This document shows, piece by piece, positions 1 to 64,000 of a DNA stretch of 64,000 nucleotides (its first letter is position 1; every line of letters begins with the position of its first letter). Source of the stretch: Candidatus Marinacidobacterales bacterium (GTDB lineage Bacteria > Acidobacteriota > Vicinamibacteria > Marinacidobacterales > SMYC01); contig OZ250169.1 of assembly GCA_965237955.1 (NCBI GenBank), forward strand, positions 2,368,001-2,432,000, in the 5' to 3' direction. Below the pieces are notes generated by a model. It was not told the DNA's origin. It saw only the letters and a program-made list of their open reading frames with translations, and ran no database searches. The position numbers and the translations under genes are program-made.

Positions 1-15
1 ATCCCGTTTGCAGGC

Positions 16-756
16 GTGATCTCCTTCATTCTGTCGATAGGCTTCGGTGTTCTCCTTGGCCTCACCATTGCGGCCGCGCTCCGGTGGGCGAAAGTGCGCC
101 ACGAGGGGATTCTGTTCTTGTCCTCGGCCACGGCCGCGTCGAGCGCCTTCTACGTTAGCTGGGCGGTGTGGACGTGGCTCTTGCTCCGGCAATCGGACGT
201 CGAGGCCCACGTCTTGGCGCTCGTCCAAAAGCCAGATGTCGTCTGGGGACTTCTCGGCGAGATCAATGCCGTGGGTGCCTGGAGCATGAGCGGGTTCACC
301 CCCACGGGAGCCGTGCTTTGGGTGCTGTGGGGTCTCGAAGCGCTTCTGATCCTCGTGCCCGCGGTCCTGCTCCCGCTCGGGGTTTTGTCGGTGCCGTTTT
401 GTGAGCGCTGCGACATTTGGTGCGAGCCTTCGGAAGACGTGGCACGTCTCTCCGCGTGCGAGCCGTCGCAGTTGAAGTCCCATATGGACGCCAAGGAGCT
501 CGACGTCCTGCTCGAGCTGGGTAACCCCGCCGAGCACGACGACACCTGGATCCGCGTAGACCTCCACGATTGTCCGTCGTGCGGGAACTTGCACACGATG
601 ACGCTGAAATCAATCAGCGTCACCGACGACGACGACGGTGAGCACCAGCAGAAAAGAGCTCGAAGTGGTGAACCACTGTTGCTCAACACCGAGGAGGCGC
701 ACCAGATACGAGCGCTGGCACGAGCCCTCCAACCGGAGCCTGTAGAGGTCGGCTGA
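16..756 (+). CDS. Hypothetical membrane protein with C-terminal CxxC...CxxC zinc-ribbon-like region (may extend past the window start)
   Basis: Several hydrophobic segments, then CERC and CPSC motifs. Confidence 0.6.
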   Translation: MISFILSIGFGVLLGLTIAAALRWAKVRHEGILFLSSATAASSAFYVSWAVWTWLLLRQSDVEAHVLALVQKPDVVWGLLGEINAVGAWSMSGFTPTGAVLWVLWGLEALLILVPAVLLPLGVLSVPFCERCDIWCEPSEDVARLSACEPSQLKSHMDAKELDVLLELGNPAEHDDTWIRVDLHDCPSCGNLHTMTLKSISVTDDDDGEHQQKRARSGEPLLLNTEEAHQIRALARALQPEPVEVG

Positions 757-781
757 CTCCTGTAGAATAGCGTCGCTAATC

Positions 782-1648
782 ATGAGCGACGCGGCCGAAA
801 TTCGTCTCTCTCCGCCCGATCCGCATCCGTTCGTGAAATGGGCCGGCGGCAAAGGCTCGGTCGTCGGTGCGATCGCCGAGCGCATCCCGAAGGATCGGAC
901 CTTCCGGCGATACGTGGAGCCTTTCGTCGGTGCCGGCGCGATGTTCTTCTGGATGCGGCGTAGCTATCCCGGGCTTGGGTACGTGATCGCCGACTCGAAC
1001 GATGAGCTCATGGGTGCCTATTGCGCCATCCGTGACCATGTGGACGACGTCCTTGCGAAGCTCGAAACGCATGCCATGATGCACGGCGACGAGCATTTCT
1101 ATGCGGTGCGAAGCCGGGTACCGCACGCACCCATCGAGCGCGCCGCGCGCTTCATCTATCTCAACCGCACCTGCTACAACGGGCTCTATCGCGTGAACCG
1201 CAAGGGTGAGTTCAACGTTCCCATCGGGCGCTACGATAACCCAAAGATCGTCGACCGCCAGAACTTGCTCGCGGTAGCGACCGCCCTCGAGAACACCTCG
1301 TTGCGCTCGGGAGACTTCGGCGACATCACCGCCGAGTGCGAGGCAGGCGACCTCGTCTATCTCGATCCGCCCTTCGATCCGCTATCGGAAACCAGCCACT
1401 TCACGAGCTACACGCGGGACGGCTTTCACCGCCCGGAACAGGAGCGCCTTGCCGAGGCATTCGAGGCCATGGCGGCGAGGGGAGCGTCCGTCATTCTCTC
1501 CAACAGTGACACGGCCCTCATTCGGAAGCTCTACACGGGGCTCACACCGGCGCCGGTGATCGATGAAGTCGCAGTGCCGCGCTCGATCAACTCGAACGCG
1601 CGATCGCGTGGAAAGATCAAGGAGCTCCTGATCCACTATCACCCGTAG
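782..1648 (+). CDS. dam: Dam-family (D12 class) DNA adenine methyltransferase, orphan
   Basis: FVKWAGGK, EPFVGAGA (SAM binding), YLNRTCYNGLYRVN..GEFNVPIG, LDPPF catalytic motif. Confidence 0.9.
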   Translation: MSDAAEIRLSPPDPHPFVKWAGGKGSVVGAIAERIPKDRTFRRYVEPFVGAGAMFFWMRRSYPGLGYVIADSNDELMGAYCAIRDHVDDVLAKLETHAMMHGDEHFYAVRSRVPHAPIERAARFIYLNRTCYNGLYRVNRKGEFNVPIGRYDNPKIVDRQNLLAVATALENTSLRSGDFGDITAECEAGDLVYLDPPFDPLSETSHFTSYTRDGFHRPEQERLAEAFEAMAARGASVILSNSDTALIRKLYTGLTPAPVIDEVAVPRSINSNARSRGKIKELLIHYHP

Positions 1649-1764
1649 CCCCGCCACCCAGTCTGGCCAATTGTGGCACTGCAGAGACGGGTGAGATTTT
1701 CCGCGCCGTTGGCGCGGTTTTACAGGATCAGGTGGCACCAGAGACGCGCTAGAAGGACGGAACG

Positions 1765-2064
1765 GGCCTCATTTTCGGTATTCGTCTCTAATCCCGATTT
1801 TCGAGTGCCACGTTTGCGCCAAAGGGAGGAGCGGGCCGCTGACAGGGCCGTGCAGCGTCGGAAAAGAAGCCCCGCCCGAGGGGTCCAGAATCAAGGCCAA
1901 GGCTACCGTGGCGTAGCCGGCTAGCACGTTCTGGTCCAGGTGCGGCCCGGGCCTCCTTGATGTCCATCTTTCCCCAGGCCTGGATCCAGGCCTTCGCCCG
2001 GGAGCGTGGCGTCCCGTTTCTGGACGGTGTTTCCCTGCCACGCACGGGGGAACCCGAATCGCCG
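1765..2064. repeat. Non-coding subterminal repeat of B-type element (copy 1)
   Basis: Similar to 10320-10520 (inverted), 12311-12447 and 29496-29759. Confidence 0.85.
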
Positions 2065-2252
2065 GCCGCAACGTCACCCTCCAAGGGGCATTGGTGTCAC
2101 CTCGTTCGAATAAGCGAGTATCTCCACGACCGCCTAGGGACAACCCTGGCGTCCAGAACAAATAGGCCGGATATTCGAAAACAGTCGCACGAGCGAGCCT
2201 CTCCACGTTCATAAGACGCCGGTGGCGTCGGCGGGTCGACCGGTACGGAGCA

Positions 2253-2312
2253 GCCGATCGTGGCAGGTCTAAACCGTGCAATCAACGCTGGATCGACTTT
2301 TTGCGGAGCACA
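2253..2312. repeat. Solo element-end-like repeat (..GATCGAsTTTTTGCGGAGCAC)
   Basis: Near copy at 18061-18121. Confidence 0.7.
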
Positions 2313-2492
2313 ACTCAGGGCACTATCCCCAGCGCGCGTTCCATGGTTGGAAGGGCAACCTACAGATTCGGTATCAGAATCTGCTCGTAAACCCTTTGGC
2401 TCCCATGAGCTGCGGCCAGTGGTGCCAACCTGGTGCCTAGCATATTGGCGTGATCTGCGCGTGCGGGAGCCCAGGGACCCCCGCCGCGAAAT

Positions 2493-5462
2493 CTAGTAGT
2501 ACGTCCTGATATAGCCGTACGCTCGGTCGAACAACTCGGTGTCCTGGTGGAGCTTGTATTTGAACAGAGTTTTCCGTAGCGCCTTCCTGATCTCGCGCTC
2601 GCCTGCGTGGGTGTCCTGCCAGCCGTCGAACCTCACGACGCGGACGATCTCATCGATGTCGGCGACGACGCGCTCGACGATGATTGGCGTTTCACTGTTC
2701 TTCACTTCCTCAAACAGCTCCGTCAGAGCTTCTTTTCCACGCTCCTCTTGCTCGATCGGAGGAGCCACCTGCTCGGCGGTCACGACATCGCGCGCGAGAT
2801 TGAGCAGTTCCTTGAGGAAGTCAATGCTGAGCAGCAACCCTTGCTCGTGACGGTTCTTTAGGTCTTCCAGGCGTTCCGCCAGCGCCTTGAAGCGGGGATC
2901 GTGAAGGTGCTTTCGAAGCCGTCTGGCGACCTTGATCTCAATCTCCTTCGACTTCTTCTTCGGATCGGCAACCCCGAGTATCGCTTCGAGGAGGTCAGCA
3001 TCGACGACCAAAGTCTCGAGATCGTCCTGCACAGCCTCGACGTGAACGTTCTCATGGATGAGTTCGATCGTCTTCGCGCCAAGCCGGTGCCAGAGCAGCT
3101 GTCCCGTGCTCGAAACCGGTTTGACCGATTCGTAAACCTGTACGGTCCATCGGTAGTCGGTTTCGTACCCACCCAACATGGGGTCGGGTGAGATTGCCTC
3201 CCACAGCCGAGCCAAGTAACTGACGTCGGCCGCGAAGCGGTCACGCACATCGTTGTTCGGCAGACACTGCTGGGCTGACATCAGCCCTTCGTAGCCTGTC
3301 AGCGTCCGGTCGATGCCGGGAAAGTACTCCAGGCACTTCTGGATCGCCTCAGGGAGCCTCTCTTTGAGTTCGGCAATGTTCGAGACCACACGTGTGATGC
3401 CCTCTTCATCGAACTGGATCGCCTGAGCCACGTCGTCGAAGATCCCGAGGTAGTCGACGATCAGGCCGTGCGTCTTGAGCTGGCCATAAGGACGGTTCGT
3501 GCGGCATATCGCCTGCAAGAGGGTGTGATCTCGCAACGGCCGGTCCAGGTACATCGTCTGCAAGATGGGAGCATCGAAGCCCGTCAGCAGCTTGGACGTG
3601 ACGATGATGATTTTCAAAGGATCGTTGGGATCGCGGAAGCGGTCGAGAAGCTTCTCCTCCACGTCGCGGTCGTGCCGGTATGGGAGGTAGCTTTCCTCGC
3701 CGCTGTTCACGGACATGACGATGTCCGACACCTCGGGCGCCAGGTGCTGGTCTAGCGCCTGCTTGTAGAGTATGCAACTCTCGCGGTCGAATGTGACGAC
3801 CTGAGCGCCGAAGCCGTTCGGCGCCACTTTCTCCTCGAAGTGTTGTGCGATGTCGGAACAGACCGTCTGGATGCGTTCGGGCGATTTGAGCAGTACGGCC
3901 ATCTTCGCGGCGTGTTTCGCCAGCTGATCTCGCTCCTCGTCACTCAGGTCGGCTGTAAGCGCTTCGAATTCTTCGTCGATCTGGGCCTGGTCCACGTGAA
4001 GGTCGACCAGTCGGGGCTCAAAGTGCAGCTCCTTTGTAGCACCATCCCGGATGGAGTCCTCGAAGCCGTACCGGCTCATGTATCCGTTCGCATCCTCCTC
4101 GGCTCCGAAGGCGTAGAAGGTGTTCTTGTCGACTCGATTGATCGGAGTACCAGTCAGGCCGAAGAGAAACGCATTGGGCAGGGCGTCGCGCATCTTGCGA
4201 CCCAAGTCACCCTCTTGGGTGCGGTGCGCCTCATCCACCAGCACGATGACGTTGCCGCGCTCGTTCAACACACCGTCGGCCTCGCCGAACTTGTGGATTG
4301 TCGTGATGATGATCTTGCGGACGTCACTTCCAAGGAGGTTCTGCAGGTCCTTGCGGCTTTGGGCCTTGACCAGGTTGGGCGCGTCTGCGGCGTAGAACGT
4401 AGACGAAATCTGACTGTCGAGATCGACCCGGTCGACTACGATGACCACCGTCGGGTTCTTGAGCGCCGGGTGCAGCCGCAGCTTGCGGGCTGCAAATAGC
4501 ATGAGTAGCGACTTGCCCGAGCCCTGAAAGTGCCAGATCAAACCTTTCTTTGGTTGCCCCGCCACCACGCGTTCGACGAGTTTGTTCGCGCCTTCGTACT
4601 GCTGATAGCGGGCGACAATCTTGATGCGTTGCTTGCCCTTGTGCGTCGCGTACGACGTGAAGTTGGCCAATAAGTCGAGGACAACCTTGGGCCTGAGCAT
4701 CGACGTGACCGCCTGTTCGACCTGCGCCATCGAGGGCAGGGCATCGTCATCCTCGAGACGCCACGGGCCCCAGAACTCGACGGGCAGGCGAATCGCGCCG
4801 TAACGGTACTCCTTGCCCTCTGTCGCGACCGAGAAGGCGTTCGGCACGAAGAGCTCGGGCACGTTGCGCTCGTAGTCGTCATGCACCTGGAGCGCGCCGT
4901 CGAGCCAGCTCTGGCTGGAGCGCACGGGCGTCTTCGCCTCAATGAGCACGAGGGGAACACCGTTGGCGAGTAGGACGAGATCGGCCCGCTTCTCGGTCTT
5001 GCCGGCACGGAAGGTGTACTGCTGGGTAACGACGTAATGGTTCTGCTTGAGGTCTTCGAAGTCGATGAGCTTGATGGTCACGTGCTCGCCGTTCTCGCCG
5101 AAGGGCATCGACTTGTCGCCGACGAGCCAAGCGGCGAATTCCTCGTTGGCCTTGACTAGGCCGTCGCTGCGGACACCCATGATGATCGCCCGAAGCCGGT
5201 AGAGCACGTCGGCGGCGCGATCAGGCTGGGCCGCGATGACGGGGTTCAGGCGGATGAGGGCATCACGGAGGTGGTCCTCGACGAGCGCTTCTTGGGGCTG
5301 GCGGGGGAGGTTCTCGTGGGAGAGGTAGTGCCAACCGAGACCGGAGAGCTGGCCCGCGCGGCGAGCGAGCCCGGGGCCGACGGCGGTGTGATGCGTGACG
5401 CCGCCGCAGAGCAGGTCACGGACGAACGCTTCGACGGTATTGGCTTCGTTAAAGCTACCCAT
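2493..5462 (-). CDS. hsdR: Type I restriction endonuclease subunit R
   Basis: ADLVLLANGVPLVLIEAK nuclease motif, WHFQGSGKS, DEAHR, LTGFDAP, QAICRTNR; start set at MGSFNE. Confidence 0.95.
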   Translation of the reverse strand: MGSFNEANTVEAFVRDLLCGGVTHHTAVGPGLARRAGQLSGLGWHYLSHENLPRQPQEALVEDHLRDALIRLNPVIAAQPDRAADVLYRLRAIIMGVRSDGLVKANEEFAAWLVGDKSMPFGENGEHVTIKLIDFEDLKQNHYVVTQQYTFRAGKTEKRADLVLLANGVPLVLIEAKTPVRSSQSWLDGALQVHDDYERNVPELFVPNAFSVATEGKEYRYGAIRLPVEFWGPWRLEDDDALPSMAQVEQAVTSMLRPKVVLDLLANFTSYATHKGKQRIKIVARYQQYEGANKLVERVVAGQPKKGLIWHFQGSGKSLLMLFAARKLRLHPALKNPTVVIVVDRVDLDSQISSTFYAADAPNLVKAQSRKDLQNLLGSDVRKIIITTIHKFGEADGVLNERGNVIVLVDEAHRTQEGDLGRKMRDALPNAFLFGLTGTPINRVDKNTFYAFGAEEDANGYMSRYGFEDSIRDGATKELHFEPRLVDLHVDQAQIDEEFEALTADLSDEERDQLAKHAAKMAVLLKSPERIQTVCSDIAQHFEEKVAPNGFGAQVVTFDRESCILYKQALDQHLAPEVSDIVMSVNSGEESYLPYRHDRDVEEKLLDRFRDPNDPLKIIIVTSKLLTGFDAPILQTMYLDRPLRDHTLLQAICRTNRPYGQLKTHGLIVDYLGIFDDVAQAIQFDEEGITRVVSNIAELKERLPEAIQKCLEYFPGIDRTLTGYEGLMSAQQCLPNNDVRDRFAADVSYLARLWEAISPDPMLGGYETDYRWTVQVYESVKPVSSTGQLLWHRLGAKTIELIHENVHVEAVQDDLETLVVDADLLEAILGVADPKKKSKEIEIKVARRLRKHLHDPRFKALAERLEDLKNRHEQGLLLSIDFLKELLNLARDVVTAEQVAPPIEQEERGKEALTELFEEVKNSETPIIVERVVADIDEIVRVVRFDGWQDTHAGEREIRKALRKTLFKYKLHQDTELFDRAYGYIRTYY

Positions 5463-6648
5463 CCAGGCCCCAGGCCGTGTGCAGTAATATCCCTTTGACA
5501 CGCCTAGCGGCTCCTTCGCGTGACCGGGCATTCCACCGAGCCGCCCGAAGCGCAGCGAGATTTTCCATTATTCTCCTCTGTTCCGCGAGAGCAGGGGCGA
5601 AGAGGCTGTGAGCACGGATGTCCTGTCCATTGACTTTCCAGATCCCATTTGATGACTTGGCTCTGGCACTAAGCCGTCTGTGGACGCTGGGCAAGTTCCA
5701 CTGTGCTACTGCGAACTGCGGGAGAATTTTGTTCGTGTCAAAACGAAGCCGAATTAGAAGATCGGGGTAGAATAGTTCATCGTGGGATTCGTTGCTGAGG
5801 CCCACCTTGCCGCAAAACTGACGATTCCCGTTGCCGCGAATGACAAAGGCATCTCCACGCTTTACAAAGAACTGGCGAGCGACGTCCGCTTCGATCTTCG
5901 CGTGTTTGATGCACCCGGTTGAGTCGAAGAGCCCGTCACTGACCGCGCTGATACTCACTGTTTTGAAACCTTCTCCATCGGAGTTTGCACTTGGGGAGAC
6001 GCCATTTCGCGGTGGCTCGCGGAGTAGTTTCGCCACTGGTACAAGTGCACTGCAAGGCATTCCGAGCATGACGTTCTCAAGAAGTCCGATTTCTGCAGCG
6101 TGGAGCAATGGTTTCAGGTTACGCAGCGACTCAACCACCGACTCCGCTGCACTTAGGACCTCAGCGATCCGCCGCTGCTCATCCAGCGGCGGCAGCAGAA
6201 ACTCGTAGCTCGCCAAGTCTGAGAAGTTGACATACGGGTTGACGGATCCCTTCGATTCCCTTTTCGAGTGCGCATGAAACGGCTCGGTCTGCATAATGAA
6301 CGGCAATAGTTCCGGCAGCAGGACATCTGGATCTCTTGACTCAAGCACATAGGTGGTGTTGGCGGTAATGCCCTCAAAGTCTGCTAGAGCAACTTTCCGC
6401 AGATACGTTCGGCGTGAACCATAGAGTACGTGTCGAGGCTTGAAGCGCATATGGAAGGCGGGCCCGAGGTAGTCTACGCCGATCGCGCCCCAGCGCCGGA
6501 TGCGGAGATCGTCGGTGTCCATATGTTCTCCGGCGATGTAGCGCTCAAGGCCGGATTCCTCTGGATCAACCTTGTCCTTGATCTGTCGCACGACATCGCC
6601 GAATGCAACGGCGGTCCAGCCGGCCTTCGTAGTCGCCACCTCAGGCAT
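5455..6648 (-). CDS. hsdS: Type I RM specificity subunit S
   Basis: Two TRDs each followed by a PPLDEQRRI / PALAEQRRI-type conserved region; between hsdM and hsdR. Confidence 0.92.
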   Translation of the reverse strand: MPEVATTKAGWTAVAFGDVVRQIKDKVDPEESGLERYIAGEHMDTDDLRIRRWGAIGVDYLGPAFHMRFKPRHVLYGSRRTYLRKVALADFEGITANTTYVLESRDPDVLLPELLPFIMQTEPFHAHSKRESKGSVNPYVNFSDLASYEFLLPPLDEQRRIAEVLSAAESVVESLRNLKPLLHAAEIGLLENVMLGMPCSALVPVAKLLREPPRNGVSPSANSDGEGFKTVSISAVSDGLFDSTGCIKHAKIEADVARQFFVKRGDAFVIRGNGNRQFCGKVGLSNESHDELFYPDLLIRLRFDTNKILPQFAVAQWNLPSVHRRLSARAKSSNGIWKVNGQDIRAHSLFAPALAEQRRIMENLAALRAARWNARSREGAARRVKGILLHTAWGLDG

Positions 6649-8149
6649 CGATCACCTTCTCGGCAACGTCACTGTTCAGAGTCTCGACTAACTCGTCTAT
6701 CTCCATCCAGAACTCACGGCCGGCTGTATCGAAGTGTTTCCAATTCTCAGCGAGAGACTCGGTTGACTTCGCCGTCGATCTTGTGGCTTTTCGAGCGACA
6801 TAGTGGTGAACCGTGAGATCGCCGCTCTTCGCCAGGATTTCGTCGGTCGTCGCAACGGCGGCGAACTCGGTCTCGTTCTCGAATGCTTGGTACGCGGCGA
6901 GAATCTGCGACTGGTGTTCAGATTGCAGGAAGCTCTGAGTGTTCTCCCTCGCGATCACATGAACGGCGTCGATGAAGAGCGTCTTGCCTTTTCGAACCTT
7001 GGGTTTCTTGGAGCGGCAAATGACGACGCAGGCTTCCATCGGCGAGTTGTAGAACAGGCTGGGCCCAAGCCCGAGCACACACTCGACCATGTCGGTCGCG
7101 ACCAGGTTACGGCGCATGTTAGCCTCCGCCTTCCGAAAGAGCACCCCATGTGGGAACAGAATTGCGCAGCGACCCGTATTCGGGTCCATGCTCTTAAGGA
7201 TGTGCTGGAAGAAGGCGTAGTCGGCGCGGCCCTGTGGCGGTGTTCCTAGAAAGTTGCGGCCCCAATCGTCACTCTGCCACGCCTCGCGGTTCCATTTCTT
7301 GATCGAGTACGGCGGATTGGCGAGGACCACGTCGAAGGTCTTGAGTCGGTCGCGCTCGATCAGGGCCGGATCGTGCAGCGTGTTGCCGCTGCGGATGTCG
7401 AAGTCGGAGACGCCATGCAGCACGAGGTTCATGCGGGCGATGGCCGTGGTGATATTGATGAGCTCCTGCCCGTAAAGGCCAATGGTACGGGTGTCTCCCC
7501 CATTGCGTTTCACTTCGGCCAAGCACGAGATGAGCATGCCGCCGGTGCCGCAGGTCGGGTCGTAGATGGTCTCGCCCTCCTTGGGTTCGAGCATCTGCGC
7601 CATCAGGTGCACGAGCGTGCGGTTGGTATAAAACTCTTGCGCGGTGTGGCCGCTGTCGTCGGCGAATTGCTTGATGAGGTACTCGTAGCCGTTGCCGAGT
7701 TCGTCCTCGGGCACGTTGGCAAGGCTCAGAGGATGCTTCGAGAAATGCTCGATGAGATTCTTGAGCTTCTCGTCGGGCATCTGGGCCTTGTCGGTCCAGG
7801 CGGCGTTGCCGAAGACGCCCTGCAGCCGCTGCGGGTTGGCGGCCTCAATGGCTTGGTAGGCGTCCAGAAGGGCCCGGCCGGTATCGCGTGAGGCCTCGCG
7901 AGCGTCCTTCCAGTGCGAACCTTCGGGAATGGTGAAGCGGTCGTTTGCGGTCTCGGTGGCGTAGCCTTCGTCCTGGGAGTCCTCGAAGGCCTCGCGGTAG
8001 TCCTCGTCCCAGACATCCGAGAGGCGCTTGAAGAAGAGCAGCGGAAAGATGTACTGCTTGTAGTCGCTGGCATCGATGAGCCCGCGCAGAAGCGTGGCCG
8101 CGCCCCAGAGGTAGGACTCGAGCTCCTTCTGTGAGAGGTGATCGCTCAT
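6641..8149 (-). CDS. hsdM: Type I RM methyltransferase subunit M (NPPY type)
   Basis: LWGAATLLRG, YDPTCGTGGML, ANPPY; ATGA overlap with upstream hsdM. Confidence 0.93.
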   Translation of the reverse strand: MSDHLSQKELESYLWGAATLLRGLIDASDYKQYIFPLLFFKRLSDVWDEDYREAFEDSQDEGYATETANDRFTIPEGSHWKDAREASRDTGRALLDAYQAIEAANPQRLQGVFGNAAWTDKAQMPDEKLKNLIEHFSKHPLSLANVPEDELGNGYEYLIKQFADDSGHTAQEFYTNRTLVHLMAQMLEPKEGETIYDPTCGTGGMLISCLAEVKRNGGDTRTIGLYGQELINITTAIARMNLVLHGVSDFDIRSGNTLHDPALIERDRLKTFDVVLANPPYSIKKWNREAWQSDDWGRNFLGTPPQGRADYAFFQHILKSMDPNTGRCAILFPHGVLFRKAEANMRRNLVATDMVECVLGLGPSLFYNSPMEACVVICRSKKPKVRKGKTLFIDAVHVIARENTQSFLQSEHQSQILAAYQAFENETEFAAVATTDEILAKSGDLTVHHYVARKATRSTAKSTESLAENWKHFDTAGREFWMEIDELVETLNSDVAEKVIDA

Positions 8150-9560
8150 TCCAGCCATCCTCCTTCGGTCAGCACGGTGCGGAGGTGATCTTCAGCGGCG
8201 CGAGCTTCGGAGAGTGCTTCCTTGAACGCGGCGACGGCCTCGGGGAACGGAGGTATGTCCTCGCCGATGGGCGGCAGGACGTAGCGGGAGATATTGAGCG
8301 TCCAACCTTCCTCTTTGATCTCGTCGAGGGTGACGACCTTGGCGCGGTTCTCGACATCCTCAAAGGCTTGGAACCACTCGACGATCCGCTCGCCGTGTTC
8401 GATGTCGAGGAAGTTCTGAGCGCGGCCCTTTCGGAAGAGATTCGAGGCGTCGATGATGAGCACCCTGTTCTTCCGCTCGGCAGACTTCTTGCGACGGAAG
8501 ATCACGACGCAGCCGGCGAGCTGCGTACCGTAGAAGAGGTTCGGCGCGAGGCCGATGACCGCTTCGATCACGTCTTCCTTGAGGAGGGCTTCGCGGATCT
8601 TGCCTTCGGCGCTCTTGCGGAAGAGTGCGCCTTGTGGGAGGACGACGGCCATGCGGCTGCTACCGCCATAGGCCATCGACGCGATCATGTGCTGAACGAA
8701 GGCGTAGTCGCCGTAGCTGTTCGGGGGCAGCCCATGTTGCGCCCGGCCCCAGGGATCGTTCTCCCAGACCTCGCGTCCCCATTCCTTGAGTGAGAAGGGT
8801 GGATTGGCGATCACGCAGTCGAAAGTGGCGAGGCCGCCGGCACCGTCGGTGAAGACCGGATCGCGGAGAGTGTCCTCGCGGGCGATCTGGGAGTCTTCGA
8901 TGCCGTGGAGGACGAGGTTCATCCGGGCGACTGAAGACGTCGTGAGGTTCTTTTCCTGACCGTAGACCTTGCCGAAGAAGGTGCGCGGGTCGCCGCCGGC
9001 ACGCTTCACGTGGTCGATGGCGGCGAGCAGCATACCGCCGGTGCCGCAGGCGGGGTCGTAGATCGACTCGCCTTCCTTTGGGTCGAGGATCTCGACCATC
9101 ATCCGTACCACACTACGGGGAGTGTAGAACTCGCCAGCCTTGTTGCGGCGGGTGACGTCGGCGAACTTGCCGACTAGGTACTCGTAGGCGTCGCCGAGAA
9201 TGTCGGTGTCGACGGCGGTGTTGCCGAGCGAGATCGACGAGAAACCCTCGATCAAATCCTTGAGTAGCTCGTCGGTGAACTTTTCCTTGTTGCCCCAGTC
9301 AGCGGCCCCGAAGACGCGGTAGAGCGTATCTGGGTTAGCCCGCTCGATCTCCTGCATCGCGTGGGCGAGCGCGGTTCCAACATTCACCGCTGTCTCACGG
9401 ATGTCGCGCCAATGACATCCCTCTGGCACCTGGAAGCGATGGACCTCAGGGAACTGTGACGAGTAGGCGTCGCCGTAGGTGTCTGTGGCCTCGGAGTTTT
9501 CCTCATCCCAGACGTCGCAAATCCTTTTGAAGAAGAGCAGCGGCAGGATATAGCCCTTCC
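8146..9560 (-). pseudogene. hsdM: Second Type I methyltransferase subunit M (NPPF type), 5' end removed by an element end
   Basis: GEFYTPR, YDPACGTGGML, ANPPF; homology starts abruptly at KGYILPLLFFKR next to the repeat at 9561. Confidence 0.88.
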
Positions 9561-9770
9561 CGTCCTGTGCCAAAACTCGGCCCTTTTGAAATAGACCACA
9601 AATCAGCAGCTTAGACGCCCTTGGAATCCGCACAGAATCGAGGGTATTTCGCGCCGCAGGGCTGACTTCCGACCCATGGGCTGGCGGATGAATAAATAGA
9701 AGGCACACCAGGAGTTACAACGGCTACTTCCTGTGCGTCTCCGGTTCCGAACGGAGCTTTACCCGCACCG

Positions 9771-10133
9771 CTAGCGGGCAGTTCGCAGCAGCGCCAACGC
9801 GTAGACAATCCCGATGGCCGGAACCACCGAAAATGCCAGCGCAAGCTCCCAATCTCCTCGCACTCTTCCCGCGGCAATCATCTGCGCAACCCACAGGTCG
9901 GCGATCACGTTCGCCGTCAGGAGCGCCATCATGGCGAGGATCTTCGTCGTGGCGAGGCGGGGCCGCAGCACGAGCAGAAGTAATCCCGCGGCGCCAAGAG
10001 GGTGCAGGAGGACCACCAGCAGCCGTTGCCAGACGTCTCCACCGTTAGCGAATGCTCCAACCAGGGCCGTGAATCCTGCGAAGACCGCGTGAATCACAGC
10101 GAGAACCGTCACCGAAATCCGGAAGCTGGTCAT
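9771..10133 (-). CDS. Small hypothetical membrane protein (~4 TM)
   Basis: 120-aa hydrophobic ORF from MTSFRISV. Confidence 0.6.
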   Translation of the reverse strand: MTSFRISVTVLAVIHAVFAGFTALVGAFANGGDVWQRLLVVLLHPLGAAGLLLLVLRPRLATTKILAMMALLTANVIADLWVAQMIAAGRVRGDWELALAFSVVPAIGIVYALALLRTAR

Positions 10134-10655
10134 GGAGACATGATATATCCCTGCTGGGGAGCTACCTAATTGCCGGCCAAAACAGTCGGCGGTTTCGGAC
10201 ATGTAGGGGACGAGACGCGCGTGGTAGACGTTGCGGTTTTGACCGCGGCACACGGGCTGTGCGCCGGGGAAGAACTGCAGGAGGTCAGTGCGGAGTTGAG
10301 GCCAAATCCGAGACAAGTAAGGAAATCAAGGAGGCTCAGTCGCACCTGGACCAGAACATGCTAGGGCAGCCATGCCGCGGTAGCCTCGGCCTCGATTCTG
10401 GGCTTCTCGGGTGGCATCTTTTCCGCTGCCGCACGGCCCGGTCAACGCCCTGCACCCCTATTTGGCGCAAACTTGGCACTCGAAAATCGAGATTAGAGAC
10501 GAAAACCGAAAATGACGCCCTTTCAGCCCTTGTGCCTTCTATTTATTCATCCGCCAGCCCCATGGGTCGGAAGTCAGCCCTACGGCGCGAAATACCCTCG
10601 CTTCTGCGCGGATTCCAAGGGCGTCTAAGCTGCTGATTTGTGGTCTATTTCAAAA

Positions 10656-12039
10656 GGGTCTACGCGGGTTCGTGTGGGTTGAAAACGGCATTTCTGGGTA
10701 ATGGCGGAAGGAATGCCGCCACGATCTTCAGCTTGAGATATCCCTCGTCACGATAGCCGTAGGCGCGTCGTTGCAGAACACGGATTTTGTTGTTGACCCC
10801 TTCAACCAGTCCGAGACTGACTTTGTTCTCAGGATGACAGTAGGAGGCGATACCATCCCAATGGGACTCAATCATTCCGGCGAACTTCTGGTAGGGATGC
10901 AGGCGCTGCCATTTGAGGCTGTCTTTCCAACGTGTGAAAAAGGCGCGAGCCCCGCGTTCGGTGCGGTAATCCCAGAGTTGCCCGAAGGCCTCCTTCAAAA
11001 CATAGGCGGTGTTCAGGCGCCGGTTGGCCTGGAGCAACTTCTTGAGTGCGCGGCGACCGTCCAGGCTCAGGTTCTCCCGCCGGGAAAGCAACGTGTAACG
11101 CTGCCCCTTGATATACGACCGGTCCTCGCCGCTGAGGCGTTTGTACTCACGGCGCCGGACCTCATCGAGAGCCTTTGACAGGTGACGCATGATATGAAAC
11201 TTGTCGAAGATGATCCGCGCATTGGGTGCGTTGTTAATCACCGAGTTCCGGAAGGGCTTCCACATATCCATGGCGGCCAGCTTGATACGGGCGCTTTTCT
11301 TCCCGCCCAGCGCCTTGAAGAACAAATCGATGTCGGTTTCTTTGCGACCCTCACCGCCCACCCAGATGGGACGCGCCCGCTCCAGGTCGCTGACAATGAC
11401 ACGATAGTTATGTCCCTTGCGGATGGAGATCTCATCGATACCGATGGCCCGAGGCGCCGGCAGCCCCGCCCGCTCGACTTGCTCTTGCATGTAGAGCTTA
11501 TCCAGGTCCTTCACCGTAGTGTGGTGCAGACGTTCCATCTCGGCCACCGCCTTGTTCGGCATATCCCGGCACAGCTTGCCCACATGCGTCGCAAAGCGCT
11601 GGGTGTAGCGCGGGTTGTTCGCCAGCCAGTCCAAGTGTTCTACATGCACACCACCGCACCCACGACAGTTGACGCGCCAACGCTCGTATTCCAGATAGAT
11701 CCGCCAGCCTGCCAACGACAGGTCGCGGACCCGGCACACTTGCTTGTCATAGCGCCCCCGGCACCGATGCCCACAGTACGAGCACACGGCTGTTTTTTTC
11801 GCCTCTTGAGCTGGATGACGCGGGCGTATCGGTCACCGAATACACCGTTCAATCGGGCGCCAGCCACGAAACCTGGTAGCGCAAAAAGCGAGCGGATCGA
11901 CTGGGGATTTTTCACTCGGTTAGCCTATCCTAAAAACGGATCACTTCTCAGCACCTGATGAAGTGCTGAATACCTTTTCCACACAATGAGTTACACTATT
12001 TCTCCGTCAGCATTCGCCCACAGATTTCCGCGTAGACCC
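10656..12039 (-). mobile_element. ISL3-family insertion sequence, complete
   Basis: IRs GGGTCTACGCGG / CCGCGTAGACCC; 8-bp TSD TTTCAAAA at 10648-10655 and 12040-12047. Confidence 0.95.
10660..11915 (-). CDS. ISL3 transposase in two frames (orfA from 11915 joined near an A7 run at ~11793-11799 to the frame ending at 10660)
   Basis: CSYC zinc finger, IGIDEIS, AMDMWKPF, FDKFHI, VEGVNNKI..RRAYGYR. Confidence 0.9.
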
Positions 12040-12070
12040 TTTCAAAAGGGCCGAGTTTTGGCACAGGACG

Positions 12071-12193
12071 GGGAACCCGAATCGCCGATATCGCCTCCGA
12101 CACGCCCCAGATCTGGGGCCCGCCACAAGTCGATGACGATCGAAACGGCCCGGCGCGCCAGTCTTGAGTTCGTTTGTGTTTTTGGACACGACG
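12071..12193 (-). repeat. B-type element end (CGTCGTGTCCAAAAACACAAACGAACTC) with subterminal sequence
   Basis: Near duplicate of 12431-12553; matches the end at 19578. Confidence 0.85.
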
Positions 12194-12310
12194 GGTTCAC
12201 CTGGGCGTTCGATTTGAAGATGGAGACAGGGTAACGGAGTCGTCGAAGGTTGCTGCTGCCTGAACTTTTTGGCACACCTATTGACAAGAGCTCCTCAGAA
12301 TCGCGGCTGA

Positions 12311-12553
12311 GGTTACCGCGGCGTAGCTGGCCTAGCACGTTCTGGTCCAGGTGCGGCCCGGGTCTGGATCCAGGTCTCCGTCCGGGAGCATGGCATCCCG
12401 TTGCTGGACGGTGTTTTCCCTACGCGTGCGGGGAACCCGAATCGCCGACATCGCCTTCGACACGCCCCAGATCTGAGGCTCGCCACGGGTCGATGACGAT
12501 CAAAACGGCCCGGCGCGCCAGTCTTGAGTTCGTTTGTGTTTTTGGACAGGACG
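12311..12553 (-). repeat. B-type element end with long non-coding subterminal region
   Basis: Terminus at 12553; interior matches ~1903-2064 and ~29622-29757. Confidence 0.85.
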
Positions 12554-12664
12554 GGAACGCGGCACCGGCCCACGCTGAGGCACTACTGCGTGAGATCACA
12601 GACGAGATCAAATTCCAATTCCTCCAATCTCCGCTTGGCTTGAAACTTCGCCAAGTTCACTACA

Positions 12665-15388
12665 TCAATCAGACCCGGACCGTGCAGGGAGAACTTCCCC
12701 TTTGTATTCCCTGAAGCCTGCGATCAATTGTTTGAATGAGGCAGGCTTGTATTTCTCAAAGCTCTCCTCGTCCACGTAAGCAAAGTCGTATTCCGCGTCC
12801 GCCTGTGCTCGGTTGATGTCTTCGCACCATTGCCGTAGCCGTTTCATCTTCAGCGGAACGTCAAGATCTTCCCGGCCTTTGGTTTCCACAATGAAAATCC
12901 GCTTGGCGGACAGCTTGACCATAAAATCCGGGTAGTAGTTGGAGATGTCGCCGTCAGCTTTCACGTAATCCAGTCTGAAGCGTACTGCCAGATAGTTCTT
13001 GGCGTAGGAAACCACGTCGCTGCAATCTTCCAGGAAGCTGGCAAACAGCAGTTCAAAACGGCTGTCCCAAATGATCTTGTTAAAGACGCTCTTTTTCGGA
13101 ATAAGGTAGCCCTGATCTTTGGCTACGAAGGGCCGTGTCTGCCGCAGCTTGATGGTGTCCCGGATTTCGGCGTCGCCTTTGTCCTGCACGGTGAGCGCGT
13201 TGATCGCCTACTTGAATGTTTCGATCAGGGTTTTGGTAGCGGCTAGTTCCGACAAGTTGCGCAGGGTGTTGGGGGTCTCCAGTTCCACTGGACGGTCAAA
13301 CAACTGCTCTTGCACAAACGCTTTGACCTTCCCGTACAGTACATCGTAACCGCTGACCAGCCGCAAATCCTTCATCAGGGTCTGCGCAAAGTAGCCGATC
13401 ACACTGCGGTAATCGGCAATGCCCGCCGTGTCGAGGATAGTGGTATGCGTCACCTCGCCGGTAGTGATGTCCTTGAAGACGATCTCCCGCTGTTCTTCCT
13501 CGCTGAAATATAGGTAGGTCACACGCTGATGCCCCAGCGCGCTCACGTTCAGGTTGCTCAGGTTCTTGTATTCCCGATAGGCGCGCGGCGTAAGCACGGG
13601 GATTTCAATATCCAGCGCCTCAATGTCTTTTTTGTCGTTTTCCTTGTCAATCTCCACCACCAGCGGGGTCTTTGCCTCGGTGCCTTCGCCCATCGGCTTG
13701 CGTTCCAGAACCACGCCTTCCGCCTGAATGGATTCCACGAAATCCATGAAGGCATCCGTGCCGACCACGCTGACATATTCCTCCAGCCCGCCGGGGTACA
13801 TTTTCCGCAGGCCGCGCCCTAGAGTCTGTTCCGGCAGGATGTTGCTGGGGGCCGAATACGCTCGCAGCCCTACTATGGTGGTGACGTTCCGCACGTCCCA
13901 ACCTTCTTTCAGCACCATCACCGAGATGATTGCCTTGTAGGGGCTGTCCAGCCCGTCAATCGAGTTGGCTTGACCGCGCAGCTTATCCAGGTCTTCTTTG
14001 TTCTTGCCTGACGTTGATTCGGAAATCTCGCCGTTTCTCTTTGTGTGGATGGCCAGCACGGCGTCTTTCAGATCAGGGTAGTGGCCTTCGAGGTATTCGG
14101 CCACGTCGTCGCAGTTGCGAGTGTCATCGGTCATTACGAACAAGATGGCTTTCTTGCCCAGCTTTTCGTGCTCGGCATACGCCTTGCGCCACTCGATTAC
14201 GCCCAGGTGAATGTAATCGGCGTATTTCTCGGTGTACTTGGCGCTCTTCTGTTCCGTCAACTTGGCGCGGCTGGCGGCGTCGGGCAGCACCGGATGCTTG
14301 ACCACGTTTTGCGAGATGGCTTCCACCAGCGGGTAATCGGCGACGGTCTGCACGAAGATCGCGCCGTTGTTGTGCTTGGGCGTGGCGGTCACGTCCACTT
14401 GCAGGGAAAGGGCCGACCCTTTGTGTCTCAGGCGGTTGTGAATGTCTTCGATGGATTTGAACCATGCCATGCGCGGGTCGTGAATATGGTGGGCCTCATC
14501 GTTCAATACCACCAGTTCATCAATGTCGCGCACGATCATGCCCAAGTCCACTTTGGAATCAGTGGTCGCGCCAGTAGGCCGCTTGCCCAGGAAGTAATTC
14601 ATCGTGTCTTCATCATCCGGCGAGGCGGGCATGTCGTCCCCGGCATAGACGCGGTGGATGTTTGTCAGGAAAATGTTTCCGGCGGAGCGGGTGATGCGCA
14701 CCTCGTCCTGCCGGTGTAGGGTCAGTTGAAAATCGTCGCGCCAGTTGCGCCCGTCCACGCCGTTGTCCGGTAGCACTGGGTCCGCGAAGAAGATGCGCAG
14801 ACCGTTGAAATCCTTGTAGATGCGGTCCAGCACGATAATGTTGGGCGCGATCACCAGGAAGTTGCGGGCCAGTCCCGACTCCGGCTCATACAGCTTGTGG
14901 AAATAGCTCCAGGCCAGTACCAGGCTTAGTAGCTTGGTCTTGCCTGTGCCGGTCGCCATTTTCGCTACAAAGCGTCGCCAAGTCTCGTCAAACATGCCGC
15001 TAGAGACCGTGCCGGAACTGTCGAAGCGCATCAGGTCGTACTTGTCCTGCACGCCCACCACGTCGTACAGATAGACGATAGTCTCCAGCGCCTCGCGCTG
15101 GGCGAAGTAATACTGGAACTCGGCTAGCGTTTCCAGTGAAGCCCCGTCGGTTTGGGGGAGCAGGTGTGGCGTGTTGAACCACCAGTTGAGCAGGCTCTTG
15201 CTGGTGTCGGTCGCCCCCACATACCCGCTGTCCCGCCATTCCTTCACTTTCTTGCGCAGTTGCGGCACCAGCGGCGGCATCAGCTTTTCGGAGCTGGATT
15301 CCCGCAGGGCTTCAGCCGCCGGAAACCAACGGATAGACGGGTCGAGGATGGCATAAGGCGATTCGGGGAAGTTGGGATGGAGCGCCAT
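12665..15388 (-). pseudogene. res: Type III restriction endonuclease Res subunit with one in-frame TAG at 13208-13210
   Basis: KMATGTGKT, NDEAHH, LKEGWDV, EQTLGRGLR; frame continues past the TAG (FK*AINALTVQDKG) into the YYPDF..VETKG nuclease domain. Confidence 0.9.
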
Positions 15389-17664
15389 TATTCCCTCCCT
15401 CTCACATTGCCTTCGACGATGATCATGGTGTCATTGCCGAAGATGTCCACAACCTTGACGGCCAGCTTCCGCCCCCCCGGTGTGCAATCGTGAAAGACGC
15501 TGGTCAGTTCCAGCGAACGGTCTTTCTTGGTGCGGAAGGATTGCCATTCGTTCTCGAAGATGTAATCCCCCGTCCAGACTTCCTCATATTCCAGTAGCTC
15601 TAGCTGTTCGAGCTGCCCCATCCCAGGAATCTGAACTTGTTTCATCTTGTCATGCTGAATGCGGACGATCTCTCGCTTGCTCTCAAAGTCGAAATCCACC
15701 GCCCAGTAGTCAATCCAGTCTGTCCATTTTTTGGTGAGCCGTTCGCGTTTGACGATGCCCTTCGCGTCCTTGCTAACCTTGACGATCTGCCCCTTTTCCG
15801 CCACGATCTTGCTGCCCTTGTTCTTGAGCGTAGCCTCCACGCTGGCGATGGAGTCCTGCGAATAGAAAACCGAAAAGTCGGTCAGTTCCACCGCTACGCT
15901 GTTCTTCTTGACGTGCGGCTTGACCTCGATAGCCGCCACGTCGTGGAAGACCACTTGGTTCTTTTCCACCGCCCGCTTGTCGAACACCTCGGCGGGGATG
16001 TACTTGGGAGCGATGTCAATGCCCTTGGCGCGGGCTTCGTCCAGCACGTTAGGGAACAGCCCCATTTCAAACTCAAAGCCCAGAATGTCCACGCGGGTGA
16101 TGTGCTTCTTGCGGCATTCCAGGATCACCTCTTCCACAAACAGGCGCGTCACCGGCAGGTTGACCGGTCCCACCGCCACCAGCCGTCCGGCCTTCTTGCC
16201 GTGGAAGGTCTGGAAGCCGTCGGTCTTTTCGGCGCGGTAGGCACGCAGGATCAGGTCCACGAAAGCAGCTTCCTTTTCTTCCAGTTGCTTTTGCTGTTCC
16301 GCCTCGCGCAGGTTTGGATTCATGCCGATGTAATGCTGGCGCTCGTACTTGCCCAGGTTGAGGATTTCAAAGGCGCGGTAGTCTTTGCCTACAGCCTTCA
16401 ACTGCCGTTGCACGCCGATCATGCGCTTCCGCGTGGTGTGGATGGCGAACTTGCCCAGGTCGCTGACGATCCACTTGCGGCCCAGCTTCTCCGCCACCGC
16501 CGCTGTAGTGCCGGAGCCGCAGAAGAAGTCGGCAACCAAGTCACCTTCGTTGGAGGAGGCTTTAATGATGCGTTCGAGCAGGGCTTCGGGTTTTTGGGTG
16601 GGGTAGCCAATCAGTTCCATTTCTTTGCCCCGAATGTTGGCGACACGCTCTTGGCCGACATTGCGAATATCCATCCACAAGTCGTCAGCCAAAATCCCTT
16701 CGGTTTCATCGAGATAGAATTTGAGTCGCTTTTTCCCATTCTTCGTTATGTAAATGCGTCCTTCACTCTCCAACCTGGCGATGGATTTCTCAGAGTAATC
16801 ACCCAATGGATATGATGCCCACTTGCGACCATCTGGATCGTATTTTGTGAAGAAGTTCGCTATGTAGTCTTCACTGTACGGCACATAGACGTTATTGAAT
16901 ATATTCCCTTTTCCTTTTCGGTACGCAATGATTGCATCATGGTCCCGTGGGAACATTTTTGATTTTTTCTTGCCCCCGATTGGAGCCGACCGCTTCCACA
17001 CCAACTGATTTAGTTGATTCTCGGAGCCAAAGACTTCATCCATCATCAGGCGTATGAAACTGTTCATCCTCCAATCACAATGCACATAAATACTCCCATC
17101 CTCCGCCAGTAAATCGCGCATCAGCGCCAGCCGTTCGTAGATCATGGCGATGAAGGAATCCGCGCCCCTGCCCCAGGTGTCTCGGTAGGCGATCTCTTCC
17201 AGGATGTTGGGCTTCTTGGTGAAGGTTTCGTCCCCGATCTCGATGTCCATTGAAAAATCCGCGCCCACGTCAAAGGGCGGGTCAATGTATATCAGCTTGA
17301 GGCCGCCCTGCTTTTCGATCTCCTCGCGCAGTGGCCCGTTCTTTAGAGATGACAGGATCAGCTTGTTGTCGCCCCAGATGAGCTTGTTCGTCCAGCCCTT
17401 GAGCTGGCGGCCCCGCGCATCAGTTGCGAACAGGTCCGCTTGCAGCGCCGCCTCTTCCGGCTTCTCGGCGCGCGGCTCGTCCACCTGCTCGATCACCTGG
17501 AAAGGCAAAACGATATTGCAGACCTCGCTGGTCTTGCCGTTCCAGACCAGTTCCACCTCGCGCTTGTCCTCAAACAGCAAAAAGCGATACTTGTCCGGCA
17601 GGGGCTTATCAGCTTCGATAAAGCGGATGCTCTCTTGTTGTTCCTGCTCAGTCAGTCGGGCCAT
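15388..17664 (-). CDS. mod: Type III RM methyltransferase Mod subunit
   Basis: IYIDPPF, YPTQKPEALLERII, DFFCGSGTT; stop/start overlap with res. Confidence 0.93.
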   Translation of the reverse strand: MARLTEQEQQESIRFIEADKPLPDKYRFLLFEDKREVELVWNGKTSEVCNIVLPFQVIEQVDEPRAEKPEEAALQADLFATDARGRQLKGWTNKLIWGDNKLILSSLKNGPLREEIEKQGGLKLIYIDPPFDVGADFSMDIEIGDETFTKKPNILEEIAYRDTWGRGADSFIAMIYERLALMRDLLAEDGSIYVHCDWRMNSFIRLMMDEVFGSENQLNQLVWKRSAPIGGKKKSKMFPRDHDAIIAYRKGKGNIFNNVYVPYSEDYIANFFTKYDPDGRKWASYPLGDYSEKSIARLESEGRIYITKNGKKRLKFYLDETEGILADDLWMDIRNVGQERVANIRGKEMELIGYPTQKPEALLERIIKASSNEGDLVADFFCGSGTTAAVAEKLGRKWIVSDLGKFAIHTTRKRMIGVQRQLKAVGKDYRAFEILNLGKYERQHYIGMNPNLREAEQQKQLEEKEAAFVDLILRAYRAEKTDGFQTFHGKKAGRLVAVGPVNLPVTRLFVEEVILECRKKHITRVDILGFEFEMGLFPNVLDEARAKGIDIAPKYIPAEVFDKRAVEKNQVVFHDVAAIEVKPHVKKNSVAVELTDFSVFYSQDSIASVEATLKNKGSKIVAEKGQIVKVSKDAKGIVKRERLTKKWTDWIDYWAVDFDFESKREIVRIQHDKMKQVQIPGMGQLEQLELLEYEEVWTGDYIFENEWQSFRTKKDRSLELTSVFHDCTPGGRKLAVKVVDIFGNDTMIIVEGNVRGRE

Positions 17665-17699
17665 ACAGGGGTCTCTCCTCCATTGGTAAAAATTACACG

Positions 17700-17821
17700 T
17701 GACCTTGCCCAGGAAAAGTGGACAGGTTGATTATCTCGCATGAGCAGTTTTGAGATCATGAGTCCGTTCGAACACCATTGGGCTGTTGTAATCGAGTGAC
17801 GAGTGGAGTCGATACGGATTG
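17700..17821 (-). mobile_element. IS3-family right-end remnant
   Basis: RLHSSLDYNSP C-terminal motif followed by IR TGACCTTGCCCAGGAAAAGTGGACA. Confidence 0.7.
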
Positions 17822-17987
17822 GGTGCTTCCGCCATCAAATGTTGGTGAGATGACGCTAAGACTTTACGGTGCATTAAGTTACAGCTAAAATAGCGCTCGT
17901 GACCTTCGCTGCGCGCTAAATGGAGCGTAAGCGCCTTTTTTGCAAAAGGATGCGTACACATCACCAACAGTAAACAGCGCAAGCACC
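17822..17987. mobile_element. ~166-bp MITE-like element with GGTGCTT(C/G)CGC inverted ends (copy 1)
   Basis: Imperfect TIRs; full copy 23132-23297, partial 22479-22543, solo arm 29471-29495. Confidence 0.85.
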
Positions 17988-18047
17988 GTGGGCTTTACAA
18001 TCGCCTGGCCCGAGGGTGTTATCTTCAGATCCATGATGACGTACCAC
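17988..18047 (+). promoter_or_regulatory. Stranded copy of the rve transposase promoter/start (TGTTATCTT-7nt-ATG)
   Basis: Matches ~25249-25308 (minus strand) and ~22347-22405; extended -10-like hexamer at 18020-18025. Confidence 0.55.
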
Positions 18048-18127
18048 TCGCCGCGAAACGGCCAATCCTGGCAGGTCTAAACTGCGGAATCAACGACGGA
18101 TCGAGTTTTTGCGGAGCACCGGAGACG

Positions 18128-19549
18128 ATGCGCCGCAAACGTAGGACCAAGATCGTCGCGACGCTGGGGCCGGCGACCTCAAGTGCAACGGCCATCAATG
18201 CACTGTTCGAGGCAGGGGTCGATGTCTTCCGCTTCAATTTCAGTCATGGCGAACCCGAGAACCACGCCCGGCGCCATCGGATCGTGCGCGAGTTGGAACG
18301 GGATGCGCTCAGGCCAATAGGTATCATGGCCGACATGCAGGGACCCAAGCTTCGCGTCGGCGTCTTCGAAGGCGGGAGCGTCGAGCTTGAGCCGGGACGG
18401 CGTTTCATGCTCGACCGTTCGGACCGGCCCGGCACCGCCGTTCGGGTTTCCGTGCCGCATCCGGAGATCTTCGCCGCTGTCCGGCTTGGCGACGAAATGC
18501 TGCTCGACGACGGGCGGCTCCGGCTGAATGTGACCTCGAAATCCAATGCAGAAGTAGAGACGCAGGTGCTGGTCGGCGGCCGGCTCAGCGACCGCAAGGG
18601 CATCAATCTGCCCGGCGTGATGCTGCCGATCTCGCCGCTTACCGAAAAGGACCTAGTCGATCTGAGATTCGCACTCGAACTCGGGTGCGAATGGATCGCC
18701 CTGTCCTTCGTGCAGCGCCCGGAGGATGTGGTCGAGGCGCGCCGGCTGATCGGCGACCGCGCCCATGTTCTGGTCAAAGTCGAGAAACCATCTGCGCTCG
18801 ACCGTATCGACGAGATTGTCGCCGCCGCCGATGCCGTGATGGTGGCTCGTGGCGATCTCGGCGTGGAAATGCCTCCGGAGGAAGTGCCGATCGCGCAGAA
18901 GACCATCATCCGCACCTGCCGCGACGCCGGCAAACCGGTGATCGTGGCAACGCAGATGCTGGAGTCCATGGTCCAGGCGCCGGTGCCGACGCGCGCCGAG
19001 GTCTCGGACATAGCGACGGCGGTGTACGACGGCGCGGATGCGGTGATGCTGTCGGCGGAAACCGCAGTCGGCGCCTATCCGACTGCGACGGTCCAGATCA
19101 TGGACCGGGTGATTAAACGGGTGGAGCGCGACCCGCTGCACCGTCACATTGCGGCCGCCGACCATCGCCGGCCGCTGGCAACCTCCGCGGATGCGATCTC
19201 GGTGGCGGCCCATCAAGTGGCCGACACCATCGGCGCCGCCGCCATTGTAACCTACACGACCTCCGGGTCGACGACGTTGCGCGCCGCCCGCGAGCGCCCT
19301 GAGCAGCCGATTCTGGGCGTCACGTCCGAACTTGCAACCGCACGGCGTCTGTCGCTAACCTACGGCGTACACAGCGTGCATACGGCGGACGTACGGGACT
19401 TCGACGAAATGGTGCGCAAGGCGGTCGCTGCGGCTGCACTTGAGGAAGTCGCCGGGCCGGGCGATACGGTGGTCATCACTGCCGGGGTGCCTTTTGGCAC
19501 ACCTGACGCCACCAATGTGCTTCGCATCGTCCGCATCGAGCCCGTGTAA
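18128..19549 (+). CDS. pyk: Pyruvate kinase
   Basis: TKIVATLGPA, FRFNFSHG, DMQGPKLR, MVARGDLGVE, ATQMLESM, DAVMLSAET. Confidence 0.97.
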   Translation: MRRKRRTKIVATLGPATSSATAINALFEAGVDVFRFNFSHGEPENHARRHRIVRELERDALRPIGIMADMQGPKLRVGVFEGGSVELEPGRRFMLDRSDRPGTAVRVSVPHPEIFAAVRLGDEMLLDDGRLRLNVTSKSNAEVETQVLVGGRLSDRKGINLPGVMLPISPLTEKDLVDLRFALELGCEWIALSFVQRPEDVVEARRLIGDRAHVLVKVEKPSALDRIDEIVAAADAVMVARGDLGVEMPPEEVPIAQKTIIRTCRDAGKPVIVATQMLESMVQAPVPTRAEVSDIATAVYDGADAVMLSAETAVGAYPTATVQIMDRVIKRVERDPLHRHIAAADHRRPLATSADAISVAAHQVADTIGAAAIVTYTTSGSTTLRAARERPEQPILGVTSELATARRLSLTYGVHSVHTADVRDFDEMVRKAVAAAALEEVAGPGDTVVITAGVPFGTPDATNVLRIVRIEPV

Positions 19550-19577
19550 TCTGTTGCTGGTCTGGGTGCGTGCTCCG

Positions 19578-19803
19578 CGTCCTGTCCAAAAATACAAACG
19601 AACTCAAGACCCACGCGCCGGGACGTTTCGGAAGGTACTGTCAAGTTGACGAAAAGCTAGTCGATCGATCCCCAAGATACTGGGCTCGAGCCCGTCGTGA
19701 GCACGCCATGCTGGGCATCGGAAACGGCCGCCAGCCTCAACTTGACAATACCGAGCGCAACCATCAAGGGCTTGACAACGCGTTTGTATTTTTGGACACG
19801 ACG
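19578..19803. mobile_element. 226-bp MITE with B-type ends
   Basis: 23-bp TIR CGTC(C/G)TGTCCAAAAATACAAACG with one mismatch; no TSD. Confidence 0.88.
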
Positions 19804-20512
19804 GTATACACGAATTCGCGGCGCCCTCTCGAATCTCGGCCATACCGTAGCCAGGAGCACCATCGCCAATATTCTGCGAGAGCATGACATCGAGCCCGCG
19901 CCGGAGCGAAGTGAGCGAACGCCATGGCGCACGTTTCTCGCCGCCCATTGGGAAACCGTTGCTGCGACCGACTTCTTCACCGTCGAGGTCGCCACAGTTC
20001 GCAGGCTCGTGACCTACTATGTGCTCGTCGTCATCGAGCTGTCTTCGCGAAAAGTGCACATTGCCGGAATCACTCCGGGGCCAGATGGCCCGTTCATGAT
20101 GCAGGTCGGTCGGAATCTCACCGACCCATTCGACGGCTTTCTGCGCGGCAAGCGATTCCTCATCCTGGACCGCGACAAGAAGTTCACCACGGAGTTTCGC
20201 GATTTACTCGAGCACGCTGGAACGGACGTCATTCGGCTGCCGCACTGTTCGCCGAATCTGAACGCTTATGTCGAAAGGTTTGTTTTGTCGATCAAGAGCG
20301 AGTGCTTGGAGCGGATGATCTTCTTCAGTGAGCCATCGCTGCGTCGTGCCGTCACTGAGTTCATCCATCATTATCACGGAGAGCGCAACCATCAAGGGCT
20401 CGGGAACTCGTTGCTCGAAGCGGAAGAATGCGTCGGCAGTCCTCACGGGAAGGTGCGATGTCGTAAGCGATTGGGCGGTTTGCTCAGTTATTACCACCGC
20501 GCCGCCGCATAG
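19804..20512 (+). pseudogene. rve/DDE integrase-core transposase, 5' truncated
   Basis: [55 protein letters not shown]; right end ..TTTTCGGACACGACG at 20659-20673. Confidence 0.9.
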
Positions 20513-20809
20513 GAGTTCGGGCGCGCCAGTTGGACGGAACGGATGGTCTGGAGGAGAGGTCTGCTCGGGAGCGCCTATCGCAGAGCCCGTGTCGCGTCGG
20601 CTGGTCTCCGCGAATCTCGAGAACGCCTCCAGGATTCGAGCTTTCGGCTCCGTCCGCATTTTCGGACACGACGGGATTGACCTTGCTTCACTTCAGCAAT
20701 GGGAGTCAGGTCACCAGTGCCGGTGCCCTTGTCGACCATGGAGGGGAAGCCCCTCATCAAGGATCAGGCTTGGGCATGCGGTAGCCGACCCGCAGCTCGG
20801 TCAAGATGT

Positions 20810-20863
20810 CGTCCTGTGCCAAAACTCGGCCCTTTTGAAATAGACCATAAATCAGCAGCTTAG
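20810..20863 (+). repeat. A-type element end
   Basis: CGTCCTGTGCCAAAACTCGGCCCTTTTGAAATAGACCATAAATCAGCAGCTTAG. Confidence 0.92.
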
Positions 20864-21336
20864 TGTTTATGGTGCGTTCCTGCGCAACCTGATCCGTCTC
20901 GCGTTTTAGCTGCTCCGGGCGGTCCTCAGCCAAGATGTCCCGGAACGTCAGGCACTGCATGGTCAGCCCAGCCTGTATCGCCGAAAGAACTGCGTGTCCC
21001 TCCTATAAATTCCGTCCGGTGCAGAAATCCTGGTCTTTCAGGGTGATGCCCGATAGCGTTGGTGGCATGCGCACGATCCTGCTTCACGGCGTTGTTTCGG
21101 CGAGCCAGTTGCGTCTGTCCGCGCCCCGCTCTCTCGTCGGCGCAAACGCTCCCCCTGGAAATCAGGATTCGAGACCAGGCGCAACGTCAACGCCGTCACA
21201 ATGCGTGCTAAGCTTTTGTAAAGCAAGAATGTCCTACGCCCTCTTTGCCATTGATGTCGTCATCCTCTTAATCGTGTTGACGGGAGCGGTCTGGTCTCAC
21301 GTCGGGTAGGATGCCTCGATTTGGGAGGTATATAGC

Positions 21337-22262
21337 ATGAAACGCTTTTTTCTCCTTGCGTTGCTGGCCCTCACCGTAAGCGCGTCAACCGCATTCGGGG
21401 ACGACGCCGTTGATTCCGTGCTCGACAACCTCGAATGGCGCAATATCGGCCCGGCGATTATGGGCGGTCGCATCAACGATTTTGCGGTCGTCGAGTCGAA
21501 CCCGAAGGTTGCCTTCGTGGCGACGGCGTCCGCTGGAATTTGGAAAACGACAAACAACGGTATCACCTGGGAGTCGCTTTTCGACGACCAACCGGTATCG
21601 AGCGTCGGCGATGTCGCGGTCGCGCCGTCCGACCCTTCGATCGTCTGGGCCGGCACCGGAGAGCCGGCGAACCGCCAAAGCTCCTCATGGGGCGACGGCG
21701 TCTACAAGTCGATGGACGGTGGTGCAACGTGGACGAACATGGGACTCGAGGACACTCACCATATCGGACGGGTGCGCATCCACCCTACGAATCCCAACAT
21801 CGTCTACGTTGCGGCGCTCGGGCATCTCTGGGGGCCGAACGAGCAACGTGGCGTCTTCAAGACGACCGACGGCGGCAAGACCTGGAAAAATACCAAATTC
21901 ATCAGCGAGAACACCGGCTTCGTCGACCTCGCGATGGATCCCGAAAGTCCGGACACGCTCTACGCCGCGGCCTACCAGAGGCGCCGACGCGCGTTCGGTT
22001 TCAACGGCGGTGGTCCCGAAAGCGGCCTGTACAAGACGACCGACGGCGCCACGACGTGGACGAAGCTCGCTAAGGGCCTCCCTGAAGGCGATACCGGCCG
22101 GATCGGCATCGATATCTATCGCAAAGACGCGCGCATCGTCTACGCGATTGTCCAGAACGCCGAGGGTGGCATCTTTCGTTCGGAAGACAAGGGCGAAACG
22201 TGGGAGAAGATGAGCGATACCAACCCGCGCCCGATGTACTACAGCCAGATTCGCATCGACCC
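21337..22262 (+). pseudogene. Secreted BNR/Asp-box (VPS10-like) beta-propeller glycosyl hydrolase-like protein, 3' truncated
   Basis: Signal peptide, WRNIGPAIMGGRI, repeated (S/T)xDGGxTW boxes; cut at IRIDP by the A-type end at 22263. Confidence 0.85.
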
Positions 22263-22580
22263 CGTCCTGTGCCAAAACTCGGCCCTCTTGAAATAGCCTA
22301 TAAATCAGCAGCTTAGCGTCTGTGTTTTGCGACGGTGCCAAGGGCTGTGGGCTTTACAATCGTCTGGCTCGAGGGTGTTATCTTCGGATCCATCATGACG
22401 TACCATGTGCAAATCCTACTGTTGGTCAGGCAGCCGTTGTTCGATCGGGCAGCCCTTGCTGCTCACACAGACCTCATGGGTGCTTCCGCCATTAAGTGTT
22501 GGTAAAATGACGCTAAGACTTCACGGTGCATTGAATTACAGCCATGGTATTTCAAAAGGGCCGAGTTTTGGCACAGGACG
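22263..22580. mobile_element. 318-bp mini-element with A-type inverted ends containing the transposase start and a partial GGTGCTTCCGC MITE
   Basis: Ends at 22263 (+) and 22580 (-); interior matches ~25236-25338 (minus strand). Confidence 0.8.
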
Positions 22581-23130
22581 CGATGGGGCCAGTGTCATTC
22601 GCGCTTGCCGGCAGAGGTGTGATGAGCTCGTTGCAGAGACCTTGGTGGTTCCGTTCTGTGTGATAGTGCACTACGTATTCGGTTACCGCTGTGCGCAGGT
22701 GTCGCTCACTGAGAGGTACGAAGCGGTCGAGACACTCTCGACGTATGGAGAGAACGAATCTTTCCGCGTATGCGTTCAGATTCGGACTATTAGCGGGAAG
22801 GCGCAGGGGCTTCACGCCTGAATCTCTCCGATGTCGAGCTCGATGTACTTATTTGCACCATACGGGCTACGACCGAATCCAAGGAGCTATGGCCAACCTC
22901 GGCCACAAGATTGCGCCGAACACGGTGAAGCGGCTCTTGAAGGAGCACGGTATCGAAGCCCCACGATAGTAATAACGAAGTAGGCTGCCGAGTCGCTCGC
23001 GGCACTCGACGCTGGGCCCATCCGCGTCCCGGGGAATATCGTCTAGCAAACGGTTGCCGAGACCCTGGTGATTCCTCTCACGCAGATAATGGAGACGATA
23101 TTCGCGGAGAGCGCGTTCCAACGCATTCCG
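22581..23130. pseudogene. Three juxtaposed rve transposase fragments from different paralogs
   Basis: 22581-22827(-) [15 protein letters not shown]; ~22860-22962(+) GYDRIQGAMANLGH; ~22967-23130(-) [20 protein letters not shown]. Confidence 0.8.
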
Positions 23131-23131
23131 G

Positions 23132-23297
23132 GGTGCTTCCGCTATTAAGTGTTGGTGAGATGACACTAAGACGTACGGTGCATTCAATTACAGCCAAAAT
23201 AGCGCCTCGTGACCTTCGCTGCGCGCTAAATGGAGCGTAAGCGCGTCTTTTGCAAAGGGATACGTACACATCACCAACAGCAAACAGCGGAAGCACC
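23132..23297. mobile_element. GGTGCTTCCGC MITE-like element (copy 2)
   Basis: GGTGCTTCCGCT..AGCGGAAGCACC ends; similar to 17822-17987. Confidence 0.85.
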
Positions 23298-23335
23298 AGT
23301 CCTCTCGCAACCGGAGCGGCTTATAATCGCAGGAC

Positions 23336-24091
23336 GTGAGCAGCAAAACCCTGTCCGATCTACTCGAAAGCGCTCACAGCGTGTTCGTCTTTACCGGGGC
23401 CGGGGTGTCCACCGGAAGCGGTATCGCGGACTTTCGCGGACCTCAGGGTGTTTGGAAACGCAGACAGCCCGTATACCTCCAGGATTTTCTCGCCTCCGAG
23501 GACGCCCGCAACGAGTATTGGGATCAAAAGCTGGAGGCCTGGCCGTCGTTTCGTTCCGCCGAGCCGAACCCTACCCACCACGCTGCCGTTGAGCTCGAAA
23601 GAGCCGACCGGCTGGCTGCCGTCGTGACGCAGAACATCGACGGTCTTCACTCTCGAGCGGGAACATCGCCGGAAATGCTCGTCGAGCTCCACGGAACGAA
23701 CCGGTGGATCGAATGTCTGAGTTGCCGGCAGCGAATTGAGCCCGACCCTCACTTCGAGCGATTTTGCAAGACGAAGAGGGCGCCGCTCTGCCACTGCGGC
23801 GGCTATCTCAAGGCCGCCACGATCAGCTTCGGCCAAAACCTCAATTCTTCTGAGCTTGAGCGCGCTGCCGAGGCCGCCAATCGGGCAGACCTCGTGGTGG
23901 CGCTCGGATCGACACTCTCCGTGTATCCAGCGGCCGGCTTTCCGCTCATGGCGGCGGAGAGGGGGGCACCCTACGTCGTCATCAACCGAGGCGAGACCGA
24001 TCACGACCATCACCCGTCCTTGACGCTGCGCCTGGAAGGTGACGTCTCCGAGATCTTTCCGCAAGCGGTGGAAGAGGCCCTGAAAGGCTAA
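23336..24091 (+). CDS. NAD-dependent protein deacylase, Sir2/CobB family
   Basis: FTGAGVSTGSGIADFRG, TQNIDGLH, ELHG, CLSC..CHC zinc site, GSTLSVYPAA. Confidence 0.93.
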   Translation: MSSKTLSDLLESAHSVFVFTGAGVSTGSGIADFRGPQGVWKRRQPVYLQDFLASEDARNEYWDQKLEAWPSFRSAEPNPTHHAAVELERADRLAAVVTQNIDGLHSRAGTSPEMLVELHGTNRWIECLSCRQRIEPDPHFERFCKTKRAPLCHCGGYLKAATISFGQNLNSSELERAAEAANRADLVVALGSTLSVYPAAGFPLMAAERGAPYVVINRGETDHDHHPSLTLRLEGDVSEIFPQAVEEALKG

Positions 24092-24327
24092 CGGTCTCTG
24101 AGGCCTGCCTGAACGGCGGAGGACAGCGTTGCCTCACCCGGAGATACCGTTAGGCTAGGAACCGGTGCTCGTTGTGCCAGCGCAAATACATGCCAGGCGT
24201 TAACCAACACGCGGATTTCAGGTTGATTCACCGTCGGCTTCATGCTGCTCGTGCCCTGACCAGATGAGCGTGGGAGATCGGATGCTATAAAAAAAGATCG
24301 TGCCGGGGCTTGACAGTTCAATACATA

Positions 24328-25263
24328 TCAGTGCACTACGTATTCGGTTACCGCTGTGCGCAGGTGTCGCTCACTGAGAGGTACGAAGCGGTCGAGACAC
24401 TCTCGACGTATGGAGAGAACGAATCTTTCCGCATATGCGTTCAGATTCGGACTATTAGCGGGAAGGCGAAGGGGCTTCACGCCTGAATCTCTCAACAGCC
24501 CACGTACCGCCTCGGTGAATAGCGGGTCCCGGTCGTGGATGAGGTATCGCTTGCCAAGGAGGAAACCATCCCACATGTCAGTGAGGTTTCTTGCCACTTG
24601 CTTCATCCACTCCCCGTTGGGGTCCGACGTTATCCCACCGATGCACACGCAGCGAGTGGCGATATCGATGACAAACAGGACATGGTAGCGGACGAGCCCG
24701 AACGGGTTCACAACCTCGACGGTGAACAGGTCTGTCGCAGCGATGGCGCCCCAATGAGCCTTGATGAAGGTGCTCCACGACATGCTCCTGCCCCGCTCCG
24801 GGGCAGGAGCGATACCGTGCTCGGCGAGGATCCTCTTGATGGTGTTGCGTCCGAGTTCATGTCCTAGGTTCTTGAGTGCGCCTCGCAGGCGCGTATATCC
24901 CCACGTCGGGTTCTCCTGCGCCACGCGCACAATGAGCTCACGGATGTCCTTCGCCGTCGGAGGTCGGCCTGGACTCCGGTTCTTGCTGCCATCGTAGTTG
25001 GCTGCGATGAGGTGGCGGTACCAGCGCAGAAGCGTAGCGGGTGTGGCAACCGACGCAATCTGGGCCAGCGCCTCGCGGCCCAAAGCCTGGGCCTTGACCG
25101 CGAGCCTGCGCCGCTCGTCGTCCGAGAGACTGAGACGCTTGCCCCGAAGCCCGGCCCGGAGCACACGGTTCTCCTCTTGCAGGTAGTCGATCACATCCTG
25201 CTGCTGGCGGTTGACCCAGCCAGCTAGAACGAGCAGTAGGAATTGCACGTGGTACGTCATCAT
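24328..25263 (-). pseudogene. rve/DDE integrase-core transposase of the A-type element, 3' truncated
   Basis: [52 protein letters not shown]; stops before ERNHQGL; left end at 25391. Confidence 0.9.
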
Positions 25264-25337
25264 GGACCTGAAGATAACACCCTCGGGCCAGACGATTGTA
25301 AAGCCTACGGCCCTTGGCCCCGGCGCAAACACAGACA

Positions 25338-25391
25338 CTAAGCTGCTGATTTATGGCCTATTTCAAAAGGGCCGAGTTTTGGCACAGGACG
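25338..25391 (-). repeat. A-type left end of the autonomous-type element
   Basis: 54-bp end, 128 bp upstream of the transposase ATG. Confidence 0.92.
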
Positions 25392-25454
25392 AGGTCGAGC
25401 GCACTAGCTCCACCGTGCGCGGCTTCTTGTATCGCTTCTTCACCTGCCACACCA

Positions 25455-25634
25455 TCAAGCTACCTCGCTGCCCTTCTTCCCAGTTCCCGTGATGAATCCC
25501 TCACATAGCCCCTCAAGGCGAGCCATCCGCTCACGGAGATCAGCAATGTCACGGCGAAGTTTCCGGTTATTGCTGAAGAGTAGACCTCCGATCGTCACGC
25601 CAACCGCTAGGATTGCGATCAATTCTGCGCTCAT
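25455..25634 (-). CDS. Small TM plus coiled-coil protein
   Basis: MSAELIAILAVGVTIGGLL..LRERMARLEGL; GGAGA upstream. Confidence 0.6.
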   Translation of the reverse strand: MSAELIAILAVGVTIGGLLFSNNRKLRRDIADLRERMARLEGLCEGFITGTGKKGSEVA

Positions 25635-25691
25635 CGGTTTCTCCACAGCCTCCCATCCTCAAGTATAAAAGAGAAGCTCCGGGAAGCAGCT

Positions 25692-26465
25692 TCAAAACCT
25701 GATCCTGATTCCTCCTCCAAACCGTAACCCGCCGGCTTTGAAACCGAGAGGCTCCCCGCCCTCGCGTTGGACCTCAATGTCAGCCTGACTGAAGCGTACC
25801 AGGAAGGACGCGCCCCACGTTTCCGTGAAATAGTACGCCAAGCCAGCACCAGCGTTGAAGCCGATGGCGGTGTTGTTCAGGGTCACGCTACTAACGCCAG
25901 TTAGAGATATCTCGTCGAACGGGTACTCCGATTTCGGGACAACCTTGTCGATCAATTCTATTTCCGTTGTGAAGACACTCGGACCGGCGAACAACTCGAC
26001 CTCTATCCTCTCGGACGCAATACGGTACGCGAAAGCGGTGTGAACCGTGAACTCTGAGTAGTCTAGTTCATCGAGCGTCTGGCTGGCCTTTAGGTGTTGG
26101 TTGAACAACAGCGGGTGCGGCTCCGAGACGTCCAGAGTCCCGTCCTGCAAGGCTGGAAGGAGTTCGAAGCTAAATCCGAACGAAAACCTCGACGCCAGCG
26201 CGTACATTCCGCCAACCTCGATAGCTGTACCGCTGCCTCCAGAGTACACTCGGCTGGTTGAACCTTGCTCAAGGAACCTCGTGAAGCTAGTGGTCTCGTC
26301 AAGGTTCGGGAGCGTCGGAAGGTAGTTCGCGTGGATGATGAACTGAGCCCGTTTCTCTTTCTTCTCTGGTTCTTCGGCTTCCTGAGCATGAAGAAGCGCC
26401 GGGAGCGCAAGCACTATCGCTAAAGCAAGGCATGTTTTTCTCACTGGACACCTACCGCATTCCAT
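25692..26465 (-). CDS. Outer-membrane beta-barrel protein
   Basis: Signal peptide, amphipathic strands, C-terminal GIRIRF; exact start uncertain. Confidence 0.75.
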   Translation of the reverse strand: MECGRCPVRKTCLALAIVLALPALLHAQEAEEPEKKEKRAQFIIHANYLPTLPNLDETTSFTRFLEQGSTSRVYSGGSGTAIEVGGMYALASRFSFGFSFELLPALQDGTLDVSEPHPLLFNQHLKASQTLDELDYSEFTVHTAFAYRIASERIEVELFAGPSVFTTEIELIDKVVPKSEYPFDEISLTGVSSVTLNNTAIGFNAGAGLAYYFTETWGASFLVRFSQADIEVQREGGEPLGFKAGGLRFGGGIRIRF

Positions 26466-27973
26466 CCGGCACGGACGGTCTGTTCTTCGACGCCGGCGCC
26501 GTAGAGTTCCCTTGCGGCGCGAATCGTGGCTTCACGAGCATCGGAGAAGTTGGAGCTCGGGACCAAGTAGTACATGAAGGCCCTGTAGAAGATCTGTTCC
26601 ATCCGGTCCATTTGCTCGAACCCGATGCCGTTGACGCTGATGCCGGACACCCGATTGGTGCCGCCCATGACCATCAAGTAGAAAGCGTGGTTCACAATGC
26701 TGGAGTTGATATGTACACCCCCACGGTCCAGGTCTCCGAGGTACCGGATTCTGTAGTGATCCGGTTTCGGGTACCTTGCGCTTAATGGGTCGGAGAAAGA
26801 CCGGATATACTCTCCAAAGTTAATAAAAGTGTCCTCGTCCATTACCCAGTCAGCTTGCAGTCTCCCGTCCCCGACAGGCTGAAAGAAGAATTCCGTGGCC
26901 ACTCCCATGATGTCGGATATCGCCTCGTTGAGCGCCCCGGACTCGTTGCGGTAGATCAGATCTGAGGAGTGATTCGTCACTCCATGAGTGATCTCGTGCG
27001 CGACAATATCAAGAGCTGCTGAGTTGAAGGTGGACTCTATGCCGTCCCCATCGCCATAGTTCATTGAGTTGTCGTATGAGTCGTAAAAGGCATTGTTGAA
27101 CCCCGCGCTTTGCGGTAAGAAGTGAACGTAGTTGGTAGCGACGAGCCCTAGGTCGTCAATGCCGTACCGGTTGTAGCGTTTGAAGTAGTAGTCGTATGTG
27201 TACCCGGAATACACATGGGCATCCACGACGGCTCCATCCGTCCACTCATTGTCGCGGTCGGTCGCTAGAAATGCGTCGGTGTCAGCCATGTAATTATTCC
27301 AAGCATAGGTCTTGATGCCGAACGGCCGGATGGTATCGACGGCTCTGAACGTGCCGACGGCCTCCTGAGAGGTCATCTTCTTCCTGTCTCCCCATGTGCC
27401 GATCCCGAGGCCAACGCCCTCATGTTGAGTATGTAGATCGTTCCACGTGAGAAGTCGCTCGCCCGAATGGGCGTCGACAAACGACACCTGGAGTGCACCT
27501 GGACTGCGTGTCCGAACGTAGTACGCGAGCGCATATCTATCGGTAAGTGGCAGGATCACCAGTTCGGTCTCGCCGCCGATGAACGCTTCCGGTCCCTCAA
27601 GTGCGAGCACACGCGCTTCCGCCTCGGCAACCGTGAGAGTTGGGGTCACGCCGACATCGACAGCCTCGTAGATGTTGCCGGTTGCCGACAGCACCAACCC
27701 GGACTGCTTCTGCCACACGAGTTGTCCGCCAAAAACCCGGACGCCTTGATGGTACTGGTTCATTCGTTCGTGGGTCCGGCCGGGGAAAGTGCCGTCCGTC
27801 TGCGAACGCTTGAACTGAAGCTGATCGGTGTCCAGCATCCGGTCGATCTCACTGGCGAGCGCTGGCACTTCCGCGGGGTCGCTAGCCCACAAGGTCCTGG
27901 ACTCACGGAACGGTTGAGCGCTCAGAACCGAATGGAAAGTAAAAAACAGAAACAAAGCGGGTAGAATACGCAC
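26441..27973 (-). CDS. M4 family (thermolysin-like) metallopeptidase, preproprotein
   Basis: Signal peptide, FTP/PepSY-like prodomain, NNAFY, HEITH, GALNEAISD, GGVHINS. Confidence 0.93.
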   Translation of the reverse strand: MRILPALFLFFTFHSVLSAQPFRESRTLWASDPAEVPALASEIDRMLDTDQLQFKRSQTDGTFPGRTHERMNQYHQGVRVFGGQLVWQKQSGLVLSATGNIYEAVDVGVTPTLTVAEAEARVLALEGPEAFIGGETELVILPLTDRYALAYYVRTRSPGALQVSFVDAHSGERLLTWNDLHTQHEGVGLGIGTWGDRKKMTSQEAVGTFRAVDTIRPFGIKTYAWNNYMADTDAFLATDRDNEWTDGAVVDAHVYSGYTYDYYFKRYNRYGIDDLGLVATNYVHFLPQSAGFNNAFYDSYDNSMNYGDGDGIESTFNSAALDIVAHEITHGVTNHSSDLIYRNESGALNEAISDIMGVATEFFFQPVGDGRLQADWVMDEDTFINFGEYIRSFSDPLSARYPKPDHYRIRYLGDLDRGGVHINSSIVNHAFYLMVMGGTNRVSGISVNGIGFEQMDRMEQIFYRAFMYYLVPSSNFSDAREATIRAARELYGAGVEEQTVRAGWNAVGVQ

Positions 27974-28070
27974 TGATCACCTCCAAAGATGCGGCGACGG
28001 TGAATTGGTCACCGGGCCAGTTCGTCACAACGAACCGCATGTGGTGGCATGCGGGATCTCGCCTATTCCC

Positions 28071-28186
28071 CGTCCTGTGCCAAAACTCGGCCCTTTTGAA
28101 ATAGACCACAAATCAGCAGCTTAGACGCCCTTGGAATCCGCGCAGAATCGAGGGTACTTCGCGCCGCAGGGCTGGTTTCCGACCCA
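28071..28186 (+). repeat. A-type element end, long form
   Basis: Matches ~9561-9676. Confidence 0.9.
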
Positions 28187-28194
28187 AAAATCCA

Positions 28195-28249
28195 GAAAGT
28201 GTGCAGTTTTCGGTTGCCACAAATGGGAAATTTACAGTTGCCGCTAACA
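28195..28249 (-). mobile_element. Solo IS21-like terminal repeat
   Basis: TGTTAGCGGCAACTGTAAATTTCCCA followed by internal repeat GGCAACCGAAAACTGCACA. Confidence 0.6.
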
Positions 28250-28500
28250 GTTTACGCCGAATATCACGTTGGACCTTGGACACTATCTGCCTCCCTTCTT
28301 GGGGCTCCAGAGTGCCCAATGAGGTCCGTAATATCTTCAATCAACGGACCGCTCTGGCCTCCGGGTCTCGCTCGCCCCACGACGGGCGACTAACTTCCCG
28401 GACAGTATCCGCCATCGTCCCTGGCCCGGCTCCCCGGAGGGTTTCGTTGTGCCCGGTATTGTGATTCGAGGCTTGCCCACCGCCAGATCACCGCGCACCC

Positions 28501-28641
28501 CGTCCTGTGCCAAAACTCGGCCCTTTTGAAATAGACCATAAAGATCGCGAAGCGTGCCCCAATCGTCGAGGGCAAGCTGGACGTGACGAAGATCGAGGCC
28601 ATCGACTTGGATAATCTGGCGCGGAAGTTTCGGACACAACG
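28501..28641. mobile_element. 141-bp mini-element: A-type end plus right-end-like ..TTTCGGACACAACG
   Basis: Left matches 9561; right resembles 20659-20673. Confidence 0.65.
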
Positions 28642-28723
28642 GATTATCTTTAAAACCGCGCGGGAACGTTTACGACCAAATGCAGGAGAGCTGGCGTCGG
28701 CAGGCAGAAAGTAGCCGCCCGCG

Positions 28724-29071
28724 TCATTCCGGAAGGCCGCGTCGTACTCGGTAGCGGCTGACACTGGGGCGCGTTCGCGAGTCCGCGCGGGCTCGGTCCA
28801 GCACCTGGCCCCAGTCCTGCTTCCGCTGCGGTCGATCGTCCACCGTGTGGTCCTCCATCCCCTGGCGGTCCGACGCCGCATCCCATGCCGCTGCCCGGGC
28901 ACGCCAAGCCCCACGATTCGCCCAGCCCTTCCAAGTGTTCAGGCTAGGTGAAAGCTCCGCAGCAGCCGCAGCCGCCGCCCGCAACGTACGGTTCGGGCCC
29001 ATACTACGATAGACGATGAACGCCGCCCACGCCTTCGCACTCTCACCATCTTGTTGATCCCACATATCCAT
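28724..29071 (-). CDS. Hypothetical protein resembling phage terminase small-subunit-like/HTH proteins
   Basis: ESAKAWAAFIVYRSMGPNRTL..W..W..RAAAWD pattern; C-terminus may be degenerate. Confidence 0.4.
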   Translation of the reverse strand: MDMWDQQDGESAKAWAAFIVYRSMGPNRTLRAAAAAAAELSPSLNTWKGWANRGAWRARAAAWDAASDRQGMEDHTVDDRPQRKQDWGQVLDRARADSRTRPSVSRYRVRRGLPE

Positions 29072-29130
29072 GTGGCGAGTATAAGCCCACGCGTCGCGAG
29101 CGAGAAGTTAACTTCAGAGTGATTGGTACG

Positions 29131-29296
29131 CTAGTCCCCTGGAACAGAGGTTCGTGGCCTAAAGCTCGACGCCATTTTGTGGGCTGGCGAGGCGTGACGA
29201 CGAAGTCATATTGGAATATTTCGAGGAGGAACAACGAAGCCAGCGCGCAAAAAGGGCACGAGATTTAGGCTACGAACCTCTGTTCCAGGGGACTAG
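29131..29296. mobile_element. 166-bp MITE bounded by CTAG
   Basis: 33-bp inverted repeat CTAGTCCCCTGGAACAGAGGTTCGT(G/A)GCCTAAA, one mismatch. Confidence 0.85.
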
Positions 29297-29495
29297 TGTC
29301 AGTTGGCCTGCCCGTGTCGGCGAACGCCATAAAGAAGGATGTCGGCGTGCACACGAAGATGTCCCTGAATGTCAGGCACCACGTGGTCAGCGCAGCCGGC
29401 ATCGCCGAAAGAACTGCGTCTCTCGAAATCAGGCTCAACCTCTAGCACGAGAACGGGTTACGCGGCGGCTACCAACACTTAATTGCGGAAGCACC

Positions 29496-29759
29496 GGTTT
29501 TCGTCTCTAATCTCGATTTTCGAGTGCCACGTTCGCGCCAAAGGGGGGAGCGGGCCGCTGACAGGGCCGTGCAGCGTCGGAAAAGAAGCCATCCGGGAGG
29601 CGGCCCAGAATCGAGCTCGGGGCTACCGCGGCGTAGCTGGCCTAGCCCGTTCTGGTCCAGGTGCGGCCCTGGCCTTATTGATATCCATCTTTCCCCAGGA
29701 CCTGGGTCCAAATCTTCGCCCGGGAGCGTGACATCCCGTTTCTGGACGTTGTTTCCCTG
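29496..29759. repeat. Non-coding subterminal repeat of B-type element
   Basis: Direct near-copy of ~1778-2038. Confidence 0.85.
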
Positions 29760-29774
29760 AGCACTTGAAGGAGG

Positions 29775-29961
29775 ACAAGGTATTGATCGAAAGGTGGCGG
29801 CAAGAGTTCAATCGCTTCAGACCCCACAGCTCGTTAGGTTACCGACCGCCAGCGCCGGAAACGATTCGGTTGAAACCGGCTCCGCTCCGCCGGCTTCAAC
29901 CAGCCATTGTCAGCACCGAATGACTGAGATACAACGTGGTGCTAACCGTGGGGTCAGGTCA
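29775..29961 (+). mobile_element. IS3-family right-end remnant
   Basis: IERWRQEFNRFRPHSSLGYRPPAPE followed by ..GTGGGGTCAGGTCA end. Confidence 0.7.
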
Positions 29962-29990
29962 CCTTTCACGGACAGGAGGACAACTCCTGA

Positions 29991-30512
29991 GTGAAACCCA
30001 GAGAATCCCTGAAAGAGAACACTTCCGGCGTGTTAAGACTCTTCGTCTACGGCACGCTCAAGCGCGGGTACTGGAACCACGACCCCTTCTGCCGAGGCGT
30101 GCTGGCGATCCAGGAGGCCCAAGTTCGGGGCCGCCTCTTCGAAGGGCCCGGCTTCCCCGTTCTTGAGGTGCCCGACGAGGACATCCTCGCTCACGGAACT
30201 GGAGACCCCCTAGCCGACATGGGCACACAGGCGCGCCTGTCCGGGCAGTGGCGTCCCCGACCGGTCTCCGAAAGCACCACAGTGGGCGCATGGGGCACCG
30301 TGTACGGGGAGCTGCTCACCTTCGACGACCCACAATCCCGCCTGTCTGCCATCGACCACCTGGAGGGCTTCCGTCCAGGCGGTTCCAGCTTGTACCGCCG
30401 TGTGCTGGTGCCCGCCACGGTCCACGGAATCCGGGAACTCGCCTGGGTCTATACGGTCGAGGCGACCCGCATCAAACGGCGCCGGATCGTATCCGGCTGC
30501 TGGCCGAAGTAA
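29991..30512 (+). CDS. Gamma-glutamylcyclotransferase (AIG2-like) family protein
   Basis: LFVYGTLKRG, VYGEL, IDHLEG, AWVY; AGGAGG RBS. Confidence 0.85.
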   Translation: MKPRESLKENTSGVLRLFVYGTLKRGYWNHDPFCRGVLAIQEAQVRGRLFEGPGFPVLEVPDEDILAHGTGDPLADMGTQARLSGQWRPRPVSESTTVGAWGTVYGELLTFDDPQSRLSAIDHLEGFRPGGSSLYRRVLVPATVHGIRELAWVYTVEATRIKRRRIVSGCWPK

Positions 30513-30537
30513 CACACTCACTTGCCGACGGCATTCC

Positions 30538-30608
30538 CGTCCTGTGCCAAAACTCGCCCCTCTTGAAATAGACCACAAATCAGCAGCTTAGACGCCCTTG
30601 GAATCCGC
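30538..30608 (+). repeat. A-type element end
   Basis: Matches ~9561-9631 with few mismatches. Confidence 0.9.
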
Positions 30609-30708
30609 CGACCCTTGGGCTGCGGGGCGAGCTACGGGCAGTGAACTTCGCACCCGGAAGTCCTTTATTAGACTGGACTTTATCGAGCACAAGAGCGAAC
30701 GTTCGGTG

Positions 30709-31146
30709 ATGCCGCAGGATACAGGGGTTGGCCGGAACGTCGTTTTGGACGGTTTGGACTTCGCCAGCTTACGGCGGGTCTGGGAGCAGGCCTTCGGGGC
30801 TGCTCCCCCACGCTCGCTCTCTCGCGTTTTCATGCGCCGCGTTCTCTTGCACAAACGCCAGTGCCGGACCCATGGCGGGCATTCGGCCACAACCCGGCGC
30901 GCTCTGGCTGCCATGGCGAACGGGACGCCAGGCAACGGCGCCGCCGCTCCCGCAGGATCCGTTTCCCCCGGTACCCATCTCGTCCGCGAGTGGAATGGCC
31001 GGACCTACCAGGTCGAGGTAATCGACAACGGCTATCGGTTCGATGGCAAAACCTATCCGTCCCTCACTACCATCGCAAAGCGAATCACCGGCACCCACTG
31101 GTCAGGACCACGCTTTTTCGGTCTGACGCCCAAGCGCAAGGCCTAA
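30709..31146 (+). CDS. DUF2924 domain protein
   Basis: PGTHLVREWNG..YPSLTTIAKRITGTHWSGPRFFGL; directly upstream of a serine recombinase. Confidence 0.88.
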   Translation: MPQDTGVGRNVVLDGLDFASLRRVWEQAFGAAPPRSLSRVFMRRVLLHKRQCRTHGGHSATTRRALAAMANGTPGNGAAAPAGSVSPGTHLVREWNGRTYQVEVIDNGYRFDGKTYPSLTTIAKRITGTHWSGPRFFGLTPKRKA

Positions 31147-31147
31147 C

Positions 31148-32810
31148 ATGAAGAAGATCCGCTGTGCCATCTATACGCGAAAGAGTGCGGAAGAGGGTCT
31201 CGAGCAGGAGTTCAACTCCCTCGATGCGCAGCGAGAAGCCTGCGCCGCGTATGTCGCGAGCCACAAGGCGGAGGGCTGGGTGCTGCTGCCGACTGTCTAC
31301 GAGGACGCGGGGCTCTCGGGAGGAACCCTGGAGCGCCCGGGCCTGCAGCGCTTGCTCGCCGACATCGACGCAGGTCTCGTCGACCAGATTGTGGTCTACA
31401 AGGTCGACCGGCTGACCCGTTCCCTCTCCGACTTTGCAAAGCTCGTCGAGCGGCTCGAGGCGGCCGGCGCGGTTTTCGTCTCGGTGACTCAGTCCTTCAA
31501 CACCGCGACCAGCATGGGACGACTGACGCTGCATATGCTGCTGTCCTTCGCACAATTCGAACGCGAGGTCACGGCCGAGCGAATCCGCGATAAGGTCGCT
31601 GCCTCCAAGCGCAAGGGACTATGGATGGGCGGCCGCGTACCGCTCGGCTATGAGAAGGACGAGCGCACGCTGCGCATCAACGAGGCTGAGGCCGAAACGG
31701 TCCGGACGCTCTATGCGCTGTACCGGAAGCACGGAACGCTCCGGCAGGTGAAGGCCGAGGCGGACCGTCTGAGACTGCGCACCAAGCGACGCTTCGCCGC
31801 GGATGGAACCCGGACAGGCGGGTTGCCGTTCCGTCGCGGGCACCTCCACTGCTTGCTGACCAATCCTCTCTACGCCGGCCGCATCCGGCACCAGAGGCGT
31901 GTCTACGAGGGCCAGCATCCATCGATCATTGCTCCGGAACTCTGGGACACGGTCCAGGCGCAGCTGCAGGCAGGGGCTGCCAAACCAAGGAGACGCACGA
32001 CGAAGGGCCGCGCAGCCCCCTCCCCACTGGCAAGCAAGCTCTTCGACGAGACCGGGGACCGGCTGACGCCGAGCCACACCAAAAAGAAAAACGGGCAACG
32101 GCTCCGCTACTACGTCTCCCGGCGCCTCATCCAGCACAGTGGTCAAAAGGACCTCTCCGGCTGGCGACTGCCCGGCCCCGATGCTGGAACAGACCGTCGT
32201 GCATCTCATCCGACAGCATGTGGATGTCACGACCTTCTCGGCCTCGTTGATCCACACTCCGACGATGCAAGAGCTCGCCTCGGTGCGTCGCTTTTTAGAC
32301 GGGCTGTGTTCCGATACTAATGATGATAGTGCCTCGGCAGCCCCCCTGCTCCGTCTTATCCGGCAGGTCGATATCAGCCCCGGCTCTGTGTCCATCCTGC
32401 TCGACCGCAATGCGTTCGCTGATTGCCTGTCTATGGGACCTGACCGCATTCGCGAGGATGCACTCCGCATCCTCGCACCGTTCCGCTTGCGTCGACGCGG
32501 CGTCGAGACCAAGCTCGTTCTGGGCAACCCCACGAAATCCGTCGACCGCACACTCCTGCGCAATATCAGAAACGCCCTCTCCTGGCTCGACCGAATCAAA
32601 GCAGGCAAAACCTATGAGCAGATTGCCACCGAAAACGCCATCCCAACGGACCGCGTGCGCAAGGCAATCCGTTATGCCTTCCTGGCTCCCGACATCGTCC
32701 GCGCCATTGTCGAAGGCCGCCAGCCCGTTGGGCTGACCTCGAGCTACCTCTTGCATCATCCGCTTCCCGACGATTGGGAGAAACAGCGAGTGCTCGTCAA
32801 AACGCTGTGA
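31148..32810 (+). pseudogene. Large serine recombinase, frameshifted near 32171-32179
   Basis: CAIYTRKS, SLDAQREAC, YKVDRLTRS, FAQFERE; frame switches at WRLP/APMLEQ and ends LAPDIV..GRQP..W. Confidence 0.88.
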
Positions 32811-33610
32811 GCCTGCCAGCGCCCACTTCGTGAATGGCCTCGGTTAGCAGCAAGCTGCTCTCCGACACTGGCCTCCACCAATCAGACTTAAACTGGCCCA
32901 AATTCCCTGTCATGGTTTCCAGACTCGGATAGCTCCTTGTACTGGACCGTCTGCGGAGTCATCTTCGTTTCCTCCGTAAAACTCCGCTGGATGAATTCGA
33001 GGTTTGGCTAATTCGAATTCCGCTATTCGCCTTCTCCTCAGGCGCGATCTAGGCGTTGAGCTTCTTCTCATTGTCTGCACGATTAAGCGCAAAAACGTCC
33101 CGATAAGCCCCAAAATCGCCCCAAACTGCACGTTAATGGCCTGTTGTGCTCTGTTTCTGATCGTTTCCAGCCACGAACCGGAAGCTCCACTCGAGCCTCC
33201 CGACTGCGATAGCCGGAAAGATGTTCCCGTCGACGAACATTCGCTGATGAGACGTAAAGCCTTTTGCGGCAATGAGTAACGGTCGGAGCCGCCTCCGGAG
33301 GGTTTACGACACGGCCCTCTTTCAAGCGTCCAGGAGGTTGAGATTGCCGTACAAGACATTTGATTGAAGCAAATTCGATTCCGGCTCGGAACGAGCACCC
33401 GTCGATGAGATGTGCGGGGACCAGCACGTGGTTGCTTCCGTTAAGTCACTGTAAAAAAACAGGATAGAACGCTGTGGGCATCAGGGCTTCTCTGAGTTTT
33501 CGCTACATTGCCCCAACCACGCGCACGGCCAAAAGTTCGATCCTGACTCCCAAAATTGCCAAAATACCTTTTGCCGAGACCGGATGGCTCGAGACTGCAC
33601 CATCCGGGCA

Positions 33611-34036
33611 CTACCCGCGGATCCGCAATGTCACGTTGCCGGCAATCACGGTGTCGCCGTTTCTTTGCAGCCGCAGCCACACCGTGTAGGTTCCGGGGTA
33701 TCGATACTGATGGCTCGCGCTGAACCGGGTCTCGAGGTCCATGCCTTCTTCGTAAGGGTCGCAGTCCGGCGCGTACTCGGAGTCGGTATCGTCGTCCCAA
33801 TCCCAAACCTCGTCGAGGCAGTAGTACTTCTCGAGATCTTCGGTTTCGTCGAGATCTTCTAGTCGAGCACTGACACGGATGGTGACGACCGGGCGAGTCC
33901 GCTCGTTGGGCATGTATGGTCGCATGAACGTCGATCGAGGCGCTTTGAGCGTGAGCTTAGGCCCGTCGGCTCGAGTGGATGTGCTTGCCAGCGGGAGAAG
34001 GAGAACGGCGACTATAAGAACGATAATCTTCTTCAT
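33611..34036 (-). CDS. Secreted hypothetical protein, PKD-like
   Basis: Signal peptide; WDWDD..HQYRYPGTYTV. Confidence 0.7.
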   Translation of the reverse strand: MKKIIVLIVAVLLLPLASTSTRADGPKLTLKAPRSTFMRPYMPNERTRPVVTIRVSARLEDLDETEDLEKYYCLDEVWDWDDDTDSEYAPDCDPYEEGMDLETRFSASHQYRYPGTYTVWLRLQRNGDTVIAGNVTLRIRG

Positions 34037-34055
34037 CGTCCATCCATTTTACCAT

Positions 34056-36082
<2,027 letters not shown>

Positions 36083-36086
<4 letters not shown>

Positions 36087-37096
36087 GGGCCGCCGTTTCT
36101 GAGTCCGCCCCAACGGAACAAAGACGCACCGACGGTGAAGCCGGCGCCGACGGAGCTGAAGAGAATCAAGTCGCCTTTGTCGAGACGGCCGTCCTCGATC
36201 GCGTCGTAGAGCGCGAGAGGGATCGTCGCTGCGGTGGTATTGCCGAACTTGTGGATGTTCTTGACGACTTTCTCTTCGGGAAGCCCGAGCCGTTGACGCG
36301 CGGCGTCGAGAATGCGGACGTTCGCTTGATGTGCGATGAAAAGCGATACGTCGTCCGGGGTCAAGTCGTTTTTGCTCAGAAGAGACGTCGTCGTTTCGTA
36401 GGTCCGGCGCACCGCGTATTTGAACACTTGCCGGCCGTCCTGATGAACGTAGTGCATCTTTTGCTCGACGGTCTCCTCGGACGTCGGGTGCTGACTCCCG
36501 CCGCCCGGCATGTAGAGATATTGGCCGCCATACCCTTCGATTTTGTGTTGGTAGTCGATGAACCCGTGGTCGTCACCCTCGGCTGCCTCGAGGAGCACCG
36601 CCGCTGCGCCGTCGCCAAAAATGACGCAGGTGGCGCGATCCTTGTAGTCGACAATGCTGCTCATGACGTCGACGCCGACGACGAGCACGCGTTCGTGGGC
36701 GCCGCTCGCGATGAACTGAGAGCCCACGGTCAGCGAGTAGACGAAGCCGCAGCAGGCAGCGGAAAGATCGAATCCCCAGGCGCGCGACGCTTTCAGCTTG
36801 TCCTGCACCAAACACGCTGTCGACGGGAACATCATGTCGGGGGTGACGGTGCCGACGATGATGAGATCGACGTCGTCGGCGGTGATGCCGCGCCTGTCGA
36901 GAGCTTCCTGGGCGGCGGCAGCGGCAAGCTCGGAGGCGCCGGTCCCCTTTTCCACGATGCGGCGCTCGCGGATCCCGGTGCGCGCAAGGATCCATTGATC
37001 CGTAGTGTCGACCATAACCTCGAGGTCGTGGTTGCTCAGGACCTTGTCGGGCAGGAAACGACCAACCGCGGTGATGGTGGCGCGACGGAGCGTCAT
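36083..37096 (-). CDS. fabH: Beta-ketoacyl-ACP synthase III
   Basis: [35 protein letters not shown]. Confidence 0.95.
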
Positions 37097-37353
37097 TGGT
37101 GGTGTGGCCTCCGAGGGTGCGATGACATAATCCCCCATCCTACGCCGGCACCTCGGTTCGGTCAATCCCTAACGGTACCTAGGACTTACGCCTTTTGGCA
37201 ACGCGCCCGTTCTTCGAACGGGCTGGCGCTCCGCTCGCTGCACGAGGCGGCGCCCGCGATCGGGCAAAAAGGCTTTCGGTTGAGCACCGGGCGCGAAAGG
37301 CATAATATGTAGGGTTTCACGACTAACTGCTTGAGCGCAGTAGGGATAACGAC

Positions 37354-38016
37354 GTGGCAGGAGCAGCTTTCTACGACCTCGATGGCACGCTGGTGAGCAC
37401 CAATTTGGTGCACGTGTTCGCGTTCTACGCGCGCAACGACCAGGGCATTCTGAAAAGCCTCAATCGCACGGCAGCGACGGTGGCGGGGCTGCCTCTGTTC
37501 TTGGCTGCCGACGCCTATAGTCGCAAAGTCTTCAACGACATTTTCTTCAAGTGGTACAAAGGCCAGTCCGAGGACCGGCTGCGCTATCTGTCCGAAGATC
37601 TGTTCGAGGAAGTCATTCGCCCCGCCGTGTACCCGGGCGCTCTCCAGCTGCTCGAGAAATCCCGCAGCATCGGCTTGCGCCAGGTGGTAGTGACCGGTGC
37701 GCTCGACATCACCATCCAGCCGCTGATGCGCTATTTGGGTATCACCGAGTACGCCGCCAACCGACTCGAGTTCGTGGATGGACGGGCGACGGGGCGGCTG
37801 AAGCCGCCGGTTATGGCGAGCGCGACCAAAGCGTCGTGGATCCGCACCTATTCTGAAAAAGAAGGACTCCCGTTGAACGACTGCTACGCGTACGCCGACA
37901 GCATGAGCGATCTGCCGATGCTGTCCGTGGTCGGACACCCTACGGCGACGAACCCGGACCTCAGGCTCAAGAGCACAGCCCTTCGCCACGATTGGCCGAT
38001 CGTGAGTCTTCAATAA
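37354..38016 (+). CDS. HAD-IB family hydrolase (ElbB-like)
   Basis: [19 protein letters not shown]; first gene of the cluster. Confidence 0.88.
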
Positions 38017-39611
38017 TGCCGGTTCTCCGTAGAAAGCTCGACCCCGGTACGGTTCACATCGACACCGATTCCGCGCCGCGAGTCATTCAATTTGGCGAAG
38101 ACTTTTGGGAAGAGGACCTCCCGGTCGGCACCCGGGTGATCTACCCGAAGCCGCCGATACAGGGACTTCCGAACCCGCGCGGTGCGATCCGCCACGCCAT
38201 CAATCACCCGCTCGGCTGCGATCCGCTCCACGCGCAGCTGAAGCCGGGCATGAAGGTGACCATCGCCATCGATGACATCAGCTTGCCGCTACCACCGATG
38301 GTGACTCCCGATACCCGTCAGACGGCGCTCGAAGTGGTGCTCGAGCTTTTGTCCGACCATGGCGTCGACGACATCCACATCATCATCGCCAACTCGCTCC
38401 ACCGAAAGTTGACGGAAGCGGAGATGCGCCGGATGGTGGGTCGCGAGATCAAAGACGCGTTCTATCCCGATCGCTATTACTGCCACGACGCCGAAGAGCC
38501 CGATGGTCTCGTGAGTCTCGGCGAGACGCGCCACGGGGAAGAGCTCCTCATCAACCGACGCGCGTGTGAGAGCGATCTCGTCATCTACATCAACATCAAC
38601 CTCGTACCCATGGACGGCGGCCATAAATCGGTCACGGTGGGCCTTTGCGACTATCGCAGCTTGACGTACCACCATGAGCCGCAAACGATCATCGATTCCG
38701 ACGGCTACATGGATCCGGCGAAATCGGAGCTCAACCACAAGTGTGTTCGCATGGGTGCTCTCGTGAACGAGCACCTCAACGTGTTCCACATCGAGACGGT
38801 ATTGAACAACCGCATGTACGCCGACCAGCTCGATTTTCTCGGAAAGAACGAGGACGACTTCACTGAGCTCGACCGCATCAAGCTGAAGGCAACGAAGTGG
38901 TCGACGTCGAAGTTACCACGAGCGATGAAGCGATCGTTTCTCCACAACATCCCGTCGCCGTTCGAGATGATCGCGTGCTACGCTGGGCGAACGGATCCCG
39001 TACACGACAAGACTCTCGAGCGTTGCTTCGACCAATACGCGGTCAAAGTGAAAGGGCAGTGCGACATTCTGATCGTCGGTGTTCCCTACATCTCGCCCTA
39101 CAACGTGAACTCGATCCTGAACCCGCTTCTCGTCCAAGTGATGGGGCCGGGGTACTTCTTCAACCTCTATCGCGGCAAGCCGCTGGTACGCAAAGGTGGC
39201 GTGCTCATTCTCTGCCACCCGTGCTACGACGACTTCGATGCGGCGTTCCACCCGAGCTACATCGAGTTCTTCCACCGCCTGCTGCCCGAGACCAACGATG
39301 CGTTCACGCTTCGAGAGAAGTACGAAGAGGAGTTCGCTACCAACCCCAGCTACATCCAGATGTATCGGCAGGGAAACGCGTACCACGGTGCCCATCCTTT
39401 CTTCATGTGGTATTGGGGCGAGAACGGCCGGCGTCACGTCAGCAAGATCATCGCCGCCGGCGCCGAGAACTCGCACGTACCCGAGCTTTTGGGCTGGGAT
39501 CGCGCCCAGACGCTCGCCGAAGCCATCGCCAACGCGCGCTCTCACATGGGCCGCTCCGCCGAGATTACGATGTTGCACCTGCCGCCGATTATGATCCCCG
39601 AGGTTGAGTAG
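38016..39611 (+). CDS. Lactate-racemase (LarA/DUF2088)-like domain protein (ElbC-like)
   Basis: [27 protein letters not shown]; TAATG coupling to the HAD gene. Confidence 0.75.
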
Positions 39612-39620
39612 CCTCGAAGC

Positions 39621-43982
<4,362 letters not shown>

Positions 43983-43989
43983 ACCCGGA

Positions 43990-44982
43990 ATGCCTAAGAC
44001 ACTCATCACCGGGGCGACCGGGTTCCTCGGGTCACACCTGATCGATCTTCTCGGTCTTGAAAGGCGCCAGAGTCTTCGTGTTCTGGCACGGGAGAGCCGT
44101 CCCGAGGTCGACATCGAAGTGGTTGAGGGGTCGATTCTTGACTCCGAAGCGGTGGAGAAAGCCGTCGACGGCGTCGAGCGCATCTATCACTTTGCCGGCA
44201 AAGTATCTCGCCATCCCGACGACGTGCGAGAGCTCTACCGCGTTCACGTCGAGGGGACGACGACGCTTTGCCGCGCCGCCAAGAGCGCGGGCGTGAAGCG
44301 CATCGTGGTTGCGTCGACGAGTGGCACGATGGCGGTGACCGAGGACGGCGAGACGATTCCGGATGAAACCACACCGCCTCCACTCGAGCTCATCGGCGGC
44401 TGGCCATACTACACGAGCAAGCTCTATCAGGAAGAAGCCGCGAAACGCGAATGCGAAGGCGGTCCCGAGATCGTCATCCTGAACCCGAGCCTTCTTCTTG
44501 GCCCGGGCGATAAAAGGCTTTCCTCGACGGAAGACGTGTTGAGGTTTCTAGCCCGGGACATTCCCGTCATCCCTCCCGGTGGCGTGAACTTCGTCGATGT
44601 TCGTGACGTCGCCGAAGCATTTCGAAGCGCGATGGAAAAAGGCCTCTCGGGGGAGCGATATCTTCTCGGTGGCCCGAACTGGAGCTTCAAGATGTTTTTC
44701 GAGCGCCTCGAGCGCATCAGCAAAGTGAAGGGCCCCAAAGTGAAGCTGCCCGAGGCGATGTACTCGATCGCGGGGATGGCCGTCGACGCGTTCTACCGCC
44801 AGCTGGACAAAGCACCCCCCGTGGATCGCGTGAGCGTCGAGATGGGACGGCGCTTCTGGTACCTCGACGCCTCGAAAGCGGAACGCGAGCTCGACTTCCA
44901 CGCCCGAGATCCCTACGAGACCCTTCACGAAACCGTCGCTTACATCAAGAAAGAGCTCCTCGGCGCTTCCGTTCTGAGCTAA
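43990..44982 (+). CDS. NAD-dependent epimerase/dehydratase (extended SDR, ElbE-like)
   Basis: TGATGFLG, YYTSK. Confidence 0.88.
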   Translation: MPKTLITGATGFLGSHLIDLLGLERRQSLRVLARESRPEVDIEVVEGSILDSEAVEKAVDGVERIYHFAGKVSRHPDDVRELYRVHVEGTTTLCRAAKSAGVKRIVVASTSGTMAVTEDGETIPDETTPPPLELIGGWPYYTSKLYQEEAAKRECEGGPEIVILNPSLLLGPGDKRLSSTEDVLRFLARDIPVIPPGGVNFVDVRDVAEAFRSAMEKGLSGERYLLGGPNWSFKMFFERLERISKVKGPKVKLPEAMYSIAGMAVDAFYRQLDKAPPVDRVSVEMGRRFWYLDASKAERELDFHARDPYETLHETVAYIKKELLGASVLS

Positions 44983-45050
44983 AGGGCCCGCGCAAGAATA
45001 ACTTCACATTTTCGGACGCCGATGCATCCCGTCTGGCTGCGTTGCTCGCT

Positions 45051-46135
45051 GCCTTGGTGCACAACTCCGATAGAGGCCGAGAGCTCGCTTGGCCCCGACT
45101 CCCATCATCCGATCATCTCGCTATCAGGCATCCCGAGCGCCGTCATGGTGTTGAGAATCTTGCACCCGATCCTTGCCTCGACTCTCTGTGCCGCCAACCC
45201 TCTCGCTCGCATCGCTGAGCCCACGATAGCCTTGTAGCGATGGAACGTTGTCTCGACTTTGCTCCGTTTGCTGTAGCCCGATTCTGTGTGCCACTTTCGT
45301 TTGCCGAGCCGATCTTGTGCTGCAATGTTGCGATTGCGCTGTCGGCTGCTCGCCGGCCCCGATGCGAGCTGGGCGCCCTTGCGCGGCGGTATCAGCACCC
45401 TCGGCGAGCGATGAGCGCTGTGATTCTCGATCGCCTCATAGACGCCGCTGGCGTCGTATGCGGTGTCAGCTCTGGCCGATAAGATGGGACTGTCAATCTG
45501 TCCAACAAGCGATGCAACCCGCGATGAATCGCGGGCTCTTTTGCTCGTCAGCTCGCCGGCGACGACTTCGCCACTCTGCTCGTCGACACACAGATGGAGC
45601 TTGCGATAGTCCCTGCTCTTTGGTGCTCTGCGCAGCTGGCCGGCGTGGACAGCGAGACCGCTGCTGTCGATCAAGATGTGCAACGGCGTCTTCTGCTTGT
45701 CTTGGTAGAAGGGGACCTTACCCAGCTTCGCCTTGCGCCTCGAGATCGTGGTGTGATCGGGCACATCATTGTCTAGCTTCATCAGAGCGAACAACGATCG
45801 CAGCAATCCCTCGCTCTGCCTAGATGACAGATGAAACACCATGCCCAGGGTGACAGCCGTCTCGATGGCGTGGTTCGAGTACTTGCGTTGACGGCCCGGT
45901 TTCCTCCTCCTCGGCCGGGGCGCGTCCCAGTTCACAAGCTTGCCGGCGGTGAGCGAGATCCAGACGGTCAGGCTCCCACGGTTGCGTAGACCCGCCTCAT
46001 ATTCACGCCAATTCCTCACGCGATAGGCCTTCTTCACATACTTCCGCTGAGTGCGTTTGAAAATGCTCATGGGGAACCTCGAATCCGTGAGTAAAGGACA
46101 ATTGTGGACCGAGATCGCGAGTTGTGCACCAAGGC
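45051..46135 (-). mobile_element. IS5-family (IS903-like) insertion sequence; transposase 45105-46070
   Basis: IRs GCCTTGGTGCACAACTC; YRVRNWREY..RGSLTVW, PDHTTISRR, IDSSGL, ADTAYD, RSKVET; no TSD found. Confidence 0.92.
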
Positions 46136-47865
46136 AGCTCCCCGGCCTCTTCGTACTCGCCGACGATGATCCAGAAAACGTTCTTCGTCGCGTAACGGGA
46201 CACGAGGTAGCGAATGTAGCGCTGGTACTGCTCCTGGGTCTCGTACTCCTGGTAGCCTTCGTTGCCCCACGAGAAGAAGAGTCCCGCCACCATCCCACGC
46301 GCATTCATGTAATCGATCTTGTGGTCGATGAGGCGGAAGTAGTCCGGGTTCAACCAGTCGGTGTCGAACATCTCCCGGTCGGGATCCTGCACGCGGTAGA
46401 TCGGCCCGCTCTCGCTCGCGAGAAAGTCGTGCACGACGCCGTGAGCGTAGTTGAAGTGCTGCGCGGCGCGATCGTCGATCATGCTTTGGAACGTTCCGTC
46501 GAGAAATCTCAAGTTGTAGTACATGTGCCAGATCGTGTCGCCGAGGAAGAAGAACGGCTCACCCGTCCCCGCCCACTCGAAGGTATACGGAAGCGTCGGT
46601 GACACGCGCACGTAGCCTTGGCTCGTCGAAGCTTCGGCTACGAACGTTCCCGCCTTGCCGTGGAGGGAAGGATCGTTCGAGCTTACGCGCCAGCTCCACA
46701 GACCCGGCTCCGTTGGGAGAACGCGTACTTTGTAGAGTGCCCCGCCATCCCAAAAGCCGTCGATCCGGATCGTGCGCGTCGGACCTTCGAAGGTCGCTCT
46801 CAGGGAAATGTCAGTGTACGGGTTCTGGCGCGATGTCGACGACAGGAAGACGAGCTCGTGCTCGGTGTGCGTCGGGACGACGGCAGGATCGCCCGCTCGC
46901 GTCTCGAATCGCCGCGGGGCGCTCCACGCACCCCAACCGTGTGCGTTTCGAAGGCGCACGTGCGCGAAGTAGGTTGCGCCATCGGACAGCGGACCGCTCC
47001 GCACGTAAGGGTTCGCGCTCGGTACAAGTCCCGAGTCCCATACGATGGCTGAGTCGGGATCCGGCGTACTCGTAACCCGAGCGTGGTAGCGGGTGTGACG
47101 CTCGGACGCCCAATCGAGGATCGGCGTGAGCGTGTCAGCTACCGGGCGCGGGTTGTTGATGATGGGTTCCACCGGGGGCGCTCCCAAAGCGTAGATCTTC
47201 ACGTTCGAATAGACGGCGTCGAGGATGGCGTTGTTGCGCGTGTTGGTCCCGATACGGATGTCGTGGATGGCTGGACGGTAGGTGCTACGGTAGACGAACG
47301 GCCACCGATCGGTGTCGCGACCGTCGATGAAGAAACGGATCAGCCCGTCTTTCCATTCGAGGCGCATGCGGTACTTTTTCGATTCGTCCCACGGAAACGG
47401 GCCGACGGACGAATAGTCTTCGAACTGGTTCACGCCGTCGGTGTTCATGATGAGCTTGAGATGGTTGGCGAAGTACGCTTCCTCGTCGCGGCCGTTCCGT
47501 TGCAAGACAAACTTGAACGGGTTGAGGCGGACGTCCGGTGCATAGACGTGGCGGGGATCTCCGAACGACGCGTCGTACATGCTGAGGATCTGGCCCCGGT
47601 GGTTCTGCTCCCGGGTGTCGTCGAAACGGAGGCCGGTCACGTCGAATTCGATCGCTCCCGCCTCGATCGGTATCGCCGGGGTGTAGCGGATGTTGTCGGA
47701 CGCGCCGGTGACCCTCCAGCCACCGGCGACGAACTGGCCGGGACCGTTGTCCCGGACGCCTGTAGTCGTTCCACCAGTCAGCGGATCGTCAACGACCAAG
47801 CGTCCTTGAGCGCTGACTGAAGCGGCTATAAGTACATAAAACGCAAAGGCTTTGGGGGTTCGCAT
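46136..47865 (-). pseudogene. Secreted DUF5060/DUF4038-like (putative glycoside hydrolase) protein, 3' truncated by the IS
   Basis: Signal peptide, GFWDGG..YKVR..P..PG.WSW, FFFLGDTIW, YLVSRY..W.IVGEY then IS end. Confidence 0.75.
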
Positions 47866-47982
47866 CGGCTCTTCGCTCCGTCATCAAAAGTCTTCAGACG
47901 GTAGCCCCGGAAGTGGAGCCTCGCGGTGATGTCGAGTGGGGGGGTTTAACCCGCAGGAAAAGCGTGGGGAAAACCCCACAAT

Positions 47983-48948
47983 TTAAGAGGACAACTCGAA
48001 GAGAGCGGGAAGTCGCCGGCGCCGCGCTTGCAGGAGGGCGCGCAGCAGCGGGAGATCCGAATCGTCGTTCGTCGTCCGCGGATAGAACTCTGGTTCGTCG
48101 TCGGCAACGGGGACAATCGGCCCTGAGAACGTGGGCCAGCCGAAGCTCAGCTCGGGGAAATCGCGACGGGGATAGTGAATGTTCGCCCAGCTTGCAGTGG
48201 GGTAAATGTAGTTGCCGTAGCCGGCGTCATCGGGCGCACGCCCCGAGGAGCACGACATCATCACGTAGGGCCAGCGGTTTGTGACTCGCCGCAGCATCCG
48301 GTTCACCCGCGGAGCACCCCAGCCTTTCCCGTGAGCTTCGACTTCGTTTCCGAGCTCGAGGAGCAGATTCGAAAGATCCTGGAACGCATCCACGACCTCG
48401 AGGACGTACTGCTCGGTCTCAGGGAAACGTCGGTAGAGAGGGCCTCTGCTTTCGAACTGCGTCACCAGGATGACGTACTCCAAGATGGCCCCGCTCGGAG
48501 CGAAGACGCGCTCGATCGTCTCGCGCACGGTACGGATGTGCTGCGCGGAGGGATGTAGCCCGCTGGCATCGACCGCGCGGTGTTTCGGGACGCGATCGAG
48601 AAGCGGGTCGGGCGGCCAAAAGGATGTGTTGGAGAAAACGCGGAAGACTTTGATTCCTTCGTTGAGTCCGCGCTCGACCCAAGCCATCCGCTCGTCGAGC
48701 GAGCGGCCGAAAAGACCAAAGCTCGTGTAGCCGTAGTAGTCGAAGTTGAACCGTCCCTGGATGACGAGCGGCCGGAACCCGGGATGCTTCGTTTCGTATT
48801 CTGGGCTTCGAAGGAGCGTTTCCCTGAGGTCGGCTTCGCTCATGCCCGCGTTCATGCGTTCGTTGTAGAACGACAGTCCACCGGCGTCGGGTTCGCGGGT
48901 GAGGATCTCCCGGTACGCGTCGGCGATGATGGGCGTGAAATCGGGCAT
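47983..48948 (-). CDS. DUF4214-like N-terminal module fused to a putative GH-A-like barrel
   Basis: AYREILTREPDAGGL..LLRSPEY; ELGNE, HYPR, DDEP; TGATG coupling to the upstream gene. Confidence 0.65.
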   Translation of the reverse strand: MPDFTPIIADAYREILTREPDAGGLSFYNERMNAGMSEADLRETLLRSPEYETKHPGFRPLVIQGRFNFDYYGYTSFGLFGRSLDERMAWVERGLNEGIKVFRVFSNTSFWPPDPLLDRVPKHRAVDASGLHPSAQHIRTVRETIERVFAPSGAILEYVILVTQFESRGPLYRRFPETEQYVLEVVDAFQDLSNLLLELGNEVEAHGKGWGAPRVNRMLRRVTNRWPYVMMSCSSGRAPDDAGYGNYIYPTASWANIHYPRRDFPELSFGWPTFSGPIVPVADDEPEFYPRTTNDDSDLPLLRALLQARRRRLPALFELSS

Positions 48949-50024
48949 CAGGTCGCCTCGGCGAAGGCCTCGGTATTCACCGCGGCTCTCAACGAGTGGT
49001 ACGCGGGCTTCGGTGAGAAGTTCTCGTTCACGATCCCGAACCCACCGTTTCCTTGTCCGGGACCGTCCCAATAGTGAAAAAAGAAAAGACGTTGGACCCA
49101 GAGCTCTTGCTGAAGCGTGCGCAGACAGTCGTCGTAGTACTGGCGCTGGTTGCCGTCCGACGTCTTGCGGCCGGTCTCGGTGAGCCAGAACGGTTTGTCG
49201 TCGACGCCGTGATCGCGCATCTTCGTGCGAAGCGACGGTTGGAACAATCGGTCGGTGCGGAGCTCGACGATGGCGTCTCGTCCGTTTTGCGGATAGTTAT
49301 GGTGGTTGATGATGTGGATGAGCGACTTTGCGTTCATCGCCTCGTCGAACCAATCGCGCCAGCTCCCGACATTGGCGAGTCCGGGAGCGACCACCGAGGC
49401 GCTCGGAGCCAACTGACGCATGAGGCTCGCGCCCGGCTGCAGAATCTCAGCTCGATACCGCTCCATCGAGCCGTTCCAAAACTCTTCGATGTTCGGTTCG
49501 TTCCACGGCTGTCAAAACGCGACGCGATCCCGATAGCGCTCCACCGTCGCTCGCACGATGTCGGTCCAATACGTCGCCGACGCAGGGGGATCCCCGAGGC
49601 GAGGGTTCGATGGATTCGATGACGCCCACGCCGGCGTGTACGAGAGCGTCGCGAGGATATCGAGTCCCAAGCTGGTCGCGTGGCCGATGACACTGTCGGT
49701 GTCTTGCCAACGAAAGACGCCTTGGCTCGGCTCGATGCGGTACCAGTCGAAGTCCACGCGGATCCACCGGACGCCGAGATTGAGGGCGACGTCGTTCAGC
49801 ATCGCGTTCGTGGGGATGTGGACGTTCAGCCCTACGCGCGGCGCCAGCGGGACCAACGGGTTCTTCCGCGCGTACTCGTCGCTTCGAAGAAGCCCTTCGC
49901 GCATGTCGGCTTCGCTCATGCCCTGGCTCATGAGACGGTTGTAGTGCTCGAGCCCACCCGCGTCAGGCTCCCGTCGGAGAATCTCGACGTAGGCGTGGCG
50001 AATGATCGGCCGAAAGCTGGGCAT
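48948..50024 (-). pseudogene. DUF4214-like module fused to a clan GH-A glycoside hydrolase, in-frame TGA at 49512-49514
   Basis: WIRVDFDWYRIEP, F*QPWNEPN, HHNY, FWLTETG; both ORFs are in the same frame. Confidence 0.82.
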
Positions 50025-50030
50025 GTTGCT

Positions 50031-50288
50031 CTAGCGTTTGCGCGATTTTTTCTTGGAGGGCTTTTTCTTCGTCGCTTTCTTGCGTTTTTTCGAAGATGTG
50101 GACGTGGCTCGCAACGTGTCTGGGTTCTTGATCGCGTACTCGTTGCTGCGGAGAAGCGACTCGCGCATCTGCTCCTCGGTTAGACCAAAGTTCATCGCCT
50201 GGTTGTAGGATTCGAGCCCGCCGGCGTCGGGGGGTCTCCCGAGAATCCTCATGTACGCTTGCGTGATCACGGGACTGAAATCGGGCAC
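50031..50288 (-). CDS. Stand-alone DUF4214-like module with Lys-rich tail (85 aa)
   Basis: GGAGG RBS, GTG start; AYMRILGRPPDAGGL..LLRSNEY; tail KKRKKATKKKPSKKKSRKR. Confidence 0.75.
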   Translation of the reverse strand: MPDFSPVITQAYMRILGRPPDAGGLESYNQAMNFGLTEEQMRESLLRSNEYAIKNPDTLRATSTSSKKRKKATKKKPSKKKSRKR

Positions 50289-50440
50289 GGACCGTCCTCC
50301 TCGTGAAGTTTTAGGGATGTTCACCGAGCGCACCAGGCAGGCGAGACACATGAAGTCGTCCTCTATTCAGCGCGCTTGATTGTGGAGAGACTATACACGA
50401 AGAAACGTCGCTTTTACCAAGTGAAGCGAACGTGCGAGGC

Positions 50441-51370
50441 TCAGCGAGCCGGCATTCGAATGCGAAGTGCGCGCGGCTTCACGTCGAAGCGCGCGGGGAG
50501 ATGGCCAGGCGATTCACCATCGACCTCGACGCGTACCAATTGGCTCGCGTCCGTCGGCGCGGCCTCGAGGTAGCTCACCGGCCCGTGCTCGAGTTCGGAA
50601 ACGCCGAGGTGAGCACCCCAATACATCAGCGGCGCGCTGCCAAGGAGCTTGAGAATCGACATCTTCTTCACGAGGATCAGTTGCAGCTTCCCGTCGGTGA
50701 GATCAGCCGCCGGCGCCATCTTCATGCCGCCGCCGAAGAACCGTCCGTTGTGCAGGGAGACGGTCGTTACCCGAAGACGATGCTCAGTGCCGTTTCTGGT
50801 GAGCTGCACTTCGGGAAAGTCGAACTGAAGGGCAGCGGCCACGGTATGGCGCGCGTAGCTGACTCCGGACTTCTTCGATCGATTGGCGCGGTACGCGACT
50901 TCGCCGCTCAGACCGAACGACGCGGAGTTCACGAAGCTTCGCTCACTTCCGTCCGCGAATCTAACCCGCCCCACGTCGATGGAAATAGTTTTTCCGTCAC
51001 GGAGGCCGCGAGCCGCGTCTGCCAGCCGGGTCGGCATCGACAACGAGCGGATGAAATCAGCGCCGGTCCCGTGGGGCAAAACGCCGAGCTCGCAACCCGA
51101 CCCGGACGCGCCCGCCGCCAGGATGCCGCGTGCTGCTTCGGAAATCGTCCCGTCCCCTCCGAACGTGAGGAGGAAGCGCCGTCCGCCCTCCACCTCTTCT
51201 CGCGCCAGCTCCGCTGCGTGGCCGGGCGCCTCGGTGAACCGCCGCTCGAACGGGCCGAAGTGGGCGCTTAGCGTCGAGGCCGCCTGTGCCCAGTCGCGCG
51301 CGCCGGCACCCCCGCGAGAGGCCGGGTTCACGATGACGAGAGGCAGGGTTTTTTCGCCCGTCTTGCCCAT
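50441..51370 (-). CDS. Diacylglycerol/lipid kinase family protein
   Basis: IVNPAS, GGDGTISE, PHGTGADF, FFGGGM, DGE. Confidence 0.9.
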   Translation of the reverse strand: MGKTGEKTLPLVIVNPASRGGAGARDWAQAASTLSAHFGPFERRFTEAPGHAAELAREEVEGGRRFLLTFGGDGTISEAARGILAAGASGSGCELGVLPHGTGADFIRSLSMPTRLADAARGLRDGKTISIDVGRVRFADGSERSFVNSASFGLSGEVAYRANRSKKSGVSYARHTVAAALQFDFPEVQLTRNGTEHRLRVTTVSLHNGRFFGGGMKMAPAADLTDGKLQLILVKKMSILKLLGSAPLMYWGAHLGVSELEHGPVSYLEAAPTDASQLVRVEVDGESPGHLPARFDVKPRALRIRMPAR

Positions 51371-51459
51371 CGGGGACGATTGTACCAGGCTAAACTGTGC
51401 TAGAGTGGCACTTCCGTCCGTCGGCCCGCAGCTGATGGCGCCGTGCGAGGAGGAGATTT

Positions 51460-52239
51460 TTGGGCGTCAAGGCGACCACGCTGCCCCAACCACCGGGGTT
51501 GAGAGAGCTTCTGCGGGCGATCGCCGTCGCTCTCAGCAAGTTCGTCGCCGGGGTGTTCGGTTTCGCCCGCGATAGCATCGCCCGGGGCATCATCCGGGCA
51601 GGGATCCCGGTGAACGCGGTGACCCTTACCGGCCCGGTCGCGGTGTCGCTCATCTTTATGCCGATGTACTTCGGCAAGCAGTGGCTCGGTGGCCTGGTGC
51701 TCATAGCGGCGGGCGCGTTCGACATGCTCGATGGCGCGGTCGCGCGGATTTCCCGCGGCTCGACCACGTTCGGTGGGTTCTTGGACTCGGTCACCGATCG
51801 GTACACGGACCTTCTGATGCTCTTCGGTATCCTCGTGTACCTGCTTCGGTACGTGCATGGACCGTACCGGACACTCTATCTCGTCTTGTGGGGCTTCACC
51901 GTCGCGGGCACGGCGACGACCTCGTACATGCGAGCTCGCGCCGAGACCGAGATACGAGAATGCAAAGTCGGCTTCATGGAGCGGGCCGAGCGTACGGTCA
52001 CCATTATCATTGGCCTCCTTGCGGGGAACGTCCACATCACCCTGTGGATTCTCGCGTTCTTCTCGAACCTCATCAGCATCCAACGGATCCTCTACACTCG
52101 CATGGTGATGTCGGGTCGCGAGCCCAAGGGACAGTTCTGGCTGTGGCGCTACCCGCGTCTCACCGCACCGCATTTCACGCTGTGCGCCGCACTGATCCTC
52201 TTTCTCGTCATCGGGCACTTCGTCATCCCGCGCCCTTGA
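51460..52239 (+). CDS. CDP-alcohol phosphatidyltransferase
   Basis: DMLDGAVAR..FGGFLDSVTDRYTD, SYMRARAE, MERAER; start uncertain. Confidence 0.9.
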   Translation: MGVKATTLPQPPGLRELLRAIAVALSKFVAGVFGFARDSIARGIIRAGIPVNAVTLTGPVAVSLIFMPMYFGKQWLGGLVLIAAGAFDMLDGAVARISRGSTTFGGFLDSVTDRYTDLLMLFGILVYLLRYVHGPYRTLYLVLWGFTVAGTATTSYMRARAETEIRECKVGFMERAERTVTIIIGLLAGNVHITLWILAFFSNLISIQRILYTRMVMSGREPKGQFWLWRYPRLTAPHFTLCAALILFLVIGHFVIPRP

Positions 52240-52448
52240 GCCGGGTGACCTGGGGAGGAGGCGTCAAGTTCTTTGCGAGCCCGCACTTCGGGGTCAACGT
52301 CATGGGGCGTTGGACACCGACTTATATCAAATCGGATCCGGGCGGCATCTGGTGCAGTCCGTTTTGGCCCGGCGGGTGCTGGCAGCTCTCCGACCCCGAT
52401 TGTGCCAACCAGCTCGAGTTCGCGGTCGGAGTCACGTTCCGTTTCTGA
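52240..52448 (+). pseudogene. C-terminal fragment of an outer-membrane beta-barrel protein
   Basis: WGGGVKFF..NQLEFAVGVTFRF with no 5' portion. Confidence 0.55.
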
Positions 52449-52468
52449 TGAGGGGCGCCCGGTCGCCG

Positions 52469-53164
52469 TCAAGCTCGACGGTGGGCGCAATCGCTCAGAA
52501 TGCGGCACGAGCGGGTCGTGTTGAAGATGCCGCACGTGCAAAACCGCGCCATGTAGGCCGAAGCGACCTCTGGGCTCCGGCGTCCGCCTTTGACCCAGTC
52601 GATCATTTTCTTCGCGAAGTTGAACGAAATCATCCCGTGCCCGCACATGGTTGCCAGGGACAAGGTGGCGCGATCGGGAAGCTTGTCCAGCGCGCCAAAA
52701 AAACCGAGCGAGTACTCAACGCTGTGGCGGGTGATCCCAGCGTCTTTGGCGAGCTCGTCGGCACGATCGGTGAGTGCGCTGATGTTGATCGACAGGCCGA
52801 GCTCGGCGGCTTTCACCTCCACGAGAAACGCCGTGAGCGCGTCGGGATTGTCGAACACGGCCGAGACCACGGTCGGTTGGTCCACGTTTTTCACGAGGCT
52901 ATCGGGATCGCGCTCGTCTTTTCGAAACCAATGTGCCAGAGGGTTGAGTTTTTTCGATGGCCGATAAACGGCGCCTTTGGTCGCGTCGCCGAGGTTGATC
53001 GGACCGTGTTTGCGTGCGAGGTTGAGGAATTTCTGGAACTTTTCGACAGAGCCCTCGTCATTGATGCCGCGGGAGGCCATCGCGAACACGATGAAGTCGT
53101 CCTCGAGCGTTTCCGGCGCGCCGTAACGGTGTAGTGTATTCGTCATAGAGGCGCCATCGGCCAT
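52469..53164 (-). CDS. Conserved hypothetical protein with TMCGHG and CTCGIFN motifs
   Basis: Clean ORF just downstream of the 4Fe-4S gene. Confidence 0.75.
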   Translation of the reverse strand: MADGASMTNTLHRYGAPETLEDDFIVFAMASRGINDEGSVEKFQKFLNLARKHGPINLGDATKGAVYRPSKKLNPLAHWFRKDERDPDSLVKNVDQPTVVSAVFDNPDALTAFLVEVKAAELGLSINISALTDRADELAKDAGITRHSVEYSLGFFGALDKLPDRATLSLATMCGHGMISFNFAKKMIDWVKGGRRSPEVASAYMARFCTCGIFNTTRSCRILSDCAHRRA

Positions 53165-53177
53165 CGGCGATCAGCCA

Positions 53178-53984
53178 TCAGCTCGTCTCTGGGGCGCGGC
53201 CGAGGCCGAGGTTGGTTTTGCCGCGCCAGTAGGCGAAGCCTTCGTCAGCAAGGACTTTTTCGAGGGCGCTCCCGCCGTCGTCGTCGCAGCGGGTGGAGAC
53301 GCCGATGGAGATGATGGTGTCGAGCGTCTTCGCGACGTCGGTCAAAAGAAGCAGGATTTCCGGCACCCGAGCCATCGTGGTCTTGGTCTCGACGATCGCC
53401 GACAACACGCGCTCGTCGAGTATGTCTTCGCGAATCCGACCGGTTCTGGGGTCGGTCATCAAATGCGTGACCGGGTTGTTCGCCTCGAAGCTCACACCGG
53501 CGGCGGCGAGGGCTTGGGTCACCGTGGAGATGTCCCGGAACCGCACCGAGACGGTAGGGCGGCCGAACTCGATGGTGAAGCCCGCCTCACCTTCGCTTAC
53601 CCGGTGGGTCACATCGTTGGTTTTGACTTCTTCCGTGCCCCGACCGTGGATCCCGGTCGACTCGTGCGGCACGAGCGGGTCGGAGAACGCGCGTCGGACG
53701 GCGCGAGGCCAGGCGAGCTCCTGCGGCTCGATGGCTGCCGTTGGGCAGACGTCGGGCTCGGGGTCGAAGCGGACCCGGAACCAGCTGAAGACTTTCCGGA
53801 CGGTTCTTACGAGCTTCGGGTTGAGATGCTCCGTCGATAGCCCCCGATAGCAGGCGAAGCACTCGACGCAGCGGTCCTGGTCCACCACCGCCCGGTCGAT
53901 GGCTGGGTCGATGTCGATGGCCCCCACGGGGCAGATGGCGACGCAATTCCCGCACGCCACGCACCGATCGGTCGAAATCTTCAC
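53178..53984 (-). CDS. 4Fe-4S dicluster domain protein with uncharacterised C-terminal domain
   Basis: CVACGNCVAICP; CVECFAC..VCP; GRGTEEVKTNDVT. Confidence 0.85.
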   Translation of the reverse strand: MKISTDRCVACGNCVAICPVGAIDIDPAIDRAVVDQDRCVECFACYRGLSTEHLNPKLVRTVRKVFSWFRVRFDPEPDVCPTAAIEPQELAWPRAVRRAFSDPLVPHESTGIHGRGTEEVKTNDVTHRVSEGEAGFTIEFGRPTVSVRFRDISTVTQALAAAGVSFEANNPVTHLMTDPRTGRIREDILDERVLSAIVETKTTMARVPEILLLLTDVAKTLDTIISIGVSTRCDDDGGSALEKVLADEGFAYWRGKTNLGLGRAPETS

Positions 53985-54129
53985 GAAGCGGATTATATAA
54001 CGGGGCTTTTCTTGTCGGGGCCTTGTCGGGGCTTGTTGGGCCTTGGCGGTGAGCTTGCGCCGCGACCCGCGCTGCGGCACAATTGAGGGCTTTCGTAACC
54101 CTTATTTATCGAACCCCTCAGGAGAACCG

Positions 54130-55485
54130 ATGGCCAAGGAAACACCATTCGATATCGCACCGCCGGACGGCAAGCTCGCCGTTTTGCTGCCGGGTCTCGG
54201 CGCCGTAAGCACGACCTTTATCGCCGGCGTCCACGCCATACGCAAAGGCCTCGCCAAGCCCATCGGCTCGCTCACCCAAATGGGGACCATCCGGCTCGGA
54301 AAGCGGACGGAAAATCGCCGGCCGACCATCCGCGAGCTCGTGCCCCTCAGCAACCTGTCCAATTTGTCCTTTGCGGCCTGGGACATCTTCGAAGAAGACG
54401 CGTACCAGTCGGCCATCCATGCGGGAGTGCTCGAGAGGACGCTCCTCGACTCGCTCAAAGACGAGCTCGAGCAGATCCGGCCTCTCAAAGCGGTCTTCGA
54501 CCAGAACTACGTGAAAAAGCTCAACGGAACCCACGTCAACAAGGGCGAAAACAAGATGGATCTCGCCGAGCAGCTGATGGAGGATATCGCTCGGGTCAAG
54601 AAAGAGATCGGTGCTGAGCGCGCCGTCATGATCTGGTGCGCCTCGACGGAGACGTTTTTGAGTCCGAGCGACGTCCACAAGGACGTGGACGCTTTCGAAC
54701 AAGGCCTTCGGGAGAGCTCGGAGGCGATTGCCCCCAGCATGATCTACGCCTATGCCGCCCTCAAGAGCGGTGTTCCGTTCGCGAACGGGGCACCGAATCT
54801 CACCGTCGACGTGCCCGCGCTCGCCCAGCTCGCCTCGGACAAAGGCGTTCCCATCGGCGGCAAGGACTTCAAGACCGGGCAAACGCTGATGAAAACGATC
54901 CTCGCACCGGGTTTGAAAGCGCGGATGCTGGGACTGTCGGGTTGGTTTTCCTCCAACATCCTCGGCAATCGCGACGGCGAAGTTCTCGACGATCCGGGCT
55001 CGTTCAAAACGAAGGAAGAGTCGAAGCTCTCCGTGCTCGAGTACATCCTGCAACCCGAGCTGTATCCAGACCTCTACGGCGACTTCTACCACAAGGTCCG
55101 GATCAACTATTACCCGCCCCGCGGTGACAACAAAGAGGGCTGGGACAGCATCGACATCTTCGGTTGGCTCGGTTACCCGATGCAGATCAAAGTCGACTTC
55201 CTGTGCCGCGACTCGATCCTGGCGGCTCCGCTCGTTCTCGACCTCGCGCTGTTTTTCGACCTGGCGCAGCGAGCGAACTTCAAGGGAGTTCAGGAGTGGC
55301 TGTCGTTCTACTTCAAGAGCCCGATGGCTCCCCAGGGGCTCTACCCGGAGCACGACCTCTTTATTCAGCTGACCAAGCTGAAGAACACGCTGCGCTACCT
55401 GATGGGCGAGGATCAGATTACCCACTTGGGCGAGTACGTCTTGGAGCACGACCGGTCACCGAAGGGCGAGCTCGTCTCGGAATAG
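54130..55485 (+). CDS. ino1: myo-inositol-1-phosphate synthase
   Basis: GLGAVSTT, GKDFKTGQT, NILGNRDG, RGDNKE, RDSILAAPL, SFYFKSP. Confidence 0.93.
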   Translation: MAKETPFDIAPPDGKLAVLLPGLGAVSTTFIAGVHAIRKGLAKPIGSLTQMGTIRLGKRTENRRPTIRELVPLSNLSNLSFAAWDIFEEDAYQSAIHAGVLERTLLDSLKDELEQIRPLKAVFDQNYVKKLNGTHVNKGENKMDLAEQLMEDIARVKKEIGAERAVMIWCASTETFLSPSDVHKDVDAFEQGLRESSEAIAPSMIYAYAALKSGVPFANGAPNLTVDVPALAQLASDKGVPIGGKDFKTGQTLMKTILAPGLKARMLGLSGWFSSNILGNRDGEVLDDPGSFKTKEESKLSVLEYILQPELYPDLYGDFYHKVRINYYPPRGDNKEGWDSIDIFGWLGYPMQIKVDFLCRDSILAAPLVLDLALFFDLAQRANFKGVQEWLSFYFKSPMAPQGLYPEHDLFIQLTKLKNTLRYLMGEDQITHLGEYVLEHDRSPKGELVSE

Positions 55486-55534
55486 AAGCGATCCCGGGTT
55501 GTGCTAATCTTGTAACTAGAGGCAGATAGAGCGA

Positions 55535-57175
55535 ATGGGACGGTTCCGATTCGTCGCCGTGTGCGTGGCGCTCCCGCTCTTTCTCGGCGCCCAGACGCCG
55601 CCCAAGGAAATCTCGGTCATCTCCGACGCCGGCCCCGGGAGCATCCCCATCAGCGAGTTCGGCGGGGTCGAGATGATCCCCATCCGTGGCATCGCAAGCT
55701 TCGTGGGCGCCACCGTGCGTCCCGCTTCCGAGCGGGGAGCGGTGACGATGTCGGCGAACGGGAAGATCGCGCGCGTCTCCGATGGGCGAAACTTCGTTCC
55801 GGTGGAAGGCCGGCTTGTGCTGCTCCAGTCGCCGGCGCGGCTCGTCGGCGACGAGTGGTTCGTCCCGCTCGATTTCGTGACGAAGGTATTACCGGCGCTC
55901 TCGAGCGAAGCCGTCTTGTTCCGAGAGAGCGAACGGATGCTCGTGCTCGGATCGAGTTTCCCGCGGATTCGAATCCGTACCCGGCACGATCCGACCTTCA
56001 CCCGAGTTGCGATCGAGTCCGATCGCCCGGTGTCGATGACGCACTCGGTGGATGAAGACGCGATTCGGGTCCGGATCGACACACCGTTTCTGAGCACGAG
56101 CTTCCGTGAGGAAGAAATTCGTGATGACGTCGTCGAGCGGATCACGCTCGAGCGTGACGAGCCCGGCTACGTCGTCACCGTCTATCTCGGTGAACGCTTC
56201 GGAGAGTTGAAAACGGACGCCCGCCATCCACGAGACACGTTGGTTCTCGATCTGGTTCGGAGTCGGGTTCCTACGCGGGCCGTCCGCACAGTAGACGAAG
56301 TAGAGTGGGATCTCTCCAAGGAACAGTACGAAAACGAAGGTGAAGCCGGTGAAGCCATTGAAAAAAGCCCAGACGGAGAGCCCGGCGAAGACGACGAGGA
56401 TGCGCCGAACCCGGACGCCGAGGAGATCTTCCGGAACGAGGGCACGCATTATCTGCCCGATGCTCCGCCCGTGCTTCCGCCAGCGACCGTTGGTCCAGAG
56501 CAACTCCGTATCGTGACCCTCGACGCCGGCCATGGGGGAGCGGAAACCGGAGCCGAAGGCGAGGGCGGCGCCGTGGAGAAAGACGTCGTGTTGTCGATCG
56601 CGCGACGGTTTCGCGGCATGCTTCAAGAGCGGCTTGGTGTCCGCGTGATTTTGACTCGGGATGGGGATCGAAATCTCTCGCTCGACGAGCGCGCCGCGAT
56701 CGCCAACAGCAACAAATCGAATTTGTTCCTCAGCATACATGCGGACGCGTCGCCGAGGCGAAACGCTCGGGGGTCGTCGGTGTACTTCCTTTCGCATACC
56801 TCGGCGCCCGCGAACCCATCTTCTTCCGGCGGCGGCGACTTGGACTTCATTTTCTGGAACATGGCGCAGACCGCGCATCTGAAGCAATCGTCGAGGCTTG
56901 CGGAGATCTTGCAAGATGAGCTCCAGGCGGTCACCGGCACCGAGCGTGTCAACCGTGGCATCAAGCAGAATTCGTTCCGCGTTTTGAAGGGTGCGACCAT
57001 GCCCGCGGTCCTCGTCGAGGTCGGCTTCATCTCCAATCCGGACGAAGAGAGGCTTCTGGTATCCCCCGCGTATCAAGACAAGTTGGCGGAAGCGCTCTAC
57101 CGCGGGATCTTGCGTTACAAAGACCTGTTCGAATATCAGAGAACCTCGGACCGCGCCCAGCGGAGCCAGAGGTGA
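55535..57175 (+). CDS. N-acetylmuramoyl-L-alanine amidase (Amidase_3)
   Basis: LDAGHGG, EKDVVL, LSIHAD, PAVLVEVGFISN. Confidence 0.92.
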   Translation: MGRFRFVAVCVALPLFLGAQTPPKEISVISDAGPGSIPISEFGGVEMIPIRGIASFVGATVRPASERGAVTMSANGKIARVSDGRNFVPVEGRLVLLQSPARLVGDEWFVPLDFVTKVLPALSSEAVLFRESERMLVLGSSFPRIRIRTRHDPTFTRVAIESDRPVSMTHSVDEDAIRVRIDTPFLSTSFREEEIRDDVVERITLERDEPGYVVTVYLGERFGELKTDARHPRDTLVLDLVRSRVPTRAVRTVDEVEWDLSKEQYENEGEAGEAIEKSPDGEPGEDDEDAPNPDAEEIFRNEGTHYLPDAPPVLPPATVGPEQLRIVTLDAGHGGAETGAEGEGGAVEKDVVLSIARRFRGMLQERLGVRVILTRDGDRNLSLDERAAIANSNKSNLFLSIHADASPRRNARGSSVYFLSHTSAPANPSSSGGGDLDFIFWNMAQTAHLKQSSRLAEILQDELQAVTGTERVNRGIKQNSFRVLKGATMPAVLVEVGFISNPDEERLLVSPAYQDKLAEALYRGILRYKDLFEYQRTSDRAQRSQR

Positions 57176-57819
57176 CCAGGAAGCACGTCGCCATCGCGGC
57201 CCTCGTCGCGGTGGTGATGATCGCGAGTGCTGTGTACGCGACGTTTTGGTTGCTCGATCAGCCCGTGCCGCAAACAACGACCGCGGAGTCTTCCGGAACA
57301 GCCGGTGGTGAGGCGGGGCGTGTTCCGATTCAGTCGACGTCGGATACAAGTGATACCGAGAGCGTGTCCCGCACCATCCAGGTCAAGCTTTACGTCCTTG
57401 CGAGATCGGGGCAAAACCTGGCGACCGACGACCAGGAAATTCCACTCGAATCGTCGTTGCAACGACAGGCCAGCCAAGTCGTGAAACTACTTCTTCGTCG
57501 CTCCGCCTCCTTTCCCCGCGGCGTCGAGCTCCGAGAAGTCTTCATCACATCCCAGGGTGTGGCTTATGTGGACTTCTCTCGCGAGCTGGTCCAGAACCAT
57601 CCGGGCGGATCCTCCGCCGAGGAGCTTACGGTTTACAGCCTGTCGAACACATTGATTGCGAACTTTCCCGCCATCAAGATGGTGACAATCCTCGTGGAGG
57701 GTCGCGAGATCCAGAGTATCGCTGGACACCTGGACCTCACGATCCCTTACGGACGCGGACCCGAGTACTTGAAGCCCGCATCCGAGCGCGCCGAGTCCCG
57801 CCCCCGAGTCTCCCGATGA
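57172..57819 (+). CDS. GerMN domain protein
   Basis: TM anchor, [28 protein letters not shown]; between amidase and rph. Confidence 0.85.
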
Positions 57820-58535
57820 AGCGAGTTGACGGCCGTAGCCTCGACGAGGGGCGTCCGCTCACGATCACGCCGCGCTACTTGAAGCACGCCGAGGGATCGG
57901 TACTCATCGAGGTCGGCGACACGAAAGTGATTTGTGCGGCGACTATCGAGGACCGGGTCCCGTCGTTTTTGAAGGGGAGGGGCTCCGGTTGGGTCACTGC
58001 GGAGTACGGCATGCTCCCCCGCTCGTCGCAGGAACGTATCCCGAGAGAGTCCGTACGCGGCAAGGTCTCGGGCAGGACGCAAGAGATTCAACGGCTCGTT
58101 GGACGCTCGTTGCGAGCAGTGATGGATCTGCCCAAGCTCGGTGAGCGAACGGTGTGGATCGATTGCGACGTTCTGCAAGCCGATGGCGGCACGCGTACTG
58201 CATCGATAACCGGCGCGTTCGTCGCGCTCGCGCTCGCGCTTCGTGCGCAACAGGACGCGGGGAAGCTCGCGGCCGATCCGATCAAGGATCATGTCGCCGC
58301 GACGAGCATCGGGATGCTCGATGACCAGTACCTGCTCGACCTCAACTATCACGAGGATTCGCGAGCGGACGTGGACATGAACGTCGTTATGACCGGCGCG
58401 GGGAAGTTCGTCGAAGTCCAAGGCACTGCGGAATCACGGCCGTTCTCACACGATGCGCTTCGAAAGATGCTCGAGCTCGCCGCTCGCGGTATCGACGACA
58501 TCGTGAAAACCCAACGCGACGTTCTCGAAGATTGA
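57816..58535 (+). CDS. rph: Ribonuclease PH
   Basis: [42 protein letters not shown]. Confidence 0.96.
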
Positions 58536-59136
58536 AGCTTCTTCTCGCCACCACGAGCCGCGGCAAGATTCGCGAGCAACGGGCATCCCTTGTTGAGCCT
58601 GTTGGTCTTGTTGGCTCGACATCGAGCTCGTCACGCTCGAGTCCTGGCCCAGGCTCGAGCCTCCCGTCGAGCCCGGACCCTCGTTCCTCGACAACACGAT
58701 CGTCAAAGCGCTCTACTACCATCGCGCCACTGGCCTTGTGGCCGTCGGGGAAGACTCCGGGCTCGCGATCGATGCCCTCGGCGGTGAGCCCGGGATTCGC
58801 TCTGCGCGATGGCTCGGCGATGACACGCCGTACGACATCAAGAACGCCCGCGTGCTCGAAAAACTTACCGATGTTGTCGAAGACGATCGCAGCGCTCGCT
58901 ACGTAAGTGCGGTGGCGCTCGCGGACGACGACGAGATCGCGTTCACCGCTGAGGGAATCTGCGAGGGGCGGATCGCGACCGAGTCCTCGGGCGATGGCGG
59001 CTTCGGCTACGATCCGATTTTCTTCTACCCGCCGTTCGGAGTGACGATGGCCGAGCTGTCCGCCGAGCAGAAAAACCGGATTAGCCACCGCGGCCAAGCG
59101 ATGGCGAAGCTCCGAGCGTTTCTCGCCGCGCGTTGA
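58532..59136 (+). pseudogene. rdgB: dITP/XTP pyrophosphatase RdgB/HAM1, one frameshift at ~58614
   Basis: LATTSRGK in one frame; KA..EDSGL, PGIRSAR, GFGYDPIF, KNRISHRG in another. Confidence 0.88.
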
Positions 59137-59173
59137 CGTGCGGCCTAAGTCCTTCTATAATGGCAAGTTCCCT

Positions 59174-59251
<78 letters not shown>

Positions 59252-59284
59252 ACTGTATTAAAGTTCGGCGCGAAGCGCTGCGGT

Positions 59285-59476
59285 GCACCGACCCTCCCTC
59301 TCCCCTAGGAGGGGAGAGGGCCTGGGGTGAGGGGTGGTGTTGGAGGGTGCTTTTGAGGGTTAGAGAAGTGGGATTGCGGACCGAGATGGATCTGGACATC
59401 CCCCTCACTCAATCCCTCTCCCCCTGTGGGGGCGAGGGTTAGATCGTGCGATGCGAGCTGGCTCGCATCGGTCTTT
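59285..59476. repeat. Intergenic palindromic REP-like unit, copy 1
   Basis: CCCTCTCCC..GGGAGAGGG hairpins plus CGATGCGAGC..GCTCGCATCG; copy 2 at 59589-59768. Confidence 0.85.
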
Positions 59477-59484
59477 GTTAGTTT

Positions 59485-59561
59485 GCGCCAGTAGCTCAGT
59501 TGGATAGAGCGCCGGCCTTCTAAGCCGGATGTCGGGGGTTCGAATCCTCCCTGGCGTACCA
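59485..59561 (+). tRNA. tRNA-Arg(TCT)
   Basis: CCGGC-CTTCTAA-GCCGG, GTTCGAA, CCA. Confidence 0.96.
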
Positions 59562-59588
59562 GTGAAAAAGGACGGCGCCGTAGGCGCC

Positions 59589-59768
59589 GCACCGACCCTC
59601 CCTCTCCCCTAGGAGGGGAGAGGGCCGGGGGTGAGGGGTGCTTTTGAGGGTTAGAGGAGTGGGAATCTGGATCTGGACATTCCCCTCACCCAATTCCTCT
59701 CGGTCAAGATTGGCAGGTGGGGGAGAGGGTTAACTTGTGCGATGCGAGCGGAGCTCGCATCGGTCTTT
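59589..59768. repeat. Intergenic palindromic REP-like unit, copy 2
   Basis: Direct imperfect repeat of 59285-59476. Confidence 0.85.
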
Positions 59769-59775
59769 TACTTAT

Positions 59776-59851
59776 GGTGGGTGTAGCTCAATGGTAGAGC
59801 ACCGGATTGTGGTTCCGGGGGTTGTGGGTTCGAGCCCCATCATCCACCCCA
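59776..59851 (+). tRNA. tRNA-His(GTG)
   Basis: CCGGA-TTGTGGT-TCCGG, encoded G-1, CCA. Confidence 0.96.
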
Positions 59852-59855
59852 AGGC

Positions 59856-59932
59856 GCGTCCGTAGCTCAGTTGGATAGAGCACCGGACTTCGAATCCGTA
59901 GGTCGCAAGTTCGAGTCTTGCCGGGCGCGCCA
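59856..59932 (+). tRNA. tRNA-Arg(TCG)
   Basis: CGGA-CTTCGAA-TCCG, acceptor GCGTCCG/CGGGCGC, CCA. Confidence 0.92.
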
Positions 59933-59940
59933 GAACTTTC

Positions 59941-61212
59941 CTAGTAAGCCCACTGTAGTCTTATCTCGAAGATCCAGATCCCGCCGCTGCCGCTGCGTTT
60001 GGCGCGGATGAGGTTCGCCATCACCCGAGCGTTGTTGTTCGGATACCAGTTCACCGCCGCGGTGAAGTCGTTCAAGATGCCACCGCTGATTTCCTGGTCA
60101 TCGAGGTCGAGATGGGAATACCGGAATGCGATCTCCACCGCGCCGTAGCTGTCTTTGAAATCCGTGAACGGTCGCCGCGGCCGAATGCCGCCGAACGAAG
60201 CTCGCGTCGACCGGTAGCGCCGGCTCTCACCGGTTAGAAAGTAGCTCGCGTATACGCACATCGCGTAAAAGCGCGGGTTATCCGTGTCGGTGGCGTTGAC
60301 GGTCGCGGTGCCGAATTCCGATTGGACGGAGAACGGTCCTCGAACCAACGCCGCCTCGCCTATGAAGTTGCTCGTGTTGGATGCCAGGATGTCGCCGGTA
60401 TCCACGAACGCGGGGGCGAGGTGAGACTCTGGTTGCTCCAGAAAGCGCACGGTTTCTTGCACGGGCCGGCTGAGGATGCTGACGCCTAAATGGAACAGGT
60501 CGAGGCTCTCTTGGTCGCGCCAAGCGTAAGCGAAGCGTCCGGAAACGCCGTAGCTTTCGGTCGAACCGGGGTCTTGGATCTCGGGCTGAATGAAACCGAC
60601 CGCCCACCACAAGTGACTATCGAAATTTTGGCGATCACCCAAGAACAGGAACCCGCTATTGCGGGCGGGTACGAACGCGCTCAACAGACCCCGCTCCATG
60701 AACGTCGTGTTCTGCGCCGAGGTACCTCCTTCGAGGCTCAACCGCGTCCGGAAACGCCCGCCGTGCAGGCGCACCGGAGCGAAAGGAAACCGATAACTCA
60801 AGTAGGCGTCCTTGAGCCGGGGCGGGTTGTTGGCGGCGAAGTCGTACATGAACTTGTACTCGAAAAAGCGCGTGAACACCCCTTCGGCGTAGAGACGCAC
60901 ACGGCGCCACTCGAGGCCGTTCTCGAGCCGTCCTAGCTCACCCTCGTCCGTGTTCTGCTCGCTGAAGAACGCAGTGTCGTTTTGGATCATTCCACCGACG
61001 GACGTCGTGAAGTTGCGGTTCAGGCCGACGATGTGGAGGCCCTCGTCCCAATAGATGCGAACCCTCGGCGCAGACTCCTCTTTTTCCTCCTCTTCGTTGG
61101 GAGGGTCGGGAGGTTGATCGTGCTCCTCCTGAGCACCTAGCGGCGATGCGAGCGCGAGCGCTAGGGTCCAGTTCGCGAGTATGCGGACAGGAAAGTCTAT
61201 TTCTAGAGCCAT
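59941..61212 (-). CDS. OprO/OprP-like phosphate-selective porin
   Basis: EWRRVRL, LKDAY, TFMERGL, ASYFLTGESR.Y, NWYPN; aromatic C-terminus. Confidence 0.85.
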   Translation of the reverse strand: MALEIDFPVRILANWTLALALASPLGAQEEHDQPPDPPNEEEEKEESAPRVRIYWDEGLHIVGLNRNFTTSVGGMIQNDTAFFSEQNTDEGELGRLENGLEWRRVRLYAEGVFTRFFEYKFMYDFAANNPPRLKDAYLSYRFPFAPVRLHGGRFRTRLSLEGGTSAQNTTFMERGLLSAFVPARNSGFLFLGDRQNFDSHLWWAVGFIQPEIQDPGSTESYGVSGRFAYAWRDQESLDLFHLGVSILSRPVQETVRFLEQPESHLAPAFVDTGDILASNTSNFIGEAALVRGPFSVQSEFGTATVNATDTDNPRFYAMCVYASYFLTGESRRYRSTRASFGGIRPRRPFTDFKDSYGAVEIAFRYSHLDLDDQEISGGILNDFTAAVNWYPNNNARVMANLIRAKRSGSGGIWIFEIRLQWAY

Positions 61213-61298
61213 CGAAGCCGAAATAGATTATCAGACGCGATCGCGTTTCGTTGAGGCCTGCAACGGCATTATAATCGGGTCTCTCAAGGAGGGTGCGT

Positions 61299-62198
61299 GT
61301 GGCCGATATGAAGAAAGTTGGTTTCGTGGGAGTGGGCATCATGGGAAAACCCATGGCGCGGAATCTTCTAAAAGCGGGATTCGAGCTCACGGTGCATGAC
61401 CGGTTTAAGCCCCCCGTAGACGAGCTCGTTTCCGCAGGAGCGAGAGAGGCAGACTCTCCGAGCGCTTGTGCCGACGGCATGGACGTCGTTGTCACCATGT
61501 TGCCGGATTCAACCGACTCGGAGACCGTCATCCTCGGGGACAACGGCGTGCTCGCGGGCGCGCGGAAAGGCGCCACGATCGTCGACATGAGCTCCATCGC
61601 ACCAGCGATGTCGCAGAAAATTGCCGCAGCGTGCGAGGCGAAAGGAATCGATGCCCTCGATGCGCCTGTCAGCGGTGGCGAGCCGGGAGCGGTCGCCGGT
61701 CAGCTCGCGATCATGGTCGGTGGCAAGAAGGACGTCTTCGAGCGGTGCGAGCCCGTCCTCAAGGCCGTCGGAACGAGCTATGTTCTGTGCGGCGGGTATG
61801 GCGCGGGCAACACGACCAAGCTCGCGAACCAGATCATCGTCGCCGCCAATATCGAAGCCGTCGGCGAAGCGTTGGTCTTGGCGCGGAAGGCCGGTCTCGA
61901 CCCCAACACCGTCTTCGAAGCCATCCGGGGTGGCTTGGCCGGAAGCAACGTCCTCAATGCCAAAGGCCCGATGATGATCGACGGGAACTTCAAGCCCGGC
62001 TTTCGCATTCGCCTGCATCAGAAAGATCTGGCAAACGCGCTTCTCACCGGAAAAGAGATCGGGGTGCCGCTTCCGGTGACCGCTCTCGTTCAACAAATGG
62101 TCGGCGCACTCGTCAACAATGGCAAGGGCGAGCTCGACCACTCCGGTATCGCCACGTTCATCGAGGACATGGCGGACACCAAGATTAGCGGTAACTAG
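61299..62198 (+). CDS. garR: 2-hydroxy-3-oxopropionate (tartronate semialdehyde) reductase family
   Basis: GVGIMGKPMA, DAPVSGG, KLANQ, FKPGFRI.LHQKDL. Confidence 0.85.
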   Translation: MADMKKVGFVGVGIMGKPMARNLLKAGFELTVHDRFKPPVDELVSAGAREADSPSACADGMDVVVTMLPDSTDSETVILGDNGVLAGARKGATIVDMSSIAPAMSQKIAAACEAKGIDALDAPVSGGEPGAVAGQLAIMVGGKKDVFERCEPVLKAVGTSYVLCGGYGAGNTTKLANQIIVAANIEAVGEALVLARKAGLDPNTVFEAIRGGLAGSNVLNAKGPMMIDGNFKPGFRIRLHQKDLANALLTGKEIGVPLPVTALVQQMVGALVNNGKGELDHSGIATFIEDMADTKISGN

Positions 62199-62199
62199 A

Positions 62200-62739
62200 T
62201 TAGAACGACTCGCCCCACTTTCCGCTGAACGCCAGCTCGTCTTGCGGCCGCCGGGTCCGAGAGTCCGGCGTCGCTTCGGCCGAATAGCTGACGGCGATCG
62301 CGGCCACGGGATCGAAGCCCTCGGGGATGCCGTAGGTGTGGCGCGCTTTATCGACGTCGAAGCCCGCCATCTGATGAACGTGGAGCCCGAGCGCGGTGGC
62401 TTGAACGATGAGCTGCGACACGGCGAGACCCACATCGTGGTATGCGTGGCGATTCGGTTTGTCGTTTCGGGTAAACGTGAGCTTCGTTGCCGACAGCATG
62501 AGCATCGGCGCACTCTTGGCCCAATCCTGGTTGCCGGGAACCAGGCACGCGAGAAGCTTGTCAAAATCCGCAGGGTCGTCTTTCGTCGCGACGATGAAAC
62601 GCCATGGTTGCTCGTTGAACGACGACGCTGCCCACCGGGCGGCTTCGAGAATAGAGCGTATCGTTTCCTTAGGCACTGAGCGGTCTTCGAAAGACCGAGG
62701 GCTGAACCGTCTCTGCAGAAGCTCGTGAATGGGTTCCAT
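62200..62739 (-). CDS. Nitroreductase family protein
   Basis: RFSPRSF, AASSFNEQPWRF, HQMAGFD. Confidence 0.9.
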   Translation of the reverse strand: MEPIHELLQRRFSPRSFEDRSVPKETIRSILEAARWAASSFNEQPWRFIVATKDDPADFDKLLACLVPGNQDWAKSAPMLMLSATKLTFTRNDKPNRHAYHDVGLAVSQLIVQATALGLHVHQMAGFDVDKARHTYGIPEGFDPVAAIAVSYSAEATPDSRTRRPQDELAFSGKWGESF

Positions 62740-62774
62740 CTAGTTCCACCTCCATGAACTGCTAGTATAGGCAT

Positions 62775-63065
62775 ATGAGCTACGAAGCGTTTCCCGGTGG
62801 CGACCTCATCGAGAAGGGACTCGCCGACTTGGCGGCGAGCCGGGAGACGGTAGAGTCACTTCTCGTCTCGATTGGCGCACCACGCCTGCGCCTTGCTGGG
62901 ATTCCAGTGCCGGATACGACGTTTCCGAATCCCGAGAGGCGCCTCTACGATCGACTCGCCCTCGAGGACTCCGATTCCGCTCACTCTCGCTACAACGGGC
63001 TGGTTCGCCGGCTGGTGAGCTTCGAAAGCACAGTCGAATGCGTCGGGCTGTCGACGAAGAGCTAA
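62775..63065 (+). CDS. Small hypothetical protein, partner of the nucleotidyltransferase
   Basis: 96 aa; overlaps the next gene. Confidence 0.7.
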   Translation: MSYEAFPGGDLIEKGLADLAASRETVESLLVSIGAPRLRLAGIPVPDTTFPNPERRLYDRLALEDSDSAHSRYNGLVRRLVSFESTVECVGLSTKS

Positions 63066-63559
63066 TCCAAACCTTCTTCCGCGCCTTCGGAGCAGAAGCG
63101 AAAAGCGACAGCCGCGTCTACTTCACCGGAGGTGTCACAGCGGTGCTCTACGGGTGGCGCCAGAGCACGGTCGATTTGGATATAAAGATCATTCCTGAGC
63201 AGGACTCGCTCTTTCGCGCGATCCCGAACTTGAAAGAGTCGCTGAGTGTCAATATCGAGTTAGCGTCGCCTGCCGACTTCCTCCCAGAGCTTCCCGGCTG
63301 GCAGGATCGCAGCAAGTACATCGCCCGCGAAGGTCGAATCTCCTTCTATCACTACGATTTCTACTCTCAGGCGCTTTCAAAGGTGGAGCGTGGGCACGCG
63401 AAAGATTTGGAAGACGTCCGCGCAATGATCGAAAGAAACCTCATCTCGCCGGAGAAAGCGCTCGAGCTCTTCGAGGCAATCCAACCGCGCCTGTACCGGT
63501 TCCCCGCGATCGACCCCAAGAGACTTCGACGTCAGATCGAGTCTTTCTTCCACGTTTAG
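63038..63559 (+). CDS. DUF6036-like nucleotidyltransferase
   Basis: FTGGVTAVLYGWRQSTVDLD, LSKVERG..KDLED. Confidence 0.75.
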   Translation: MRRAVDEELIQTFFRAFGAEAKSDSRVYFTGGVTAVLYGWRQSTVDLDIKIIPEQDSLFRAIPNLKESLSVNIELASPADFLPELPGWQDRSKYIAREGRISFYHYDFYSQALSKVERGHAKDLEDVRAMIERNLISPEKALELFEAIQPRLYRFPAIDPKRLRRQIESFFHV

Positions 63560-63565
63560 GCAGGC

Positions 63566-64000
63566 TTAACGAAGACGGAAAATCAGAAACGTCAGATCGT
63601 CCGGCTTCGATGGGGCGTTGCCGTCGGCGAGCTCCATTCGCTTTTCGGCGCGCCGGGCCATCGCTCGGGACGCTTTCTCGAGAGGACCCTTGCGCACGAG
63701 CTCGACGATCTCGGGTGTCAGCAGATTGTCCGAAAGACCGTCGCTTGCGAGCACTATCGTATCTTTTGGCGCGAGCTCGATGGGTGAGCCGACGTCGATG
63801 CGCATCTCCGCGCTCCCGATGACATTGCTGATGACGTGACGCTCGTCGTGGTGCAGGGCTTCTTTCTCGTCGAGAAGCCCCGACGCGACGGCATAACCCG
63901 TCGGTGAGTGCGGGATCGTCTGTGATTTGACCTTGCCGCGCTGGCCGGTGATCAGCATGAACGAATCTCCGACGTGAAACGGCCGAACCGACGCGCCCTC
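63566..64000 (-). CDS. PP2C-family phosphatase, C-terminal part (5' end outside the window)
   Basis: HVGDS, LASDGLSD, KPDDLT. Confidence 0.85.
   Translation of the reverse strand, partial: EGASVRPFHVGDSFMLITGQRGKVKSQTIPHSPTGYAVASGLLDEKEALHHDERHVISNVIGSAEMRIDVGSPIELAPKDTIVLASDGLSDNLLTPEIVELVRKGPLEKASRAMARRAEKRMELADGNAPSKPDDLTFLIFRLR

What the first reader, a model, noticed from the sequence alone, without database searches (positions are those of the whole stretch)
9561..30620. Array of CG-terminated rve-element ends that partitions the island into gene-sized passenger segments
Seen: nine A-type ends (CGTCCTGTGCCAAAACTCG..., at 9561, 12070, 20810, 22263, 22580, 25391, 28071, 28501, 30538) and six related B/right-type ends (12193, 12553, 19578, 19803, 20673, 28641). 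All stop at the same CG dinucleotide, beyond which the sequence is unrelated. One A end lies 128 bp upstream of an rve transposase and one right-type end lies ~160 bp downstream of another, which links the ends to that enzyme family. Unrelated passengers sit between ends: Type I RM, Type III RM, pyk, sirtuin, M4 peptidase plus barrel, GGCT. Known: IS3/IS481/retroviral-type DDE elements normally end 5'-TG..CA-3' and leave TSDs. Inference: an uncharacterised DDE family with CG termini whose non-autonomous derivatives assemble a cassette-like gene-capture array. This is the best candidate for a new system in this window.
Basis: partly seen in the sequence, partly recalled or inferred. Interest (0 to 1): 0.82.

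Follow-up and report, generated by a model that had tools for sequence, protein, structure and literature searches.

The report
Jumping gene joins its ends separately
The repeats are the ends of a widespread, apparently uncatalogued family of jumping genes, present hundreds of times in this genome, that leave no fixed insertion footprint and keep only one side of a one-way target; they likely join each end to DNA separately, which would scramble and duplicate island genes rather than build an ordered cassette array.

Summary
All 15 ends are real and exactly placed. They are 15 of about 660-690 in this genome and belong to two insertion sequences: IS-A (1428 bp, both ends A-type) and IS-B (1348 bp, B/B2 ends), plus miniature derivatives. 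Their DDE transposases are IS3/IS481-related but score below both family cut-offs.

None of 63 two-ended copies is a simple insertion (31 testable). In 199 uninterrupted alleles the target is one-way (A-Y-C-S|N-S-T), and the displaced half is never found joined to an end. The one clear core-genome insertion has an 88-bp duplication. Best reading: each end is joined on its own (half-site strand transfer), giving variable deletions, duplications and gene capture.

The cassette-array idea fails. Ends are randomly oriented, several passengers are truncated copies of DNA held elsewhere, and the island itself is a serine-recombinase integrative element (1651-33606). Caveat: IS903-like elements in this genome also lack duplications, though their targets are symmetric.

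The scan found this family before in other genomes (e1-6378547, e1-6593061). The one-way target, the missing other half and the 88-bp case were not in the short summaries of those notes that I saw.

The parts
1651..33606 (.). Integrative island holding all 15 ends, bounded by the two halves of an att-like junction (3-bp core)
   Evidence: 35 of 37 genome copies of the right half carry the intact junction and one abuts tRNA-Ser; the genes flanking the island are adjacent in 9 of 11 relative loci
1651..9560 (-). Type I R-M block, a copy of G000 305140-313053; hsdM cut by the end at 9561
   Evidence: 7914 bp at 99.85%; uninterrupted allele; Pfam
9561..12070 (.). Non-autonomous A...A unit; its right end is interrupted by an ISL3 at 10656-12039 with an 8-bp duplication
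12071..12193 (-). B-type end (IS-B left-end type), tip at 12193, truncated by the A end at 12070
12429..12553 (-). B-type end, tip at 12553
12665..17664 (-). Type III R-M mod and res (res split over two frames); single copy in the genome
18128..19549 (+). Pyruvate kinase, intact; 18022-19653 is duplicated at G000 794880-796511
19578..19803 (.). 226-bp B...B mini unit; the 19803 end cuts off the 5' part of the IS-B copy
19804..20673 (+). 3' part of IS-B: rve_3 transposase to 20512, B2 right end at 20673
   Evidence: 95-96% to full IS-B copies
20810..20866 (+). A-type end
21337..22262 (+). BNR/VPS10-type gene truncated at the A end; uninterrupted copies elsewhere
22263..22580 (.). 318-bp A...A miniature element, 15 copies in the genome, each with a different flank pair
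23336..24091 (+). Sirtuin, intact, single copy
24330..25391 (-). IS-A copy: left end at 25391, transposase from 25263, 3' 45 codons and right end missing
   Evidence: 92-99% to full copies
25692..27973 (-). Outer-membrane barrel and M4 peptidase, intact; block plus the 28071 end duplicated at G000 3037326-3039988
28071..28186 (+). A-type end (non-autonomous subtype)
28501..28641 (.). 141-bp A...B3 mini unit, 4 copies in the genome
29991..30512 (+). GGCT-like gene, intact
30538..33606 (+). A-type end followed by DUF2924, a large serine recombinase (two frames, 31148-32810) and the left att half; many 94-98% copies in the genome, several starting at an A end

Best explanation
The repeats are terminal inverted repeats of two related insertion sequences (IS-A, IS-B) and their miniature derivatives, whose IS3/IS481-related DDE transposase likely joins one end at a time to a one-way 7-bp target instead of inserting both ends at one site.

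Shown: the element anatomy; an invariant D-D(35)-E triad; no fixed target duplication; a polar target A-Y-C-S|N-S-T of which only the A-Y-C-S half is kept; unlinked flanks on the two sides of one element; blocks next to ends that are near-identical copies of DNA still intact elsewhere; one core insertion with an 88-bp duplication.

Inferred: the enzyme nicks the 3' tip of one end and transfers that single strand to the target (a half-site reaction, like step I of IS3-family elements but aimed at ordinary DNA). Replication or repair then resolves the branch and the displaced half is lost. One such event would give an adjacent deletion, a circle carrying captured DNA, or a copy of the target-side block. 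Two events at separate sites would move a two-ended unit with a deletion or duplication of variable length. Most outcomes would be harmful in core DNA, which would explain why ends pile up in dispensable serine-recombinase islands.
For: No direct repeat over 2 bp in 41 of 41 convergent pairs 1.3-1.46 kb apart, none over 3 bp in 22 of 22 full copies in sister genomes, none over 2 bp in 32 of 32 distant elements with detectable repeats (48 loci examined, 2 duplicated). Of 63 two-ended copies, 31 had both flanks testable; none was contiguous and one had a 37-bp gap. Target polarity: S at -2 in 199 of 199 empty alleles against S at +1 in 105 of 199; C at -2 in 170 against G at +1 in 30. No duplication-length spike among opposite-facing flank pairs, whereas the same test finds spikes for four control families (7 pairs at -8; 12 and 7 at -6/-7; 18 at the shared 4-bp site; 3 at -9). 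IS21-like copies inside the same islands keep 6-7-bp duplications in 8 of 18 cases. One-end replacement: three 100%-identical 823-bp units share the left flank and differ on the right. 203 of 664 ends border a copy (150 bp or more) of an uninterrupted allele; 49 are low-copy, up to 8.7 kb. The 2843-bp B2...B composite at G000 2545797-2548639 has an 88-bp direct repeat, and its flanking genes are adjacent in 8 of 11 relative loci. A third member with TGT tips (32% identity) shows S at -2 and +2 in 16 of 16 empty alleles.
Against: No intermediate was seen and no experiment done. Two IS903-like families in this genome also lack their 9-bp duplication (0 of 80 and 0 of 50 full copies), so missing duplications alone do not require new chemistry. 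None of 10 sister-end pairs with different flanks is a nested adjacent deletion. Replacement with a nearby deletion is not above chance (3 deletions, 1 duplication, 4 inversions of 55; null 2.3, 2.0, 4.3). The 88-bp case is a single, slightly aged event, and only one of its two junctions scores well on the target profile (4.1 and -0.4). Empty alleles are biased to multicopy elements. IS-C shows a 3-bp match in 4 of 16 full copies (about 1 expected by my hand estimate), although none has contiguous flanks.
Confidence: 0.5

Rival explanations
1. Ordinary two-ended replicative (copy-in) transposition as in IS26 or IS903, followed by adjacent deletions and recombination between copies, has erased the duplications.
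For: IS903-like elements in the same genome are almost free of duplications. Adjacent deletion and recombination are the usual causes of missing duplications (PMC11708052, passages read). The end layout resembles IS6-family repeats (PMC7986276, passages read). End-bounded blocks in direct orientation resemble IS26 arrays.
Against: Two-ended attack by a transposase with identical ends gives a symmetric flank profile and leaves some matching halves. The IS903-like controls show both (14 of 216 flanks against 1.2 expected; 4 of 121 against 0.3). A/B ends show neither (no excess at 4-9 bp in 602 flanks; strong polarity).
Confidence: 0.25
2. IS3/IS481-type copy-out-paste-in in which the donor end attacks look-alike ends one base away, making circles with captured DNA that re-enter beside another end (translocatable-unit style).
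For: The target best matches a head-to-head junction with a 1-nt spacer for both A and B ends. IS2 circles have a 1-bp spacer (PMC3299598, passages read). One true head-to-head junction with a 1-nt spacer exists in a sister genome (L130). Chains of single-ended duplicated blocks occur (G000 7871096-7874799).
Against: The terminal base itself is matched less often than background (12% and 24%). IS-C targets do not resemble its tips. No such junction was found in G000, in JGI metagenomes or IMG/VR with the patterns used, or among the IS-B joints listed for four runs (table cut). Step II should leave fixed duplications, which are absent.
Confidence: 0.15
3. An integron-like cassette array: the ends act as recombination sites that add gene-sized passengers in order.
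For: Several passengers are intact and close to an end (pyk 28 bp, GGCT 25 bp). Median back-to-back block is 2.2 kb. Targets fall in long ORFs less often than random island positions (50% against 64%).
Against: Orientation is near-random; genes are cut; end-less reciprocal junctions are not enriched (6 of 457 at score 4 or more, 1.3% against 1.5% null); ends are most often the termini of autonomous IS copies and their fragments.
Confidence: 0.06
4. Assembly chimeras collapsed on the repeat.
For: Metagenome-assembled genome, 27.5% repeated. No laid contig bridges a junction by 31 or more bases on both sides.
Against: Junctions carry a base-precise target motif. No two of 21 IS-A copies are identical (92-99.8%). 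The same ends occur in 9 of 30 relatives and the same pattern in plasmids of Streptomyces and Bradyrhizobium isolates. Contigs of runs X11 and X13 run 22 bases into the ends at 25391 or 28071.
Confidence: 0.02

Closest known systems
IS481 family (NCBIfam NF033577)
   Same: Single ORF of about 350 aa, HTH plus rve-type D-D(35)-E domain; best-scoring IS model (102 and 92.5 bits); some relatives start with TGT.
   Different: Far below the 224-bit cut-off; CGT tips in this clade; no 2-15-bp duplication, which IS481 members make, mostly 6 bp (PMC10045372, passages read); polar target.
IS3 family (IS2, IS911; NF033516), step I figure-of-eight reaction
   Same: Related catalytic domain (84 and 75 bits); asymmetric single-strand transfer by one donor end is the reaction inferred here (PMC3299598, passages read).
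   Different: Below the 160-bit cut-off; no OrfA/OrfB frameshift; no 3-5-bp duplication; the attacked site is ordinary DNA, not the flank of the partner end.
IS26 / IS6 family
   Same: Builds mosaic regions of end-bounded blocks. Its targeted reaction is a single strand transfer at one end (PMC7885326, passages read). Repeat layout is similar: a short tip, then TGT and an A run (PMC7986276, passages read).
   Different: No IS6 model hit; 356 aa; repeats up to 100 bp; no 8-bp duplication; targets need no second IS copy.
Retroviral integrase half-site integration (recalled)
   Same: Same fold (Foldseek hits to IstA, HIV and PFV intasomes, TnsB, Mos1); one end joined to one target strand.
   Different: A side reaction in retroviruses; here it appears to be the dominant genomic outcome. 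Not tested biochemically.
Integrons
   Same: Mixed accessory genes separated by repeated sites.
   Different: DDE enzyme rather than tyrosine recombinase; random orientation; genes cut; no fixed insertion site.

Membership tests
IS481 family | Transposase passes the curated family model | tested here: not met
   84-103 bits against 224 for 6 of 6 proteins
IS481 family | Single ORF, HTH plus D-D(35)-E domain | tested here: met
   D178, D244 and E279 invariant in 83 sequences; Pfam rve_3, HTH_32
IS481 family | TGT...ACA termini | tested here: not met
   455 of 481 A ends start CGTCC; TGT/TGC occur only in distant relatives
IS481 family | Fixed target duplication of 2-15 bp | tested here: not met
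IS481 family | Listed in ISfinder | not testable with these tools
   No ISfinder access; plasmid records call homologues 'integrase core domain-containing protein'
IS3 family | Passes family model; OrfA/OrfB frameshift | tested here: not met
   73-84 bits against 160; one 355-359-aa ORF in 16 of 21 full copies
IS3 family | Circle with abutted ends | tested here: inconclusive
   One head-to-head junction in a sister chromosome; none
IS6/IS26 family | IS6-type transposase and GG tips | tested here: not met
   No IS6 model among hits; tips are CG
IS6/IS26 family | 8-bp duplication halves at cointegrate junctions | tested here: not met
   10 flanks matched against 8.0 expected at n=8
Integron cassette array | Sites in one orientation between intact genes | tested here: not met
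Integron cassette array | Conservative exchange leaving reciprocal junctions | tested here: not met
Large serine recombinase integrative element (the island) | Recombinase gene, split att halves at the borders, empty site in relatives | tested here: met
Large serine recombinase integrative element (the island) | Excision and integration activity | not testable with these tools
   The window copy of the recombinase is split over two frames

The most novel reading that the evidence does not exclude
A large unnamed family of bacterial DDE transposases (thousands of proteins, from Acidobacteriota and Myxococcota to Streptomyces and Bradyrhizobium) has given up concerted two-end integration. Each end is joined alone to a polar 7-bp motif, so the element works as a general copy-and-join engine that captures, duplicates and deletes arbitrary DNA and builds megabase mosaic islands.
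Probability: 0.35. Interest if true: 0.85.

Novelty: new variant of a known kind. Interest (0 to 1): 0.66.

Why it matters
Fixed target duplication from concerted two-end integration is the textbook signature of DDE transposition. A widespread family whose genomic record is almost entirely one-ended, polar joins would be a new operating mode, and IS finders that rely on duplications and curated family models would miss or mislabel it. It would explain how about 2.3 Mb (28%) of this probable sponge-symbiont genome became a mosaic of duplicated defence and metabolic genes. It may apply to Streptomyces linear plasmids, where one record holds 29 matches. Sixteen natural copies have an intact reading frame, so the claim is directly testable.

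Tried and rejected
Long (IS1202-like) duplications: no general signal. Of 56 overlapping flank pairs of 10-400 bp, only one is a unique-DNA repeat around a convergent unit; none in 141 pairs of sister loci.

The CG as a 2-bp duplication or shared core: rejected, because the flank was followed directly by non-end sequence in 103 of 165 empty alleles whose last four flank bases matched.

An apparent 705-bp replacement in L008: dropped, because it lies in a roughly 30-copy IS and such links are at chance level. The 870-bp repeat at G000 1110121 lies in the same multicopy IS and was not counted.

Inheritance of the flank dinucleotide by end subtype: not supported (p 0.11 within A, 0.77 within B). 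Nested adjacent deletions: 0 of 10 distinct pairs. A family first taken for IS6 from its tips proved to be IS903-like on reading its protein.

Circle junctions: none in JGI metagenomes or IMG/VR; only assembled contigs, not raw reads, were available. Sequence search of PDB gave nothing significant. The representative-protein search never ran, so no tree against catalogued IS families was built. A wider count of TG-type ends in Streptomyces plasmids was not completed, so their flank profile rests on about 60 flanks.

Literature: 10 searches showed no description of this family. The library lacks most subscription journals and ISfinder, and no supplements were read.
Full report
OBSERVATION. All 15 ends are at the stated positions and no further ones of these types occur in the window. 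The window lies in a single 8.13-Mb contig. Transposase hits of 94-99% identity come from Ca. Marinacidobacterales genomes, and the stretch is held by sponge metagenomes. The host is therefore probably a sponge-associated acidobacterium (inference).

WHAT THE ENDS ARE. A scan anchored behind the tip finds 695 ends (481 A, 155 B, 52 B2, 7 B3), 664 with a strict tip. They cluster in regions that are 45-70% duplicated, against 6-31% elsewhere; 28% of the genome lies within 10 kb of an end. Full elements resolve into IS-A (1428 bp, about 100-bp inverted repeats, both A-type; 21 copies examined, 16 with a 355-359-aa ORF, no two identical) and IS-B (1348 bp; B left, B2 right; 6 copies, 3 intact). 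Multi-copy non-autonomous units include 318 bp (15 copies), 391 bp (5), 823 bp (4) and 3.5 kb (2). A third member, IS-C (1346 bp, 32% identity, TGT tips, 16 full copies), also lives in these regions.

THE ENZYME. It has HTH and rve_3 domains and invariant D178, D244 and E279. The model (pLDDT 79) matches IstA, retroviral integrases, TnsB and Mos1. It scores well below the IS481 and IS3 cut-offs. The family is large: 7994 of 7998 scored candidates pass E 1e-20. Plasmid records name homologues only 'integrase core domain-containing protein'. The exact A motif occurs in 9 of 30 relatives, 2 to 465 times. Homologues at 60-66% identity keep CGT tips; those at 31-39% in Streptomyces and Bradyrhizobium have TGT or TGC tips with the same layout and similar flanks. 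CG is thus a clade variant.

NO FIXED FOOTPRINT. No repeat over 2 bp brackets any of 41 convergent pairs 1.3-1.46 kb apart, none over 3 bp in 22 sister copies, and none over 2 bp in 32 distant elements. Of 63 two-ended copies, 31 had both flanks represented elsewhere; none was contiguous. The two flanks of one unit are unlinked (47 of 55; the rest at chance). Controls, whose family names I assigned from their proteins or tips by recall: ISL3-like 40 of 51, IS256-like 27 of 31 and IS21-like 18 of 39 keep duplications, the last in 8 of 18 island copies. Against the uniqueness of this trait, two IS903-like families also lack theirs (0 of 80, 0 of 50), but they have symmetric targets and detectable matching halves.

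POLAR TARGET. 199 distinct uninterrupted alleles give A64 C54/T25 C85/G15 C69/G22 | N, G55/C38, T60/C24. No centre of symmetry fits: -2 is S in 199 of 199 while +1 is S in 105. The displaced half was not found joined to an end in the 199 cases. There is no duplication-length spike among 391 flanks with empty alleles, although the same test recovers spikes for the controls. End-less reciprocal junctions are not enriched. IS-C keeps S at -2 and +2 in 16 of 16 empty alleles. A transposase with two identical ends acting together cannot give a one-way flank profile, so the ends are most simply joined singly (inference).

WHAT THE JOINS PRODUCE. 203 of 664 ends border a copy of DNA that is intact elsewhere; 49 are low-copy blocks up to 8.7 kb, 6 with sources over 20 kb from any end. 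In the window, the Type I R-M block is a 99.85% copy cut inside hsdM; the pyk, BNR and M4 blocks are also duplicated, while Type III R-M and the sirtuin are single-copy. Three identical 823-bp units share one flank and differ at the other. The one clear core insertion, a 2843-bp B2...B composite with a Gate-domain passenger behind a SurA-like gene, has an 88-bp direct repeat with 3 mismatches; its flanking genes are adjacent in 8 of 11 relative loci. That is what two half reactions at separate sites would leave, but it is one case and only one junction fits the profile well.

THE ISLAND. Positions 1651 and 33606 are the two halves of an att-like junction. 35 of 37 genome copies of the right half carry it intact and one adjoins tRNA-Ser at the start of a 1-Mb end-rich region. 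The genes on either side of the window island are neighbours in 9 of 11 relative loci. DUF2924 and a large serine recombinase lie at the right border. The island therefore arrived as an integrative element, and the ends have reshuffled its interior. Adjacent ends are near-randomly oriented and 99 of 199 targets lie inside long ORFs, which argues against an ordered cassette array.

MECHANISM. Most likely (0.5): single-end strand transfer to the polar motif, resolved by replication or repair with loss of the displaced half. Rivals: ordinary replicative transposition with erased duplications (0.25); IS3-type circles on look-alike ends (0.15), for which the 1-nt-spacer resemblance and one head-to-head junction speak, and IS-C and empty searches do not; cassette array (0.06); artefact (0.02).

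LITERATURE SEEN. Passages: PMC11708052, PMC10045372, PMC7986276, PMC7885326, PMC3299598, PMC3751702, PMC2770080 (the last two did not describe this family in the passages shown). All other papers: search listings only. Ten searches showed no description of the family; ISfinder could not be consulted and no supplements were read. Retroviral half-site integration is recalled. Earlier scan notes e1-6378547 and e1-6593061 report CGT-type or duplication-free rve ends in other genomes; they were seen after my duplication and target analyses and are not independent support.

VERDICT. Real, and more general than the window. It works like a one-ended IS3/IS26-type strand-transfer system but is not a member of IS481, IS3 or IS6 by the tests run. 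Interest 0.66; new variant of a known kind.

Noticed in passing
G000 126836-126921 and the att junction copies from 126919 to 873934: A tRNA-Ser is followed by about 20 att-like junctions in one orientation over 750 kb, suggesting tandem accretion of DUF2924 / serine-recombinase islands.
   Followed up: partly
G000, two 1085-1088-bp IS903-like families: None of 80 and none of 50 full copies keeps a 9-bp duplication, even in core DNA; a few matching halves survive elsewhere.
   Followed up: partly
window 1657-1660 equivalent in other att copies (e.g. G000 3010042, 3358990, 7830240, 3154602, 3128620): A site 7 bp right of the att crossover is a hot spot: five ends with different interiors share this flank.
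   Followed up: no
window 9597-9614 and equivalent in other A ends: The A-end subterminal region resembles an IHF binding consensus (recalled, not tested).
   Followed up: no
window 10656-12039: ISL3 with an 8-bp duplication inserted 31 bp inside an A end; at least 15 near-identical copies in the genome.
   Followed up: yes
L130 1501-1530 (G021): A B end and an A end abut head to head with a single base between them.
   Followed up: partly
G000 7871096-7874799: Chain of directly oriented ends, each followed by a block that is over 99.6% identical to DNA elsewhere, resembling IS26 arrays.
   Followed up: partly
window 59175-59933: Cluster of four tRNA genes (Pro, Arg, His, Arg), outside the island.
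   Followed up: no
W01 (Streptomyces plasmid NZ_CP108854.1): 29 matches to the transposase on one 1.5-Mb linear plasmid, from several subfamilies.
   Followed up: partly
G000 3148880, 8078448, 392798, 483257, 844395, 3246443: Further CGT-tipped end types not covered by the A/B profiles, so the end count is a lower bound.
   Followed up: no
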